A stretch of DNA of 64,000 nt, from assembly GCA_963828195.1 (NCBI GenBank), contig CAWHDT010000007.1, positions 256,001-320,000 on the forward strand, read 5' to 3'. The notes under the pieces are model-generated. The model searched no databases and was not told the DNA's origin. It was given only the letters and a program-made list of their open reading frames with translations. Numbering within the stretch: the first letter of the stretch is position 1; the number at the start of each line of letters is the position of its first letter. Below are positions 1 through 64,000 of the stretch, one piece after another. The translations under genes and the position numbers were made by a program. The DNA comes from Candidatus Bathyarchaeota archaeon (GTDB taxonomy: Archaea; Thermoproteota; Bathyarchaeia; Bathyarchaeales; Bathycorpusculaceae).

Positions 1-40
1 AATATTCAATCCAGGCGTATGAGTCGATGACATATTTCAT
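1..40 (-). CDS. vapC: PIN-domain (VapC) toxin, N-terminal fragment running off the window edge
   Basis: Reverse complement of 1-40 reads MKYVIDSYAWIEY, a typical PIN N-terminal hhDS motif. Its ATG overlaps the TGA of the upstream antitoxin (ATGA). Confidence 0.8.
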   Translation of the reverse strand, partial: MKYVIDSYAWIEY

Positions 41-231
41 AGGCAGCGGTCCTTGTGGTCTCTAAGATCGGCGGTGTCGGTTTTTTTCATGGTTCCAAAC
101 ATGCTTTCTGTCTTTGCGTAGTGTTCGATTAATATTTTGTTTATTTCTTGGCTGATTTTTCGGGCGCCCGCTTTCTCTTTTAGCGTTTGGTAGACATCGT
201 CACGTAAGATTATGGTTGTCTTTTTAGCCAT
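37..231 (-). CDS. VapB-type antitoxin (64 aa)
   Basis: MAKKTTIILRDDVYQTLK... is RHH-like and ends in an SMFG..DLRD tail. It is translationally coupled to the PIN gene. The start at ATG 231 is preferred to the 315 ORF start. Confidence 0.75.
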   Translation of the reverse strand: MAKKTTIILRDDVYQTLKEKAGARKISQEINKILIEHYAKTESMFGTMKKTDTADLRDHKDRCL

Positions 232-469
232 AAACATCACCATAAACATATATGGCAAGGCAGATTTTAAAATTACCGCTTTTGACACAACTGCAAATGC
301 AACGCTATTTTGCAACGAAGGGTTCTTGAAGAAACAAGGGATAGGGCAAAATTAAGAATAAACTGGCGGGCAAACGGATTCTTAAAATCCAATTTTCTAC
401 GAAACATTTGAAGTCTGGACCAAGCGAAGGGTTAAACGGGTGGCAGTGGCAATAACATATGGTGTCTCC

Positions 470-705
470 TTGAAAGTTGCTATTGACAAGCAGGGGCGTA
501 TTGTCATTCCTAAAGAGATCAGGGAGAAGTATGGTCTTTTGGAGGAGGTAAGCTGGTGTTGGTAGCCCGAGAAGACGCTATTGAGCTGATTCCGCTGGCT
601 AAAGAAGATGATTTGGCAGTTCGTTCTCTAAAAGAGCCATGCAAAACTGGTAACCCCGAATCACGCGATAGAGCTTTCTCACGGGAGAATGCTTGGAAAC
701 GATGA
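470..705 (+). pseudogene. AbrB/MazE-like antitoxin, frameshifted
   Basis: TTG470 gives MKVAIDKQGRIVIPKEIREKYGL (AbrB signature). A base is missing in the T-run at ~537-540, and another frame continues GGGKLVLVAREDAIELIP...WKR* to TGA 703-705. Confidence 0.8.
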
Positions 706-838
706 GGCTAATCGACGCAGACATCCTTTCCTACGCTCTTTTCCAGAAACATGACGCTCACCCATATTGCTGACCCTTGCTGCAAAATGCATCGAGAAAG
801 AGTCGTTTAGAAATGCTCAAGCCTGTAAGCGCAAATTA
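702..838 (+). pseudogene. Truncated PIN/VapC toxin
   Basis: ATG702 overlaps the antitoxin stop. It reads MRLIDADILSYALFQKHDAHPYC, then in-frame TGA at 771-773, and the rest of the domain is not recognisable. Confidence 0.7.
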
Positions 839-906
839 AATATAAAGAAAAGTAAGTAACTGGATGGTATTAGAGAACTATCAACGGCGGAGGGAATAAT
901 TAAGCC

Positions 907-1377
907 ATGATATCATTCAGCTTTCAAGATGCTGTGGCAGTTGCGGGATTGATTGCTGGAGTAATCGTCTCGGGAATAGGTGTTCTGGAGTACCGAGACT
1001 CCGTAACTTTGAGACGCGCTGAATGGGCTCATAAGTTATACCATGAATTTTATGTGGATCCTCAATTAAAGAAAATTAGAGAGATGGTGGACTCAGATGA
1101 CGGCAGAAAAAGAATCAGCGCCATATTGGAAAAACCTGAAAGCTCGCTTGCTGCAGAAGAAAGCGAAATTTGTGAGGGCTTCAATGATTACCTCAATTTC
1201 TTCGAGTTTATGATGTACCTTAGAAAAACGAAAGCGCTTAGAGATACTGATATTGCTGATATGTTCAAATACTATTTGGGGCTTCTCAGTTTATCAACGT
1301 CAATTTTGGGTTATCTTAAACGCGAAGGATATGAACTACTTGCACATTATCTTGATTTAGGGAAGTCGAAGGCTTGA
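907..1377 (+). CDS. Hypothetical protein with N-terminal TM helix (DUF4760-like)
   Basis: Hydrophobic N-terminus, then a helical domain with a YLNFFE motif. Confidence 0.55.
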   Translation: MISFSFQDAVAVAGLIAGVIVSGIGVLEYRDSVTLRRAEWAHKLYHEFYVDPQLKKIREMVDSDDGRKRISAILEKPESSLAAEESEICEGFNDYLNFFEFMMYLRKTKALRDTDIADMFKYYLGLLSLSTSILGYLKREGYELLAHYLDLGKSKA

Positions 1378-1823
1378 CGGCGAAGATATTCGTTTATGGA
1401 ACTTTAATGCGGGAAAATATAGATAAAATCGATCAGATGAGCCAACAGACATTGATGCGTTTTATCGGCAACGGTACGATAGAGGCAGAATTATTTGACT
1501 TAGGCGAGTTTCCCGGAGCTATTGAAAAGAAGGGAAATTACGTCTATGGCGAGGTTTTTGAGATTAAAGATTCAGATGAAGTCTTCTGCTTGTTAGACAA
1601 GTATGAGGAGTACGATCCGAAAAATCCCGCAGGTAGTCTTTTTGTAAGAAAAACGACAAAGGTTCTGATGACTGATAGAAGAACGTTCCGCGCGTCAGCC
1701 TATTTCTACAATGGGCGTACGGAAGGCTTAAGAAAAATCGCCAGCGGCAAATGGAAAAAGCCGACTAAAAAAGAACTGCCAAAAGCAATGGCGTATGAAT
1801 TTTCAACAAATCTCGACCAATAA
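1374..1823 (+). CDS. Gamma-glutamylcyclotransferase (AIG2-like) family protein
   Basis: IFVYGTLM, VYGEVF and LDxYE motifs. Overlaps the upstream stop by 4 nt. Confidence 0.85.
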   Translation: MTAKIFVYGTLMRENIDKIDQMSQQTLMRFIGNGTIEAELFDLGEFPGAIEKKGNYVYGEVFEIKDSDEVFCLLDKYEEYDPKNPAGSLFVRKTTKVLMTDRRTFRASAYFYNGRTEGLRKIASGKWKKPTKKELPKAMAYEFSTNLDQ

Positions 1824-1869
1824 ACAAGCAGAATAATCTCTCAGATTCCTAAATTCAAAGAGCGATCTG

Positions 1870-1898
1870 TGGCGGGCGGAAAGTTTCGAACCCTCGGG
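1870..1898 (-). other. Degenerate tRNA 3'-end-like fragment (possible att remnant)
   Basis: Minus strand CCCGAGGGTTCGAAACTTTCCGCCCGCCA forms a T-arm (GAGGG/TTCGAAA/CTTTC) followed by an acceptor-like strand. No 5' half was found. Confidence 0.35.
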
Positions 1899-1946
1899 CT
1901 CTGCATCGCTTAGCCAAGCCCAGAAGACTACAGACGTCCGTTGCCA

Positions 1947-2723
1947 TTAGCTTGGCTTTTCGATCTCCAAACTGGCAACGTACTCCAGATTTTTAGGTGG
2001 CTTTTTATCTTCTGAACTGTCAAAGGCGAATTTAGTGTTCCAGCCGCTGTGTTCTGCGGCAAGCTGCAAATGGCAAAGGGCAATGCCCATGTTGATTGGA
2101 TAGTAGCTTCCGCCTACCTTTGATCTGAGGAAGCCAGCTTTGGAGGAGTAGGCGTAGATTGCAGTTGTGTTGCCGGTGAAATACCAGTTTTGATTGTTTA
2201 CGGCTGATGGAGCAAGCCGCGTTGGCTCTAGCAATTCGTCGGCGCCCATTATGTTTGTTATTTCGGTTAGAGGTTTTCTTTTGAACTCTGCAGTGCTGGT
2301 TCTGTATAGTGTTTCCTTCGGATTTCCGAACGCCATCAAAATTATGAATTCCAGATTTGAGGAGTCTGCTGCGTCTTTGGTTGGTTGAGGGATACCGAGC
2401 CAGCAGCTGCCCAGTTCTGTGGCTGAAAAATAAAGGTCTATTTGCTGAAGCATAAAGCCGATGTTGACTTTGTAGGCGTCTTTGGCTTGGGAGAATGCTG
2501 CAATAAAGTGGGGCGCTTTATTTCCAAATTTCCTGGTTACCTGACTTGGCGAAATAATCTTGAATTCTGTCTTTATCCCTGAGTCCAGCGGGTTTAGTGA
2601 CTGTAGATTTTTTGAAATCTCTTCGAGGCGATTTGAGTCAAGGGGCGAGGGGTCATAATCCCTGATTGATTTTCTTTTAAAGATTGCCTGGTAAAGAGCG
2701 TTCTTATCCATTTTCCTGCGCAC
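1947..2723 (-). CDS. Nitroreductase family protein (two-domain)
   Basis: KRKSIRDY, LGSCWLG and RLAPSAVNNQNW motifs. The likely start is ATG 2711. Confidence 0.85.
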   Translation of the reverse strand: MRRKMDKNALYQAIFKRKSIRDYDPSPLDSNRLEEISKNLQSLNPLDSGIKTEFKIISPSQVTRKFGNKAPHFIAAFSQAKDAYKVNIGFMLQQIDLYFSATELGSCWLGIPQPTKDAADSSNLEFIILMAFGNPKETLYRTSTAEFKRKPLTEITNIMGADELLEPTRLAPSAVNNQNWYFTGNTTAIYAYSSKAGFLRSKVGGSYYPINMGIALCHLQLAAEHSGWNTKFAFDSSEDKKPPKNLEYVASLEIEKPS

Positions 2724-2937
2724 TCCGCGAATTCTGATTATTTACTTCTGGACTGAGACTTTAAAACTTGCTGTGTGAGCCACTGCAGTGTTCCGTCAGC
2801 AGTATCCTGAAATATGCGAGCTAGACACAAATCCACCGCAGAAACGGGAGGAAACGCCCAAAGCCCTCGGGTTCAACGCCCAGTTTTGAAAGCTCCTCTG
2901 CCAGCGCCCAACCAAAAAGCCGCAACCAGCAAAACAT

Positions 2938-3118
2938 CCGCCCGTATCCGACAATAACTTCAACAATGAGCCATCATGCAAAGTCGCAACCCGCCCATCC
3001 CAAAGTCGCATCGCGAAATCGCCTTCAAGCCCCAAACCAAAAAACCAACCCAAAACGCAAAAACCCCAAGCGGAAAGTCGCAACTTACGCCAAACCAAAA
3101 GTCGCAACTTAAAAAAAA
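2938..3118 (+). repeat. Dispersed intergenic repeat family A, copy 1 (four AAAGTCGCAAC motifs)
   Basis: Motifs start at 2980, 3002, 3074 and 3098. The copy aligns almost without gaps to the reverse complement of 61569-61747. Confidence 0.85.
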
Positions 3119-3250
3119 CCGGAAAAAAACCAAACCCAGAAACAGCCAACGCCAAGCAGCTCCAAAATTTCATGGGGATTTTTAACAAAAAAAGCAAGAA
3201 GAGTTTTATTGCAGATGGTTTCATATTTAGGTATTAAAGGGCATTAGTGT

Positions 3251-3763
3251 ATGTTATCGACTATTGATGATTCAACTTTGATTAAAGTTGCAATGGCTCT
3301 TGGAGACGAGGAAGCTGTCAGGCTTATTGAATTCCTCAAAGGCGTAGAAGAAATCACGGACGACGAAATAGCCAACAAAACAGGCATCCGCCTAAACACA
3401 GTGCGCAAAATCCTCTACAAACTCTACGACCACTCGCTTGTAAGCCTACGCAGAACAAGAGATCCCAAAACAGGCTGGTTCATTTTCCACTGGAGACTCC
3501 AACCCGACCAACTCGAAGGATTCATACTGAGCCAAAAACGCCGGGTTCTTGAGAAACTCAACGTCCGCCTAGAATACGAGAAAAACCATGACTTTTACTA
3601 CTGCGGAAGCCCAGAATGCAAACGGGTACCTTTCGAAGAAGCTGTTGAACTGGTTTTCCACTGCAGCAACTGCAGCAAACCGCTGGTGCATTTTGCAAAC
3701 GAAAAAATGATAAGCAAATTAACTGAGAAAGTGGATACGTTAAGGAAGGAACTTGGTGAGTAA
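3251..3763 (+). CDS. tfe: Transcription factor E alpha
   Basis: wHTH (TDDEIA...VRKILYKLY, GWFIFHW) and a Zn ribbon (C..C, FHCSNC). Confidence 0.95.
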   Translation: MLSTIDDSTLIKVAMALGDEEAVRLIEFLKGVEEITDDEIANKTGIRLNTVRKILYKLYDHSLVSLRRTRDPKTGWFIFHWRLQPDQLEGFILSQKRRVLEKLNVRLEYEKNHDFYYCGSPECKRVPFEEAVELVFHCSNCSKPLVHFANEKMISKLTEKVDTLRKELGE

Positions 3764-4277
3764 GCAGCTTCCTTCGAGGGAGCAAGCAACCGCGCTTCTA
3801 CGCAAATACAATTGCCCCACCAAAGTCATTAAACACTGCGAAGAAGTCGCTAAACTAGCTGTAGAAATCGCAGGGAAACTTGGGGAAAAAGGCATAAAAA
3901 TCAACTTAACCCTTGTTGAAGACGGCGCTCTTCTGCACGATATTGGACGCTCAAAAACCCACGCGGTTGACCACGGAGTTGTCGGCGCAAAAATCGCTGA
4001 ATCAGAAGGTTTGCCTGAAGATTTGGTTAGGATTATTAGGCGGCATGTCGGCGGAGGAATCACGTCTCAGGAAGCTGAGGTGTTCGGTTGGCCAAAAGAT
4101 GTTTATGAACCCGTCACTTTGGAGGATAAAATTGTTTCATACGCTGACAAGCTGATTGATAAGTCGAAGAGGGTCCCGATTGACGTGGAGATCGAGAAAC
4201 TCAAAGTTGAGCACAGAGCCGCTGCGGAAAGAGTTAGAAAACTCCATGAAGAAATAACTTGTTTGCTGGGAAACTAA
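3753..4277 (+). CDS. HDIG-domain metalloprotein (TIGR00295-like)
   Basis: H...LLHDIGR, HGVVG, RHVGGG and YADKL motifs. It is a usual neighbour of tfe. Confidence 0.9.
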   Translation: MVSKQLPSREQATALLRKYNCPTKVIKHCEEVAKLAVEIAGKLGEKGIKINLTLVEDGALLHDIGRSKTHAVDHGVVGAKIAESEGLPEDLVRIIRRHVGGGITSQEAEVFGWPKDVYEPVTLEDKIVSYADKLIDKSKRVPIDVEIEKLKVEHRAAAERVRKLHEEITCLLGN

Positions 4278-4279
4278 AA

Positions 4280-5044
4280 ATGGCGACCTTAACGCTGCTT
4301 GTTAAAGCTTCCAGTTCTGGGCAACTGAGACAGGTAGATGAGCTGTTGAAATCTGAGTTTGAAAACTTGAATTTAGAAGTAAAAGTTTTGGGTAACTCAG
4401 TTAACAGGTGGGTCCAAGTTTCGCTTTCAGGAGAAGACGAAGTATTAGCTACAAGCTACATCAACAAAAACATAGGCACCTGCCCCGTAAACATAAAAAA
4501 CGTAGACAAATTTTCGGTTTTAAAGGGCTACATTTCCAAAGTCAACGCCGCCAAACAAGAATTGAAGGTGGATGTAGGCGTTTTCGAGCCGAAAGTAATT
4601 CAGGCAACCATACCTTTGGCATATTTACAAGGCCAACTTGCTGACGGCAGAAAAGTTGATTTAAAAACAATGTCTGAAGCCTACGGGTTTTACCCGAATT
4701 TGCCGTTAAGCGTCAAAGCAACCTGTTTAAACGGTGAAGGAGAAAACTTTTTGCAAGCGGAGTTATCGACGGATCAAATTGGAAAAATACGTTTATGGCA
4801 GCAGTCTCTTTTGGACAGGCTGATTGTTTTAGGTTCATCCGAAGCCGAGATCGAGACGGTGCTTGAACGGACCAGGCTGAACAGGGATGTTATTGGTGTG
4901 GAGAAGTTGGGGTTGTTTGAGCAGGCTTTAACCTGTAAGCTTGGAACAGACGCAACCGGCTTGATCCCGAAAATAGGGAGGTACATGAAACACTCGACGT
5001 TTGTCGTTTTTAGCCCCAGAAAAGCTCAGGGGATTTATCGGTAA
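4280..5044 (+). CDS. DUF2110 family protein
   Basis: Position in the conserved tfe-HD-DUF2110 order. C-terminal LGLFEQALTCKLGTDATGLIPKIG. Confidence 0.75.
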   Translation: MATLTLLVKASSSGQLRQVDELLKSEFENLNLEVKVLGNSVNRWVQVSLSGEDEVLATSYINKNIGTCPVNIKNVDKFSVLKGYISKVNAAKQELKVDVGVFEPKVIQATIPLAYLQGQLADGRKVDLKTMSEAYGFYPNLPLSVKATCLNGEGENFLQAELSTDQIGKIRLWQQSLLDRLIVLGSSEAEIETVLERTRLNRDVIGVEKLGLFEQALTCKLGTDATGLIPKIGRYMKHSTFVVFSPRKAQGIYR

Positions 5045-5133
5045 ATCGTCATTAAATTTATTAATAGTTTACACTATTAGTTGTTACAATCTATTATCCG
5101 AATGCGGCTAATAGGAAGAGGGGGAAAGTTTAC

Positions 5134-5295
5134 ATGAGCCAAGGCGAAGGAATAGAGCGAAAAAAATACAGAATTGATATTGGGGCTTATGGCAGCATAG
5201 GCATCGAAGCGCCAACTAAGAAGGAATGTTTGGAGCTCTTTAAGGAAGTCACAAGGACCCGGCGTGACTCAAGGATAGATGAAGCAATAAGATAA
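5134..5295 (+). CDS. Small hypothetical protein (53 aa; not in ORF track)
   Basis: MSQGEGIERKKYRIDIGAYGSIGIEAPTKKECLELFKEVTRTRRDSRIDEAIR. Preceded by a purine-rich GAGGGGG RBS and an upstream TTTATTAA. Confidence 0.6.
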   Translation: MSQGEGIERKKYRIDIGAYGSIGIEAPTKKECLELFKEVTRTRRDSRIDEAIR

Positions 5296-5371
5296 GAAAA
5301 GCACCAGCATCAATTCGTCTGTTTCTATTTTTGCCCAAAAAAAGGCAAGTTATAGATTATCTGCTTCAATT

Positions 5372-5527
5372 TTAAAGAACATCGTGTTCTTCCTTGCAAT
5401 GTCTCTCGTAGTCCTCTTTGGTATCATATATTGATTGGTCCAGAGGGCACTTGAATTTTTTATGCGGGGTCATTTCAGGTTTTGGTATCGTGATTTTAGA
5501 GTCTTTTCTACAAGAATCTTCTTTCAA
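5372..5527 (-). CDS. Small C2H2-like zinc-finger protein (51 aa; not in ORF track)
   Basis: GGAGGTGA RBS, then TTG. Sequence ...FKCPLDQSIYDTKEDYERHCKEEH has C-x2-D-x12-H-x4-H. Confidence 0.7.
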   Translation of the reverse strand: MKEDSCRKDSKITIPKPEMTPHKKFKCPLDQSIYDTKEDYERHCKEEHDVL

Positions 5528-5692
5528 ACAAATTCACCTCCAATCAAAAAACGTACTCCAAAACAACTAACTAGAAATGTAAAACAATTATTAAAACCAT
5601 GTGACTGCTCTTGTCTCCAATAAAGAGGAATTGGAAAAACAGTTTTCCATTAAGCGTCACAACTGAAAAAAAAATAATTGATCATAAATAAC

Positions 5693-6106
5693 TTATTGAA
5701 TTTTTTTAAGTGCATCTTCCAGCTGACTGAAGCTTTTGATAAGCATGTCAGAATGCGCTATAATCCATGGACTCAAGCACTCTATATCCGAAATCACTAC
5801 GATTTTTTTGCCTTTACGTTTAGCGTAAAACAGCTCCATGCATGCCCCCGCTGATAGTTTAGGCAGATAAACCACCATGACGTCGCATCTGTCAGCGTCA
5901 TCCAGATCCCTTTGAATAAAATCAAACGCCGAAACTTTGTCCCACCAGCATTCCTCGTTTCCTTTATAGAGAATTTTTTCTCTCTTCCAGGGGTCAATAA
6001 CTTCAAAACCCATCTTGCCGCAGATTTCAGTAATTTTTCCGCGGTATTCTTGATTGTTTTCCATGCCCAGAATGGGCCCAGATATGAACACTTGTTTCTT
6101 CATCAC
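5693..6106 (-). CDS. Nucleoside 2-deoxyribosyltransferase-like protein
   Basis: VFISGP, RDLDDADRCD and SAGACMELFYA motifs. Confidence 0.8.
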   Translation of the reverse strand: MMKKQVFISGPILGMENNQEYRGKITEICGKMGFEVIDPWKREKILYKGNEECWWDKVSAFDFIQRDLDDADRCDVMVVYLPKLSAGACMELFYAKRKGKKIVVISDIECLSPWIIAHSDMLIKSFSQLEDALKKIQ

Positions 6107-6262
6107 TTCAATCTACCTCGGGAACTGGGAAAGCTTGGAAATGGATAGCTTGATTAAACAGGCTCTATTGGCTCGTAAAGATAAGCTACCTACGGTTTTC
6201 TTAACTTTTCCCTCGCCGAATTGGGATGGACAATCTGTGATAAAGCTGATGGAGCAAGTCGC

Positions 6263-6452
6263 GGCAACCTCTACTCATCACCAGCAGTAGTCAACGGAAT
6301 CGCATACTTCGGCTCGTACGACCAAACGTTTACGCCACAGGTACACTAACAAGTAGCTCAAGCATACCCATCGTCATCTACTACGCGATTATCATACCGT
6401 CTTAATTGTAATAATCGCCATTGCAATTTATGTAAATAAGAAAACGGCGTTA
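6263..6452 (+). pseudogene. Remnant of a PQQ-repeat beta-propeller surface protein with C-terminal TM anchor
   Basis: GNLYSSPAVVNGIAYFGSYD, then (frameshift) VYATGTLTSSSSIPIVIYYAIII, then a frameshifted hydrophobic tail and KK. No start codon. Confidence 0.65.
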
Positions 6453-6587
6453 GCCAGTTTCCAACAATTCCCCTTTTCATTTAATCTTTCAAAGGGCTAA
6501 ATTATTTGGGTGATTCAAATAAGAGGCCTCTTCTTTTTTCTGCGAAGGAATTGTTTTTGTTTGCTTTTTGCGGCTAATTTTCCTTAG

Positions 6588-6751
6588 CAATTTTAAATTT
6601 TAAAAGAACAACAACACATAGAATTCAAATGTTGTTCTTTTTGGCAAAATTTTAAAAGAAGAAGAAGCTGGTGAAAACAATTTTTCTTCTTCTTCCTGCC
6701 ACATTTGTGGCGGTTTTTTTGGCGCAAATACTATGCAGGTCTATAGGTAGG
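6588..6751 (+). repeat. Dispersed repeat family B, copy 1 (blocks 1+2)
   Basis: Perfect stems AAAAGAACAACA(6602)/TGTTGTTCTTTT(6630) and AAGAAGAAGAA(6656)/TTCTTCTTCTT(6684), then AAATACTA..GGTCTATAGGTAGG. Homologous to 21609-21794. Confidence 0.85.
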
Positions 6752-6954
6752 CGTGGGGGTAGATTTAGAGGTTGTTTCAGGTCGATTTTCAGATTTAGGG
6801 TTTGGATTTGAGCTATAGGCACGGCGAAATTGGAAAAACGGTTTAAAACCAAGCAAAAACATTTCTGCCCTTTACTCCGTAGACCAGAAAACTGAGTCAC
6901 TTATAACATCTAGAAAATCAGCTTTTTAGCAAACAAAAAAGTCGGAAACGCCAA

Positions 6955-7029
6955 TGGGGCTGCCCGGATTTGAACCGGAGTCTATAGAGCCCAAGTCTAC
7001 AAGCCTAGACCAAGCTAGCCGACAGCCCC
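6955..7029 (-). tRNA. tRNA-Pro(UGG), intronless, CCA not encoded
   Basis: Acceptor stem GGGGCTG/CAGCCCC-A. Anticodon arm GTAGA-CTTGGGC-TCTAT. T-arm TCCGG-TTCAAAT-CCGGG. Confidence 0.95.
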
Positions 7030-7187
7030 GACGTGTTGCAGGGTAGATAATTTCTTTGCATCATAAAAACCTTAGCTACGCCACGGTGAGGCTGCATCAA
7101 TAAATGAGTAACAAGTACATTTACTGGCTCGGACGGCAAAAACTTATTAATTAAAGCCCTACTGCATAAGGTAAAAGGGAGCTCAAC

Positions 7188-7535
7188 GTGTCCTTCGCAT
7201 CTAGACTCAAAGGTTTCAACCGCATTGAATTAGCAGCATTAGCTTTCTACGCTATCAGCGGAATAATCCTTTTGGTTTTTCTGCCCTTAACTGGTTTTCC
7301 ACCGCAGCTTGCTTTACTTGGCATCGTCAGCTTAATAACGGCTTACGGCCTCCTCGTAAAAAGAGGTTGGGCACCTTGGATACTGTTTATCTTGTTCGCT
7401 GGAGCATCAACCTTCTCAATCTACACCTTAGCCGTCGCAGGATTTAGCAACCCGTTGTTAGGCATAAGTCTGACTGTTTATGCGGTGCTCACGTGGGTAT
7501 TTGCAGGGTACATCCTGTTAATAAAGAGAAGATAA
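7188..7535 (+). CDS. Hypothetical 4-TM membrane protein
   Basis: Four hydrophobic segments. TTATTAA promoter-like element upstream. Confidence 0.7.
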   Translation: MSFASRLKGFNRIELAALAFYAISGIILLVFLPLTGFPPQLALLGIVSLITAYGLLVKRGWAPWILFILFAGASTFSIYTLAVAGFSNPLLGISLTVYAVLTWVFAGYILLIKRR

Positions 7536-7653
7536 ATTCAAGCCAACCCATTAGGGACTACTTTTAATTGTTGCGTTAATTTTTGAAAAACGCTAAATTT
7601 TCCTCTAACCTGCAAAAAGAAGCACAAAAATTCTTCAGATATTGGGCTTAACG

Positions 7654-8904
7654 CTAAATCTTGCCTGAAACACCACGGAAAAGCGTAACAGCAACTTCTT
7701 CATCAACATCCAGAAACTGCTCATCTTCGGGAATCTCAACAAACCCGTCAGCTTTAGCTAAAGTGGTGATTGCGCCCGAAGCGCCAGTTTCTACGGGTTC
7801 AGCGATCAATCGGCAGTCCTCATCAAATTCTAACTTAACCATGACGAATGTCCTTCTGCCTTTAGCACTGAACATTCGTGCGCCAGCAACAGCTCTAACT
7901 ATTTTCATAGCAGCCACGGGTCTGCCAGCTAACCGCTGAATCAGGGGTCTAGCAAGCAAATAGAAAAGCAGCAGTGCAGAGGTTGGATTACCAGGCAACG
8001 AAAAAACCGGTTTATCTCCCACAAACGCGACCGTCGTGGGTTTCCCAGGCTTAACTGCTATGCCGTAAACAACTATGCCTGGTTTACCAAGCGAATCCAC
8101 GATTTGCGGGGTATAATCTCTTGGGCCCACCGAGACGCCGCCAGATGTAATCACCATGTCCGCTGAAGCTAAAGCAGTTTGCAAGGCTTTCGCTAAAGCC
8201 GCTTTATCATCTGCGACAACCCCGAAGAAAACTGGTTTTCCGCCGCTTTCAATCACTGCTGTGCTTAGGCTGTAAGCGTTAATGTCGTAGATTTTTCCCG
8301 CGGGCAAAACCTTGCCAGGCTCAGTCACTTCACCGCCCGTAGATAAAACCGCAACTATGGGGATTTTTGAAACTTTAGCCGCAGTTAAACCTAAAGCCGC
8401 TAAAACGCCGATTTCCGAAGACCCCAAAACCACCCCTTTTTTAAGCACTGCTTCGCCTTTCTTGATGTCTGAGCCCTTCTTCATAACATTCTCGTAAACG
8501 GTGACAGCGCCATAAACGTGCAAATCATCATCTTCCCTCTCTGTGTCTTCAACCATAACCACCGCGTTTGCACCTTCAGGAATCGGGGCGCCAGTAACGA
8601 TTTCAACGGCTTCACCCTTCGCCAAAACCATTTTCGGCTGCTCACCAGCATTTACGGCGCCGCAAACCTTCAGGGTTACAGGTTGATTTTCATCTGCGCA
8701 GGAAGTGTCCTCGGCTTTGACAGCGTAGCCGTCTACAGTTGAACGGTTAAACGGTGGAATGTCAAGCGTTGAAACCACATCTTCGCTGAGAACACGGTTG
8801 TAAGCTTCAAGCAGCGCCGCTTCTTCTTCACCTAAAACCGCAGGCGTAAAGTGGTCTCTGATTGTTTTTTGCGCCTCGTCAAAAGTCATAAGCTTCCTAA
8901 ACAT
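7654..8904 (-). CDS. moeA: Molybdopterin molybdotransferase MoeA
   Basis: PPFNRSTVDGYA, TSGGVSVG, KPGKP and LPGNP motifs. Confidence 0.95.
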   Translation of the reverse strand: MFRKLMTFDEAQKTIRDHFTPAVLGEEEAALLEAYNRVLSEDVVSTLDIPPFNRSTVDGYAVKAEDTSCADENQPVTLKVCGAVNAGEQPKMVLAKGEAVEIVTGAPIPEGANAVVMVEDTEREDDDLHVYGAVTVYENVMKKGSDIKKGEAVLKKGVVLGSSEIGVLAALGLTAAKVSKIPIVAVLSTGGEVTEPGKVLPAGKIYDINAYSLSTAVIESGGKPVFFGVVADDKAALAKALQTALASADMVITSGGVSVGPRDYTPQIVDSLGKPGIVVYGIAVKPGKPTTVAFVGDKPVFSLPGNPTSALLLFYLLARPLIQRLAGRPVAAMKIVRAVAGARMFSAKGRRTFVMVKLEFDEDCRLIAEPVETGASGAITTLAKADGFVEIPEDEQFLDVDEEVAVTLFRGVSGKI

Positions 8905-10157
8905 TAATCCGCAGCCTCCACACCGCCAAACATGTGAACTGTAACCGTTTCGCCCCCGGTTACGCCCTCCCGATTCTCGGGCACTATGACGAAACCGTTG
9001 CTCTGCGTCATGGTGGATATAGATCCAGAGCCTTTTGTGCTAACTGGCTCAGCATAAAATTCGCCGCCTCTTAAGGTTACGTGGACTCTAAGGTATGTTT
9101 TTCTTCCAAGAACAGATGTGACTTTTCGGGTTAAGGTAGCTTTCAACATTGGCCGTGGCTCCGTTTTGGTCATTCCAAGCAGCCTGCAAACCATCGGTCT
9201 GCCGAAAACCTCAAAACCGATAATTGCAGCCACGGGGTTACCTGACAAAATCAAAACGGGCTTGCCCTCCAACACTGCAACAGCCGTCGGCATCGCTGGT
9301 CTTAATGCAACGCCGTGAACAATAACCCCTGGTTCCCCAAGCTTGTTAACTGCGTCTGGCACCAAATCTAAACCTCCAACACTTGTCCCGCCAGTGGTGA
9401 TTACGGCATCATTGGTCTTGAGGGCTTTTTGGATTTTATCAGCAATTTCATCCACGTTATCTTTTACTATGCCATAATCGGCTGTTTCGGCGCCAAGTTC
9501 TTTGCATGTTACTGAAATCATAATTTTGTTTGAATCATAAATTAGGTTTCCAGAAAGCGCTGTGCCTACTTCGGTAAGTTCATTTCCTGTGGCTAAAATG
9601 GCGATTTTCGGTTTCTCTGCAACTTTTAGTTGACTGTGACCTAAGGCAGCAGCTAATCCTATATGGTAGGGGTTTAACCGTGCGCCAGACTTAGCGATGA
9701 TTAAGCCTTTTTTAAGGTCCTCACCTACTTTGGCAACATTGACTCCTGGGGCAAGTTGGCTCCAAACCTTCAGGGTTCCGTTGCGCCTTTTGGTGTCCTC
9801 AAGCTTAACTACTGCGTCAGCACCTTTCGGGATGGGGTTTCCAGTCCAAACCTGCTTAGCCTGCATGCTCTCTATTTCATTGTTTTCAGTTAATTGGAAG
9901 ATTGCTGGTTTAGACTGCGAGGCACCGGCTGTGTCAACAGATTTTAATGCGTACCCGTCCATGGCTGACTTGTCAAACCGTGGCAAATCTTCCAGCGCGG
10001 TTAGGTCTTCAGCTAAAACTCGTCCTAACGCATCCTGCAAAGACACCGCAGCAGCTTTAGACACACCAATTTGAAGTGCAGCCAGCCAGCTTTGCAGCGC
10101 TTGTTCAGCTAATGTTAATTTTTGGAATCCTTTGAGCTTCACCAAAATGGTTCCCAA
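8904..10157 (-). CDS. moeA: Molybdopterin molybdo/tungstotransferase MoeA paralogue
   Basis: PRFDKSAMDGYA, TGGTSVG and SGNP motifs. A tandem moeA pair is typical of archaea. Confidence 0.95.
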   Translation of the reverse strand: MGTILVKLKGFQKLTLAEQALQSWLAALQIGVSKAAAVSLQDALGRVLAEDLTALEDLPRFDKSAMDGYALKSVDTAGASQSKPAIFQLTENNEIESMQAKQVWTGNPIPKGADAVVKLEDTKRRNGTLKVWSQLAPGVNVAKVGEDLKKGLIIAKSGARLNPYHIGLAAALGHSQLKVAEKPKIAILATGNELTEVGTALSGNLIYDSNKIMISVTCKELGAETADYGIVKDNVDEIADKIQKALKTNDAVITTGGTSVGGLDLVPDAVNKLGEPGVIVHGVALRPAMPTAVAVLEGKPVLILSGNPVAAIIGFEVFGRPMVCRLLGMTKTEPRPMLKATLTRKVTSVLGRKTYLRVHVTLRGGEFYAEPVSTKGSGSISTMTQSNGFVIVPENREGVTGGETVTVHMFGGVEAAD

Positions 10158-10232
10158 TACCCATTAGCGACTAGCGTAAAAAACATATCGAAACAAAACT
10201 CAAAAAGCAAATAGCTAAAATAAAAAAACGGG

Positions 10233-10478
10233 TCAGGACCTTGTCTCGTAGACTACCACTGAGTCAGTCTTGATTTGCATAACTAAATCGTGACCTTCCA
10301 CTATTTTTCTCAGGCAGCCCATACTTTCTTTAGAAATATTTGCTTTAATGTTAATGTGGTAGCCCTGATACAATGGGTACATGGCTTTCTGGGGTATCAA
10401 CGTGATGGTACTTCCATCTAAATCTGGGCAATTATCAACAATCTCCCTTAGCAAGACAGCAATTTCGGCAAACTTCAT
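10233..10478 (-). CDS. Small hypothetical protein
   Basis: 81-aa ORF filling the intergenic gap, with a GAGTGAG RBS-like element. Confidence 0.6.
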   Translation of the reverse strand: MKFAEIAVLLREIVDNCPDLDGSTITLIPQKAMYPLYQGYHINIKANISKESMGCLRKIVEGHDLVMQIKTDSVVVYETRS

Positions 10479-10569
10479 GAATTCTCACTCTTTATACTTG
10501 TTACTATTTTCATAAAAATCTTTAGTATAAATCAGTTTCTAACCTGATTTCTTTTTTGGTTTATTGTCA

Positions 10570-11079
10570 CTATTTTTTATTTGCTTCTGCAGTCATTTTT
10601 TTGAGGAATTCTTTGATGCAGTCCGCTTGGCCGTACAATAGGAGGCGCCCATCTTTTTGCCCATTAACGGTGAGGTTACTTTCCTTAGCCATCTGATTTA
10701 TTCGCTCGGTTGGCAGATTTCCAGCTGGTTCAACCCTGACCCATTTTTGGTCTCGGGGAACGCCTGTGACGAATTTGTTTTCTTCCATTTTCTCTTCTTT
10801 GGTTTCTGCGCTGGCTTCCCCCAAACGCTTAAGCCACTGATCAACAATTTCTGGGCTCAAAGCTTTTTGTGCTTCATTAATTAAGATTGATTCAATAGCT
10901 CCCAGGAACTCCTCAACTTTCTGTGATTCTTCCCCTGTGCCGTCGTCCGTTTTTGAAACTATAATCATAAGTTTTGCGTTCCTCAGATCGCCAATTACTT
11001 CAGGTGGAACACTGACGCCTTTTTCCCGAAGCTCAATCACCAACTCATCAAGAACTTTCCAGGTTGCTGTATGGCTCAT
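10570..11079 (-). CDS. DUF2096 family protein
   Basis: WKVLDELVIELREKG..P..DLRNAK N-terminus and KEFLKKM C-terminus. Confidence 0.75.
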   Translation of the reverse strand: MSHTATWKVLDELVIELREKGVSVPPEVIGDLRNAKLMIIVSKTDDGTGEESQKVEEFLGAIESILINEAQKALSPEIVDQWLKRLGEASAETKEEKMEENKFVTGVPRDQKWVRVEPAGNLPTERINQMAKESNLTVNGQKDGRLLLYGQADCIKEFLKKMTAEANKK

Positions 11080-11183
11080 GCCGTTCGCCCAAGGTATAGT
11101 TAGACCGACAAACTATAAAATATTCCCATAAGTAAGAGTTGGGAAGCAAGAAATCAAGTCTTTTCCATGTTGCTTGTGGGCGT

Positions 11184-11912
11184 TTATTTTTCGGCTTCTT
11201 GCAGTGTTTTTGCAATCCGCGTATTCTTTGAACTTTCCTTGGGCTCTAAGAGTTCTTTGACAAGTTTGAATTGCCGTTGGTAAATATGACAGTTCTTTGA
11301 ATGGAATATCAGTTTACCAGTTTTCAACGAAAGGTTTCCCCGCTCATTAATTTCAGAAACAAACGCCTCATTGAAAAGCTGCAAGCCTGCAATGTTAGCT
11401 GGCAAACCGGCGTAAGCATCCCAAGAGCGGAAATAACATGTTAAATGCATTTGCCCATCGAGGATTTCAGTGTCAATAAGGCTCAAGCAGGGCGGTTCAT
11501 GCCGCTCCTTTGTTTTTGGATTAATTTTATAGATATCATCTGGCAACCTAACAACCATTGTCACTTGGCGATCCCGCTGCTCTTTCACGTAGTTTTTGAT
11601 TGCTTCTTCAACCTGATCGACGGGTTCACGAAGTCGGCTGCCGTAAGTGTAAATTTCATCCTGCTTTCCTTCCCCGCACCAAAGATAAGTTAACGCATAC
11701 CACTGCACATACTTCATGTCGCAAGGCGCTTTGTCGCTGACGAGCGGGCGGTTTTCAGGATGAGCAATTTCTATTGATAAGTTGAGTTTTTTTGTCTCTG
11801 TAACTTCAGAGCCGTATCCCACTTGGAAATCGTCTCCTCCATTCCAAATGGTCTCTAACGTTTTGAAATAAGCGTCTGGGCAGTCGAAAGCTACAACCTT
11901 AACATGCTTCAT
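11184..11912 (-). CDS. thyA: Archaeal-type thymidylate synthase family protein
   Basis: YTYGSRL, catalytic PPCL, FRSWD..G.PAN and HIY motifs. Confidence 0.85.
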   Translation of the reverse strand: MKHVKVVAFDCPDAYFKTLETIWNGGDDFQVGYGSEVTETKKLNLSIEIAHPENRPLVSDKAPCDMKYVQWYALTYLWCGEGKQDEIYTYGSRLREPVDQVEEAIKNYVKEQRDRQVTMVVRLPDDIYKINPKTKERHEPPCLSLIDTEILDGQMHLTCYFRSWDAYAGLPANIAGLQLFNEAFVSEINERGNLSLKTGKLIFHSKNCHIYQRQFKLVKELLEPKESSKNTRIAKTLQEAEK

Positions 11913-12038
11913 ATTTAGACTCCGAGATACCGAATAATGTCTAGCCGTAAGAATATAAATTTACAGCCAATCAGATTAAGATGCTAGAATCAAAGCAAAC
12001 TTGTTTTTTAAAATTAAAAAAGAAGAAAGTTGGGTTTT

Positions 12039-13715
<1,677 letters not shown>

Positions 13716-13836
13716 GTTGTTTATTTTGAATACAAACGGAATTCAACAATCAAATATATAAATATAAATTTTTCCCAACACAAAAAACAATAATTACCTA
13801 TATGATTCTTATTGTGAAAATCAAAAGTAAAAAGCA

Positions 13837-14904
13837 TTATGCCAAATCCGCTCTGACGATGTGGTATCCTGACGCTTTGCGGAGCCTATTCATGATGGCT
13901 AAGCCGATTCCCTCGGAAGAAACGCCTTCAGCAATTATGACATCGACGTTTTTTGCGTCAATCTCCCGAAGTAAACGGAAAAGGCTTTGGGCAACAACTG
14001 CCAAGTTGAAGCGGCTGCCAAGAGACTTGACTACGTCTGCTTTGTAGCTGGCTTGTGTTTCATCGGTGGCTAAGATGCCTACTTTTGCGCCTTTAACCCG
14101 ATAAGATTCTGATAGCTCTTTTATTTTGGTTACAACAGCGGAAATTGAACCGTCAACAAGAATTACCTCTGCTTTAGGCGCATAATGCCTATGTTTCATT
14201 CCAGGAGACCTTATTTGTTCAAGGGGCAACTCTTCTTCAGATTGAACAAACGGGTGCAGCTCTACATCGCCAAGCACTTTTTTTAATGCCTCAAAAGATG
14301 TCCCGCCTGGACGAAGCACAACTGGAGGATCCACAGTTAAGTCTATAACAGTTGATTCAACACCGATGCTTGTTGCTCCGCCGTCAAGGATGACATCGAT
14401 TCGGCCATTAAGATCTTCATAAACGTGTTTGGCGGTGGTTGGACTAGGTTTCCCTGCAAGGTTCGCGCTTGGAGCGGCTATGGGAAGACCGCATTGCTTA
14501 ATCAATGCTAAGGCGACTTTGTGTTTTGGCATTCGAATCGCAACAGTGTCTAAACCTGCAACTGTCACGTCGGGTACTACGCTTGAGCGTTTAAAAACCA
14601 GAGTTAAAGGTCCTGGCCAAAACCTTTTCATCAGCAACTCAGCCTTCTTTGGAACCTGCTGCGCTAGCCGGTAAACTTCACTTGTCTCTGCAACATGAAC
14701 GATTGGCGGGTTATCTAAAGGTCTTTTTTTAGCTTCGAAAAGAGCCAAAACAGCAACCGGATTAAGTGCGTCGGCGCCTAAACCGTAAACGGTCTCCGTT
14801 GGGAAAGCCACTAATCCGCCCCTTTCAAGAACTTGGGCGGCAACTTCGATTTTGGTGTAATCAGGATTTTCGGAATCCACTTTTAAGATGAGAGTTTCTT
14901 TCAT
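13837..14904 (-). CDS. sua5: Threonylcarbamoyl-AMP synthase Sua5
   Basis: FPTETVYGLGA, APSAN.SPT and SPGMKHRHYAP motifs, plus the SUA5 C-domain. Confidence 0.97.
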   Translation of the reverse strand: MKETLILKVDSENPDYTKIEVAAQVLERGGLVAFPTETVYGLGADALNPVAVLALFEAKKRPLDNPPIVHVAETSEVYRLAQQVPKKAELLMKRFWPGPLTLVFKRSSVVPDVTVAGLDTVAIRMPKHKVALALIKQCGLPIAAPSANLAGKPSPTTAKHVYEDLNGRIDVILDGGATSIGVESTVIDLTVDPPVVLRPGGTSFEALKKVLGDVELHPFVQSEEELPLEQIRSPGMKHRHYAPKAEVILVDGSISAVVTKIKELSESYRVKGAKVGILATDETQASYKADVVKSLGSRFNLAVVAQSLFRLLREIDAKNVDVIIAEGVSSEGIGLAIMNRLRKASGYHIVRADLA

Positions 14905-15395
14905 TTGAGTTGCCTTTTGAGTTCAAGCACCACTGATGTTTCCACTTGCCGTGTGGGAATGCTCCAATGTTGCTTTAAGAGTTTATTCTTTTCTTCAGTA
15001 GAAACCAGTTCAAACCCGTGTTTTTGATAAAACTTTATTGCCCATTTTGCTGCTTCCCAAGTGCCAACATAAACCTGGGATGTTTCGGCTAAGCCGATTA
15101 AACGGTTTAGAAGCTTTTCGCCATACCCCTTCCGCTGATGACTTTTCAAAACATAGGCGTGCCTGATTAAAGTAACATCGCTAACGCATTGAATCCCCAT
15201 CACAGCAACCAAAACATCGTTATCTTTCAAACCGTAAAATTGAACTCCACCGTTGATTTCCTCCTTAAGCTCTTGCGCTGCCATGTAAGGTTCCTTCCAC
15301 CTGTCGCTTGGAATCTTGCCTTTATACACAGCAGCGGCATCATTCACAACAGCTAGTATTGCTTGAAAATCGCAATTTCGCAGTTTACTAATCAT
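14901..15395 (-). CDS. GNAT acetyltransferase
   Basis: HQRKGYG acetyl-CoA motif and AIKFYQKHGF. The start is uncertain (ORF extends to 15422). Confidence 0.85.
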   Translation of the reverse strand: MISKLRNCDFQAILAVVNDAAAVYKGKIPSDRWKEPYMAAQELKEEINGGVQFYGLKDNDVLVAVMGIQCVSDVTLIRHAYVLKSHQRKGYGEKLLNRLIGLAETSQVYVGTWEAAKWAIKFYQKHGFELVSTEEKNKLLKQHWSIPTRQVETSVVLELKRQLK

Positions 15396-15436
15396 TTTGT
15401 TATCGACATTTCCATGAACCACTAAGCTTAAACATT

Positions 15437-15808
15437 TTAGGTTGTAGTTGGCTCCTTTTGGCTTTCCGGCGGAATAAGTTTTTCGATAAGGTGCATAAAG
15501 AACGCTTGCGCTTGCATTTCGTCAAGTTTGTCCAGATAAACCGAAACCAGAGCTATTTTTCCCTTCTTAGAAGCCACGTACTCAGCAAACATTCTTGCAG
15601 TAATAACGTTCCTATCTCCTAAAAGCACTGATGAGCTGACTGTGCCAATAAGATCTCGGGGTTTCGGAACAGCGATAGCCAAAGTTCCCAGCTTATCTTC
15701 TTTTTCGCTAAGCATCAGCATGCATGAATTTTTTGCTTCCACATAAACGGCTAAAAAACGGGTATCCTGTTCCTGTAGCTCTTCTTTTACGACTTTGGCA
15801 CGTTCCAA
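15437..15808 (-). CDS. Proteasome assembly chaperone 4 (PAC4/PSMG4)-like protein
   Basis: LGTLAIAV...SSSVLLGD...A..VASKKGK..LVS matches the PAC4 pattern as recalled (not searched). Confidence 0.55.
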   Translation of the reverse strand: MERAKVVKEELQEQDTRFLAVYVEAKNSCMLMLSEKEDKLGTLAIAVPKPRDLIGTVSSSVLLGDRNVITARMFAEYVASKKGKIALVSVYLDKLDEMQAQAFFMHLIEKLIPPESQKEPTTT

Positions 15809-15989
15809 TTTCTTTCGTCCCTTCTAACGTTGGTTAATGCTTGGACTGCTTAAAAAAGACTTCACAAAGCAAACTTATTGATTGACTTTGCATGGCGAGT
15901 TGCAGGTTGCGCGGTTAACTTGCGGAGGACTGTTTCATCGTAAAGCATTAAGGATGGAACATAATAACAGTCTCGTGTAAGGACAAGGC

Positions 15990-17279
15990 ATGAGCAGCTC
16001 CAAACAGGTAAAGAAGTATCTGGTTCCATCCTTACTTATAGTGATACTTGCAATTTCAATTTTAGCAGCCTACACAACATATCATAGTGGAAACCTGCCG
16101 AAAGCAAATCCTGACGTTTACATCGGAGTAGCTTTTGGAGGAAACACCACAGAAGAAGCCAAGCTGCTTATTGACAGAGTGAAAAGTTACACAAATCTCT
16201 TCGTCTTGGATGCTGGCAGAAACGCAATTAGCGAAAACGAAACAAGCGTAGAGGAAATTTGCGATTACGCTGTCTCTCAAGGTTTAAGCGTTATAATAAA
16301 CCTCGGGGTAAGTGACCCTCTTGGAAGAAACGTTTCTGACGACAGCTGGTTCTGGCAACAACCACTAAATATTACTGAGCAATGGACACAACGTTGGGGC
16401 AGCAAATTTCTGGGCTTATACTACAATGACGAGCCAGGAGGGGTACAACTCAACGGGAACTGGACAGCTTGGTTTTCGACTTACGGCGAGGAATACCTAA
16501 ATAATAATTCTACTGCCAGCATTGACCTCAACCAGATCTACTTGAAATTGTTTGCTTACATGGACAACGGAACGGACCCTCAAAACTACAATGTGGAAGC
16601 TGACTTTTTTGTTCAAGACATTCTTAAGGACGACCCTGGACTTTCAGCCCTGAACGCTGCTGGAGTCACTGCATACACTTCCGATTATGGCCTATACTGG
16701 TATGATTACTTGGGAGGATACAACGTTTTGTTCGCTGAGTTGGGTGGGAATACCAGTGTAGCGGGACAAATAGCCTTGGTTAAAGGAGCAGCAAGACTTC
16801 AAGATAAAGAGTGGGGAACAATGATCACTTGGGAGTATTCCTCGGCGCCTTACCTTGAAAGCGGAGACCAAATGTACGATCAAATGTTGACCTCTTATGA
16901 AGCAGGAGCGAAATACATTGTGATTTTCGATTATCCATACCTTGAGGGCAACAATTATGGTGCGTTGACTAATGATCAATTTAATGCACTTCAAAGATTC
17001 TGGAATAACATAACGCAAAAGAAATTTCCCGATTTGAGCGGTCCAGAAGCCGTATTGGTGCTGCCTGAAAATTATGGATGGGGCATACCGAATGCCAACA
17101 ACACAATTTGGGGTTTCTGGCCGACTGACAACAAAACCCAGCAGATTGCTTTAGCCACAAACAAACTTTTAACCCAATATGGCGTCAGCCTCGACATAGT
17201 GTATGATGACCCAGCTTTCCCCATTTCAAATGTGGGCTACAAGTACGTTTACTACTGGAACTCGACAAACATCCCATAG
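15990..17279 (+). CDS. Membrane-anchored or secreted hypothetical protein, possible glycoside-hydrolase-like TIM barrel
   Basis: N-terminal TM. Trp/Tyr/Asn-rich, with a GLYYNDEPGG motif and many N-x-S/T sequons. Confidence 0.6.
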   Translation: MSSSKQVKKYLVPSLLIVILAISILAAYTTYHSGNLPKANPDVYIGVAFGGNTTEEAKLLIDRVKSYTNLFVLDAGRNAISENETSVEEICDYAVSQGLSVIINLGVSDPLGRNVSDDSWFWQQPLNITEQWTQRWGSKFLGLYYNDEPGGVQLNGNWTAWFSTYGEEYLNNNSTASIDLNQIYLKLFAYMDNGTDPQNYNVEADFFVQDILKDDPGLSALNAAGVTAYTSDYGLYWYDYLGGYNVLFAELGGNTSVAGQIALVKGAARLQDKEWGTMITWEYSSAPYLESGDQMYDQMLTSYEAGAKYIVIFDYPYLEGNNYGALTNDQFNALQRFWNNITQKKFPDLSGPEAVLVLPENYGWGIPNANNTIWGFWPTDNKTQQIALATNKLLTQYGVSLDIVYDDPAFPISNVGYKYVYYWNSTNIP

Positions 17280-17354
17280 GCTTCCGCGATAGTTGCCCTT
17301 GTTGGAAATCCTTAATTAATAGCTTACCGTAATGCTGATACGGAAGGATAAAAT

Positions 17355-17726
17355 TTGAGTGATGAAATTTCAAGATTACCGCCTAACGTGCAAGAAAGGC
17401 TTCTTAGACTGCAACAACTGCAGCAAACCCTCCAGTCAATTTTAGCGCAGAAACAGCAGGTTGAAATGGAAAAAACAGAAGTTGAACAGACAGTAGCTGA
17501 ACTGCAGAAAACCGCTGAAGACGCAGTTATTTACAAAGCAATCGGTTCACTGCTGGTTAAAGCGGAGAAGCCGAAAGTAACCGAAGACCTTGTTGAGCGA
17601 AAAGAACTTTTGGAAACAAGAAGCACCGTTCTGGCACGACAAGAAGAGCGCATGCGCAGCCAAATAAAAGAAGCCCAGACAAAACTCCAAGAAGACCTAA
17701 GCCCAGTTTCTCAGCCATCATCTTAG
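17355..17726 (+). CDS. pfdB: Prefoldin beta subunit
   Basis: LPPNVQ..LQQLQQ coiled coils and a YKAIGSLLV hairpin. Confidence 0.95.
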   Translation: MSDEISRLPPNVQERLLRLQQLQQTLQSILAQKQQVEMEKTEVEQTVAELQKTAEDAVIYKAIGSLLVKAEKPKVTEDLVERKELLETRSTVLARQEERMRSQIKEAQTKLQEDLSPVSQPSS

Positions 17727-17728
17727 AG

Positions 17729-18025
17729 GTGAAGCTTGTGGTAGAGCTGGGGATACCAGAGCTAACCACCGAGCAAATAGAAACTTTATGTTCAACAGCG
17801 GAGAACGCCGCCAGAAAATACGTCCTTTCTAAAGTTCGCTCTAAAATGATTGATAGGCTGGATATTTGCGTGGAAGCCTCTGGGTCAAAACCGCTTGATG
17901 TTTCAGTGGAGATAGACCTTGATTTGTCGCCAGACGCTAAGGGCGTTAATGCTGAGACGCTGGTTAAAGAAGCCGTAGATGAAGCTCACAGAGCAAGTGA
18001 AAATTATTTGAGAAAAATAAAATGA
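17729..18025 (+). CDS. DUF3194 family protein
   Basis: Conserved pfdB neighbour. GIPELT.EQIE pattern. Confidence 0.7.
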   Translation: MKLVVELGIPELTTEQIETLCSTAENAARKYVLSKVRSKMIDRLDICVEASGSKPLDVSVEIDLDLSPDAKGVNAETLVKEAVDEAHRASENYLRKIK

Positions 18026-19020
18026 ACGATTTCCAAAACTTAACTAAAATTTTAGAAGATACGAAAGCATCTTTTGTCCTTTTACTGTGCCATCGTAGTG
18101 CAGACGCTGACGCCATATGCTCAGCTTACGCGTTGCAGGGTTTGCTTAAACGGTTTTTACCTAATGTTGTGATTGAGGTTGGGTGTCCTCAGGGCATCAA
18201 CAAGCCGTCCAAGCTGCTTCTGGAGTATTTGCCTATAACTGTTAATTTGAACCCGAACATCGAATCTGCAGACGTAATCATGCTCTTGGATATGAACACT
18301 ATTGAACAGCTGGATCAAGTGGTTGAAACAATTAAAAAGTCTCCCGCCCCAAAAATCATAATTGACCATCACTCCCCGAACCCAGAAACAGCAAAAATCT
18401 GCAGTTTATGCATTGTAGATGAGACTGCAGCCGCCAACTGTGAAATAATCCATAGACTTTTTATACAATCTAAAACCAAGCCCAGCTTGAACGAGGCTAA
18501 GGCTTTGTTTGTCGGCATTGCCTTTGACACACGACATTTCGCGTTGGCAAGTGCTTCTACTATTCAAATCGTCGCTAAATTGGTGACTCAGGGGATAGAT
18601 GTGCAGCAAACATTGGCGCAGTTTGCTCTGCCGATAGACACGTCTGAACGCTTAGCTAAGCTGAAGGCTTGCAAAAGAGCTAAAATCGTCAAGGTCAACG
18701 GTTGGATAATTGCTCTCTCTCATGTCAGCGCTTACCAAGCTCCAGCAGCTAAAGCTCTGGTTGATTTAGGAGCCCACATGTCGGCTGTTGCGGGAGAGAA
18801 AAACGGGAAAATAGAGATAAGTCTGCGTTGTACTCGCCAGTTCACTGAGCAGGCAGGCGTCAATTTGGGAACAGATATTGCGGCGCCTTTAGGCGAGTAT
18901 TTGCATGGAGTTGGCGGTGGTCACGCTATGGCGTCTGGGGTAAGCGGCGCTGGCGAGATAGAGCCGGTGCTTAAGCAGTGTCTGCTGCTGCTGAGGCAGA
19001 AGATAATCAAAAATGTGTAG
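18022..19020 (+). CDS. DHH family phosphoesterase
   Basis: HRSADAD, IIIDHH, SLR and GGGH motifs. Confidence 0.92.
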   Translation: MNDFQNLTKILEDTKASFVLLLCHRSADADAICSAYALQGLLKRFLPNVVIEVGCPQGINKPSKLLLEYLPITVNLNPNIESADVIMLLDMNTIEQLDQVVETIKKSPAPKIIIDHHSPNPETAKICSLCIVDETAAANCEIIHRLFIQSKTKPSLNEAKALFVGIAFDTRHFALASASTIQIVAKLVTQGIDVQQTLAQFALPIDTSERLAKLKACKRAKIVKVNGWIIALSHVSAYQAPAAKALVDLGAHMSAVAGEKNGKIEISLRCTRQFTEQAGVNLGTDIAAPLGEYLHGVGGGHAMASGVSGAGEIEPVLKQCLLLLRQKIIKNV

Positions 19021-19068
19021 CTACGCTTAAATGAGCAAACCTCACGCTTAAGTTAGCAGGCACAAAAA

Positions 19069-19920
19069 ATGGCTATAATTGAAACAAAAAACCTAACCTA
19101 CACTTATCCCGGCGCATCTAAACCCTCAATCATTGATGTGTCGTTTAAAGTGGAGAAAGGCGAGTTTGTTTTAATTACAGGACCAAGCGGCTGCGGAAAA
19201 ACAACTTTGTGCCGATGCTTCAACGGTTTGATACCTCACTTCTACCAAGGGGAACTGAAAGGCGAAATTTCAGTTGCAGGCGAAGACACCCTTAAACATC
19301 ACACCTACGAAATGGCAAAACACGTAGGCTTAGTGTTCCAGAACCCCGAAAACCAGCTTTTCGCCCTATCCGTCGAGAAAGACGTGGCATTCGGGCTCGA
19401 AAACCTCGGAACACCGCGGGAAGAAATGAGAAAAAAAGTTGATTGGGCGCTAAACCAAACAGGCATTTATGACTTGCGTGAGCGTTCGCCTCATGAGATT
19501 TCAGGGGGGCAGCAGCAGCGCGTGGCGATAGCGTCTGTTCTCGCGATGGAGCCTGAAATTATTGTTTTAGATGAGCCAACATCTTTCCTTGACCCCTTGA
19601 GCGCTGAGAAAATTTTTGAGGTAATTTATGAATTAAACAAGAAGCAGGGAATAACCGTCGTTCTTGTGGAGCACAGATTGGATTTAACCGCAAAATACGC
19701 GGATCATCTGATCGTTATGGATGAAGGAAAAGTCCGTTACGAAGGAAACCCAAGGGAAATTCTCAACTCCGAAGAAACCCGTTTAATCGGTGTCGGAATC
19801 CCCAAAGCCACGTTACTGTATCAGATGCTAAGAAAGGACGGCTTAAACCTCGGCGGCAACACACCGCTCTCTTCCGAAGAGTTAGCTGACCAACTGTTGG
19901 AGACGTTGAAAACCAAATGA
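19069..19920 (+). CDS. ecfA1: ECF transporter ATPase A
   Basis: GPSGCGKTT, FQNPENQ, SGGQQQR and LDEP motifs. Confidence 0.93.
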   Translation: MAIIETKNLTYTYPGASKPSIIDVSFKVEKGEFVLITGPSGCGKTTLCRCFNGLIPHFYQGELKGEISVAGEDTLKHHTYEMAKHVGLVFQNPENQLFALSVEKDVAFGLENLGTPREEMRKKVDWALNQTGIYDLRERSPHEISGGQQQRVAIASVLAMEPEIIVLDEPTSFLDPLSAEKIFEVIYELNKKQGITVVLVEHRLDLTAKYADHLIVMDEGKVRYEGNPREILNSEETRLIGVGIPKATLLYQMLRKDGLNLGGNTPLSSEELADQLLETLKTK

Positions 19921-20744
19921 TCGTGGCTGAAAACTTGCATTTCTCGTATCCTAACAGAGTCGAGGCTTTGAAAGGGGTTTCTTTAACGATAAAGGACGGC
20001 GAATTCGTCGCGATCATGGGGCAAAACGGCGCTGGAAAATCAACGTTTGTCAAGCATTTCAACGGGCTCCTAAAACCCACAGCGGGAAAAGTCTGTGTGG
20101 ACGGCGTTGAAACCACTAAAACAAGCGTTGCGGCTTTATCTAGAAACGTAGGTTTTGTTTTCCAAAATCCAGACCATCAACTGTTCAGCGAAACGGTAGA
20201 AGAGGAAATCGCGTTTGCCCTCAGAAACTTCGGGTTCGAACCAGAAGTCGTGGAGAAGCGGGTAACATGGGCTTTGAATCTTCTGGCGTTAACCCAGTAC
20301 CGCAAAACGTCTCCTTTCCTTCTAAGCGGTGGCGAACGGAAGCGGGTTGCGTTGGCTTCCGTTTTGGCTTGGGATCCAAAGGCTTTGATTTTGGATGAAC
20401 CCACCATCGGGCAGGACCACGAGCAAAAAGAGATTCTGCGCCAGTTCATAATGCAGATGCAAACTCAAGGAAAAACCGTCGTGATAGTCACGCATGATGT
20501 GGAGTTTGTGGCTGAATGCAATCCCCGCGTTGTTTTGATGAAGGAGGGAAAAATCGTTGCAGAAGGCGACGGAAAAGACATCTTGACAAACCCAGAGGTT
20601 TTAGCTGAATCCTCGATCGTTCTGCCGCAGATAGCTCAAATCTTCATGAGGCTGTCGCAGTTAGGGTTCCCGAAGAACATCATTGATATTTACGAAGCTG
20701 AAAAAACAATTTTGAACGTCAAGGAGACTAAAACGGCGAAATGA
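19917..20744 (+). CDS. ecfA2: ECF transporter ATPase A'
   Basis: GQNGAGKST, FQNPDHQ and LSGGERKR motifs. Confidence 0.93.
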   Translation: MIVAENLHFSYPNRVEALKGVSLTIKDGEFVAIMGQNGAGKSTFVKHFNGLLKPTAGKVCVDGVETTKTSVAALSRNVGFVFQNPDHQLFSETVEEEIAFALRNFGFEPEVVEKRVTWALNLLALTQYRKTSPFLLSGGERKRVALASVLAWDPKALILDEPTIGQDHEQKEILRQFIMQMQTQGKTVVIVTHDVEFVAECNPRVVLMKEGKIVAEGDGKDILTNPEVLAESSIVLPQIAQIFMRLSQLGFPKNIIDIYEAEKTILNVKETKTAK

Positions 20745-21529
20745 GTGTTTTTGACGGCTTAAAGTTCAGAAAGGTTTCCTCGCCAATCCACAATTTGGAT
20801 CCAAGGGTAAAATTCGCCTACGTCATCTCCATCTTTGTAGTCGCCATCCTTTTCTACCAGATCATTCCGCTGCTTATTCTGTTTCTTCTGCAGATTCCCT
20901 TTGTGCTGTTGGCTCGTGTGCAGAGGCAGTGGCTGCGTTCGCTTCGAGGAGCCGCTTTTTTGGCAGCGGTCATCTTTGTAGTTAACGTCGGCACGGATTA
21001 TTTTACTTCGGGCTACAGGTTAACTGCTCCTAACATCGAGGGCGCTGTCGGTTTGACTTTGCGTTTTGTGGTGCTTGTTGAGTCTTTCTCAGTGTTCTTT
21101 TTGACGACTTCGCCTGACCACCTGGGGTTAGCGTTGGAGGAATCGCATGTGCCATACGAGTTCGCTTTCGCCTTCACCACCGCAGTGCGTTTCGTTCCTG
21201 TTCTGGCGGAGGAAGCCCAAACAATAATGGATGCGCAGAAAGCCAGAGGATTAGAGCTGGAAAAAGGCGGTTTCCTAAAGAAAATCAGAAATTACGTCCC
21301 CGTGCTTATACCACTCATTGTTAGCGCCATCCGAAGAAGCCTAGAGCTGGCTGAGGCAATGGAGTCACGGGCTTGGGGAGCCACAAAAAAACGCACCAAC
21401 CTGTACGCTCTAAAACTACACAAAGGAGACTACGCTCTTATTGCAATCACTGTCGGAATCATAGTCATATCCGTTTATGTCCGCTTGTATGTGCCGATTC
21501 CAACAATAGTTCACCTGCTGCAACATTAA
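20741..21529 (+). CDS. ecfT: ECF transporter transmembrane T component
   Basis: LDPRVK, AQKARG and AMESRA coupling motifs. Confidence 0.93.
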   Translation: MSVFDGLKFRKVSSPIHNLDPRVKFAYVISIFVVAILFYQIIPLLILFLLQIPFVLLARVQRQWLRSLRGAAFLAAVIFVVNVGTDYFTSGYRLTAPNIEGAVGLTLRFVVLVESFSVFFLTTSPDHLGLALEESHVPYEFAFAFTTAVRFVPVLAEEAQTIMDAQKARGLELEKGGFLKKIRNYVPVLIPLIVSAIRRSLELAEAMESRAWGATKKRTNLYALKLHKGDYALIAITVGIIVISVYVRLYVPIPTIVHLLQH

Positions 21530-21608
21530 AGTCACTGTTTATGCTGCCGGAACGCAGAGTACAAATTAGGTTTTTGGCGCGGTAGCACTTTTTGACTGGC
21601 TTTTTTAC

Positions 21609-21869
21609 CAATTTCAAATTTTGAAAGAACAACAACACCCGGAAAACAACTGTTGTTCTTCTCGGCGATCAATATTTTTAAAAGAAGAAGAAGCTGATGA
21701 AAACAATTTTTCTTCTTCTTCTTCTGCAGGCCATATTTAATGCATTTTTTTGGAGTAAATACTAGACCCCTCATAGGGTAGGTCTATAGGTAGGGGTGTT
21801 TGGGTGTCCGCTACAGTCTATCCTCCGGTCTGCTAGATGCGTCTATTAGATGCCAAACATGATTCAACA
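21609..21869 (+). repeat. Dispersed repeat family B, copy 2 (blocks 1+2+3, most complete)
   Basis: Same two hairpins as copy 1. Block 2 is TAAATACTAGACCCCTCATAGGGTAGGTCTATAGGTAGG. Block 3 is GGTCTGCTAGATGCGTCTATTAGATGCCAAACATGATTCA at 21827. Confidence 0.85.
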
Positions 21870-22066
21870 TGGCGCTGCATCGAATAGGAGCCGCGCACTT
21901 TCAACATGAAACGGCGCTTTTTGTCTGCAGAACCCCTTATTTTTGATTGTCTATTCGGTGCTGAAACACTGAAAGTCAAAGACGGCACAACCTCTTTTAC
22001 AATGCTTTCATTTGTAATGGCAATATATTTTAATGTTGACCATAGATAATCAACTAATGTGGATGA

Positions 22067-22303
22067 GTGAGTTGCATGGAAGAAGTTTCGGATAGAATTG
22101 TCATAGACTGTGAAATTCTAGCTGGGAAACCAGTGATTAAGGGGACGCGTATTCCAGTTTACCTCATCATTGAACTTCTTGGCAACGGTTTATCTGAAAT
22201 TGAAGTGCTTAGGCAATACCCGACGCTTAAAAGGGAGGATATCAAAGCAGCACTTCTTTACGCTTCGAAGTGCGTTGAGAACGAAGAAACAATTACCCTC
22301 TAA
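22067..22303 (+). CDS. DUF433 antitoxin
   Basis: GKPVIKGTRIPV and YPTL..EDIKAAL.YA motifs. Confidence 0.92.
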   Translation: MSCMEEVSDRIVIDCEILAGKPVIKGTRIPVYLIIELLGNGLSEIEVLRQYPTLKREDIKAALLYASKCVENEETITL

Positions 22304-22320
22304 AAGAGCCTGCTTAACGC

Positions 22321-22677
22321 TTGCCTCGAATAATAATTGATGAGAACATCCCAAGAGACGCCAAAGAATGGCTCACAAAAAAAGGCTTTGATACAATAGG
22401 CGTTTCTCAAACTCATCTTAAAAGCGCCAAAGACTATTTCATAGCACAATACGCCGCACAAAACGACCTGACACTCCTCACTCTGGACAAAAACTTCTCT
22501 CAAATCTACCGCACTTTTAAAAAAGACCAAATAACCATTATAATCATAAAAGCAAGCCCAGCTACCCCCAGCAACATCATAGAAGCCCTAAATGCCGCCC
22601 AACAAAAAATAAATCTGAAAGAAGCAAAAAACAAGTTAATCATTATCAGTAAAAAGAAAATCAGAATAATTAGTTAA
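22321..22677 (+). CDS. DUF5615 PIN-like toxin
   Basis: IIIDENIP and LLTLDKNF motifs. Paired with DUF433. Confidence 0.85.
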   Translation: MPRIIIDENIPRDAKEWLTKKGFDTIGVSQTHLKSAKDYFIAQYAAQNDLTLLTLDKNFSQIYRTFKKDQITIIIIKASPATPSNIIEALNAAQQKINLKEAKNKLIIISKKKIRIIS

Positions 22678-22729
22678 CCTAAGGATGAATCCTTAATAGC
22701 AAACCAACTTGAAGACAAGGCAAAAATTG

Positions 22730-23602
22730 ATGGCTGAGCACACGCGTTTTGGTCCAGCAGGGGTTCCGCCGATGTTCAGGCTTATGGGAGCAGACTTGCC
22801 CGATGTCCCTCGGCTGCTGCGTGAGGAAGGCTTGGATGCCTTGGAGTACGAGGCAGTCCGTTGGGGTCCAAAGCCGCAGATCAGGCAGGAACTTGCGGAA
22901 AAGCTCGGTGCGGCGGCGAGGGAAAATGATGTACGCCTCAGCCTTCATGGATCTTACTTCATTAACCTGTCAGGCAAAAAAGACGTCGTAGAAGCAAGCA
23001 AACGGCGTCTAATTGCGTCAGCCACCGCGGCGGACTGGATGGGAGCCTACGTCATGGTGTTCCACACGGGGTTTTACGGGCGCTTGGACAAAGAGTTTGC
23101 CTTCAAAACCTGTCTAAACGCCTTAAAAGAAGTTAACGCGGAAATGAGGAGCCTGGGGCTCAAAGTGAAGCTTGGACCCGAAACGATGGGAAGAAAATTT
23201 CAGGTCGGCAGCCTCGACGAGATACTAACGCTTAACCAAGAAATCGAAGACACCCAGCTGGTCGTTGACTGGGCACACCTCTACGCCCTGCATCAAGGAG
23301 CCTTAAAGAAAACCGAAGACTTCAGGGCAATCGCCGAAAAAATCGAGCAGAGACTCGGCACAGAAGCAATGCGAAGCATGCACTGTCACTTCTCAAAAAT
23401 CGAGTTCAACGCCCAAGGCGAAAAAAAACACCACCCCCTCGACGAAGAAAAATATGGACCAGACTTCCGCATGCTATCCGAAGTCATCGCAGACTTCCAA
23501 ATGCATCCCACTATGATATGCGAATCCCCGCTTTTAGATGTTGACGCAAGAAAAATGAAAGAAATACTGCAAGAGATTCTTGGGAAAAACAATAAAGGCT
23601 GA
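22730..23602 (+). CDS. Endonuclease IV-like TIM-barrel protein
   Basis: RFGPAG, SLHGSYFINL, PETMG, DWAH, HCHFS and ICESP motifs. Confidence 0.9.
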   Translation: MAEHTRFGPAGVPPMFRLMGADLPDVPRLLREEGLDALEYEAVRWGPKPQIRQELAEKLGAAARENDVRLSLHGSYFINLSGKKDVVEASKRRLIASATAADWMGAYVMVFHTGFYGRLDKEFAFKTCLNALKEVNAEMRSLGLKVKLGPETMGRKFQVGSLDEILTLNQEIEDTQLVVDWAHLYALHQGALKKTEDFRAIAEKIEQRLGTEAMRSMHCHFSKIEFNAQGEKKHHPLDEEKYGPDFRMLSEVIADFQMHPTMICESPLLDVDARKMKEILQEILGKNNKG

Positions 23603-23675
23603 AAAAGCTTTAGGGCTGTCTTGATAAAATTTTTAGTCAAAAAACCTAAAATCCTTCATAATTTATGCTATTGCC

Positions 23676-24413
23676 ATGGTTGCAGGAATTAATTCGCTAC
23701 ATCGCATATTGAAGGACGAGACAAGAAGAAAAATTATATCGGTGCTAAACGAAAAAGGTAGTTTAAGTTACACCGATTTAATGAGTAATTTAGGCATCCC
23801 CAATACTGGAAAATTAAATTACCACTTGAAAGTTCTTAACGGTCTGTTAATGAAAACAGAAGATGGAAAATATGTTTTAACCGAGAAAGGTTTTCTTGCG
23901 TCGCGTTTACTTCAGGAGTTTGATGAAAAGAAAAGCGAGTCTGAAATTGAAGCTTCTTTCCCAAAGGCATTTTACATCGTGGCATTTTTGTTTGCCGCGG
24001 TTTTCATTATCACATCGTTCGCGTCTTATATTACAGGTACGATCGATTTCAACCTGTTTCTTATGTATATCGTAATAGCAATTGTAGGAGTCATTTTTGT
24101 TTTTGTCGCTGAAAAAGCACGGGTTAAAAGAGCAGCTTGGATGCCTAAGCGTCAGATGCTTGGAGCGGAAATTACTTTCATTACAGTCGGCGCTTTGGCT
24201 GGGGCAATTGCTTGTTTCTTTGGCGTCGGTTTACTTTTGGTAGGTATAAATGGCGCCGGCGTTCCTGTTAGACTGGTGGGCTTTATTACTTTTAACACGT
24301 TTATTGCTATCAGCTTCAGTTTGGGTGCAATAGTAGGCGCATTATTGGGGTACTGGTTTTACAAGAAAAGCAAATATTCCAAAATCAGGTATTATGACCC
24401 ATTCGCAGAATAA
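23676..24413 (+). CDS. Winged-HTH protein with C-terminal TM helices
   Basis: LKDETRRKII...GKLNYHLKVL...Y.LTEKG, then four hydrophobic segments. Confidence 0.8.
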   Translation: MVAGINSLHRILKDETRRKIISVLNEKGSLSYTDLMSNLGIPNTGKLNYHLKVLNGLLMKTEDGKYVLTEKGFLASRLLQEFDEKKSESEIEASFPKAFYIVAFLFAAVFIITSFASYITGTIDFNLFLMYIVIAIVGVIFVFVAEKARVKRAAWMPKRQMLGAEITFITVGALAGAIACFFGVGLLLVGINGAGVPVRLVGFITFNTFIAISFSLGAIVGALLGYWFYKKSKYSKIRYYDPFAE

Positions 24414-24428
24414 GGAAGCCTGCTCTAG

Positions 24429-25046
24429 CTATTTTTTGTTTTGTTGAACTATTAAGCGTTCAGCTAGTTGTAGTTCCTGTATTGTGTTGATGTTCACGGC
24501 TAATTCCTCGACGTCGAGTAGGTAGATGTCTTGGTCGAGCCATTCGTCCCCGTAACGTTTGTGCCCATCTATAACGTTGATGCCTACGGGAACCACGTCT
24601 TCTTCATACAGTTTAAACGAGTACTCAACGCACATGCCGAGTTTGGTTTTGGTTTTAAGGGGAACAGCTACGGTTAAAGCGGGTTTGCCGCAGCGCTCGT
24701 ACCGCTCAACGATAGAGTCCACCGCTTGAGCTGTCACGAGCGGAAGGTCTGCTGCGATAGCCAAGAAAACACCGAGTTTCAGGGTTTGCGCTGCGTAGCC
24801 CATGTCGGAAACATAATCTTTCCCAGGCGTTTCAACCACTTTCACTGGGAACTGGCTGAGGAACTTTGCGGTTTTGGGTGTGCAGTTGCTGACCGCTACA
24901 ACGATGGAATCGATTTTCTTGGCGTTCTTTAGCGCTTCAAGCACGTATTCGATAACGGGTTTGCCGCAGACTTTAATCAGCGGCTTCTCCTCCGCGAGTC
25001 GCATGCGTGTTCCTTTTCCGCCAGCCATGACAAGTGCCGTTACCGT
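24429..25046 (-). CDS. cobY: Adenosylcobinamide-phosphate guanylyltransferase CobY (copy 1)
   Basis: MAGGKGTRM..EKPL, ADLP and NINT motifs. The expected start position reads ACG at 25046, and the longer ORF start is a shadow of cobS. Confidence 0.88.
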   Translation of the reverse strand, partial: TVTALVMAGGKGTRMRLAEEKPLIKVCGKPVIEYVLEALKNAKKIDSIVVAVSNCTPKTAKFLSQFPVKVVETPGKDYVSDMGYAAQTLKLGVFLAIAADLPLVTAQAVDSIVERYERCGKPALTVAVPLKTKTKLGMCVEYSFKLYEEDVVPVGINVIDGHKRYGDEWLDQDIYLLDVEELAVNINTIQELQLAERLIVQQNKK

Positions 25047-25810
25047 ATAATCACCGCCAACAAAACAATTATGCACACCATTCTTGTCAACTCGTTGGTG
25101 GCGCCGAAGACGTCGCCTGTTACCCCGTTGAAGTGTCGATGTGCAATCGCAACCATAACTAAACCCGAAATTATCCCCGCTGAAACAACGAAAGCTCCTG
25201 CCCAACCTAACAGAGGGATAGCAACCGCTAAAGAAATCGCTATTGCGGCTATGAGGCGCAGGGTGCCTTTTCTTCCATGCATGGCTTCAAGGAAAGGGGA
25301 GTTCATGCCTTGGTGAACTGATCTTCCAGCCCGCGCCATAACAACCATGGAGAGCTTTGCTGAGGCTTCAACGGCGATGATGCCGCCGATTATCAGTGGG
25401 ATTTTGAATTCTCCGCTGCCTCCGACTTTTCCTATGGCTAAAGAAGTGATCAGCATGGTCATGATGCCTAATGATAAGCCGCCGGCGCCGGTGAACTGGT
25501 CATGCATAACCTCAATTTTGCGTTGGTATGTGCCAAGGACCATAACGCCGTCGCCGAAATCAAGTAACCCGTCGGTGTGATGAAGCCCCGTTATCAGAAG
25601 CAACATGGCTAAGACTAAGCCGCCTACAACTATGCTAGGTATAAACAGGGAAGCGACCCAGCCGAACACGCCTGCTAACAAGCCGATAAACGCGCCGATT
25701 ACAGGAAAAGCCCACATGCCGTTGGCGCAGTCAGTGAGCATGTTTTCATGTGTGGTTCTGCATAAAATTGTAAGGAAGGAACACAGGTTCTTTAACTCTC
25801 TAACAACCAA
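25040..25810 (-). CDS. cobS: Cobalamin synthase CobS (copy 1, canonical)
   Basis: SFLT, GLHHTDGLLDFGDG, MHD..TGAGG and GVTGDVFGA..E motifs. Confidence 0.92.
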   Translation of the reverse strand: MVVRELKNLCSFLTILCRTTHENMLTDCANGMWAFPVIGAFIGLLAGVFGWVASLFIPSIVVGGLVLAMLLLITGLHHTDGLLDFGDGVMVLGTYQRKIEVMHDQFTGAGGLSLGIMTMLITSLAIGKVGGSGEFKIPLIIGGIIAVEASAKLSMVVMARAGRSVHQGMNSPFLEAMHGRKGTLRLIAAIAISLAVAIPLLGWAGAFVVSAGIISGLVMVAIAHRHFNGVTGDVFGATNELTRMVCIIVLLAVIIR

Positions 25811-25817
25811 GCCAAAT

Positions 25818-26918
25818 TCACTTCAAGCCCATCAGCAAAGCATAATTACGCTCTATCTCCTTAAGCAATAAGTCTTTTGTTACTGCACCGCCAAGTTTAG
25901 CCATCGCCGCGATGGAAGCGCCGCCTGCGCCGACGCCTTCCTTCACAAGACCAGTCTCATATGTCCGCAAACCAGAGAAATGTGATGCCCCAAAGTTTAA
26001 GTCGGCGGCTAAAATCGGCACATCGCAGAACTGCGTAACTATGCCTTTTAGGTCAGATGACTTGTCTTTGGCAACCCACCTTGTTGTGCCCACCGCCACG
26101 TTGCAGAGAACATCGGGCTCCAAAGCGTTAATTACGGCTAAGATGGCGCTCATCTGTGTCCCGCCAGCCATCAACACGGGCACCTGCGATGCTGCACCAA
26201 TCACCAGCCCAGAGAAGGCAGCCATCATCGGGTCGCCGACGCATGAAATAGCTTTCGCTGGGTCTTTTGCTAAACTGCCGAAGCTTTCGCCTGCAGCCGC
26301 CAGCCCCGCCTTGACCGTTTCCGCCTTTAAGCTGTGCGGGTTTTCAGGCAGGGTGCTGCTTACTTTACCCTCCGCTTTGACGCCTAAAGCCGACAACACG
26401 CCAAGAGCGGTTGTTGTTCCCCCGGGAATACTCTCGCCTATGACGAGGTAATCAACTGCCTTAGCGAGTTGCTGCCCAGCAATTTTGGCTCTTTCAATAA
26501 CTTCCGAGGCATTGTCAACTGCGTTGCCGCTTCTGATATCTCGTCCGGGGCTTCCGCCGAGGTCTAAAAACGGAATTTGGGGTTTTACTTTTAATCCGCC
26601 GCTGGCAATCAAAACGGGGATATCTGCCAAGCGCAGAGCCGACATAGTTATCAACGCGGGTGTCGGAATGCCGTCGGGAGTGATGGGCACTCCGGCAATG
26701 GATTTGCATTTGCCAAGCAGAAGCAGTTCGGCATCCGCTGGCGGCGTGTAATCGGTGAATTCAGGGTTGGCTCCAGCCGCCGATATGCCGGAGATTTTGC
26801 CGGTTTCAGTGGTCGCAATTGTGCAGATGAAAAGTGGGTTTTTTCCTTCGATTTCTTCGAGAAAAGCTTTCGCTTTAAGCTCGTTATGCGCGATTATAAC
26901 GTCAAATGTCGTGGCCAT
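25818..26918 (-). CDS. cobT: Archaeal CobT (NaMN:base phosphoribosyltransferase, TIGR00303-like)
   Basis: GISAAGA, TPPADAE, GESIPGGTTTA and KEGVGAGG motifs. Confidence 0.92.
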   Translation of the reverse strand: MATTFDVIIAHNELKAKAFLEEIEGKNPLFICTIATTETGKISGISAAGANPEFTDYTPPADAELLLLGKCKSIAGVPITPDGIPTPALITMSALRLADIPVLIASGGLKVKPQIPFLDLGGSPGRDIRSGNAVDNASEVIERAKIAGQQLAKAVDYLVIGESIPGGTTTALGVLSALGVKAEGKVSSTLPENPHSLKAETVKAGLAAAGESFGSLAKDPAKAISCVGDPMMAAFSGLVIGAASQVPVLMAGGTQMSAILAVINALEPDVLCNVAVGTTRWVAKDKSSDLKGIVTQFCDVPILAADLNFGASHFSGLRTYETGLVKEGVGAGGASIAAMAKLGGAVTKDLLLKEIERNYALLMGLK

Positions 26919-26919
26919 T

Positions 26920-27606
26920 CTACGGTTTTACCTTGCCTTTCGGCTTAACTTCGAATTTCTTGATTTCTAAGTACCCGAAGCCGCCGTCAAGCTTATGCTT
27001 TTGCGTTTCAACAATTTCAATCTTCTTCTTAAAAGTCGGCCCGTCTGTCACCACAGTGTGGTATTCGCCGCCTTCTCCGCAAGCGTCAACGTTGCCGAGT
27101 TTTAGGATATCATCGTAAAATTTTCTGTCCAATGTTCGTCCAAGCCAATCTAGGCCTAACAGCTCCAGTTTAGTGCGCACTACGGTTGCTTTGAAACCCG
27201 TTTTTAGGTAGTCAAGGTAAATCTGTTTTGTGTCGCCCATCCAAAGAGGCTTTATCGGGGTTAAACCGACTTCTTTGAGCACTCGGCCAAGCCAGCCCTG
27301 CTCGTGACCCGCCACTTCGTAGATGTCTCCTGTAACTAGGCCTTCAGCGCCTTTTGCTTTGAAGCTGCGCAGTGCCCGTTTGAAATCGTTCTCGTAGGTT
27401 TCAGGCGTAGCTACCTGCTTTACAAGTGGAATTCCAATGGCGTCTGACTGCGCATCAAGTATGCCTACGGGTATCATGTGGAAATTCGATTTGGTTTCGC
27501 TCATCATCATAGTTAAAAGGTTGACAACCTCGTAGCCTTGTTGGGCTGCCAAATAATATGCATAACAACTATCTTTTCCGCCACTCCATGAAGCAACAAC
27601 TTTCAT
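26920..27606 (-). CDS. Diphthine-ammonia ligase (Dph6/MJ0570)-family ATP pyrophosphatase, copy 1
   Basis: SWSGGKDS PP-loop, TGDI, PLW and CGEGGEYHT motifs. First gene of the cobT-cobS-cobY operon. Confidence 0.88.
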   Translation of the reverse strand: MKVVASWSGGKDSCYAYYLAAQQGYEVVNLLTMMMSETKSNFHMIPVGILDAQSDAIGIPLVKQVATPETYENDFKRALRSFKAKGAEGLVTGDIYEVAGHEQGWLGRVLKEVGLTPIKPLWMGDTKQIYLDYLKTGFKATVVRTKLELLGLDWLGRTLDRKFYDDILKLGNVDACGEGGEYHTVVTDGPTFKKKIEIVETQKHKLDGGFGYLEIKKFEVKPKGKVKP

Positions 27607-27951
27607 TCCAATTTTCCTCCCTAAGTCTTTTCACCCACAACCACTTTTTCGGTTTGTTTAGGTTTTAGGTGAACGTGAAATATTTGATTTTCCGAAAAAC
27701 CAGTTTTTTTAGTTGCTGAAACAGGTAACCACAAAAAAGCTATTTTACTTTTCAAACATTCAGATAATTTGACTAGCGGCAACATTTTGAATTGAATAAT
27801 AGGTTTTTTTTGGAAGTTCAGCAAACAATCAACGCCATGTTTTGTTGGTTTATCCAACCTTTTCATATAAGCATTACGGTAATTGTAGCCACATAAAAAT
27901 TTTCACAACCGAAACACCGCCAAACCTTAAACGTTGGCGGCCATTTTCAGT

Positions 27952-28221
27952 TCAGTTTTTGGTTCTTTGAAGTCTGAAAATAAAGAACAAGTTCAACGTT
28001 ATTGCAACCAAGAATACAAACAAGGTAGTATTTGGGTATAGGACCACCGTAATTCCCGGAGAGTTTGATTTCAAAGTGTATTGAATGTTGGATGGAAAAT
28101 TTGTAAATACGGTTTGAGAGTTTAAAGCTGAATATTCAGCCCAATTTAAAAAAACGTACAAAGCGATTAACGCGGCATTTGCTAGAACCATTAGCTTAAG
28201 TTGTCTGGATACTGATTTCAT
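27952..28221 (-). CDS. Small 2-TM membrane protein
   Basis: From ATG 28221, two hydrophobic helices flank a polar loop. Confidence 0.55.
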   Translation of the reverse strand: MKSVSRQLKLMVLANAALIALYVFLNWAEYSALNSQTVFTNFPSNIQYTLKSNSPGITVVLYPNTTLFVFLVAITLNLFFIFRLQRTKN

Positions 28222-28324
28222 TTTGCTTTGGCCTTGTTTATCCGTCGCGGTTCTTTGTTTAAAAGATTTGTGGTATGAAGCGTTGAGCAATGCTTAAAGC
28301 GCACTTCAGAGTTGAAAAATAAGG

Positions 28325-28816
28325 TTGAAATTTATGAGCGAAGAAATGCCCGCGTTACTAGAGTTTCTGGAGCAAAAAGACATATCCCTAAAAAGCCTCA
28401 TTCACTGCGCACTTGAAATGTTTGTGCCTCACCCAGGCGTGGAAACTGAGGAAAAAGCGGTTGAAATGCTAAGAGAAGAATTCCTCGATGTCCTATCAGA
28501 CGTTAACGTTTCTATTCTTGAGGTCGCTGCTTTCCGAGCGCAGGAAGATGCCGAGAAAGGCTTGATTCCTGGGTTGACGCAGGAAAGGTTCAGGGGTAGA
28601 CCGGGGCCAGTCGCTGACGAAGTTTTAGGAATAGCGATCGCGAGCTACATCGGCGGAACCCGGGCAGTTTTCGAGTACGTGCGTTTTGACCAAGCCAAAC
28701 CGGGGATCCTCAAAAGACTCGGGTCAATAACAAACGATGCCATAGGTGCCTTAGTCGCAGGCGTATCGTCAAACGTTTATACACGCGCAACAAAAAACGC
28801 GCAGGCAAAGCCGTAA
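28325..28816 (+). CDS. cobZ: Alpha-ribazole phosphatase CobZ-type (PgpA-like) protein
   Basis: DVNV, VADEVLGIAIASYIGG, FDQAKPGIL motifs and cob-operon context. Confidence 0.8.
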   Translation: MKFMSEEMPALLEFLEQKDISLKSLIHCALEMFVPHPGVETEEKAVEMLREEFLDVLSDVNVSILEVAAFRAQEDAEKGLIPGLTQERFRGRPGPVADEVLGIAIASYIGGTRAVFEYVRFDQAKPGILKRLGSITNDAIGALVAGVSSNVYTRATKNAQAKP

Positions 28817-28958
28817 AAAACTTTTTCCGCCTATTTCTGAGCGGATAGATGTCACAGGTATGGATTAGCAGGCTAGGTTGCACAAATCAATGTTATTTTA
28901 GGTTTTTCCATAAGATTATAATAGTCTTTAGTTGAGGAGTTTAGTTAGTTGGGTTTCC

Positions 28959-30117
28959 ATGGTTCATACACGGCTTTGCATTGTTACTCACACCTTTCTG
29001 CCTCACACCGGCGGAATAGAAAGGGTTGTTTATGAACAGAGTAAGCGGCTGCTGAAGAAAAATTTTGAGCCTCTGGTTGTGACTAACCGAATTGATACAC
29101 CCAAAAACTACGTTGTTGACGGAATCAACGTTGAGTGCTACGAATCGTTAAATACGGGTTTTCGCTTGGGGATACCGTACTCGATTCCGTCGGTGACGAG
29201 TTTTGAAACTTTTCTTAAAGCTGTTAAATCATGCGATATAGTTCATGCGCATGGTCACCCGTACTTGACGTCGCTTGTCGCGGCTAAGCTTGCGAAGAGG
29301 TACAAAAAACCGTTTGTGTTAACGCAGCATAACACCTTCATTGAATACGACAGCTTCTTTGACGATGTAGAACGGTTAAATGACTTAGCCGTTGGAAAGG
29401 AGACGCTCAAAGAAGCCGACAAAATAATCACAGTAAGCAGCGCCACTAAAGATTATGTTTTAAGTTTAGGAGCAAAACCTGAGAAGATTAAGGTTTTACA
29501 TAACGGAGTTGACTTGGTTCGCTTCAGACCTTTGGCTGGAAAAAGAGAGGGAAATGCGCAGAACACTGGGAATCCCCCAAAACGCAATCGTGGTTTTAAC
29601 CGTTAGAAGACTCGTTTACAAAAACGGTATCGACACATTAATCGAAGGGGCAAACATAGCGGTGAAAAAGAACCCAAAAATTGTTTTCCTAGTTGTGGGG
29701 AAAGGACCCGACCTAAACAACGTTCAATTTAGGACACGGCAGCTTGGGATAGAAAACAATTTTAGGCTCACGGGTTTTGTAAAAGACGAAGATTTGCCGT
29801 TTTACTACAACGCAGCAGACTTTTTTGTGCTGCCGTCAAAATCAGGAGAAGGGTTGCCTTTGGTTGCGCTCGAAGCTATGGCTTGCGGACTGCCGGTAAT
29901 AGCGACAAACGTCGGAGGAATAAGGGAAGTTCTGATGGGTGATTATGGAAAATTAGTTCCCTCCAACCAGCCTTGGCTGCTTGCAAAAGCGGTTTTGGAA
30001 TTTTCCGATATGGATTTGTCTTCACGCAGAGTGGAGCTTCGAGCACTTGTGGAGGAAAAGTTTAGCTGGGACAAAAATGTTGAATCGCTCGTGGGGATAT
30101 ACGAAGAACTTATTTAA
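28959..30117 (+). pseudogene. GT4 glycosyltransferase split by a one-base frameshift
   Basis: N-half (GGIE, HAH, HNGVD) and C-half (RRLVYKNG, EGLPLVALEAMACG) join if one G is removed from GAGAGGGAAATG at ~29548-29551. Confidence 0.85.
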
Positions 30118-30158
30118 CTAAGATGTGGAAACAGTATAGCCTTAAGCTGTGAGTTGTC

Positions 30159-30896
30159 ATGACATCGAAGGTTGATCTGGTCTCGGTCGTAATTCCAACA
30201 CTCAATGAAGCAGGAAACATCTTGGAAGCTGTCACAACCATCTATAAAGAGTTGGAGTATCCGAAGGAGATAATTGTTGTAGATGGCAACTCCACTGACG
30301 GAACAATTGAAATCGTGAAAGACACAAACTTCTGCAAACTCATTATTGAACCCAGACGCGGCTACGGAGTCGCCCTTAGAACAGGCATGAAGTATGCGAA
30401 AGGAAACATCATCGTAATGGTGGATGGCGACGGCACCTACGAGGTGAGGCACATTAACCGTTTGCTGGACAGGATGATTCAGAAAGACGCGGACATGGTG
30501 TTAGCCACCCGCATGTATGACCCGGACAAAGCCATGGGATTCATGAATTTTTTGGGCAACAAAGTAATCACTTTCGTCTACGACTTCTTCTACAGCCAAT
30601 TCCTCAGCGACTCCCAATCGGGGTTCCGAGCAATCTCCCATGAAGCCATCGATAACGTTGAGTTAAAAGAGGGAGATATGGCTTTTGCAACTGAAATGCT
30701 GGTGCAGTTCGCTAAGGAAGGATACAACATGGTTGAAGTCCCCACAACCTACAAGTCGAGGAAATATGGGAAGACAAAACTTAAACCATTTAAGTCAGGT
30801 ATTGAGATATTTAGCACTATATTCAAGGGATTTCTCGATGCGGATACAGTTAGAACGTGTCAAAAGCATTGGAAGGAAAATCGGTTTAAACGATGA
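30159..30896 (+). CDS. GT2 glycosyltransferase (DPM1-like)
   Basis: VIPTLNE, VDGNSTDGT, DGDG and DSQSGFRA motifs. Confidence 0.9.
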   Translation: MTSKVDLVSVVIPTLNEAGNILEAVTTIYKELEYPKEIIVVDGNSTDGTIEIVKDTNFCKLIIEPRRGYGVALRTGMKYAKGNIIVMVDGDGTYEVRHINRLLDRMIQKDADMVLATRMYDPDKAMGFMNFLGNKVITFVYDFFYSQFLSDSQSGFRAISHEAIDNVELKEGDMAFATEMLVQFAKEGYNMVEVPTTYKSRKYGKTKLKPFKSGIEIFSTIFKGFLDADTVRTCQKHWKENRFKR

Positions 30897-31371
30897 AAAA
30901 GGCTACGCAGTCGCCGTTTTTCTCGCGTTAATAATTATATCTGCGTTAGCCGTGGGTTACTTTGTGTTTTTTAGGCCAGCGCCGTCGGGGTACAGCACAA
31001 TCTACGTGCTGGATTCACAAAACAAAGCTGCTAATTACCCCTCGGTTTTGGTTGCTAACCAGAACAGCACATTCAACACGCCCGTTTCCGTTGTTAACAA
31101 CGAGGGGTACACCGTTCAATACCAGGTTCAAGTGAAAATCAGCGATGACGTCACAACTTTTCCAGTAGATATTCAGCCCGTTGGAGTGTACAATTTCACG
31201 CTGGGAAATGGGCAAACCTGGCAAAAGTCAGTCTCAGTTACGGAGAATCAAGTTGGAAGCTACTCTGTTGTTTTTGAGCTCTGGCAGTATAATTCGGATT
31301 CAGGAGCTTACCAGTTCATAAATAACAATGCAGAAAACTATTGCGTCTTAAACATTCAAGTGGTAAGCTAA
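30838..31371 (+). CDS. DUF1616-like membrane-anchored protein
   Basis: TM helix, then IYVLD...AANYP, VVNNEG and VVFELW. The start is uncertain. Confidence 0.65.
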   Translation: MRIQLERVKSIGRKIGLNDEKGYAVAVFLALIIISALAVGYFVFFRPAPSGYSTIYVLDSQNKAANYPSVLVANQNSTFNTPVSVVNNEGYTVQYQVQVKISDDVTTFPVDIQPVGVYNFTLGNGQTWQKSVSVTENQVGSYSVVFELWQYNSDSGAYQFINNNAENYCVLNIQVVS

Positions 31372-32837
31372 GCCGTTTTATGCCTTTCAGCGTACGCTTT
31401 CTCTATGGCTACTCGGTGGATATTGTTGTATGCGCAGAAAGGTATGATTTTTTTGTCTGGCGTAATGTAGTGAACTACGCAGCGTCTAACCCGGTTAACG
31501 TCGAAGTTGTAGGAATCCATGAACGCCATACAGCCGAGGAGGAAAATGCGTCGCCGGATTTTTCCAAGCGATTGATATGAAGGCGAAAGATGCATTCGCA
31601 TAATTGATTTCGTTAAAGTTGGCATGCCGACTTCTTTGGTGACTTCAAGCATGTTCATAGAAAGCATCGAAGCCATGAATAGCGAGGAGAGCAAAGAAAA
31701 TTTGCCTTTTGACTCTGCGTTTTCAGCGGTCTTTCTGATGTAGTTAAAGAACCTGTCAAAGTTGACGAAACGGTTGATTGGGAACATTTGACCGTTTTTT
31801 GAGACATATATCCAGTTTACGATTCCGCATTGGGGGCTGCAGGAGAAAAGCGGCCAGGGTTTTTGCATGAATTTACGCATTATCTTTATGGGGGAAGTCA
31901 TAACCGACATGGGGTAAAGATCGGTTGTTTTTATTTCGCCGCCGGTTTGTTTTTCGACGTCCTCGGCAAAGGACCATTCGCGGAAATTTTCTCGGAAGGG
32001 GTTTTCCGTTGCTCTGCCAGTGAAGGCGATTGGCTGGAAAATTAAGCCGCGTACTATGTCGGTGTTCTTGGCTGCGAAACGTATCATGTCGCCGACTTCG
32101 TTATCGTTTAAGCTTTTCATTAAAGTGTTAACTAAGATGATTTCCATGTCGTATTTTCGGCAAACCTCAATGGCCTGCAGCTTCTGTTTTACCAGGTTGT
32201 CTTGTCCTCTGATCTTTTTGTTGAATTCTTCGTGGAAACTGTCAAACGATAAATAAACGATGTTTAAGCCGCTGTCTTTTAGCTTCTTTGCAAGCTCCGG
32301 AGTGTCAACCAGATGTGTCCCATTGGTCGCCAATATGGTCATAAACTTTAGTTTGTGCGCGGCAGCGATTATTTCAGGCATATCCTCCCGCTCAAGGGGT
32401 TCGCCGCCTGAAAAAAGGATGGCTGGCGGCTTGGGGTTTGCTTTGCTTACGAACTCAAGCATATCTATGAGCGCTTCTTTGGTCGGCTCATAATCGACTT
32501 CTTGCGCTGGAAAAGTCGAGAAGCAAACGGCGCATTTGAAGTTGCATCTTTTTGTGACGTCAATTACGCCTATGACGGTGCCTGAGGCATGGTTGGTGCA
32601 TGTTTCGCAAACGTAGGGGCAGCCTTGTGGGTCTTTGGGAGCGTTCAAATCGCCAAGGTACTGGAATTGGTCGTAGGTTTGCATGTGGTTATAGATGTCT
32701 GTGCTTTGCCAGTGGGTGGCTTCAAAGGTTCCATGTTCGGGGCAAGTCTTTGTGATTTTTATTTTTCCGCTGGCTTGCGTTATCTGAGCGTCTATTTTTT
32801 TCTGGCATTCAGGGCAGACGCTTTTGGTTTTGGTCAT
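31368..32837 (-). CDS. tes: Tetraether lipid synthase Tes (GDGT-MAS) family radical SAM
   Basis: N-terminal CPEC...CPEHG rubredoxin site, GCPYVCETCTNH, CNFKCAVC, and C-terminal C..CG, CM.FMDSYNFD.NRVRRCVVHY, PFCAYN. Confidence 0.88.
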   Translation of the reverse strand: MTKTKSVCPECQKKIDAQITQASGKIKITKTCPEHGTFEATHWQSTDIYNHMQTYDQFQYLGDLNAPKDPQGCPYVCETCTNHASGTVIGVIDVTKRCNFKCAVCFSTFPAQEVDYEPTKEALIDMLEFVSKANPKPPAILFSGGEPLEREDMPEIIAAAHKLKFMTILATNGTHLVDTPELAKKLKDSGLNIVYLSFDSFHEEFNKKIRGQDNLVKQKLQAIEVCRKYDMEIILVNTLMKSLNDNEVGDMIRFAAKNTDIVRGLIFQPIAFTGRATENPFRENFREWSFAEDVEKQTGGEIKTTDLYPMSVMTSPIKIMRKFMQKPWPLFSCSPQCGIVNWIYVSKNGQMFPINRFVNFDRFFNYIRKTAENAESKGKFSLLSSLFMASMLSMNMLEVTKEVGMPTLTKSIMRMHLSPSYQSLGKIRRRIFLLGCMAFMDSYNFDVNRVRRCVVHYITPDKKIIPFCAYNNIHRVAIEKAYAERHKTA

Positions 32838-33715
32838 AGTAACCCTCCAAGTGTTGCCTCGATTATTAATGCTAGCGGAAGAAGAATCATTGACATGGTG
32901 ACTATTCGCTCATATTTTCGCACGTTTTGCAGTGTTGACGCTGAGGATACAAGGCAGATTGAACAGTAAATTAGAAGGATACTCCAGAGAAGAATGGGCG
33001 GCAAATAGTAAATTGTGAATTTGCCTATGAAGTAGGGAAGAGGAGCCAGCAGCCCAGTTAACGTGAAAAATAGAGCTGCCAACTTCACCGAGTTGCTGAT
33101 GCCGATTTTCTTGGGGAGGGTTGGGTACCCAGTTTTTGCGTCGCCGTCAAGACTCAGGACGTCTCGCAGGACGTTGCCGCCTATTGTTCCAAAAGCTATC
33201 GGGTAGAGGCTTAAAGAAATCAAGCTTACAGTCGGAGGTGCAGTGATGGTGGCTTCCCCAAACATGAAGGCCGTGCCCGTCAAAACGCCAACCAAAACAT
33301 TGGCCGCGAAGCCTGATTTGCGCTTGACAAGGGTTGAGTAAATTATAAGCAGCAGGGAATCCGCCGCGATGATTGTGAAGCTCAGCAGGTTAATGTAAGA
33401 AGCCATGATAAGGCCTACAGTGAAAAGCACGCCTGAGATGGCTACTACCTGCTTTAGCGACAGCGCACCTGAGGGTATAGGGCGTTTAGGCTTGATTACT
33501 GCGTCGCTTTCTCTGTCGAAGTAATCGTTGATTGCGAATCCAGCCGATGTTATGAACGCCATGGAAAAGAAAACCAGCAAATCCGTCTGTATGCTTAGGC
33601 CAAGGGGGTTTTTGGTGATGGCGAAAGCTGTTAAAAGAGATAATCCGCCAGTCATCAGCCAGTAGGGAAGCCTCAAAAGCGCGATTAAGCCTCTAGCTGG
33701 CGCCGAGGCAGCCAT
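32834..33715 (-). CDS. UbiA-family prenyltransferase, DGGGP synthase-like
   Basis: INDYFDRESD..KPKRPIPSG motif and multiple TMs. The second acidic motif is degenerate (NVLRDVLSLDGD). Confidence 0.85.
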   Translation of the reverse strand: MAASAPARGLIALLRLPYWLMTGGLSLLTAFAITKNPLGLSIQTDLLVFFSMAFITSAGFAINDYFDRESDAVIKPKRPIPSGALSLKQVVAISGVLFTVGLIMASYINLLSFTIIAADSLLLIIYSTLVKRKSGFAANVLVGVLTGTAFMFGEATITAPPTVSLISLSLYPIAFGTIGGNVLRDVLSLDGDAKTGYPTLPKKIGISNSVKLAALFFTLTGLLAPLPYFIGKFTIYYLPPILLWSILLIYCSICLVSSASTLQNVRKYERIVTMSMILLPLALIIEATLGGLL

Positions 33716-34656
33716 TACGAAATTTTCCTCTCAGCGATAATTGCTTTTATGCTGTCTTCAAGGCTAACCTTGGGATTCCAATTCAGCTCTTTTTTTGCTT
33801 TGGAGTTGTCGAACCAAATTTTTGTAACGTCGCCTTGCCAAGAAACATTGGTTGTGGTTATAAATGTCCTGTCTTGGAAGTTGAGGATTTTAAGCATCAT
33901 TTTGGCAAGGTCTATTATCGTGATTGTCGTTCCAAAGCCAATGTTGTAGGTTTTACCAGTAGTAGAATCTTCTGAACCGACTGTTACCAGAGCATCAACC
34001 ACGTCGGATACGTGTACAAAATCGCGTGACTGCAATCCAGTGCCGATGATTTCGAGTTTCTCGGGGTTTTTAGCGAGTTTGTCCAGAAAATCGTGGATGA
34101 CGCCGTGGCACCTTGACCCGTAAACGTTGGCAAACCTCATTATTGTTATGTCTAAGCCGTATTGGCTTTGGTACATTTGACAGTATTCTTCGCCGACGAC
34201 TTTGGATAATCCGTAGCATGAAAAAGGGTGAAACCCATATTCTTCTGGCGTGGGAAAAACCGTTGGGTTGCCATAGACTGCTGCGCTGGAAGCGAAAACC
34301 AGTTTTGCATCGTCTTTGCGTGCTTTCTCAAGAACCTGCACGGTTCCTTTAGCGTTTGTTTCAAAATCTATCATGGGATTCTCCATCGAGTAAGGAACCA
34401 CAACTTGGGCGGCTAAATGATAAATTAAATCCTGCTTCTCCAAGGAAAGAAGCTTTTTTGGATCCAAAATGTCGCCTTTGACGAATTTGGCTTTCGGGAC
34501 GTCTTGCACGTTTTCCTTTGTGCCGCTTGACAAGTTATCGTAAGTTGTCAAGTTAGAGGTCAAATCTGAAAGCTTCGTGCACAGGTGAAAGCCGATAAAA
34601 CCTGCGCCTCCAGTGACCAGAATTTTTTTCCCCGTAAGTTCCCCCATGTAATTCAC
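33715..34656 (-). CDS. NAD-dependent nucleotide-sugar epimerase/dehydratase (GalE-like)
   Basis: TGGAGFIG, SSAAVYG, YGLSK and RDFVHVSD motifs. Confidence 0.92.
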   Translation of the reverse strand: MNYMGELTGKKILVTGGAGFIGFHLCTKLSDLTSNLTTYDNLSSGTKENVQDVPKAKFVKGDILDPKKLLSLEKQDLIYHLAAQVVVPYSMENPMIDFETNAKGTVQVLEKARKDDAKLVFASSAAVYGNPTVFPTPEEYGFHPFSCYGLSKVVGEEYCQMYQSQYGLDITIMRFANVYGSRCHGVIHDFLDKLAKNPEKLEIIGTGLQSRDFVHVSDVVDALVTVGSEDSTTGKTYNIGFGTTITIIDLAKMMLKILNFQDRTFITTTNVSWQGDVTKIWFDNSKAKKELNWNPKVSLEDSIKAIIAERKIS

Positions 34657-34694
34657 GACAAAGTCTATATTATATTTAGTCAGTTGTAGGGTAT

Positions 34695-35525
34695 ATGTCG
34701 CCTGTGAAACCTATAAAAACTTTTAGGGATTTGCTGTCTTTCCTGACAATCATCTCTTGGGGCGGAAAAGAAGATTTCATATTCAACACAGCCGAACACA
34801 TGTACCTGTTTCCTCTGATGGGCGCCTTCACAGGCCTGTTGGGTGCAGCTTACTTTGTTGGAGCAAACTACGTGGTTCGTTTCCTGCTTAGCTTAGCTAA
34901 CATGGCTGCTGCGTTGCCGACTGGTTTGCTGACGAGGATTGCGGTGGCCGCTATGACTGTGGCGTTTCTTCTGGTTTTAACTGGACTTCAACATTTCGAC
35001 GGCTTAATAGATTTGGGAAACGCGTTCGGAGTGAGAAATCTGCATGACAGAAAAATGGTTGCTCACGCTTGGACAGTGACGTATTGGGGGGCGCTTCTTG
35101 GTATAGCTGTGGAGTTCGCGGCTTTTGTAGGGCTGTTTTTCATTAACCCACTTTTTGCTTTCGGAGCCATAGTAGCCGCTGAAGTCTCAGCTAAACTCTC
35201 AATGGTGACGATTGTTTGGGCTGGGAAACCAGCGCATAAAGGGTTAGGCTCGATGTTTATTTCGAAAGCAAAAAAGAAACTTAACATCGTTGCTTATGTT
35301 CTTGCAGTTTTGATTGTTTACCCATTCTTCGCTTTCACAAGTAACCTTATTTTAGGTTTCGTTGCTGTCGCAGTGGTTTTAGTCAGCATTCCTGTGGCGT
35401 TTGTGATGAAGAAAATCGGGGAAAATGTTTTCGGCGGAGTTTCGGGCGACGTGATTGGAGCAACTGACGAGGTGGCTAAGGCAGTTACGCTTATTTTGCT
35501 TGCCGCCGTGTTGGTGTTGATATGA
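34695..35525 (+). CDS. cobS: CobS-family membrane protein, divergent copy 2
   Basis: SFLT, GLQHFDGLIDLGNA and GVSGDVIGATDE are present, but the M-x-D-x2-x-G motif is missing. Confidence 0.8.
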   Translation: MSPVKPIKTFRDLLSFLTIISWGGKEDFIFNTAEHMYLFPLMGAFTGLLGAAYFVGANYVVRFLLSLANMAAALPTGLLTRIAVAAMTVAFLLVLTGLQHFDGLIDLGNAFGVRNLHDRKMVAHAWTVTYWGALLGIAVEFAAFVGLFFINPLFAFGAIVAAEVSAKLSMVTIVWAGKPAHKGLGSMFISKAKKKLNIVAYVLAVLIVYPFFAFTSNLILGFVAVAVVLVSIPVAFVMKKIGENVFGGVSGDVIGATDEVAKAVTLILLAAVLVLI

Positions 35526-36142
35526 AAGTTCCCGCTTTGATTATGGCTGGCGGAAAAGCAAAACGCATGGGGTTGCCAGTGGAGAAGCCGCTTCTGCCTT
35601 TTTTAGGTAAACCGCTGATTGATTGGGTTGCTGAGGCTGTTGCTTATGCAGAGAAGGTCTCTGAGTTTTACGTTGTGACCAGCCAGAACACGCCTGAAAC
35701 GGAGAAGCACTGCCAAAACAACGGGTGGAATGTATTGCGAACTGACGCCAAAGGCTACCACAACGACCTAAAGCAAGCGGTTTTAAAGGCTGGTTTAATG
35801 GGGGCTGTGTTGACTATTCCAGCGGATTCCCCAGCTGTAACAGGCAAGTTTCTTGATAAAATCGTCAGTCAGTTTGAAGTCTGCGGCAGAGATTTCTACG
35901 CGGTTTTTGTTCCCATTGAAGTTCGGGAAAAACTGGGGCTTTCTGTGGATTCCACGGATGAGTTTAAGGGGGTGTGGTATGCTGTTTCGGGCGTCAATAT
36001 TGTTAATGGCGCTAAAATTCAATGCGACGACAAAATTGAAACAGGTGCGTTAATCACGACGGATTTGGAAGTGCTTCTAAACATTAACACGCTTAGGGAT
36101 TTAGAAATTGCAGAGAAAATAATGAAAAATAACTTTGGATGA
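35522..36142 (+). CDS. cobY: CobY-like NTP transferase, copy 2
   Basis: MAGGKAKRM..EKPL, PADSP, GVNI and NINT motifs. Coupled to cobS copy 2. Confidence 0.82.
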   Translation: MKVPALIMAGGKAKRMGLPVEKPLLPFLGKPLIDWVAEAVAYAEKVSEFYVVTSQNTPETEKHCQNNGWNVLRTDAKGYHNDLKQAVLKAGLMGAVLTIPADSPAVTGKFLDKIVSQFEVCGRDFYAVFVPIEVREKLGLSVDSTDEFKGVWYAVSGVNIVNGAKIQCDDKIETGALITTDLEVLLNINTLRDLEIAEKIMKNNFG

Positions 36143-36318
36143 TTTTGGTTACGAGTAGGCTTCAAACGATTGTTTCACAGTATGGAAATGTTTTTAGCAT
36201 CTAAACTCTCGGCTGAACAAGAGCGAAAAACTTTGGGTTTAAGCCTGAACGGAGAAATATTTAACATCAGCCCGCCTCCTACTTTACACCTGTCGCTGAT
36301 TTAGGAGTTCGACTGCTG

Positions 36319-37737
36319 ATGAGTCTGCTTAGCCATGACACGTTCTGGAATGCTGTGATAACTCTGCCAATGACAAAAAAAATGCTGCGGGTGTCGCTGA
36401 AAAAATGCCCCGCATGCGGCAGAACTGTTCTTGAAGCAGCATTGGACGCTTACGCTGGAAAAACCGAGCGGAACTGTGAAAAATGCAGCGTTTTGTATTC
36501 TCAGGTTATTGGTTTTTGGGTTGAATTTCTAAGAAGAAGCCTCAACATTAAACGTGAAAAAGTCGAGAAGCTCTTAGCTGACCCCTATGCGCGTCGCGCG
36601 GTATTAAACCTAACCAAAAGCTTCGCGTACATAGGCATAAAAAAGCCAATCTCACTTTACGCGCCCTTCCTAATCGTTTGGGATTTCACTCATAAATGCA
36701 ACTTAAACTGCAAACACTGCTACTCAAACAGCGGCGCAGTCAACGAAGAAGAACTCACAACAAAACAAGCCGTTGCAGTGGTTGATCAACTTGCAGATGC
36801 TGGAGTGACAGCGCTAGCTTTTTCAGGCGGGGAACCGCTTAGCCGAAAAGACTTCTTTGAAGTTGCACGGCACGCCGCCGACCGCGGGCTCTACGTTTCT
36901 GTCGCCACAAACGGCACCTTGCTTACCAAAGAAACAGTGCAGAAACTCAAGCAAGCCAAAGTGAACTATTTGGACATCAGCATAGATGGGGCATCGGCTA
37001 AAACCCACGATGAATTTCGAGGTACACCCGGCTCTTTTGATAGAGCAGTTGCGGGGCTCAAGAACTGTGTAGAAGCTGACTTATGCGTTTGCATAGCCAC
37101 GACGGCAACGAAGAGCAATTTTGAAGAGATGCCAGCAATCATTGATTTAGCCGAAGAGGTAGGTGCTGAGCGGTTTACTTACTTCAACTTTATTCCAACA
37201 GGAAGAGGCAAAGCGCATTACGATCAAGACCTCTCTCCTGAAGAACGGGAAAAACTCATGCGGTACCTGCTTGCGAGGATGTCTAAGGGCTGCAAAACAA
37301 CCATCCTAACCACAGCGCCCCAGCTTGCCCGCGTCGGACTGCAATGTCAAGGAGCAGGAGGCACGGGAGAAGTAACTATGTCTATGGCGCACATGCAAAC
37401 GGTTAAGGTCACCAAAAAAGCGGTACCTCTAGCAGATTTTATAGGCGGATGCGGCGCAGGAAGATTATACTGTTCCCTTTCACCTCAAGGCGATGTTCAC
37501 CCATGCGTTTTTTTGCCAGTAAATGTTGGTAACCTCAAAAACGAAAATTTCCAGGACATCTGGTTAAACTCACCGCTCTTCAAAGCCTTACGCGACAGAG
37601 GCAACCTGAAAGGAGCCTGCGGAAGCTGCAACTACAAGTTTATTTGCGGCGGATGCAGAGCCCGCTCAGCAGCTTATCATAACGGCGACATGTTCAATTC
37701 GGATCCCGGATGCATAATGGGAGTAAAAGGTGCTTAA
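36319..37737 (+). CDS. Radical SAM/SPASM protein, candidate GMGT synthase (Gms)-like
   Basis: APFLIVWDFTHKCNLNCKHCY, FNFIPTGRG, TTAPQ, FIGGCGAGR and C..C....CGGCRAR...DPGC motifs. Confidence 0.75.
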   Translation: MSLLSHDTFWNAVITLPMTKKMLRVSLKKCPACGRTVLEAALDAYAGKTERNCEKCSVLYSQVIGFWVEFLRRSLNIKREKVEKLLADPYARRAVLNLTKSFAYIGIKKPISLYAPFLIVWDFTHKCNLNCKHCYSNSGAVNEEELTTKQAVAVVDQLADAGVTALAFSGGEPLSRKDFFEVARHAADRGLYVSVATNGTLLTKETVQKLKQAKVNYLDISIDGASAKTHDEFRGTPGSFDRAVAGLKNCVEADLCVCIATTATKSNFEEMPAIIDLAEEVGAERFTYFNFIPTGRGKAHYDQDLSPEEREKLMRYLLARMSKGCKTTILTTAPQLARVGLQCQGAGGTGEVTMSMAHMQTVKVTKKAVPLADFIGGCGAGRLYCSLSPQGDVHPCVFLPVNVGNLKNENFQDIWLNSPLFKALRDRGNLKGACGSCNYKFICGGCRARSAAYHNGDMFNSDPGCIMGVKGA

Positions 37738-37739
37738 GG

Positions 37740-38699
37740 GTGCCTAACCCACAAAAAACCGTTAAAATTTTCCGTGCAAAAGACGATGTAACCGATATTG
37801 TAAAGGAAGCCGTCGCAAATTCAGGGTTAAAGGGCAAACACAAAATTTTCGTTAAGCCAAACTTGAGTCACCCAGAATATCTGCCGGGGGTTGTTACGAG
37901 CCCCAAGTTGATAGGTCAAGTCGTCGGTTTGCTGCGGGATGGAAGCAGCGAAGTTATTGTGGGCGAATCGAACGGCTTCAATTACCCCTGCTGGACAGCT
38001 TTCGATAAAACAGGCGTCGAAGCAGCGGTGAAAGCGGCAGGTGGCGAAGTCATTAACCTCTCTGAAGACAAAGTCGTCGAAGTGAAATTCCAGGGCGACA
38101 CTCCATTGAAGCGGCTGTTTCTGCCCAAAACCGTCCTTGAGGCTGACGCCGTGGTGGATTTGCCCTTGATGAAAACTCATGAGTTCATGGCTTACAGCGG
38201 CGCCATCAAAAACCTGTTCGGCTGCGTGCCCAGCAACAAACGCATCTACTTGCATCCTTACTTGCCTGAAGTATTCTATCGTCTATACACCTTATTCAAG
38301 CCGCAACTAACCATTATGGACGCGCGTACGGGAATCGAAGGCAACGGCCCGACCAAAGGCAAACCCGTCAAAATGGGGCTGATGCTAACAGGCGACGATG
38401 CGTTAGCTTTAGACATAGTTGCAGCCAAAGTTATGATGATGGATTGGAAAGAAACATATCTGGGCTACATCGCAGACAAAACAGGCTTGCATGAAGACGA
38501 CATCAAAGTTGAGGGCTTGCAAATTGCCACGGTTGAGCATAGATTTGAGCCACCCAGAATCGATTTGCCCGTAAAAGCACAAATGAAAATCTACCAACAT
38601 GAGTACCTAACGAAAATGCTATTTTGCTCATTGGATATCGTTAAGCTGTTCCAGAAAATAACCGTTGCCTATCGCCAAGAGCCTGCTCAGACGGCTTAG
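37740..38699 (+). CDS. DUF362 family protein
   Basis: VKPNL, KTH....SGAIKNLFG and GIEGNGP motifs. GTG start 3 nt after the radical SAM stop. Confidence 0.85.
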   Translation: MPNPQKTVKIFRAKDDVTDIVKEAVANSGLKGKHKIFVKPNLSHPEYLPGVVTSPKLIGQVVGLLRDGSSEVIVGESNGFNYPCWTAFDKTGVEAAVKAAGGEVINLSEDKVVEVKFQGDTPLKRLFLPKTVLEADAVVDLPLMKTHEFMAYSGAIKNLFGCVPSNKRIYLHPYLPEVFYRLYTLFKPQLTIMDARTGIEGNGPTKGKPVKMGLMLTGDDALALDIVAAKVMMMDWKETYLGYIADKTGLHEDDIKVEGLQIATVEHRFEPPRIDLPVKAQMKIYQHEYLTKMLFCSLDIVKLFQKITVAYRQEPAQTA

Positions 38700-38750
38700 C
38701 CCTGATTAAAATAGTTAACAGCACAAGTGAAACAAATAATAACGTTAACC

Positions 38751-39110
38751 TTAAGCGGATGCGGCTTTTTTTCCATTCATCTTGGCTAAAGCCTCAACTA
38801 TTAAATGTTGAACTTCGGGTAACCGTTCTTTAATCGTCTTCCAAACAACATCCAACTGGACGCCAAAATATCCATGTATTAACTTGTCTCTCATTCCAGC
38901 CATGTCTCGCCAAGGCACTTTAGGGTACTCATGCCTTACTGCTAAAGGAATGTGCTTGGTTGCTTCACCGATAATCTCGAAATTTCTTATTACAGCATCA
39001 ACTGTTTTTTTATCGCTAACAAACTCCTCATAAGTAAGGTCTTTTGTGTATGCTGTTATGCTGTTTATGGCGTCAATTATATCTTCAACGTAAACTTGAA
39101 AATCTCTCAA
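38751..39110 (-). CDS. HEPN (DUF86/HepT) RNase toxin
   Basis: RNFEIIGEA and RDKLIH (R-x4-H) GYF motifs. Confidence 0.92.
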
Positions 39111-39400
39111 ATGTAAACAGCCTCGCTTAAAATTCGCTCCTTCAGGCGAGGCTTAATCCCCTCTTTCATAACAAGGTCAACTTTAACTCCTAAAATATCG
39201 CTCAGGTAATTTTCAAGCTCAACAAATGTAAAGAGGTCAATTGTTTCGTAAAAAGTAACCAAAACATCTACATCGCTTTTCTTATTTTGCTCTTGTCTGA
39301 CGTAAGACCCAAAAATCCCAATTTCTTTTACCTTAAATTTTTTCCCCAACTCTTCTTTATTCAAAGCCAAAGTCACCTTTAGCTTTTCTAATGTTTGCAT
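39107..39400 (-). CDS. Minimal nucleotidyltransferase (MNT) antitoxin
   Basis: FGSYVR......SDVD and VDLV motifs. Start at ATG 39400. Confidence 0.92.
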
Positions 39401-39559
39401 TTTGATCGAAATAAGATTAGAGTATTCACCTTTTAAAGGATGTTGGGAATGTGATTGTTTCAGATGCCGACTATGAGCGTCTTGACCGCAAATAAGACGA
39501 GGTTTGTCTGCAAAACGTCTCAATAATTAGGAAAGAATGATTTGCCACAAAAACTGTCT

Positions 39560-40759
39560 TCAGCGTAGGGCTTCATCGTAGACTTTCACGGCATCTTTAA
39601 CCACTATTCGCCAGTCAAATCGTTCAAGGATTGTTTTTCTGGCAAGATGTCCCATCTCGGCGGCTTCAGCTGGATGCTCAAGCAAATACAGTATTTTATC
39701 GGCGAACTGTTTGGGGCTGAATGGTTTAACCAAGAACCCGTTTTTGCCGCTTTCAATCGTTTCAGGAATCCCGCCCACTTTGGTTGTTACCACGGGCAAA
39801 CCCGTTGAAAGCGCCTCCAAAACGGCGAAGGGATGATGCTCATAGAATGTGGAAAAAGCGAAAACATCAGCGGCTTGGTAGAGTTTGGGAAGTTTTTTGT
39901 CGGGATAGTACCCAGTGAAGATTATGCTGTCTTTTACCCCGAGTCTCTCTGCGTGAGCGATGAGTTTGTGCATTTCGTCGCTTTGTCCCTTGCCTGAAAT
40001 AATGAATTTTGCGTTTTTGAACCGCTTAACCACGGTGGGCATGCTTTCTATCAGGGTAAACAAGCCTTTGCGCGCGTAGAGCCGCCCAACTGAGACGATG
40101 GCTAAATCATCTGGGCTAAAGCCCAGCTCCTGCTTGATTTTACGTTTATCTTTGGCTGGCTGAAACTTGGTGGTGTCGATGCCGTTGTGGATAACCTGGA
40201 TTTTATTGGCAGGGATCTTGTAGTAGTTTGTGAGTTCCCATTTGGTGAAGTTGCTTACAGCGATGATTCTGCGTGCCCTATGCAGCATGCCTTCCTCAAA
40301 AAACCGCAAAAACCAGTTAAAGCTCACAAGGAACTTTTCGTTAGCGTTCAAGCGGCTGTAGGGTTCCCCCCGGATGGCGTCTGCCTCGCCCTTCCAGGTA
40401 GAGTGGACAGTGCAGACAAGGGTTTTTCCAAAGTTAGGCGGCACCGCAAAGTTTGGCGTCAGCGGGAGCTGGGGATGGGTGATGTCAACGGCTGCGGTGT
40501 CGCTGATGCTTTGGAGCTTGCGGTAGCTTGCGCCTGCAAGCATGAATGATTTGATTATAGGTGTTTTGGGGATTTTAAGGAAAGAAACGTCTAGTTGCGG
40601 GTTCACTTGGATGTCTTGGGCTTGGTTGCCTCCTGTGACCACGTAGATTTTGTAGCCGTTTTTGAGGAGTTCGTTAGAGAGGTAGTAAACGTAGGATCCT
40701 GTGCCGCCTGTAAGTGGCCAGTACTCGGGAGATATGAAGCAGACTTTAGGCGGCGTCAC
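39560..40759 (-). CDS. GT4 glycosyltransferase
   Basis: GGTG, HNGID, GRLYARKG and EHHPFAVLEA motifs. Confidence 0.92.
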   Translation of the reverse strand: MTPPKVCFISPEYWPLTGGTGSYVYYLSNELLKNGYKIYVVTGGNQAQDIQVNPQLDVSFLKIPKTPIIKSFMLAGASYRKLQSISDTAAVDITHPQLPLTPNFAVPPNFGKTLVCTVHSTWKGEADAIRGEPYSRLNANEKFLVSFNWFLRFFEEGMLHRARRIIAVSNFTKWELTNYYKIPANKIQVIHNGIDTTKFQPAKDKRKIKQELGFSPDDLAIVSVGRLYARKGLFTLIESMPTVVKRFKNAKFIISGKGQSDEMHKLIAHAERLGVKDSIIFTGYYPDKKLPKLYQAADVFAFSTFYEHHPFAVLEALSTGLPVVTTKVGGIPETIESGKNGFLVKPFSPKQFADKILYLLEHPAEAAEMGHLARKTILERFDWRIVVKDAVKVYDEALR

Positions 40760-41745
40760 TTGCCCCTCCCAGTCAGGTACTGAATGGTGGTTGTCGCTGC
40801 GCCGACGAACCAGGCAAACGCCCGAACAAAATAAAGCACGACCAATCGGAAGGCAACCTTATCATGAAATTTGACGACAATTTTGGCGGCTGAGTAAACG
40901 AAGTAAACAAACATTAAGACTAAAATTAAGCCTGAAACATACCATAAAGGTCTAAGAAGTCCAATGATTCCCAGGAGGAAAGACAGGATGACGGTTAACA
41001 GCAGCACGGGCTGAATGTTCATGCTGAAATCGGTGATTTCGTCGCCCTTAGCCAAGCGCGAATGTTTAAAATAAAGTTTCAAAGTGTTTTTTCCATACTG
41101 CAGCTGCTGACGATAATAAGCTCCAAGAGTGGGTCTGTTGTAGTGGTAGCAAACCGCGTTTGGTTCATAAGCGATTTTGTAGCCTTTAGCGCTTATCCTA
41201 AAACCCAAGTCTGTGTCATATTGGCTTGGCAGGTTTTCATCCCAGCCGCCAACCGCCTCGACAACCGCCCTTTTAAGCAGCAAATTCATGGTGGCTATGC
41301 GGCTTGTGTATTTTCCGATGCGGCTGTAGCGGTTTTTAATTTCGTAACCGATGCTTTTTGCCCAAGGATTATCAGCGTTCCATGTTTCTATGCTGCCGCT
41401 GACTCCCGCCACCCGCGGTTCTTCCAAGTGGGGCACAAGCTTTTTTAGCCATTGCGATTCCACCTTGGCATCTGAATCTATGAAGCCAAGAACTGGATAA
41501 GCAGCGATTTTCATTGCGTAGTTGTAGGCTGCGGGAGCGTTTAAGCGGATAGAGATAACTTTAACGGGGAAATTTTGTGCTAATTTGACCGTACCGTCTT
41601 TTGAGCCGCCGTCAATAACAATAACTTCAATGAAGCCCACGGGGTACTCCAGCGCCAGAATCGATTTGAGGCATTCCTCGATTGTTTGTTCATTATTGTA
41701 GGCTGCAACGATGATTGAAACTTTAGGGTATGCGTCGCCTTCCAA
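40756..41745 (-). CDS. GT2 glycosyltransferase with C-terminal TMs
   Basis: DGGSKDGT, DSD, GGWDE...DTDLGFR and QQLQY motifs. Confidence 0.9.
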   Translation of the reverse strand: MEGDAYPKVSIIVAAYNNEQTIEECLKSILALEYPVGFIEVIVIDGGSKDGTVKLAQNFPVKVISIRLNAPAAYNYAMKIAAYPVLGFIDSDAKVESQWLKKLVPHLEEPRVAGVSGSIETWNADNPWAKSIGYEIKNRYSRIGKYTSRIATMNLLLKRAVVEAVGGWDENLPSQYDTDLGFRISAKGYKIAYEPNAVCYHYNRPTLGAYYRQQLQYGKNTLKLYFKHSRLAKGDEITDFSMNIQPVLLLTVILSFLLGIIGLLRPLWYVSGLILVLMFVYFVYSAAKIVVKFHDKVAFRLVVLYFVRAFAWFVGAATTTIQYLTGRGK

Positions 41746-41750
41746 CTTGC

Positions 41751-42449
41751 TTAAACCCTCATGTAAGCTGAAACTATCGATAGGAGAATTTTGAAGCCGT
41801 CAACCATCGGGTCAACTCCAGAACGACCGTAGGTCCGCTGCTCAAAGCTTATCGGAACCTCTGTGACTCTAAATTTTTTTTTGGCGGTTTTTACAAGCAT
41901 TTCGGACTCTATCTCATACCCGCCTGACTTTAGCTTTGGGGTTTTCACCACTTCCCTTTTCATGGCGCGGTAGCCTGATTGAGAATCAGTTATGGCCACT
42001 CCGGTTAGCATCTGGATGAAATAGTTGAATATTCGCACGCCAAAAGCGTTGAGTCGCCGTGCAGCCACGCGCTTGTGATTTAGATATCTTGAGCCGATAA
42101 CGAGGTCCGCCTTGTCTTGCATAATGGGCGCAAGCACTTTCGGAAGCTCTTCAGGTTCATGTGAGCCGTCGGAGTCTATTGTGACTATTATGTCACCTTT
42201 TGCTTTGGCGAAACCTGCACGCAACGCATAGCCTTTGCCCATGTGCTTTTTTAAAGTGTAGATTTTAGCGCTGTGTTTTTTAGCTAAGTCCAGCGATTTA
42301 TCGCGTGAGCAGTCATCTACAACTATAACTTCGTTTTTTAAGCCTGTTTGCTGCGCCACCGTTTTTACACGGTCGATTATGTTGCCTATGGTTAATTCCT
42401 CGTTGTAAACGGGAATTATTATGGAAAGCAGCATTTTCTCTTGGCTCAT
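41751..42449 (-). CDS. GT2 polyprenol-phosphate glycosyltransferase (DPM1-like)
   Basis: IPVYNEE, VDDCSRD, GKG.A, DSDGSH and DSQSGYRA motifs. Confidence 0.9.
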   Translation of the reverse strand: MSQEKMLLSIIIPVYNEELTIGNIIDRVKTVAQQTGLKNEVIVVDDCSRDKSLDLAKKHSAKIYTLKKHMGKGYALRAGFAKAKGDIIVTIDSDGSHEPEELPKVLAPIMQDKADLVIGSRYLNHKRVAARRLNAFGVRIFNYFIQMLTGVAITDSQSGYRAMKREVVKTPKLKSGGYEIESEMLVKTAKKKFRVTEVPISFEQRTYGRSGVDPMVDGFKILLSIVSAYMRV

Positions 42450-42533
42450 TAGCTTTTAGATGCCAATGGAAGAGCTTATAAAGTTTGGGTGCTCCAACCT
42501 TGTCAGCACTTTAATGGGTAATTCGGGGTTTAC

Positions 42534-43088
42534 ATGGAAACCACTACGCAAAGCAAAGTTGGCTACGACAGGAAAATGTGGTTTTCCATGTGGTTCTTGG
42601 CGGCGATTGTTACTTTTGGAGTGGCGTTTTTCCCAATGTTCTACCGCCTCGTTAACGGCAGAAACAAGCATTTTCGGCATGAAGTTGAGTTTGAGAAAAC
42701 GGTTACTGATTACTTGAAAACCAAGGGAAAGCAGCCGCCGCTGGTAAGCGAGCGTTTTGCAGAAAGAAATGCAGGGGTGTGGGCTGTCAGCATCGTTTTG
42801 GTAGTTCCAGTTTTTGTTATCGTTTACTTGCTATCCAGAGATTTACTTGTGCATGAGCGAAACCAAGACGCTTTTCTTGCCGCTGCTTTTCCAGAAAGGA
42901 TGTTCATGACTCAGAAGATACCGATAAAAACTTATGTTTTAATCACAGTTGTTACGTTGGGCGTGGGGGTCGTTTACTGGCTGTATAAGGTTGTTAACTT
43001 GTATAACGCTCACTTTAAAGCTCAGTTGCAGGTTGAATTAGAAGCAGGTAGGCTGATGGAGGAAGAGAAAGTTGGCGGACAAATGTAA
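42534..43088 (+). CDS. Membrane protein (DUF4234-like)
   Basis: Duplicated VTFGV/VTLGV..YWLYK...N.HF units. Confidence 0.65.
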   Translation: METTTQSKVGYDRKMWFSMWFLAAIVTFGVAFFPMFYRLVNGRNKHFRHEVEFEKTVTDYLKTKGKQPPLVSERFAERNAGVWAVSIVLVVPVFVIVYLLSRDLLVHERNQDAFLAAAFPERMFMTQKIPIKTYVLITVVTLGVGVVYWLYKVVNLYNAHFKAQLQVELEAGRLMEEEKVGGQM

Positions 43089-44193
43089 AGAACGCAGATT
43101 CATTAGCCATGGCGGAGACATTTGGGGTTTTAGCCGAAAATACAATGTGCCACTTGAAGAAGTGCTTGAGTTCAGCGGACCAATCAATTTTCTGGGTCCT
43201 TCGCCTAAAGCTGTTGAAGCTGTGAAGCAATATGCAAAGTTGATAAAGTTCTACCCTGACCCTAACCCAGTTGAGTTTAAAGAAGAAGTTGCAAAGTACG
43301 TGGGCAACGGCGTTGAAGAAGAAAACATCATTTTAGGCAACGGCTCAATCGAGCTGATTTACGCGATTTCAGAGATTTTACCCCGCGGCTTCAACGCGGT
43401 TATTCCAGTTCCCTCATTCTCGGAGTATGAGAGAGCAGCTTTAAGAGTCGGCAGCAAACCGGTTTTTGTTCAGTTGCCCCAAAATTTTGCGTTGGAAACC
43501 GAGAAAATCAAGAAGGCGGTAACTGGCGACACAAAAATAATGTGCATCTGCAACCCGCACAGCCCCTCGGGAACGCTGTACAGCAAAGAAGCGGTTTTGG
43601 AGCTTGTGGATTTCTGCCACAAAAAAGACATAATCTTTAGCGTCAACGAGAACTACATCGAGTTTGCAGATAAAGGACAAGAAACCACTTTAGCTGGCTT
43701 GACAAAGGAGTACGAGAATCTCTTTGTTATCAGGTCGGTGACAAAATTTTACGGCATGGCAGGCATACGCTTAGGCTACGGCATAGCAGCGCCAAACCTG
43801 GTTGAGAAGCTGGAAAACGTTAGGCTGCCATGGAGCATCAACGGCCTCGCAAGCTGCGCCACGCTTGCAGCGTTCAACGACGCCGACTTCATCGAAAACA
43901 CCAAGAAAACAATCGCCAAAGAACGTGCAACCCTCGCAGAGAGCCTAGGCGAAATTGAAGGCTTACACGTTTATCCGTCCGTAACAAATTTTCTGCTCGT
44001 AAAAATCCAAAACCGCAAAATCACATCCACCAAACTGAAAGATGAGCTTGCTCAGCGCCGCATGTTAATCCGCGACTGCTGCACCTTCATGGGTTTAGAC
44101 GACACCTACTTCAGAATAACAGTTCGATCAGCCAAAGACAACAAAAAACTAACAGAAACAATAAAAGAAATTCTTGAAAAAACCGAACACTAA
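43072..44193 (+). CDS. cobD: Threonine-phosphate decarboxylase CobD / HisC-family PLP enzyme
   Basis: HGG..., YPDP, GNGSIE, CNPH and RSVTKFYGMAGIRLGY motifs, plus cob context. Confidence 0.8.
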   Translation: MADKCKERRFISHGGDIWGFSRKYNVPLEEVLEFSGPINFLGPSPKAVEAVKQYAKLIKFYPDPNPVEFKEEVAKYVGNGVEEENIILGNGSIELIYAISEILPRGFNAVIPVPSFSEYERAALRVGSKPVFVQLPQNFALETEKIKKAVTGDTKIMCICNPHSPSGTLYSKEAVLELVDFCHKKDIIFSVNENYIEFADKGQETTLAGLTKEYENLFVIRSVTKFYGMAGIRLGYGIAAPNLVEKLENVRLPWSINGLASCATLAAFNDADFIENTKKTIAKERATLAESLGEIEGLHVYPSVTNFLLVKIQNRKITSTKLKDELAQRRMLIRDCCTFMGLDDTYFRITVRSAKDNKKLTETIKEILEKTEH

Positions 44194-44271
44194 AATTTAC
44201 GCTGATTCAATCAAAAAACCCAATTGCTCCTTCTGCGGCAGCTTTGTAGCCGTCTATGTAATTGTGGTTGA

Positions 44272-44643
44272 TTGCTTTTTTATGGCAATGTTGATAAACC
44301 AAGTTTGCGCCTAAACATTAGAAAGGCCGGAGTTGAGTACTTGGTTGACAAACAAGCTGATGATAACTTGCCCCTTAACGTTGTTTGGCTCTGCGGGGGA
44401 ACAACTGCAGACATAACTCCGGCGCAACCCGTAAAATTCAACATGGACGAAGCGTACGAAAAAATCAAGAAACACAATGTCGAAATCAGAGTAAGGTCTC
44501 AGATGGTTTTGATTTTTGTTTACATGAAAATGGATGTAAGCCTCTTTAACGGAGGGCGGATGCTAATAAAAAACGTGACTGACAAAGATGTGTCTCTGAG
44601 AGCTTACCGCGAAATTCTAAAAACGATCGATATAAATTTATAA
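44272..44643 (+). CDS. Stand-alone domain resembling the MoeB/ThiF C-terminal extension
   Basis: LCGG.T..I.P, SLFNGGRMLIKNV.D pattern. The likely start is TTG 44341. Confidence 0.5.
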   Translation: MLFYGNVDKPSLRLNIRKAGVEYLVDKQADDNLPLNVVWLCGGTTADITPAQPVKFNMDEAYEKIKKHNVEIRVRSQMVLIFVYMKMDVSLFNGGRMLIKNVTDKDVSLRAYREILKTIDINL

Positions 44644-44748
44644 AACTCAAAAAAGCGTATTCCGCGCTCCTTCCATTGAATCCACGCGATGAGGGTCAGT
44701 TAATTTGGCTTAGACGGCTTAATTCTTCGCGAAGTCGATTTTTTCTGG

Positions 44749-46182
44749 TTATGCTTGTTTGGGTTTTTTTCCGATGTGTGTTACCGTCAACCTTGCCCGC
44801 CAAATTAGATGGTTCGTAGCGGCTCGAGCCATTATTCTGCTGTAAGAGTTGCTCTTCACTGATTGCCGAAGAACATAAAGCGGCGAGTAGAAGCTGTTGC
44901 AGAAGTCGGTTCTGATTTTTTTGATGTCTTCTGGCGATAAATTCGGGTTTTCGAAAACTGGGTTTGACAGGTCGTAGAGGCTCCAGTCAGGAGACATTTT
45001 CCAGCCTTTGTTCTGAATGATTGTGTAGAGTTCGCTGCCGGGGGAAGGGGTTGCTACGCACAGGAAGGCGTCGTCAGGTTTCATTTTTCGAATAAAATCA
45101 AGGGTTTGCTTTATCGTATCTTTTGTTTCGCCTGGATACCCAATGACTACGGATATGGCGACGAATATGCCTGCTTCCTTAGCCCACTTAATCGCTTGTT
45201 CATTTTGTTCAATCGAAGTTTTCTTACCCATTTCTTTAAGAATCTGTGGGCTGCCCGTTTCGACTCCGAAGAAAATCTCGAGGCATCCGGCTTCAGCCAT
45301 TTTAAACACCATTTCTTTAGAAATCGTGTTGACGCGTGATTGGCAGTCCCATGGAAGATTAATTTTTCTGCTCTTTATGTCGTCGCAGATGTCGTAGATT
45401 CTTTTTTTGTCGTAGGTTAACATGTCGTCGTAGAAACTGAACGCTTCAGCTCCAAAAGTGTTCTTTAGCCACTCTAGCTCGTCCACGACGTTTTTGGGGC
45501 TTCTCATTCGAAAAGTGTTATGATACATTTTGTGGGTGACGCAGAATGAGCATGTAAAGGGGCATCCTCGGCTGGTTACGACTGGAAGTATTCGTCTCCC
45601 GAAGAGCCGATACATGTCTAGCGGAAAATATTTGTAGGCTGGTCTTGGCAGCGCGTCGAGGTCTTCAATGCATGGTCTATCTGGGTTTCGGACTATTTGC
45701 TTGTTGCTTCTAAAAGTTATGCCCTTAACGTTGCGAAGACCCTTTGGATCATTCATGTTCTGGATGAGTTCAGGCAAGGTTTCTTCGCCTTCCGCTCTAA
45801 CAACAAAATCTACGGCTGCTTCATCATTCAGAATTTGTTCGCCCATAAACGTAGCGTGTAATCCGCCGATAACAACTTTGGTGTTAGGGCAGGCTTCTTT
45901 GGCAGCACGAGCGGCTAAAAAAGCTGACACTATTGTGGGAGTCATGGAGCTGATGCCGACTAAATCGGGTCCAAAAGAGGCTAACTCTTCCCTTAATTTA
46001 TCATGGTTGATTTTGAGAGCTGGGCAATCTATGACTTTTATTTCGTACCCAGCGTTTTCAAGTACAGCCGCCAAATAGGCTAAGTTGATGGGCAAGTAAA
46101 TCTGGTGCCACGATGCCCCTTTCATGATGGGAGCATTCACCAAAGCTATTTTGACGCTTTTTTTCTCCGCCATGCATATCAA
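44749..46182 (-). CDS. Cobalamin-dependent radical SAM enzyme
   Basis: B12-binding domain (PINLAYLAA, GGLHAT, EGE) and SRGCPFTCSFC. Confidence 0.93.
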   Translation of the reverse strand: MICMAEKKSVKIALVNAPIMKGASWHQIYLPINLAYLAAVLENAGYEIKVIDCPALKINHDKLREELASFGPDLVGISSMTPTIVSAFLAARAAKEACPNTKVVIGGLHATFMGEQILNDEAAVDFVVRAEGEETLPELIQNMNDPKGLRNVKGITFRSNKQIVRNPDRPCIEDLDALPRPAYKYFPLDMYRLFGRRILPVVTSRGCPFTCSFCVTHKMYHNTFRMRSPKNVVDELEWLKNTFGAEAFSFYDDMLTYDKKRIYDICDDIKSRKINLPWDCQSRVNTISKEMVFKMAEAGCLEIFFGVETGSPQILKEMGKKTSIEQNEQAIKWAKEAGIFVAISVVIGYPGETKDTIKQTLDFIRKMKPDDAFLCVATPSPGSELYTIIQNKGWKMSPDWSLYDLSNPVFENPNLSPEDIKKIRTDFCNSFYSPLYVLRQSVKSNSYSRIMARAATNHLIWRARLTVTHIGKKPKQA

Positions 46183-46427
46183 CCGAAATTAATCAAGTGT
46201 GAAAACGTGTGATAACTGGTTTTACAGTGAATATTTTAAGGAGTTTTGGTTTATCTATATTTCCACTTTCTCAGCAGGTTAATTGGATATTGTCTAAAAC
46301 ACAGTTCCCATTTTTATATACTTTCTGCTTTAATGCCGGAAGGAAAAGCAGTTTTATTTTTTGACGTTTCGCTTCTGGCTCGGGCTGGTCAAATCTGAAA
46401 GAGCTAAGAACTAGCGGAAAACCAGAT

Positions 46428-47813
46428 TCAGAGTCGGAGCTTGGACTTAGCTGCTCTTACGAGATGCGCAAAAGCTGTTCTGGTCAGCGAAAAACCGTAT
46501 ACGCCTCCTTTGGAGAACATGTGGATTACATAGCTGGGTCGGAGAAAGAACCTTTGAAAAGCCTGCTCTCGGATATCTCTTAGTTCTTGCATGGTTAATG
46601 CTGGAATTTCAAACGTAGGGGTCGCCGTATCATACTTGTCAAAGTCAGTTATCTTTAGCCAACCGTTTTTTTTGACAAAATCATACATGGGCGTTCCTGG
46701 ATAGGGCGTAGCAATGTAGTAACCCACAGCCTCCGGACTTATTCTCTGCACAAGATCAACAGTCGCCAAAGCAGTTTCCCTGGTTTCGCCTGGAAAACCC
46801 AGAATCGCGCTTGCAACGGTCATCAATCCAAGCTCTTTTGCCCAGTTAAAAGCCCTTATCGTCTGGGCAATTGAGAATCCTTTGCCCATGGAATTTATAA
46901 CTTTCTGCGAGCCTGATTCCACTCCAAACCAAACAGCAATGCAGCCAGCCGCCTTCATTTTGCCAAGCAACTCTTTAGTAACCATGTCCACTCGGGTTCC
47001 GCAGTCCCATTTTATCTTCAATTTCCTTTTTTGTATCTCCGAGCATATTTCCTCAACCCTGCCTTGATCAACGGTGAATGCGTCATCATAAAACGTAAAC
47101 TGGTTCGCACCGTAGGTTCTGTGCAGAAACTCAAGTTCATCCACGACGTTTTTGGCGCTTCGCATACGGTAACCTCGCCCGAACATTCTGACTGCCGTAC
47201 AGAAGTCACACCAGTAAACGCAGCCGCGGCTCGTCACCAATGGAAATATTATTGTTCCATATTTTCGAAGGTGCTCCATAGGCCAAAGATTGTGGGCAGG
47301 AAATGGGAGGCTATCAAGATCTTTGATGTACGGTCTATCCGGGTTCTGAACGATTTTCCCGTCAACTCTGCAAGTTGTGCCTATCACATCAGAATAATTT
47401 TCGTGTGCTTCAACTCGCTGCACCAGCTCCAAAATGGTGTTTTCGCCCTCTCTCCTCAAAATAACGTCTAATTGTGGGCATTCCTGAAGGGCTTCTTGAC
47501 CCCAAAACGTAACGTGGCAACCGCCCATAACTGTTAAGCAGTTGGGACAGGCTGCCTTAGCTATTTTCGCTATTCTCAGACCTGATTTATAAGTAAGCGT
47601 TGTTGAGGTTATGCCGACGACGTCGGGGCGGCGCTTGGCAATTTCATTTTTGAACCCAGCGTATGAAAGCTGAAGTGCTTGGCAGTCGATAACGTCAACT
47701 TCAAACTTGTTTTTCAACAAAACAGCAGCCAAATACCCAAGACCCAACGGGGTAAAGGGCGGATGCTGATGAGAGCCACTTGGGTACGGGGGATTTACAA
47801 GGGTCACATGCAT
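46428..47813 (-). CDS. Cobalamin-dependent radical SAM enzyme (tandem paralogue)
   Basis: PLGLGYLAA, GGCHVT, SRGCVYWCDFC, GVESGS and TPYPGT motifs. Confidence 0.93.
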   Translation of the reverse strand: MHVTLVNPPYPSGSHQHPPFTPLGLGYLAAVLLKNKFEVDVIDCQALQLSYAGFKNEIAKRRPDVVGITSTTLTYKSGLRIAKIAKAACPNCLTVMGGCHVTFWGQEALQECPQLDVILRREGENTILELVQRVEAHENYSDVIGTTCRVDGKIVQNPDRPYIKDLDSLPFPAHNLWPMEHLRKYGTIIFPLVTSRGCVYWCDFCTAVRMFGRGYRMRSAKNVVDELEFLHRTYGANQFTFYDDAFTVDQGRVEEICSEIQKRKLKIKWDCGTRVDMVTKELLGKMKAAGCIAVWFGVESGSQKVINSMGKGFSIAQTIRAFNWAKELGLMTVASAILGFPGETRETALATVDLVQRISPEAVGYYIATPYPGTPMYDFVKKNGWLKITDFDKYDTATPTFEIPALTMQELRDIREQAFQRFFLRPSYVIHMFSKGGVYGFSLTRTAFAHLVRAAKSKLRL

Positions 47814-48020
47814 CTTTATGTTTCGTCCATGAACGTTTATCGGTTCACAAGTACATGCGGTCGTGTGCTTAATATTTTTTGCATAATTTCTTGATAAACA
47901 TTTAAAATAAAAAGCGAGCAGCTAAAGTGGAACAAGTGGTTTTTGAATTTACTGTTACTGCATTATAATCAAAAAAGGATGAATAAAAAAGGCTAAATTT
48001 GGGCTCTGATTGACTGCAAT

Positions 48021-49133
48021 CTAAGCTTTTTTGGAGATTGGTTTTTTCGGTTTGGATAGTCTCTCGTGGGCTTGGTCTAGCATTTTGGTTATGGGCACTT
48101 TGTAGGTGCATTTTGGCTCGCATACGCCGCATTTGGTGCAGTTGTCAACTTTGACTGAAAGTCGCTCGTAAACCTCTCGGGTCCAATCTGTTATTCCATA
48201 GTAAGTGAAGTATTTGTCGAGTCCAAGTATCAAAGGTATGTTCAAGCCTTCTGGACAACGCAGACAAAGATCACATTCTCGACAGAAAGGTTCTGGAGGC
48301 AACTCGCCGAATCTAAGATCAGCTTTTTCTTTTGCGGTCAAACCTGTGAAATTCTCGCCGACCTTCGCAGCGGATTCAACTTCCCCTATGTTGCTGAAAC
48401 CTGAAATGGCTGTGGCAACGTCATGCGCTAAAACGTATTTGAGCGCGCGTTCAGTCATGATTTTTCCTTCGCCGAAGATACGGATGAATTCGGCTTTTTC
48501 AGGCACTATCTTTGCCAACTCATGCTGCACGAACCGCATGTTTGGTCCTCCGAAGGGTTTCATCGCAACCACGCCGACATCTAGCTTCTTGGCGAGAGGT
48601 AACAGCTCCTCGGTTGCCTCGCGGTTAATGATGTTGAATGGAGCAAGAATCATGTCGAATTCGCCGATCTGAACCGCTTTTGCTAAAATGTGGGGTCTGT
48701 GACCTGAAACCCCGATGAAGTTAAGCTTGCCCTGCGATCGGAGTTCTTTGAGGACAGAAAGTGCGCTTTTTTCTTCAATGACCTGCTTTAATGTTCTTTC
48801 GTTGTCGATGTGTTGAAGTATGACTATATCGACATGGTCGGTCCGAAGTTTATGCAAACTCTGCTTTATATCAACACGAGCAGCGTCAAGATCAAATAAA
48901 TGGTACGTTTTAGTGGTGATTACCACTTCGTCTCTGACATCTTCCAAAGCTATGCCAACTTTCTCCTCGCTGTTACCATAAATGCGTGCAGTGTCAAAGT
49001 ATGTGACTCCTAAGTCATAGGCACGTCTTAGCATCGCAACTGCGTTCTCCACGCTCTCTGGAACAATCCATTCTCCGCCAAACCCAATAACTGAAACGTC
49101 GAGATTAGTTCTTCCAAGTCGCCGCTTTTTCAT
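48021..49133 (-). CDS. Aldo/keto reductase with C-terminal 4Fe-4S domain
   Basis: LGRT...S.IGFG, FDTARIYG.SE and MKPFGG motifs, with CRECDLCLRCP and CTKCGVCEPKC. Confidence 0.92.
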   Translation of the reverse strand: MKKRRLGRTNLDVSVIGFGGEWIVPESVENAVAMLRRAYDLGVTYFDTARIYGNSEEKVGIALEDVRDEVVITTKTYHLFDLDAARVDIKQSLHKLRTDHVDIVILQHIDNERTLKQVIEEKSALSVLKELRSQGKLNFIGVSGHRPHILAKAVQIGEFDMILAPFNIINREATEELLPLAKKLDVGVVAMKPFGGPNMRFVQHELAKIVPEKAEFIRIFGEGKIMTERALKYVLAHDVATAISGFSNIGEVESAAKVGENFTGLTAKEKADLRFGELPPEPFCRECDLCLRCPEGLNIPLILGLDKYFTYYGITDWTREVYERLSVKVDNCTKCGVCEPKCTYKVPITKMLDQAHERLSKPKKPISKKA

Positions 49134-49404
49134 GTCCTGACCCCATTTACAAGGCTGGAAATATACTAGTTTTAACTAATAAACTTTGGCAAAAACATTG
49201 ACCTCGACGAAATACGTTGGCACAACCTTGCAAGCGACCCAAAACATGCCAAAAGATGTGACGACTGACTCAACGTCGAGGGAAAACGGCGCGTTAACTG
49301 CTCAGCACAGAATTTCGTCACAATCGGTCATGATATCGGCAAACTGGACTTTTGCAAAATTGTTAAATATTTCTGCCTTATCTTTAGGGGACAAGAGTGG
49401 TTGA

Positions 49405-50109
49405 ATGAAGGTTGCTGCTTTCTGGGGTGGGGGCAAAGAATGCTGCTTAGCATATTACAAGGCGACAAAGCAGGGTCACGACGTTACGTTTCTTTTGACA
49501 TGGAAGTACATGGAACCGTACGTTTTCCACAGCCTTCCAATTATGGAGATGCAGTCCAAGGCCATGAGGACGCCTCAAGTCAAAGTTGAGATTAAAAATC
49601 TTAAAGATCCCATTCAAGAAATGCATGACGCCCTCGCTCGTCTAAAAAAAGAGACCGGAATCGAAGGCATCGTAACAGGCGACATCACCGGGGTGGGATG
49701 CGCTCAAGTGCACTCTGCCTATTATGAACCTATGTGCGAGGATTTAGGCATTAAATTAGTTATGCCAATTGTGAATCCTTCAGGAAATACTTACGACGTT
49801 TTAAAAGAGGAAATATCTTCAGGTCTGCACCCCATCATGAACTGCGTAAACTCGGCTTTCTTTAGCGAAGAATGGTTAGGTCGGGAACTCAACGAAGAAT
49901 CCATCAAGGAATTAAAGGAGCTTACCGAGAAACATGACATAGGCGTCTGCAGCGAATTTGGAATAGGCTACCACACAATGGTTTTAGATGCGCCGTTCTT
50001 TAAAGAAAGGCTTGAAATCAGCAAGTTCAGCAAAGAAGTTTACCACGAAAAGAAGAGATCCTGGCTTTACTTGAACAGCAAAGAGGTTCTGCTAAAACCA
50101 AAAAAATAG
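49405..50109 (+). CDS. Dph6/MJ0570-family protein, divergent copy 2
   Basis: WGGGKEC (degenerate PP-loop), VTGDI, WLGR and CSEFGIGYHT.VLDAP.F motifs. Confidence 0.8.
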   Translation: MKVAAFWGGGKECCLAYYKATKQGHDVTFLLTWKYMEPYVFHSLPIMEMQSKAMRTPQVKVEIKNLKDPIQEMHDALARLKKETGIEGIVTGDITGVGCAQVHSAYYEPMCEDLGIKLVMPIVNPSGNTYDVLKEEISSGLHPIMNCVNSAFFSEEWLGRELNEESIKELKELTEKHDIGVCSEFGIGYHTMVLDAPFFKERLEISKFSKEVYHEKKRSWLYLNSKEVLLKPKK

Positions 50110-50146
50110 TTTTTTGACAAGTCCGTCTATCAAAAACCTAACACTT

Positions 50147-51550
50147 TTATTTGCGGCGAAACTGTTCACAACCTTTGATGAAGTTTTGGGCGAATTCTTT
50201 GCTAAATGCGAAGTCAAGGTGCCCGAGCAATGCAAGACTGTTGTATTCCATTAACCCTTCATGTTTTCCATCTATTCCTTTGCCTATCTGCATCTTGAAG
50301 GCAAACCGAGAATCTTTAGGAACCTCTGGAATCTTTGAAAAGTGATACTCGTGTCCGTGAATAACTTTTCCTGTATGAGTCAATAAATTATCGTTGATTG
50401 TCTCCATAAGAGTTGAATCCAGTGCCTGAAGCCTCTTATCCATCAAGGCTTTTCCTGGAAGCGCCCCAACCATGGAAAAAACCGATCCGTCAAAGTTCGT
50501 TATCGATTCCGCCAAATACAGAGTCCCGCCATGTTCGCTATACGTTGGCAGTCCATCTTCAATGGCATTTTTGATGCTTTTCCTCATCGTTTGGTTTTCG
50601 GCAAGTTTATCTGCTAACACATCAGGGAAGCCACCTGGAAAGTATAAACCGTCAAGATCTGGCGGCAATTTTTTGTCATGCATAGGGCTGAAAAACAATG
50701 TTTCTGCTCCGTATGCCCTAAGAAGATCAATATTTTCCTGATAATAAAAATTGAAAGCTTCATCAAGTGCCAAGCCCAATCTAACTTTTTTCTCCTTCGG
50801 CTGAAGCGGATAAACTTCGTTGACTATAGTGGGCAGTTCCTCCGCATTTTTGGCTATGTCAAGTATTTTGTCAGTGTCAATGCGTTCGCCAACATATTCA
50901 ACAAGCTTAGCAAGAGTTGTCTTCAATGTTTCTCTTTGAGAAATCGGAATAAGTCCGCCAAGCCTGGTGGGTAAGAAGATTTCCTCGCTGAAGGGAATCA
51001 CGCCAAATACAGGCACCTTCGTGTTTGATTCAACAGTTTGTTTCATCCATTCTGCCTGTGTCTTACTTCGTACATTGTTCAGGACGACGCCTTTGACTTT
51101 TACTTTTTCGTCAAACGACTCGAAACCATGAACAACGGCGGCGGCATTCATGCGCATGCCAGTAACATCTAAAACCAAAATAACATCTGCCTTCAAGATT
51201 TTGGCTATCTGCGCGGTGCTTCCAAAATCCTGTAGACCATCAATCTCGCGTGTCAGACCGTCGAAGAGCCCCATAAATCCCTCAATCACGGCTACGTCAG
51301 CGTCTATGCAGGAGTTCTCGAAAATCTCTAACACCGTTCGCGGCGATGTGAGCCAAGGATCCAAGTGCATTGAAGGTCTTTTGGCAACTTCTGTGTGATA
51401 GCCTGCGTCAAGGTAGTCTGGACCTACTTTGAAGGGTTGAACCTTAAGTCCCCTTTTCCTAAAAGCCCCCATTACTCCTGTGGCAACTGTTGTTTTACCG
51501 CCCTCGCCATAAAGGCCTGCAATAACGACTCGAGGAATGTTCATTCTCAT
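50147..51550 (-). CDS. cbiA: Cobyrinate a,c-diamide synthase (CbiA/CobB) family, GATase Cys substituted
   Basis: GKTT, FKVGPDYLD, IEGFMGLFDG, AFNFYY and GHEYH motifs. YSEHGG replaces YAECGG. Confidence 0.88.
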   Translation of the reverse strand: MRMNIPRVVIAGLYGEGGKTTVATGVMGAFRKRGLKVQPFKVGPDYLDAGYHTEVAKRPSMHLDPWLTSPRTVLEIFENSCIDADVAVIEGFMGLFDGLTREIDGLQDFGSTAQIAKILKADVILVLDVTGMRMNAAAVVHGFESFDEKVKVKGVVLNNVRSKTQAEWMKQTVESNTKVPVFGVIPFSEEIFLPTRLGGLIPISQRETLKTTLAKLVEYVGERIDTDKILDIAKNAEELPTIVNEVYPLQPKEKKVRLGLALDEAFNFYYQENIDLLRAYGAETLFFSPMHDKKLPPDLDGLYFPGGFPDVLADKLAENQTMRKSIKNAIEDGLPTYSEHGGTLYLAESITNFDGSVFSMVGALPGKALMDKRLQALDSTLMETINDNLLTHTGKVIHGHEYHFSKIPEVPKDSRFAFKMQIGKGIDGKHEGLMEYNSLALLGHLDFAFSKEFAQNFIKGCEQFRRK

Positions 51551-51750
51551 TTTTCTCCGTCAATATTTTTGACGCCCGCACATGGAGAACAGCTTAACAA
51601 TTAAGTATGCCGACTATAAGCCTTTTGCAGCGTGTAGCAAGCTTAGACAATTCGGGTTTACCTCTGCGAAAGCCGAATAATACAAAGTCCTGAGGGGATT
51701 ACTTTTAAATATTGGCTCGGTGTGGTTTAGGTGCAGTTTAAGGTGTAAAA

Positions 51751-52191
51751 ATGCCCAAGCAGGAAAAAGGGAAATCCCATTCGATCCGCCCAGTAAGCAG
51801 GCGTCCTCCAAGCTGGTGCAAGTATCAGCCTGAGGAAGTAGAGTCATTCATAATAAAACTGGCCAAGGAAGGCCAATCGATGAGTGGCATAGGCACAATC
51901 CTTAGGGATCAATATGCGATTCCACTGGTGAAACCTATTGTTGGCAAAAGCATAAGCGACGTTTTGAAAGGTGCAGGATTAGCCCCGTCGCTGCCGGAAG
52001 ATCTCTCAAATCTTATGAAGAAGGCACAGAGCCTCGCGGTCCACATGGACAAAAACAAGAAAGACCTACATAACAAACGCAACATGCAAATTATCGAAGC
52101 AAGAATCCACAAGCTCTCCAGATATTACAAGCGTGAAGGCGTCTTGCCACAGAACTGGAAGTACGCAGCTAAAATCGCTTCCGTAACCTAA
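51751..52191 (+). CDS. rps15: 30S ribosomal protein uS15 (S13e)
   Basis: GKSHS.RP, IGTILRDQY.IP, PEDL and IEARIHKLSRYYK motifs. Confidence 0.97.
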   Translation: MPKQEKGKSHSIRPVSRRPPSWCKYQPEEVESFIIKLAKEGQSMSGIGTILRDQYAIPLVKPIVGKSISDVLKGAGLAPSLPEDLSNLMKKAQSLAVHMDKNKKDLHNKRNMQIIEARIHKLSRYYKREGVLPQNWKYAAKIASVT

Positions 52192-52285
52192 ACTCTTTTT
52201 TCCTTTAGTTATCGGTTTCCTTTTTCTTTGTTGAGTCGCCAGCTTTAAATTCAATCAGCCCCTTTAGCCAACAAGTGACCTGAGC

Positions 52286-53752
52286 ATGGCTGTGCAGCAA
52301 GAATCAATAGAGCGTTTTTTAGCTTCAGCGGCAGAGGCATCAAAAGTAATTCAGGAAACAGTCCAGAAAGACGGGTTTATCCATTGTTTTTCACATTTGG
52401 ACGCCGACGGAATCGCCGCTGCAGGCGTAATAGGAAAAGCTCTCTATCGCCTTGACGCCAAGTTCAGAATAAGGATCACCCAGCAGCTTGACGAGAAAAT
52501 CGTCGGTGAAATCGCTGCTGATAAGGCGCAGCTTGTGATTTTAACGGATTTTGGAAGCGGCCAACTTGACCTGTTAAACGAGAAAATACCAAATGTTAAG
52601 GTTCTTATCCTTGACCATCACCAACCAAACGGCGCTTCAAATAACGAAAAATTTGTTCAGGTCAACCCTCATATTTTCGGCATTGACGGAGCAACTGATG
52701 TTAGCGGCTCAGGCGTAACTTACTTTGTAGCTAAAGCGTTGAATCGGGAGAATGTGGATCTGTCGCCGATCGCGTTGGTGGGTGCTTTAGGTGACATGCA
52801 GGACAAGTATGAGCAGAGAAGCCTGTGCTGCTTGAACGAGATAATCGTGAACGATGCAGTGGCTGCGGGCTTGCTTAGAGTTGAGAAAGATTTAACGTTC
52901 TTCGGCAGAGAAACCCGAGCTATCCATAAAACATTGGCTACAACGACTAACCCGTTTATTCCTGGCTTAAGCGGAGAAGAAGATAAAGCACTTGTTTTCC
53001 TTGCAAACCTGAACATTCCCATCAAACAAGGAGAAAAATGGCGGGCACTCCGCGACCTAAACGAAGATGAAAAGAAACGTTTATGCTCAGCTTTAGCTGA
53101 CCACTTGTTATCTAAGGGGTTACATCTGGAAGTTGAGAACCTCATAGGGTACATTTACATTTTAACCAAAGAAGAACCAAACACTGCGCTGCGTGATGCA
53201 AGGGAATTTGCTGTTGTATTGAACTCGACGGGACGCATGGACAGACCAAGTCTTGGCATTGCAATCTGCATGGGAGACCGCAAAACAGCGCTTGAGGAAT
53301 CCAACAAGATACTGGATGATTACCGCAAAAACATAAACAAGTATCTCAGCTGGGTAGCTGAAAAGCCTGAACGCATGCGAGAACTCCAAAACATCTACGT
53401 CATCTACGGCGAGAACTTCATCAACGAAAAAATCGTTGGAACCGTCTCCTCAATAATCGTCTCGGGACTCGCGAACCCAGAAAAACCGCTTATAGCATTC
53501 GCCAACGTAGAAAAAGAACAAGCGTCTAAATTTTCTGCAAGAACAACCGAAGCAGCAATCCGAAAAGGCGTAAACTTGGGCAACGTTATGCGGTTAGCTT
53601 CGGAAGCATATGGCGGCAAAGGCGGAGGACACAATATAGCGGCAGGTGCCCAGGTGCCCACAGAAAAGATTGGAGACTTCATCAAATCCGTTGATGAACT
53701 AGTCGGCAGACAGTTGAAGGGTGAGAAAGTTGGAAGCGAAAATAACTCTTGA
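52286..53752 (+). CDS. DHH/RecJ-like phosphoesterase
   Basis: SHLDADG, DFGSG, DHH and GGGHNIAAGA motifs. Conserved rps15 neighbour. Confidence 0.92.
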   Translation: MAVQQESIERFLASAAEASKVIQETVQKDGFIHCFSHLDADGIAAAGVIGKALYRLDAKFRIRITQQLDEKIVGEIAADKAQLVILTDFGSGQLDLLNEKIPNVKVLILDHHQPNGASNNEKFVQVNPHIFGIDGATDVSGSGVTYFVAKALNRENVDLSPIALVGALGDMQDKYEQRSLCCLNEIIVNDAVAAGLLRVEKDLTFFGRETRAIHKTLATTTNPFIPGLSGEEDKALVFLANLNIPIKQGEKWRALRDLNEDEKKRLCSALADHLLSKGLHLEVENLIGYIYILTKEEPNTALRDAREFAVVLNSTGRMDRPSLGIAICMGDRKTALEESNKILDDYRKNINKYLSWVAEKPERMRELQNIYVIYGENFINEKIVGTVSSIIVSGLANPEKPLIAFANVEKEQASKFSARTTEAAIRKGVNLGNVMRLASEAYGGKGGGHNIAAGAQVPTEKIGDFIKSVDELVGRQLKGEKVGSENNS

Positions 53753-53972
53753 GTACGCTGACGAAAAAACGGCTGAGGCAATCGCCGACGCAGTGTCCCC
53801 TGACAACTTCAAAACGCCCGTTGGACTGCAAGTGAAAACACTTCGAGTGGAAAAGAAAGTAGTAACAAACATTGAGTGGGAAGGCAAAATAGCCACTTTC
53901 ACCGCCACCATCGACGACCTGCTTTTCAGCGCATCAACAGCGGAAAAAACACTCAAAACAATCACAAAGTAA
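53721..53972 (+). CDS. pcc1: KEOPS subunit Pcc1
   Basis: A.AI..AVSPDN and ATIDDLL pattern in rps15-DHH-pcc1 order. Confidence 0.85.
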   Translation: MRKLEAKITLEYADEKTAEAIADAVSPDNFKTPVGLQVKTLRVEKKVVTNIEWEGKIATFTATIDDLLFSASTAEKTLKTITK

Positions 53973-53997
53973 AATATTCGACAATAAGCCTGCACTT

Positions 53998-54185
53998 TGC
54001 TGAATCATGTTTGAAGCCTAATAGGCGCATCTAGTAGACCCTGAAGCCTTTTTTGCATAATCGGCGTTTTTCAAGTCCCGCCTAAATCTTCAAAGTAAGC
54101 TCTAAACCAAAAAACCAACTAAAACAAACCTGATCCTAAACCCGCCTACCTACAGAGGGGTCTAGTATTTACACCAAAAAACCAA
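53998..54185 (-). repeat. Dispersed repeat family B, copy 3 (blocks 2+3, inverted)
   Basis: Minus strand TTTTTTGGTGTAAATACTAGACCCCTCTGTAGGTAGG, then ~100 nt later GGTCTACTAGATGCGCCTATTAGGCTTCAAACATGATTCAGCA. Confidence 0.8.
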
Positions 54186-54332
54186 CGCAAAAAACTAAGA
54201 CAACAAACAATAGCATAGATATGCGCAAAGTTTATGGAAGCTTGAGGGTTTGTTTGCCGTTTAACTTACGGTCGAATTATGGTGTGAAACACTGCAAAGT
54301 AAATAAATAAGCGAACACAACATTAACGAAAC

Positions 54333-56162
54333 TTGGACTTGGTGAATTCAGTGAAACGAACCCATGCATTATTCATGATTGCGGTTTCCTTGTTACTAGT
54401 TTCCACCTCAACTGTTTTACTTTGCGGAGGAGCTTTTGCCCAAACCGCAGGTTACAGTATCACCCAGGTTGATCACCAGGTCACTGTAATGTATTCTGGA
54501 CAAGTAGTCATCCAAGATACAATATTCGTTTCAGGGCAAATCAGCAACAGCTTTGTCATGGGGATGCCTTTTTCCTACAGTGCAGATATCCTCAAAGCTG
54601 TGGCTTACGACGCAAACAACGTTTACCAAGTAAGTTTAGGAGTTCCGATAGCTAACCAAAGCGGATTTTACGGCGCACAGGTAAATTTCAACGGACAAAC
54701 ACCAAGCGTTTTCACGGTAGCATTTATTTTGTCCAGCAATCTTCTTGCCCAGCAAGATGCCAACGACTACACGCTTAATTTTCCGGCTTACCCCGTCCTC
54801 ACACAAAACGCCGCCGTCTGCAACGTAACCATAGTTCTGCCAAGCACACCTCAAGGCATAACCATAACCAAAAACGACGGAACGGTAACCTCAGAAAACT
54901 ATATCGCGCAAAACTTGGCAGCATACACGTATTCTCCTGCGTCAGCGGCTATTCAAATTTACAATGGATCTATACAGCAAGCCAATATAAACCAGCTAAA
55001 CCGCCAAATAACAATTGATCCAGCTGGCAAAGTAACATCTTCAGACAGTTATACGATTATAAACAACTCGACATTGGCGATGACGTCATTTATTTTAGAT
55101 TTACCAGGCAATGCCGCAAACCTTGTAGTGAAAGATGAAACAGGAACAGTATTAGGGACGAGCACCAGCTATTCAAACATAAACGATTTGCTTGCCAATA
55201 CCACTTTAACTACATCCCTATCAACCGATCAATCCGTCAGTATAACTGCCACTTACAATTTACCAAGTGCAACCATCAAAGGGTCCCAATACACACTGAG
55301 CAACTTTGAACTTTTCCCAGATTTCAATTATTACGTTAACCAGGCAAGTTTCACGTTTAATCCTCCACAGGGAGCATCAATTGTAACACCAAAGTTATCG
55401 TCCCTTGATTCCTCCAGTTCTTTAACAAGAAATACCTTCCAAGACACCCTTACCATAATGAGAGAGGGGTTAAGCTTCGTTGATTACAGCCTCCCAGAAG
55501 GCAATGCTTTGCAATTATCGTATAATTATAATCCGGTTTGGGTTTCTTTTTTACCCACCCTGTGGGTTTCACTTGCGGCAGTTATTGGATGTATAGGTGC
55601 TGTGTTCTATAAGAACCGCAAACCATACGAAAAAGAACCAATTAAAACCAGAAAAGAAAAGATTTCAACTCCAAAACCAACTGCAGCAACAAGCACATCT
55701 CAACAACCACAAACTTTTGAGCCCATTGCTGGTCAACGTATCACTCAGGAAAACCTCAGAGAGTTCACCGAAGCTTACGAAGACAAAAAACGGTTAAGTG
55801 CAGAAATAAGATCGTTAGATTTAAGAGCACAAAAAGGAAAGATTCCCAGACGCCAATACAAAGTTCAACGCAGAGCTATAGAAATCCGTTTAGAAACAAT
55901 TACAAGAACTACAAGCAGGCTAAAAGAGGTATTCCGAAGTTCAGGCAGCACTTATGCAGATTTAATTAAACAACTAGACTCTGCTGAAGCAGACTTAACC
56001 GACGCTGAAAATAACATCAAAAACTTGGAAACGCAGCAAAGCAAAGGAGAAATTTCGATAGAGATGTACAAGAAAAACATTGCAGACAACCAAAAACGCA
56101 GAGACAAAGCAGATTCATCTATAAACGGAATACTGCTAAGACTACGTGAAAAAACTCACTAA
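54333..56162 (+). CDS. Ribophorin-I (OST alpha subunit)-like type I membrane protein
   Basis: Signal peptide, beta-rich ectodomain (LNRQITIDPAGKV...LPGNAANLVVKDETG), one TM and a cytoplasmic helical bundle. Confidence 0.6.
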   Translation: MDLVNSVKRTHALFMIAVSLLLVSTSTVLLCGGAFAQTAGYSITQVDHQVTVMYSGQVVIQDTIFVSGQISNSFVMGMPFSYSADILKAVAYDANNVYQVSLGVPIANQSGFYGAQVNFNGQTPSVFTVAFILSSNLLAQQDANDYTLNFPAYPVLTQNAAVCNVTIVLPSTPQGITITKNDGTVTSENYIAQNLAAYTYSPASAAIQIYNGSIQQANINQLNRQITIDPAGKVTSSDSYTIINNSTLAMTSFILDLPGNAANLVVKDETGTVLGTSTSYSNINDLLANTTLTTSLSTDQSVSITATYNLPSATIKGSQYTLSNFELFPDFNYYVNQASFTFNPPQGASIVTPKLSSLDSSSSLTRNTFQDTLTIMREGLSFVDYSLPEGNALQLSYNYNPVWVSFLPTLWVSLAAVIGCIGAVFYKNRKPYEKEPIKTRKEKISTPKPTAATSTSQQPQTFEPIAGQRITQENLREFTEAYEDKKRLSAEIRSLDLRAQKGKIPRRQYKVQRRAIEIRLETITRTTSRLKEVFRSSGSTYADLIKQLDSAEADLTDAENNIKNLETQQSKGEISIEMYKKNIADNQKRRDKADSSINGILLRLREKTH

Positions 56163-56223
56163 AAAACCTAAACCCTTTTATTTTACGCCCTAGCTTTTCA
56201 ATAAAATTCAGAGGTAAACAAAT

Positions 56224-56403
56224 ATGGTAAAAATAGTTGTCGATCCCAAATGCACCGGATGCGAAACATGCGTAAACACTTGCCCCGTAGGCGTTTATGA
56301 AATCAAAGACGGCAAATCTACACCATCCAAAGTAAGCGAATGCCTAGTCTGCAGAGCATGTGAAGCTCAATGTCCTGAAGGTGCAATTCAAGTAATCGAG
56401 TAA
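56224..56403 (+). CDS. 2[4Fe-4S] ferredoxin (59 aa; not in ORF track)
   Basis: MVKIVVDPKCTGCETCVNTCPVG...CLVCRACEAQCPEGAI. GAGGT RBS upstream. Confidence 0.95.
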   Translation: MVKIVVDPKCTGCETCVNTCPVGVYEIKDGKSTPSKVSECLVCRACEAQCPEGAIQVIE

Positions 56404-56430
56404 ATTCAAGCTCACATTGAATTGCGCACG

Positions 56431-56470
56431 CAGCTCTCAAACAATAGTTGAGAGACTGTTCCCTTTTTAT
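56431..56470 (+). terminator. Hairpin plus T-tract after ferredoxin
   Basis: CTCTCAA-acaatag-TTGAGAG followed by CCCTTTTTAT. Confidence 0.45.
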
Positions 56471-56637
56471 TAATTAATTAGTTTATTCTCGTGACCGTTG
56501 CAGGTGTGCTGGGTTATATTACAATAAAGCAGTAGGCTATTCATAAAATCTAATGATGAAAACTTTGATGTTTAATGCTTGGCAGTGATTTGAATGTTGT
56601 TTGTGTTATTCATTTTTCAAGGCTGTTGTGAACTGAT

Positions 56638-56871
56638 TTAATCTTCAATATCTCTTAAAAACCTCATAATTTTTTCGATTTGCTTTACAGTAGCGTAGTT
56701 AATTTTTTGTTGTTCTTCCTCGATGTTTATGAGCGAAATATCAGTTACCATAGCCAACGAATAGGCTGCTTTTGCTATAACGATTATGTCTGCAGATACT
56801 TCGAACTTCGAAGCAGGATGAACCCCGAGGTTGCGCATTTTAACATTTTTATGTATTTTTAATCGCGTCAA
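56638..56871 (-). CDS. Small hypothetical protein (uncertain)
   Basis: 77-aa ORF in an otherwise empty AT-rich gap. No motif recognised. Confidence 0.3.
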   Translation of the reverse strand: MTRLKIHKNVKMRNLGVHPASKFEVSADIIVIAKAAYSLAMVTDISLINIEEEQQKINYATVKQIEKIMRFLRDIED

Positions 56872-57005
56872 TGAAGCAAAATTGCATTTTATCAGATTCT
56901 TGTTACCTTGTTAGTCCACTGGAGGCACAGAAAAACATTTTTCATGGAAAATGCGTCTATTTGACAAGTAAAAGTTATATGTTAAAATGAGGCTTCATCT
57001 TGCTT

Positions 57006-57281
57006 ATGGCAGATAAAATTCACTGTGCACACATACTTGTCAAGACAGAAACAGAGGCAAAAAACATCAAGGCCCGACTTGATAAAGGTGAAAAATTCGG
57101 CGCCCTCGCCAAAAACGTGTCGCTCTGCCCATCCGCAAAGAACAGCGGAGACCTGGGCACTTTCACAAGGGGCAAAATGGTTAAGGAGTTTGAGAAAGCC
57201 GCTTTTGCGCTTGAGAAAGGGCAAACTTCTGGCCCTGTAAAAACGCAATTTGGGTACCACATAATTAAACGATTAGAATAA
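57006..57281 (+). CDS. ppiC: Parvulin peptidyl-prolyl isomerase
   Basis: CAHILV, SLCPS...GDLG, MVKEFE and TQFGYHII motifs. Confidence 0.95.
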
Positions 57282-57310
57282 ACACTGCACAAATCGGTTT
57301 AACGACGTGA

Positions 57311-58162
57311 TTATAACCTGAAAACTAGATACAGTAAACCGCTTGTTATCGCTATTATTCCAAGCGCGGTTATCAAGTAAATTATTTTCGATTTTCCCGC
57401 AATTTTGATTAGAAAATCGATTAAGAACAAACTTACAACCGTGGCAACAATAATAGCAACTATGATTCCGCCCAAACCAATCACAGAGACTGCGGCGGAA
57501 ACATTCGCCTTTGAGGCGATAAGAGTTAACCCGAAAGCGCCGATAGACGCAAAAATGCCTACAACAAACGATAATCTGAAAGCCTCGTCGGGCTCAACAT
57601 CCAGCAGCAGCATGGCGCTCGTTGTGGTTCCTGACCTGCTAACCCCGGGCAAAGCTGATATTCCCTGCACGATTCCGATTAAGATGTAATCTTTGAGTGA
57701 TAGGTTTTCCAGTTTTCTTGAGTTAATTCCTTTTTCACGTTTCTGCCTTGAGTATCGTATGAGCGCAGCGTCAGCGAGGAGAACCAGCCCCACTATGAGC
57801 ATGGGTATGCCTAATGCGATTCCGCTTATGGAGTCGGCGACGAGGTAGAGCGGAACGGCTATAATGCCCGTGATTACTGTTACAACCACCACGTAGATGA
57901 GGAGTTTTCTGTCCATCTGATTTTTTGAACCCAGCAGCACCTGCACCATTTTAAGTAGGTCTTTTCTAAAGTAAACAACTGCAGCGAATATCGTGCCTAT
58001 TTCCATGAATAAGCCAAAGGTGTATGCCTGCTGAAACGTCAGTTTAAGGAGATACGTGGAGGAAACGATAATTTGGGTTTTGCTGCTTATAGGCAGCCAC
58101 TCAGAAATGCCCTGGATTAATCCTATTATCGCGGCATAGATTAAATGGAGGATAGCTGACAC
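57311..58162 (-). CDS. uppP: Undecaprenyl-diphosphate phosphatase (BacA/UppP family)
   Basis: QGISEWLPISS and QG..ALPGVSRSGTT motifs. Confidence 0.9.
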   Translation of the reverse strand: MSAILHLIYAAIIGLIQGISEWLPISSKTQIIVSSTYLLKLTFQQAYTFGLFMEIGTIFAAVVYFRKDLLKMVQVLLGSKNQMDRKLLIYVVVVTVITGIIAVPLYLVADSISGIALGIPMLIVGLVLLADAALIRYSRQKREKGINSRKLENLSLKDYILIGIVQGISALPGVSRSGTTTSAMLLLDVEPDEAFRLSFVVGIFASIGAFGLTLIASKANVSAAVSVIGLGGIIVAIIVATVVSLFLIDFLIKIAGKSKIIYLITALGIIAITSGLLYLVFRL

Positions 58163-58351
58163 GTATTATCAGCCATTGTGAAAGCCCGACAAGCTATAAA
58201 GATTTTCATGTTTTATCGTCTCCTTTACGTGTTAAAGTCGAATCGTATCGCCAAACATCGGTCAGCTGTTTTCCTGCGGTAGATGGGCGAATATATATCT
58301 TTTTTAGACACATTTATATTGTAAGCAACCAAACACTCAGAGAGAAAAGCT

Positions 58352-60460
58352 ATGACAAAAGCACGCGACCCCGTATGCGGAATGGACGTTGATACGGAAA
58401 CAGCCTTAAGCGCCAAAATAGGCGACCGAACCTACTACTTCTGCAGCCAACAATGCCTCGACGTATACACTGCACCTGAACGTGAGCTTAAGGCGATGCA
58501 GCGAAGAGTGGGGTTCACTTTGGCGGGGGCAATCGCAGCTCTGGGGCTTAAAGTGCTTGCGCTGTTCGGTTTGATAGCGACGATAATGTATTTTGACGTA
58601 GCGGGAGGGCTTCGAATTTTCGACATAGCCATATTTGCCGTGTCAACACCTATCGTGTGGATAGCTGGCTTTCGGATTTACAAGGGAGCTTACCAGTCAC
58701 TTAGAAACCGCAACATCAACATGGACGTTCTGGTGACAATAGGAGTTCTCGCAGGCTGGACATATGGAGTCATAAACATCTTTTTGCTGCCTGCACAACA
58801 AGCGGGTTCAGGTTACCTGGAAATAGCCATCGGCATCTTAGCCTTTGTCCTGCTGGGAAGGTACATCGAAGAATTAATTCGGCGCCGATCAGCCGCCTCA
58901 ATACGAAAACTCCTCGAACTTCAACCGACAATGGCAAGAGTTGACAGAGACGGAAAAGAAACCGACATACCCATAGAAGAAGTTAAAGTGGGCGACACAA
59001 TCACTGTTAAGCCGGGGGAAAAAATCCCCATTGACGGCATTGTAACTGCAGGTTACTCGTCGGTTGATGAGAAACTGCTTACTGGCGAGAGTATACCCGT
59101 CGAGAAAACTGTCGGAAGCGAAGTTGTTGGCGCCACAATCAACAAAACTGGATTCTTGACGATCGAAGCCACAAAAGTCAGCGGCGAAACCGCCCTGTCA
59201 CAGATAGTTCACCTTGTTGAAGAGGCTCAGGCTTCGAGTGCTCCAGTGCAGAGATTTGCTGACCGAATTGTCCGATGGTTTGTTCCAATTATTTTGACGG
59301 TAGCAACCATTTCGTTTGTCTACTGGTATGTGACAAGCGGCAACTTTGCAACAGCGTTCTTGGTGCTGTTGGCTGTGGTGTTGATTTCTTGTCCATGCGC
59401 CTTGGGCATTGCAACTCCGACAGCCATTCTTGCAGGTGTCGGAAAAGGCGCGGAATACGGAGTATTGCTGCGAAGCGGAGAATACATTGAAAAAGCGAGA
59501 AAACTTACAACCGTCATATTCGACAAAACTGGAACTTTGACAAAGGGAGAGCCAAGCGTAACCGACATCAAAACCTACAACGCTTACACAGAACATGACG
59601 TATTGCGCTATGCAGGCGCCGCTGAGAAAGGTTCAGAGCATCCTTTGGCGGCAGCTATAATTGCCAAAGCTGAAGCAGAAAAAGTACCTGTTGCTCAACC
59701 TGGCAGTTTTGAGGCTTTACCCGGCAGAGGCGTCAAATGTAGTGTCGGAGGCAAAGCGGTTCTGCTGGGAAATCGCAAGTTGATGCAGGAACAAAACGTT
59801 TCCACAAGCGGGTTGGAAGCTGACCTTACGGCGTTTGAAGCTCAAGGAAAAACTGTAATGGTCCTCGCGGTGGATGGGCAATGTGTCGGATTAGTCGCAG
59901 CTATGGATACCCCAAAAGAGAGCGCCGCCGAAGCTGTTGAGCAATTGAAGAGCATGAATCTGGAAGTTGTCATGTTGACTGGCGATAATGAAGTAACCGC
60001 TAAAGCAATCGCTCATCAACTGGGCATCACCGAGGTTATTGCGAACGTTCTGCCATGGCAAAAGTCAGAAGCCATTAAGAAACTTCAAAGCAAAGGCAAA
60101 ATCGTCGCGATGGTTGGGGACGGAATCAACGATGCGCCCGCGTTAGCTCAAGCCGACATCGGCATCGCGATTGGAAGCGGAACCGACATTGCCAAAGAAA
60201 CCGGCGGCATAGTGCTGATTCGAGATGACTTGAGGGATGTGGCTTTAGGAGTTGAACTTAGCAAGAAAACGATGCGAAAAATCGACACTAACCTGATGTG
60301 GGCTTTCGGCTACAACGTAATTATGATTCCGATTGCCGCTGCGGGTTTACTGAATCCAATGTACGCTGCAGGGGCGATGGCGATAAGCAGCCTAACGGTA
60401 GTCAGCAACTCCGCGTTGTTAAAGTTGGCTAAATTTAAATCAGACAAAGTTAATCAGTAA
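58352..60460 (+). CDS. copA: Cu(I)-translocating P1B ATPase with N-terminal YHS/TRASH domain
   Basis: DPVCGM...YYFCS..C, TGES, CPC, DKTGT, SEHP, GDGIND, YN and MAISS motifs. Confidence 0.95.
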
Positions 60461-60484
60461 CATTAGGATTGGAGGTGAATGTTT

Positions 60485-60640
60485 ATGGCTAAAGATCCAG
60501 TTTGCGGCATGATGGTTGACGAGAAAAAAGCAAAATTCAAATCGGACTACAACGGCAAAACATTCTATTTCTGCGCTGTCGCCTGCAAAACCACTTTTGA
60601 CAAAGACCCAAAAAAATATGCAGGTGCCTCTGGGAAATAA
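60485..60640 (+). CDS. YHS/TRASH metallochaperone (51 aa; not in ORF track)
   Basis: GGAGGTGA RBS. MAKDPVCGMMVDEKKAKFKSDYNGKTFYFCAVACKTTFDKDPKKY. Confidence 0.93.
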   Translation: MAKDPVCGMMVDEKKAKFKSDYNGKTFYFCAVACKTTFDKDPKKYAGASGK

Positions 60641-60736
60641 CTTTTGCATTTGGGACTGTTCTAAGCCTCAAGTTTAGAGCGCCGTTTAATCTAATTTTCA
60701 ACGCTGCTTTTTTTCCCGATCTAAATTCAGTTCGTT

Positions 60737-61381
60737 TTAGAACGCGCCTAATAGCACGTGCTCCGCAAACAGGTCCTCGTTGAATGCTCCAACAAACTCT
60801 ATTTTCTCATTAATAACTATCTTGGGCACCCCGATTACGTTGTACTTCATGGCTAAATCTGGAAACTCGCTGGTTTCTATCACGTCCGCTTTCACCAAAT
60901 CGCTTTCGATGGCTAACTTATGTGCAACTGCCGCAGCTGCAGGGCAATGGGGGCAGGTGAGGGTTACGAAGACTTGAATGTGAACGGGATTTTTGACCTC
61001 TTTTAGAATTGACTTTGTGTTGTCTGTGAGGTCAGTTTGGCCTTTTGAAACGTTAATGATTGCTTCAATTAAAGTTTGCAGTTCGTACCCGTAGGGTATC
61101 CCGTAAATCCGCACGCCATAATCTTTTTTGCCGATTATCGCTAAGGCTGGAATTTTGTCGATGCCGTATTCTTTTGCTTTTGCGGTGTCAGCTACAAAAT
61201 CATTCACCTCAACGGTTATCTTATCATCGAGTGTGGCTATGTCGGTTACTAGGTTTCGTGTGTCGGAGCAGTATCGGCATTCAATCTCTTGAGTAAACAT
61301 GACAATTTTAACTGGGTCAACCAGTTTCTCTTTAAAATCAGCTTTAAGTAATTCTTTCTTGTCCTCAGGAAGCAAACTCAT
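60737..61381 (-). CDS. Protein disulfide oxidoreductase (two-thioredoxin-fold PDO)
   Basis: CRYC and CPHC sites, G.P.GYE and GVPK. Confidence 0.92.
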   Translation of the reverse strand: MSLLPEDKKELLKADFKEKLVDPVKIVMFTQEIECRYCSDTRNLVTDIATLDDKITVEVNDFVADTAKAKEYGIDKIPALAIIGKKDYGVRIYGIPYGYELQTLIEAIINVSKGQTDLTDNTKSILKEVKNPVHIQVFVTLTCPHCPAAAAVAHKLAIESDLVKADVIETSEFPDLAMKYNVIGVPKIVINEKIEFVGAFNEDLFAEHVLLGAF

Positions 61382-61568
61382 AAAATCTACGCTCCATAAA
61401 CGGTTTCGCCAATTGCTTTGGCAACCAATTAAATTAACAGGGTGTTCGGGAATATATTGATTTTTGATTTCTTAAGCAGGCATAATGAATTTGGTCTGTG
61501 GGGATCTTTTTTGGATTTGAGGCTTTTTTTCAGGATTGTTTTGTCCGATTTAGGCGTGTTCTTTTGTG

Positions 61569-61747
61569 TTTTTTTAAGTTGCGACTTTGCCCCTGTGAAA
61601 GTTGCGACTTCCCGCTTTGGCTCTTTGTGTTTTGGGTTGTTTTTTTGGTTTAGGTTTGGCTTCTGCCTGAACGTTGCGACTTTGGGATGGGCGGATTGCA
61701 ACTTTCCATGTTGACGCTATGTGGGCGGTATTGTCGGTTATGGGCGG
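61569..61747 (-). repeat. Dispersed intergenic repeat family A, copy 2 (inverted)
   Basis: Four GTTGCGACTTT-type motifs on the + strand. The reverse complement is colinear with 2938-3118. Confidence 0.85.
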
Positions 61748-61822
61748 GGGCTCGATTTACGTGCTGAACAAAAGCCATATAAACAATCGGGACCTATCAA
61801 ACCTTGATTTTTGTCTGTTTAA

Positions 61823-62257
61823 TTGGAGATGGAAAATTTGACTACGAAAATGTATGCTAATGCCAAGTTGATTGAGGGCTTCCAAATTTTGCTTGATGAT
61901 AACGGATCTCATAGTTACGTCGTGGATCTTGCTCCTGATGTTGGAACGGGGCTTGGGGCTTCGTCGCTTGAACTCTGTGTGATGAGTCATGCGGGCTGCT
62001 ACGTTACGATTCTTGCGTTGGTGGCGAGGAAAATGCATTTGACGCTTAAAGGCGCCAGAGTCAAGGTTGAAGCGGTGAAGTCGGATGAAACTGGAACCGT
62101 CAGCGAGGAAACCTTTGACATAAGCATTAAGACGGATGCACCGCAGGATAGGGTTGAGAGGCTGCATAAGCTGACGCTTGAAACGTGCCCAGTCGGCATT
62201 CTTTTCGAGAAGGCAGGAGTCAAAATAACCTACAAGCTCAACGTTACAAAGGAGTAA
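61823..62257 (+). CDS. OsmC family protein
   Basis: G.G.S.LEL..S.AGC and TCPVG motifs. Confidence 0.88.
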   Translation: MEMENLTTKMYANAKLIEGFQILLDDNGSHSYVVDLAPDVGTGLGASSLELCVMSHAGCYVTILALVARKMHLTLKGARVKVEAVKSDETGTVSEETFDISIKTDAPQDRVERLHKLTLETCPVGILFEKAGVKITYKLNVTKE

Positions 62258-62263
62258 GAAACT

Positions 62264-63451
62264 GTGCAGAATGTTGTTTTGAAGGAAGGAGTAAACTGGG
62301 TTGGAGTTGAAGATTGGAACATACGAGACTTTCACGGGTATGTTACAAGCCGAGGCACCACCTACAACGCATACTTAATTAGAGATGAAAAAACAGCGCT
62401 CATAGACACTGTAAAATGCAATTTCGCCGAGCGCTTAATCGAGAACATCGAAGAGCTAACAAGCCTAGAAAAAATCGATTACATCATAGTTAACCATGTG
62501 GAGATGGATCATTCGGGCGCCCTTCCCGAAATCGTAAAAATAGCTAAAAACGCCAAGATAATTTCGTCTCAAAGAGGAAAAGAAGCGCTTATCGAGCATT
62601 TCGGCGAGGAATTCAACAGGGTTGAAACAGTGAAGACCGGTGACGAGCTAAAACTTGGCAAGCATACCTTGCGTTTTCTCGAAACTCCGATGCTGCATTG
62701 GCCCGACAGCATGTTCACTTATCTTGTGGAAGACAAAATCCTTATGTCAAACGACGCTTTTGGGGAGCATCTTGCCAGTTCTGAGCGCTTCGACGACGAA
62801 GTTGACCCAGCATTGCTTATGGAAGAAGCTAGAACTTATTACGCGAACATTTTGACGCCTTTTGCACCGCTCATTACCCGAAAGATTCAGGAGCTTGTGC
62901 AAATGGGCCTTCCCATCGACATTATTGCCCCAGACCACGGTATAATCTGGAGAAAAGACCCATCTAAAATTATTAAAGCTTACCTGCAATGGAGCTCAGG
63001 CGTGGCTAAGCAGAAAGTTGTAATTGTTTATGATACAATGTGGGGAAGCACAGAAAAGATGGCTCGCGCCATAGAAGACGGCCTAAATAGTGAGGGTCTC
63101 GAGATTAAGTCGCTCAAGCTCCGAGCCACAACCAACACCGATGTTGTAACGGAGATACTGGAAGCTAAAGCGGTTATCGTGGGTTCGCCAACGCTCAACA
63201 ACCAAATGTTTCCGACTGTTAGCTCCTTTTTAACCTACATAACGGGACTGAAACCGAAAGGAAAACTGTGGGTGTTCTTCGGCTCCTTCGGCTGGGGAGG
63301 CGGTGCGGTCAGGGATATGGTTGAAATGGCAAAAAAAGCAGGCTTCCAAATCAATGAAACATCTATAGAAGTCAAGTACATTCCAGACGAAGACGATTTG
63401 AAAAAATGTGTTGATTTTGGGCAAAAAATAGCCCAAAAAATCAAGTCTTAA
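62264..63451 (+). CDS. fprA: Flavodiiron protein FprA
   Basis: GTTYNAY, HVEMDHSG, HWPD, DAFG, PDHG and flavodoxin TMWGST motifs. Confidence 0.95.
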   Translation: MQNVVLKEGVNWVGVEDWNIRDFHGYVTSRGTTYNAYLIRDEKTALIDTVKCNFAERLIENIEELTSLEKIDYIIVNHVEMDHSGALPEIVKIAKNAKIISSQRGKEALIEHFGEEFNRVETVKTGDELKLGKHTLRFLETPMLHWPDSMFTYLVEDKILMSNDAFGEHLASSERFDDEVDPALLMEEARTYYANILTPFAPLITRKIQELVQMGLPIDIIAPDHGIIWRKDPSKIIKAYLQWSSGVAKQKVVIVYDTMWGSTEKMARAIEDGLNSEGLEIKSLKLRATTNTDVVTEILEAKAVIVGSPTLNNQMFPTVSSFLTYITGLKPKGKLWVFFGSFGWGGGAVRDMVEMAKKAGFQINETSIEVKYIPDEDDLKKCVDFGQKIAQKIKS

Positions 63452-63455
63452 CTTT

Positions 63456-63959
63456 TTAAGCTATTTTCATGAATTTTTCTTTTGGCGTGGAGCAGATTGG
63501 GCATTTGTCAGGCGCTGAACCTTCAAAGGTGTTTCCGCAGATGGGGCACACCCAATAGTCTACTTTGGCGTGTTCCTTCTTGTTCTTCATTGCGTCAAGT
63601 GCTTTCTGGTATAAGCCTGCGTGTATTTGCTCAACCTTGTTTGCAAACTCAAAGCTTATTTCAGCGTGCTTATTTCCTTCCTTCTTTGCGTCAGCAATGA
63701 ATTCAGGGTACATCGTTTTGAACTCGTATGTTTCCCCGGTAATCGCAGTTCCCAAGTTGTCTTTGGTTGATTTTACCTGCCCAGTTATTTGCAGATGGTT
63801 CAGGGCGTGGACGGTTTCTGCTTCAGCCGCGGCTCTAAACAGCTTAGCTACTTGCGGGAAACCTTCTTCAGCTGCCTTCTTAGCGAAAGCCAAATACAAC
63901 CTGTTAGCTTGGGATTCGCCTGCGAAAGCAGCCTTTAAGTTTTCATCAGTTTTAGTCAT
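63456..63959 (-). CDS. rbr: Rubrerythrin
   Basis: AFAGESQA, E..HA and E..H motifs, with C-terminal CPICG...CPIC. Confidence 0.95.
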   Translation of the reverse strand: MTKTDENLKAAFAGESQANRLYLAFAKKAAEEGFPQVAKLFRAAAEAETVHALNHLQITGQVKSTKDNLGTAITGETYEFKTMYPEFIADAKKEGNKHAEISFEFANKVEQIHAGLYQKALDAMKNKKEHAKVDYWVCPICGNTFEGSAPDKCPICSTPKEKFMKIA

Positions 63960-64000
63960 AAAAGTTCACCAAAAAATAATTGTCAAAGGCAAGTAATAAG

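Follow-up and report, generated by a model that had tools for sequence, protein, structure and literature searches.

A conserved Bathyarchaeial gene block combines a divergent tetraether synthase paralogue with a second set of late cobamide genes

Results

A gene block conserved in two families of Bathyarchaeia

A block of about 27 genes, spanning positions 24429 to 51550 of the window (the whole 64,000-nucleotide stretch analyzed here), is conserved as a cluster in uncultured Bathyarchaeia of two families and combines a divergent tetraether synthase paralogue, Tes2, with a second set of late cobamide genes (CobD', CbiB', CobY2, and CobS2; CbiB' lies on a separate contig in the window's genome). 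We tentatively favor reading this block as an island for lipid tailoring, equipped with late cobamide genes of its own that serve its B12 enzymes, plus a divergent CobS2 with a non-redundant role. Gene identities were assigned with Pfam and NCBIfam profiles against curated cut-offs (Table 1). Every gene class that the original prediction had placed in this region is present, and the block also holds members beyond that list (DUF1616, DUF362, the three-transmembrane protein h184, and an aldo/keto reductase with a 4Fe-4S domain).

Table 1. Features of the block, in window coordinates, with profile scores.
Feature	Coordinates	Strand	Profile match or remark
cobY1, adenosylcobinamide-phosphate guanylyltransferase-like	24429..25205	-	TIGR00454 146 bits, < 175 cut-off; NF045495 124 bits
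cobS1, standard-type cobalamin-5'-phosphate synthase	25040..25810	-	TIGR00317 147.6 bits, > 110 cut-off
cobT, archaeal type	25818..26918	-	TIGR00303 395 bits, > 240 cut-off
Dph6-like ATP pyrophosphatase #1	26920..27606	-	TIGR03679 140 bits, < 197 cut-off
CobZ/PgpA-like phosphatase	28325..28816	+	TIGR03161 118.6 bits, < 152.5 cut-off; Pfam PgpA 21 bits, < 28
GT4 glycosyltransferase, frameshifted	28932..30117	+	two ORFs, 28932-29606 and 29509-30117
GT2a, AglJ/dolichyl-phosphate-hexose-transferase-like GT2	30159..30896	+	TIGR04182 164 bits, < 325 cut-off
DUF1616 membrane protein	30685..31371	+	PF07760 56 bits
tes2, divergent tetraether synthase paralogue (GDGT-MAS family)	31368..32837	-	NF045702 467.4 bits, cut-off 450
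DGGGPS-like UbiA prenyltransferase	32834..33715	-	PRK12884 171 bits, < 269 cut-off
GalE-like NAD-dependent epimerase/dehydratase	33715..34656	-	PF01370 188 bits; TIGR01179 172 bits, < 262 cut-off
Divergent intergenic region, 38 nt	34657..34694	.	one AT-rich TATA-like element (tatattatattta)
cobS2, divergent CobS paralogue	34695..35525	+	TIGR00317 99.9 bits, < 110 cut-off
cobY2, guanylyltransferase	35522..36142	+	TIGR00454 115 bits, < 175 cut-off
Gms-like radical SAM/SPASM protein	36319..37737	+	TIGR04545 307 bits over residues 118-466, < 500 cut-off
DUF362 protein	37710..38699	+	PF04015 170 bits
HepT/MntA toxin-antitoxin pair	38751-39523		inserted within block
GT2c-GT2b-GT4b operon	39560..42449 (41751-42449, 40756-41745, 39560-40759)	-	Pfam, NCBIfam
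h184, 3-TM protein	42534..43088	+	faint DUF6693 similarity
cobD', CobD-type PLP decarboxylase paralogue	43072..44193	+	TIGR01140 278 bits, < 290.55 cut-off
Two B12-binding radical SAM enzymes	44749-46182, 46428-47813	-	PF02310 + PF04055
Aldo/keto reductase fused to 4Fe-4S dicluster domain	48021..49133	-	PF00248 + PF13534
Dph6-like protein #2	49405..50109	+	TIGR03679 110 bits, < 197 cut-off
cbiA/cobB-type a,c-diamide synthase	50147..51550	-	TIGR00379 449 bits, > 261 cut-off; CfbB 436 bits, < 560

Tes2-like genes occur in 76 of the 401 genomes of the class that were searched: 65 of the 103 from family f1, 10 of the 18 from family f7, and the one that holds the window. None was found in the remaining 279. 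UbiA, GalE, and Tes2 adjoin CobS2 in all 55 full-length loci; a further 20 loci from 13 genera each hold UbiA and CobS2, with CobY2 in 19 and GalE missing from four (three genera). Around this core recur five glycosyltransferases, the Gms-like protein, B12-radical SAMs, the aldo/keto reductase–ferredoxin protein, CbiA, and the second cobamide set. The juxtaposition of lipid and cobamide genes, whose conservation in relatives the original prediction had named as its own test, thus recurs across both families; the block is conserved rather than a chance juxtaposition, and behaves as one heritable unit.

The opposing view, that chance or shared ancestry within one genus has brought ordinary genes for lipids, glycosylation, and cobamides side by side, is very improbable. 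It draws on the facts that the relatives are close kin with many loci from a single genus, that sub-block order and spacing vary (the two CobS genes lie 9–43 kb apart), and that a toxin-antitoxin pair has inserted within the block. However, the same gene set recurs in the second family (genome G040) at 38–55% identity and in a different internal order, and genes overlap inside the sub-operons across ~100 loci. Joint loss argues in the same direction: G413, a genus member with a complete contig here, lacks Tes2, CobS2, CobY2, CbiB', and close orthologues of the cluster-type B12-radical SAMs, yet retains an ordinary cobamide cluster, cobS1, and Dph6-like #1 in the cobT operon. As the block is limited to two families, its conservation may stem from a single ancestral event.

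A galE-ubiA-tes2 operon with a probable lipid-core function

Tes2 aligns end to end (residues 3–482) with the structure 7TOL (E 2.5e-111) with its Cys motifs intact, and its orthologues share 81–91% identity within the genus and 45–47% in family f7. The same genome also has a canonical Tes, with a Tes-model score of 666 bits; its gene lies on another contig. The tes2 gene is the last of a tight operon that begins with the galE-like gene; in all 106 loci, ubiA adjoins tes2 with a gap of −4. The genome encodes three such UbiA proteins, of which this one diverges most (171 bits, against 295 and 233 for the others); its first Asp motif is intact and its second rearranged. Together with the Gms-like protein described below, Tes2 and UbiA make a function in the lipid core likely.

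CobD', CbiB', and CobY2 resemble working corrinoid enzymes

The block opens with ordinary cobamide genes. These form a dph6L1-cobT-cobS1-cobY1 operon (gaps of 0 and 7, then an overlap), in which the first ~54 codons of the cobY1 ORF overlap cobS1, so that the true start is probably internal. CobS1 and CobY1 fall in the S1 (SH-aLRT 100) and Y1 clades of their respective families, and cobT is single-copy in G000 and in all eight relatives searched. Dph6-like #1 retains an intact PP-loop (SGGKDS); its assignment as the true Dph6 was rejected, the true Dph6 being encoded on contig C5 with a score of 284. The CobZ-like gene, which occurs in 41 of the 55 full loci, lies upstream of the GT4-GT2a-DUF1616 run (median gap to GT4 142 nt). 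A 52% homologue of the terminal CbiA borders the G040 block, and a 45% homologue belongs to the ordinary cob cluster that G413 retains.

CobD' matches Salmonella enterica CobD (1LC5, E 1.3e-44), aligning at the HGG N-terminal motif and the PLP lysine, and its orthologues in G040 and one further genome exceed the CobD cut-off. Its gene is overlapped by h184 (median gap −17; h184 is 32% identical in G040). CbiB' exceeds the CbiB equivalog cut-offs, and CobY2 matches Methanocaldococcus jannaschii CobY (3RSB/2MZB, E ~1e-15) with its GTP loop intact. The window's genome encodes a separate CobD-CbiB pair and a true HisC elsewhere. Reduced, salvaging genomes have no CobD, CbiB, or CobY other than those of the second set. 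CobD' is the sole CobD in four genomes (G040 and G347 among them), CobY2 the sole CobY in G040 and G347, and in G347 all three are only copies, present beside CbiZ, CobT, and CobS1, with CbiC, CbiA, and CobQ absent. This favors a corrinoid role for the three, as does an exchange of positions between the CobY types in two genomes (G008 and G006), and leaves CobS2 as the only candidate for co-option, which bears on the alternative that the original prediction had posed between a dedicated cobamide and co-opted paralogues. Its description of the cobamide genes as duplicated applies to this second set; CobT, CobS1, CobY1, CobZ, Dph6-like #1, and CbiA are sole copies or belong to ordinary cobamide clusters. 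Redundant cob genes have precedent beside B12-dependent pathways, to judge by the titles of PMC3621897 and PMC3403914.

CobS2 probably differs in role from CobS1

The cobS2 gene is translationally coupled to cobY2 (gap −4 in all 105 loci) and diverges from galE across a median of 39 nt (≤60 nt in 99 of 99 family f1 loci). In family f7 the cobS2-cobY pair lies within 2–5 kb of tes2. CobS2 forms its own clade (SH-aLRT 100) on a long stem of 1.16; nearly all CobS family invariants are intact, with a ~20-aa insert and a change of DxGD to DxGN, invariant in CobS2, within the HxDGxxDxG(D/N) motif. No PDB relative of CobS2 was detectable by sequence. Among 185,579 species genomes, a scan for the CobS2-type motif recovered only 209 relatives; all of the top-ranked 80 carry a Bathyarchaeial label or resemble Bathyarchaeia. 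Two CobS matches are found in most genus members (41 relatives examined), and both types persist in G040 and in the three reduced genomes examined. Retention of both in genomes of 1.3–1.5 Mb with a single CobD, CbiB, and CobY indicates that the two enzymes differ in role.

These properties bear on a different reading, which we regard as possible but rather unlikely: that completing a cobamide is no longer the task of CobS2, which would receive its donor through CobY and possibly through CobD' and CbiB' and would instead place a phosphodiester-linked group on the lipid or glycolipid product of UbiA, Tes2, and the glycosyltransferases. The chemistry would remain of the CobS type, an alcohol displacing GMP from a GDP-activated phosphate; the donor could be a non-corrinoid carboxylate, such as that of a uronic acid, to which an amino-alcohol phosphate is joined through an amide, or adenosylcobinamide-GDP itself, which would yield a lipid-anchored corrinoid. 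The divergent pairing with galE-ubiA-tes2 in family f1, the proximity to tes2 in family f7, the retention beside CobS1 in the smallest genomes, the divergence of the protein, its narrow distribution, and its loss together with Tes2 in G413 all argue for such co-option. A parallel comes from Campylobacter jejuni, where the CobD-like decarboxylase Cj1436 supplies the ethanolamine phosphate with which a glucuronate of the capsule is amidated. Against co-option stand the apparently working corrinoid character of CobD', CbiB', and CobY2, the preserved CobS invariants, the absence of the divergent-promoter arrangement from family f7, and an ordinary CarS and CDP-alcohol head-group route in the genome; we also know of no lipid with such a phosphodiester-linked group.

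Some points sit awkwardly with the cofactor-supply reading that we favor. None of Tes2, UbiA, and the Gms-like enzyme depends on B12, but it is with their operon that cobS2-cobY shares its divergent region, whereas a pure link of supply and demand would be expected to pair the cob genes with the B12-radical SAMs. CobS enzymes also tolerate many lower ligands, and another base alone needs no second CobS. CobS2 itself falls under the CobS equivalog cut-off, in addition to its Asp-to-Asn change and long stem.

Glycosyltransferases and membrane proteins

The N and C domains of GT4 lie in different frames, the switch falling between 29542 and 29576 by comparison with intact orthologues; the gene is unbroken in relatives (one 387-aa ORF in G040). 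GT2a and the DUF1616 gene each occur in 47 of 55 full loci, the latter also in family f7. The listed DUF1616 ORF overlaps GT2a, and its true start is therefore probably downstream. The GT2c-GT2b-GT4b operon (gaps of 5 and −3) occurs in 42 of the 55 full loci; its identity in G040 is 42–51%.

It could be proposed that the product of these glycosyltransferases, DUF1616, and GalE is a cell-envelope glycan (an N-glycan, an S-layer glycan, or a lipoglycan on a special UbiA/Tes2 carrier lipid) and not a lipid of the bulk membrane; the cob genes and B12-radical SAMs would then be neighbors by descent only. AglJ and dolichyl-phosphate hexose transferases are indeed the nearest matches of GT2a (164 bits) and GT2c (170 bits), Agl16 is among the GT4 matches, a DUF6541 membrane protein recurs in the vicinity, as does DUF1616, and a canonical Tes, DGGGPS, CarS, and CDP-alcohol transferases already serve bulk lipids in this genome. 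We nevertheless judge this improbable: the AglJ and Agl16 scores all fall far short of their cut-offs, the characterized members of the Tes2 and Gms-like families act on diether or tetraether cores (in those parts of the literature accessible to us), and the B12-radical SAMs and cob genes were lost along with the block in G413.

Radical SAM enzymes of the block

The Gms-like protein, found in 51 of 55 full loci, comprises an AhbD-like core and a 117-aa N-terminal extension with four Cys, a feature that it alone has among the AhbD-like paralogues of the genome (architecture compared with that given for Gms in the accessible part of PMC11214058). Its gene is overlapped by that for DUF362 (gap −29 in 66 of 66 loci), which is present in 44 of 55 full loci and was not detected in G040.

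The best curated matches of the two B12-radical SAMs are BchE and HpnJ, both under cut-off, and the genome encodes at least 12 such paralogues. Close homologues flank the module in eight relatives, including G040; in two genera and in G040, the module is bordered by several B12-radical SAMs together with CbiA and the AKR-Fer4 protein. In G040, an AKR-4Fe-4S protein of the same architecture lies beside B12-radical SAMs. Dph6-like #2, whose PP-loop is altered from SGGKDS to GGGKEC, likewise has homologues (52–58%) beside B12-radical SAMs in four relatives. Where altered catalytic motifs had been claimed for several enzymes of the block, this change, the second Asp motif of UbiA, and the CobS2 substitution bear the claim out; the motifs of Tes2, CobD', and CobY2 are intact. 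Butanetriol tetraethers, suggested earlier as one possible product, have so far been linked to another Bathyarchaeial genus, as far as the accessible part of the source describes.

A proposed pathway for the island

Returning to the lipid-tailoring reading, each chemical step and both products below are predicted from gene content. The DGGGPS-like UbiA would make a prenyl ether, whose chain ends Tes2 would join tail to tail, in a coupling like that of GDGT-MAS. The Gms-like enzyme, with DUF362, may then cross-link the chains; the B12-radical SAMs and the AKR-ferredoxin protein may methylate, desaturate, or cyclize them; and GalE and the five glycosyltransferases would add sugars. On the cofactor side, CobD' would provide an amino-alcohol phosphate for CbiB' to join to cobyric acid, CobY2 would guanylylate the CbiB' product, and CobT, CobS1, and CobZ would complete an ordinary cobamide. 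CobS2 may use the same kind of GDP-activated donor but join it to another acceptor, so that a second form of corrinoid results. The late cobamide genes would thus act as cofactor supply for the island's many B12-dependent radical SAMs, and the island, specific to two Bathyarchaeial families, would build and tailor an additional membrane-spanning isoprenoid ether lipid or glycolipid.

Gene organization of the lipid/cobamide island

The island is a putative lipid-modification gene cluster with cofactor supply, and holds two uncharacterized clades of paralogues, Tes2 (a divergent paralogue of Tes) and CobS2 (the CobS of a second cobamide set). The gene inventory of the original prediction, in which lipid-type enzymes are interleaved with cobamide genes, was upheld by an ORF listing and by Pfam and NCBIfam assignments.

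Coordinates, strand and arrangement of the features discussed (C-numbers, contigs of the Bathyarchaeon under study, G000; L-numbers, contig stretches of G000 or of relatives)
Feature	Location	Coordinates	Strand	Arrangement
Island	Window	24429-51550
dph6-like#1-cobT-cobS1-cobY1	Window	dph6-like#1, 26920-27606	Minus	Single operon; gaps of 0 and 7 nt, one overlap
h112 (small ORF)	Window	27952-28290	Minus
CobZ/PgpA-like, GT4, AglJ-like GT2, DUF1616	Window	GT4, 28932-30117; GT4 frame change, 29542 to 29576	Plus	Next rightward after the cobT operon
galE-like, ubiA, tes2	Window		Minus	Stops and starts overlap
cobS2-cobY2	Window		Plus	4-nt overlap
Radical SAM/SPASM (Gms-like) gene	Window			Overlaps DUF362
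HepT/MntA toxin-antitoxin pair	Window	38751-39523	Minus	Between DUF362 and GT4b
GT4b-GT2b-GT2c	Window		Minus	Right of the HepT/MntA pair
h184 (3-TM protein)	Window			Overlaps the CobD-like gene
h123 (small ORF)	Window	44272-44643	Plus
Two B12-binding radical SAMs, aldo/keto reductase with 4Fe-4S domain, Dph6-like#2, CbiA	Window			Right end of the island
CbiB' and Amidohydro_3 pair, G000	C4	15147-18044 (L136:2147-5044)
CobQ/CbiP match, G000	C5	353212-354944
HisC beside HisD, G000	C7	165625
CbiB' and Amidohydro_3 pair, G040	L134	6583-9219
Standard-type CobS alone, G040	L137	6042-8343

Across a set of 106 loci, in which some genomes are counted twice, the gap is -4 between tes2 and ubiA (106/106 loci), -4 between cobS2 and cobY (105/105), -1 between ubiA and galE, -29 between the Gms-like gene and DUF362, and -17 between h184 and cobD' (the cobD of the second cobamide set). 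The divergent galE/cobS2 spacer, which is 38 nt long in the window and contains one AT-rich element, has a median of 39 nt and is no longer than 60 nt in 99/99 loci; cobY and the Gms-like gene are separated by a median of 176 nt. In f7, one of two island-bearing families (the other being f1), the divergent layout is not retained, and cobS2-cobY2 lies downstream of tes2, past two opposite-strand genes.

The HepT/MntA pair, a type VII toxin-antitoxin system, matches few related loci (MntA-like in 4 and HepT-like in 3 of 55 full-length loci), which marks it as a recent insertion into the island. The glycosyltransferase gene GT4 switches frame within a stretch containing A5 and C5/A4 runs; the gene is a single intact ORF in relatives, leading us to reject a natural split, and the frame change reflects either pseudogenization or a misassembled homopolymer run. 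GT4 is also broken, at another point, in G003 (a complete single-contig genome of the same genus). Two small ORFs have no family match: h112, predicted to span the membrane twice, has paralogues of 31-43% identity on contig C3 and was not seen in related loci, and h123 lies beside Dph6-like#2 in 7/55 loci and has a 51% identical paralogue on C5.

The island is conserved in two families of Bathyarchaeia

Among 41 relatives surveyed, a Tes2 orthologue (E <=1e-40) is present in 24/24 members of the genus and a CobS match in 23 of them (two in most); most full-length Tes2 orthologues are 84-91% identical and sit ~2 kb from CobS2. In this survey, other families of the order have canonical Tes alone and no CobS, the exception being G040, a complete genome of f7. 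In a class-wide sample of 401 genomes, Tes2-like genes (E <=1e-118) occur in 76, comprising 65/103 from f1, 10/18 from f7 (all ten belonging to one genus) and G000 itself, and none was detected in the 279 genomes from outside these groups.

The neighborhood is retained along with Tes2. UbiA and CobS2 adjoin it in 20/20 loci drawn from 13 genera, with CobY2 and the GT4-GT2a-DUF1616 run each present in 19 and GalE missing from 4. Among the best 80 of 209 relatives bearing the CobS2 motif, 55 loci are full length, and all 55 have GalE, UbiA and Tes2; within the limits set by 10-kb flanks, the Gms-like gene is found in 51 of these, a CobY2-type best match in 48, the glycosyltransferase sets in 42-47, CobZ in 41, CobD' in 38 and the left-hand cob operon in 32-37. 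Record titles among the 80 refer to peat, soil and termite-gut genomes and to 'Bathycorpusculum'. Two island-bearing stretches with 64-71% CobS2 identity (L068 and L110) carry the record titles 'Limnocylindrales bacterium' and 'Methanocella sp.', and are probably misbinned Bathyarchaeial contigs.

A further arrangement is that of G040, where a single 16-kb stretch holds, at 38-55% identity, Gms-like, GT4b, GT2b, GT2c, h184, CobD', CobY2, CobS2, Tes2, UbiA, GalE, DUF1616 and GT4, and where CbiA, AKR-Fer4, six B12-radical SAMs, CbiB' (the CbiB of the second set) with Amidohydro_3, methyltransferases and an RnfD-ferredoxin fusion are encoded further left. Island-bearing genomes are kin and represent at most two independent lineages. 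The proposition that the island is no functional unit strikes us as hardly credible. In another reading, which we consider improbable, the glycosyltransferases and GalE would assemble a glycan of the cell envelope on a specialized carrier lipid.

Tes2 and the island UbiA diverge from canonical lipid enzymes

Tes2 scores above the NF045702 cut-off (467.4 against 450 bits), and is 38-41% identical to the canonical Tes of G000, which is encoded on C1 and scores 666.5 bits. It resembles Tes/GDGT-MAS (M. jannaschii MJ0619; M. acetivorans MA_1486) in being homologous over its full length, residues 3-482 aligning with 24-504 of MJ0619 (PDB 7TOL; E 2.5e-111), with full-length PF23545 + PF04055 architecture; in a residue alignment to 7TOL, Tes2 retains a zinc ribbon at the N terminus, the CxxxCxxC of radical SAM enzymes and the additional Cys motifs. 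Tes2 differs from canonical Tes in being an extra, divergent copy that occurs in two families only, invariably next to CobS2 and a paralogue of UbiA. Methanogens are also known to have second Tes copies, one of which, MA_1114, yielded just trace macrocyclic archaeol (PMC8941075).

The island UbiA has DGGGPS-type models as its best matches, at scores below their cut-offs (PRK12884, 171 against 269; PRK12882, 163 against 296). As in DGGGP synthase, the first Asp motif (NDxxDxxxD) is retained; unlike that enzyme, the second Asp motif is rearranged, in 8/8 module copies aligned. Two better-scoring DGGGPS-like UbiA genes are located elsewhere in G000, on C5 and C8. We rejected the module as a substitute for the CarS/CDP-alcohol route, since CarS and two CDP-alcohol transferases are both encoded in G000. 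Butanetriol tetraethers are reported in a review to mark a different genus, Baizosediminiarchaeum.

The Gms-like protein and the B12-radical SAMs

The Gms-like protein matches TIGR04545 over residues 118-466 with 307 bits, under the 500-bit cut-off, and is thus an AhbD-like radical SAM/SPASM core rather than AhbD itself. It is preceded by an N-terminal extension of 117 residues, and the other AhbD-like paralogues of G000 align only from residue ~110. This core-plus-extension architecture is shared with Gms, described as an AhbD-like core with a ~100-residue N-terminal extension (PMC11214058). A protein search with the Gms-like sequence recovered close relatives only, and an Atlas look-up of the extension returned only scores <0.9.

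Clustering of the Gms-like gene with B12-radical SAMs parallels that of gms with the B12-radical SAM gene gmm (PMC11214058), and a B12-radical SAM from Bathyarchaeia has been proven to desaturate tetraethers (bioRxiv 2025.10.20.683597, section 9). A difference from the Gms/Gmm/GrsA/B/Ted systems is that G000 encodes at least 12 B12-radical SAM paralogues. The B12-radical SAMs and CbiA had been taken as unlinked to the module, a view reversed by the extended flanks of relatives: in seven genomes, six from the genus and one from a further genus (g21), these hold B12-radical SAM homologues, some with AKR or Dph6-like#2, linking the right-hand part of the island too.

Ordinary and second cobamide genes

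We searched the whole genome of G000 (2.83 Mb, 9 contigs) with the window proteins and family models, and found no copies of CobT, CobZ or either CobS/CobY pair outside the window. De novo corrin genes reside on C8, and that corrin cluster also encodes a PRK06278-type protein, the one CbiA-like product of the genome besides CbiA itself. CbiA of the island exceeds the cut-offs of TIGR00379 (449 against 261) and NF002204 (439 against 254), and misses the CfbB exception model (436 against 560). This paralogue survey delimits the second cobamide set as CobD', CbiB', CobY2 and CobS2; the duplication of cob genes claimed originally stands for these four, and does not extend to the left-hand operon and CbiA, which the genome search identifies as ordinary cobamide genes.

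Both Dph6-like proteins score below the TIGR03679 cut-off (140 and 110 against 197.3), the true Dph6 being encoded on C5 (283.9). The PP-loop of Dph6-like#1 retains SGGKDS, and that of Dph6-like#2 has GGGKEC. Dph6-like#1, whose PP-loop is intact, is found in the cobT-cobS1 operon throughout, the module-less G413 (a single-contig genome of the genus) included, and may by this association catalyze an unrecognized step in archaeal cobamide assembly. The sole CobQ/CbiP match of G000, outside the window, has one TAA stop and adjoins a 31-residue fragment 87% identical to Dph6-like#1; both may reflect decay or misassembly of cobamide genes.

CobS2 falls under the TIGR00317 cut-off (99.9 against 110 bits; CobS1, 147.6) and above that of Pfam PF02654 (83.5 bits), and a PDB sequence search with it gave no match. 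The CobS tree separates S1 and S2 clades (SH-aLRT 100 each, the S2 stem being the longer), with f7 S2 sequences sister to those of f1. Aligned, the two clades share 26 invariant columns; the motif HxDGxxDxGD, however, ends in Asp in 5/5 S1 sequences and in Asn in 13/13 S2 sequences, and CobS2 bears a ~20-residue insert. The CobY tree repeats the two-clade split. CobY2 (115 bits) and CobY1 (146 bits) are both below the 175-bit cut-off, and CobY2 matches M. jannaschii CobY (3RSB/2MZB; E ~1e-15) with the N-terminal GTP loop retained.

CobD' of the window scores 277.7 bits against a cut-off of 290.55, which its orthologues in G040 and a second relative, G364, pass (299 and 301). Alignment with S. 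enterica CobD (1LC5) places an HGG N-terminal motif and the PLP lysine, which together we take to be diagnostic of CobD; identity as the true HisC was rejected, as that gene adjoins HisD on C7. CbiB' exceeds the CbiB cut-offs (TIGR00380, 235 against 165.9; NF002281, 278.8 against 273), and the CbiB tree has canonical and prime clades with both families represented in each. Contig C4 carries a CobD-CbiB pair plus CbiB' beside an Amidohydro_3 gene. The pairing of CbiB' with a ~520-residue Amidohydro_3 protein is seen in both families, and in G003 and a further genome, G014, one B12-radical SAM homologue lies between the two; by analogy, the Amidohydro_3 protein could be an amide-cleaving partner comparable to CbiZ.

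CobS2 is retained beside CobS1 in reduced genomes

Phyletic patterns inform on the roles of the second set. Tes2, CobS2, CobY2 and CbiB' are all missing from G413, as are close orthologues of the B12-radical SAMs encoded in the cluster, and its cob genes form an ordinary cluster, CobT-CbiB-CobD ... Dph6-like#1-CobS1-CobY1-CbiA. The module-bearing genome G347 (1.4 Mb, 97% complete) has CbiZ (a 350-residue frame), CobT, CobS1, CobS2, CobY2 and adjoining CobD' and CbiB'; CbiC, CbiA and CobQ were not found in it, nor were canonical copies of CbiB, CobD and CobY. Its gene set equals the archaeal cobinamide salvage route listed in PMC8305020. CobD' is the sole CobD and CbiB' the sole CbiB in both G347 and another relative, G407, and CobY2 is the sole CobY in G347 (checked in that genome). 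Similarly, the module CobD' is the only CobD of G040 and G404, with CobY2 the only CobY (checked in G040). In two further carriers, G008 and G006, CobS2 is accompanied by a Y1-type CobY, and the CobY next to CobS1 shares only 32-35% identity with CobY1.

G003 has no CbiA- or CobQ-type GATase_3 match above ~27 bits, whereas G000 has both, and cobamide capacity appears to range from de novo synthesis to salvage inside one genus. In G040, a standard-type CobS stands alone beside a B12-binding-domain protein and an MtrH-like methyltransferase, with a CbiZ-CobZ fusion close by.

These occurrences as sole copies, in reduced genomes and in G040, led us to downgrade a Kennedy-like GDP route in which CobD', CobY2 and CobS2 would all be lipid head-group enzymes; judged on gene content, CobD', CbiB' and CobY2 most simply act on corrinoids. 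Every other member of the second set is somewhere the single copy of its kind; CobS2 never is. Its retention beside CobS1 where all else has been pared down indicates that the two CobS enzymes are not redundant.

We tentatively favor, at slightly less than even confidence, an account in which a lipid-tailoring island carries its own late cobamide genes: these would feed its B12-radical SAM enzymes, and CobS2 would produce a second corrinoid form. Redundant cob genes beside other B12-dependent pathways are known, being named in the titles of PMC3621897 and PMC3403914, and the island cob genes belong to the families of the archaeal late cobamide pathway (CbiZ, CobD, CbiB, CobY, CobS, CobT, CobZ), with mostly intact motifs. 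Three differences set the island apart: its B12 users are radical SAM enzymes of the lipid type, every carrier examined keeps a second, divergent CobS in addition to the standard one, and CobS2 shares its divergent promoter region with the tes paralogue operon.

Against this account, the cob pair tightly joined to the lipid operon is cobS2-cobY, whose partners Tes2 and UbiA need no B12. CobS2 might instead move a GDP-activated amino-alcohol-phosphate group, possibly cobinamide itself, onto a lipid, which we regard as somewhat unlikely alongside the sole-copy status of CobD', CbiB' and CobY2. Less likely again is the fuller proposal that CobS2 has become a lipid head-group transferase. CobD', CbiB' and CobY would then supply a GDP-activated amino-alcohol phosphate, possibly adenosylcobinamide-GDP, which CobS2 would link through a phosphodiester to the membrane-spanning (glyco)lipid of UbiA and Tes2. 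If true, this would amount to a new class of archaeal polar lipid and, at the extreme, to a membrane-anchored corrinoid serving membrane-bound B12-radical SAMs.

Significance of the island

Bathyarchaeia are among the most abundant uncultured archaea of sediments, peat and soils, and their lipids are wanted as biomarkers; to our knowledge, few Bathyarchaeial lipid genes have been tested so far. The island singles out a second Tes clade, and offers a defined, conserved and portable set (galE-ubiA-tes2, the Gms-like gene with DUF362, five glycosyltransferases and several B12-radical SAMs) for possible transfer to archaea that have served as hosts for Tes, Gms and Ted. Our literature search found no paper linking a CobS paralogue with Tes or lipid genes. 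Here, a lineage has its full late cobamide pathway duplicated or reshuffled around lipid enzymes. None of the carriers examined has given up the second, divergent CobS, which suggests that it makes an unknown form of corrinoid or has acquired a new chemistry.
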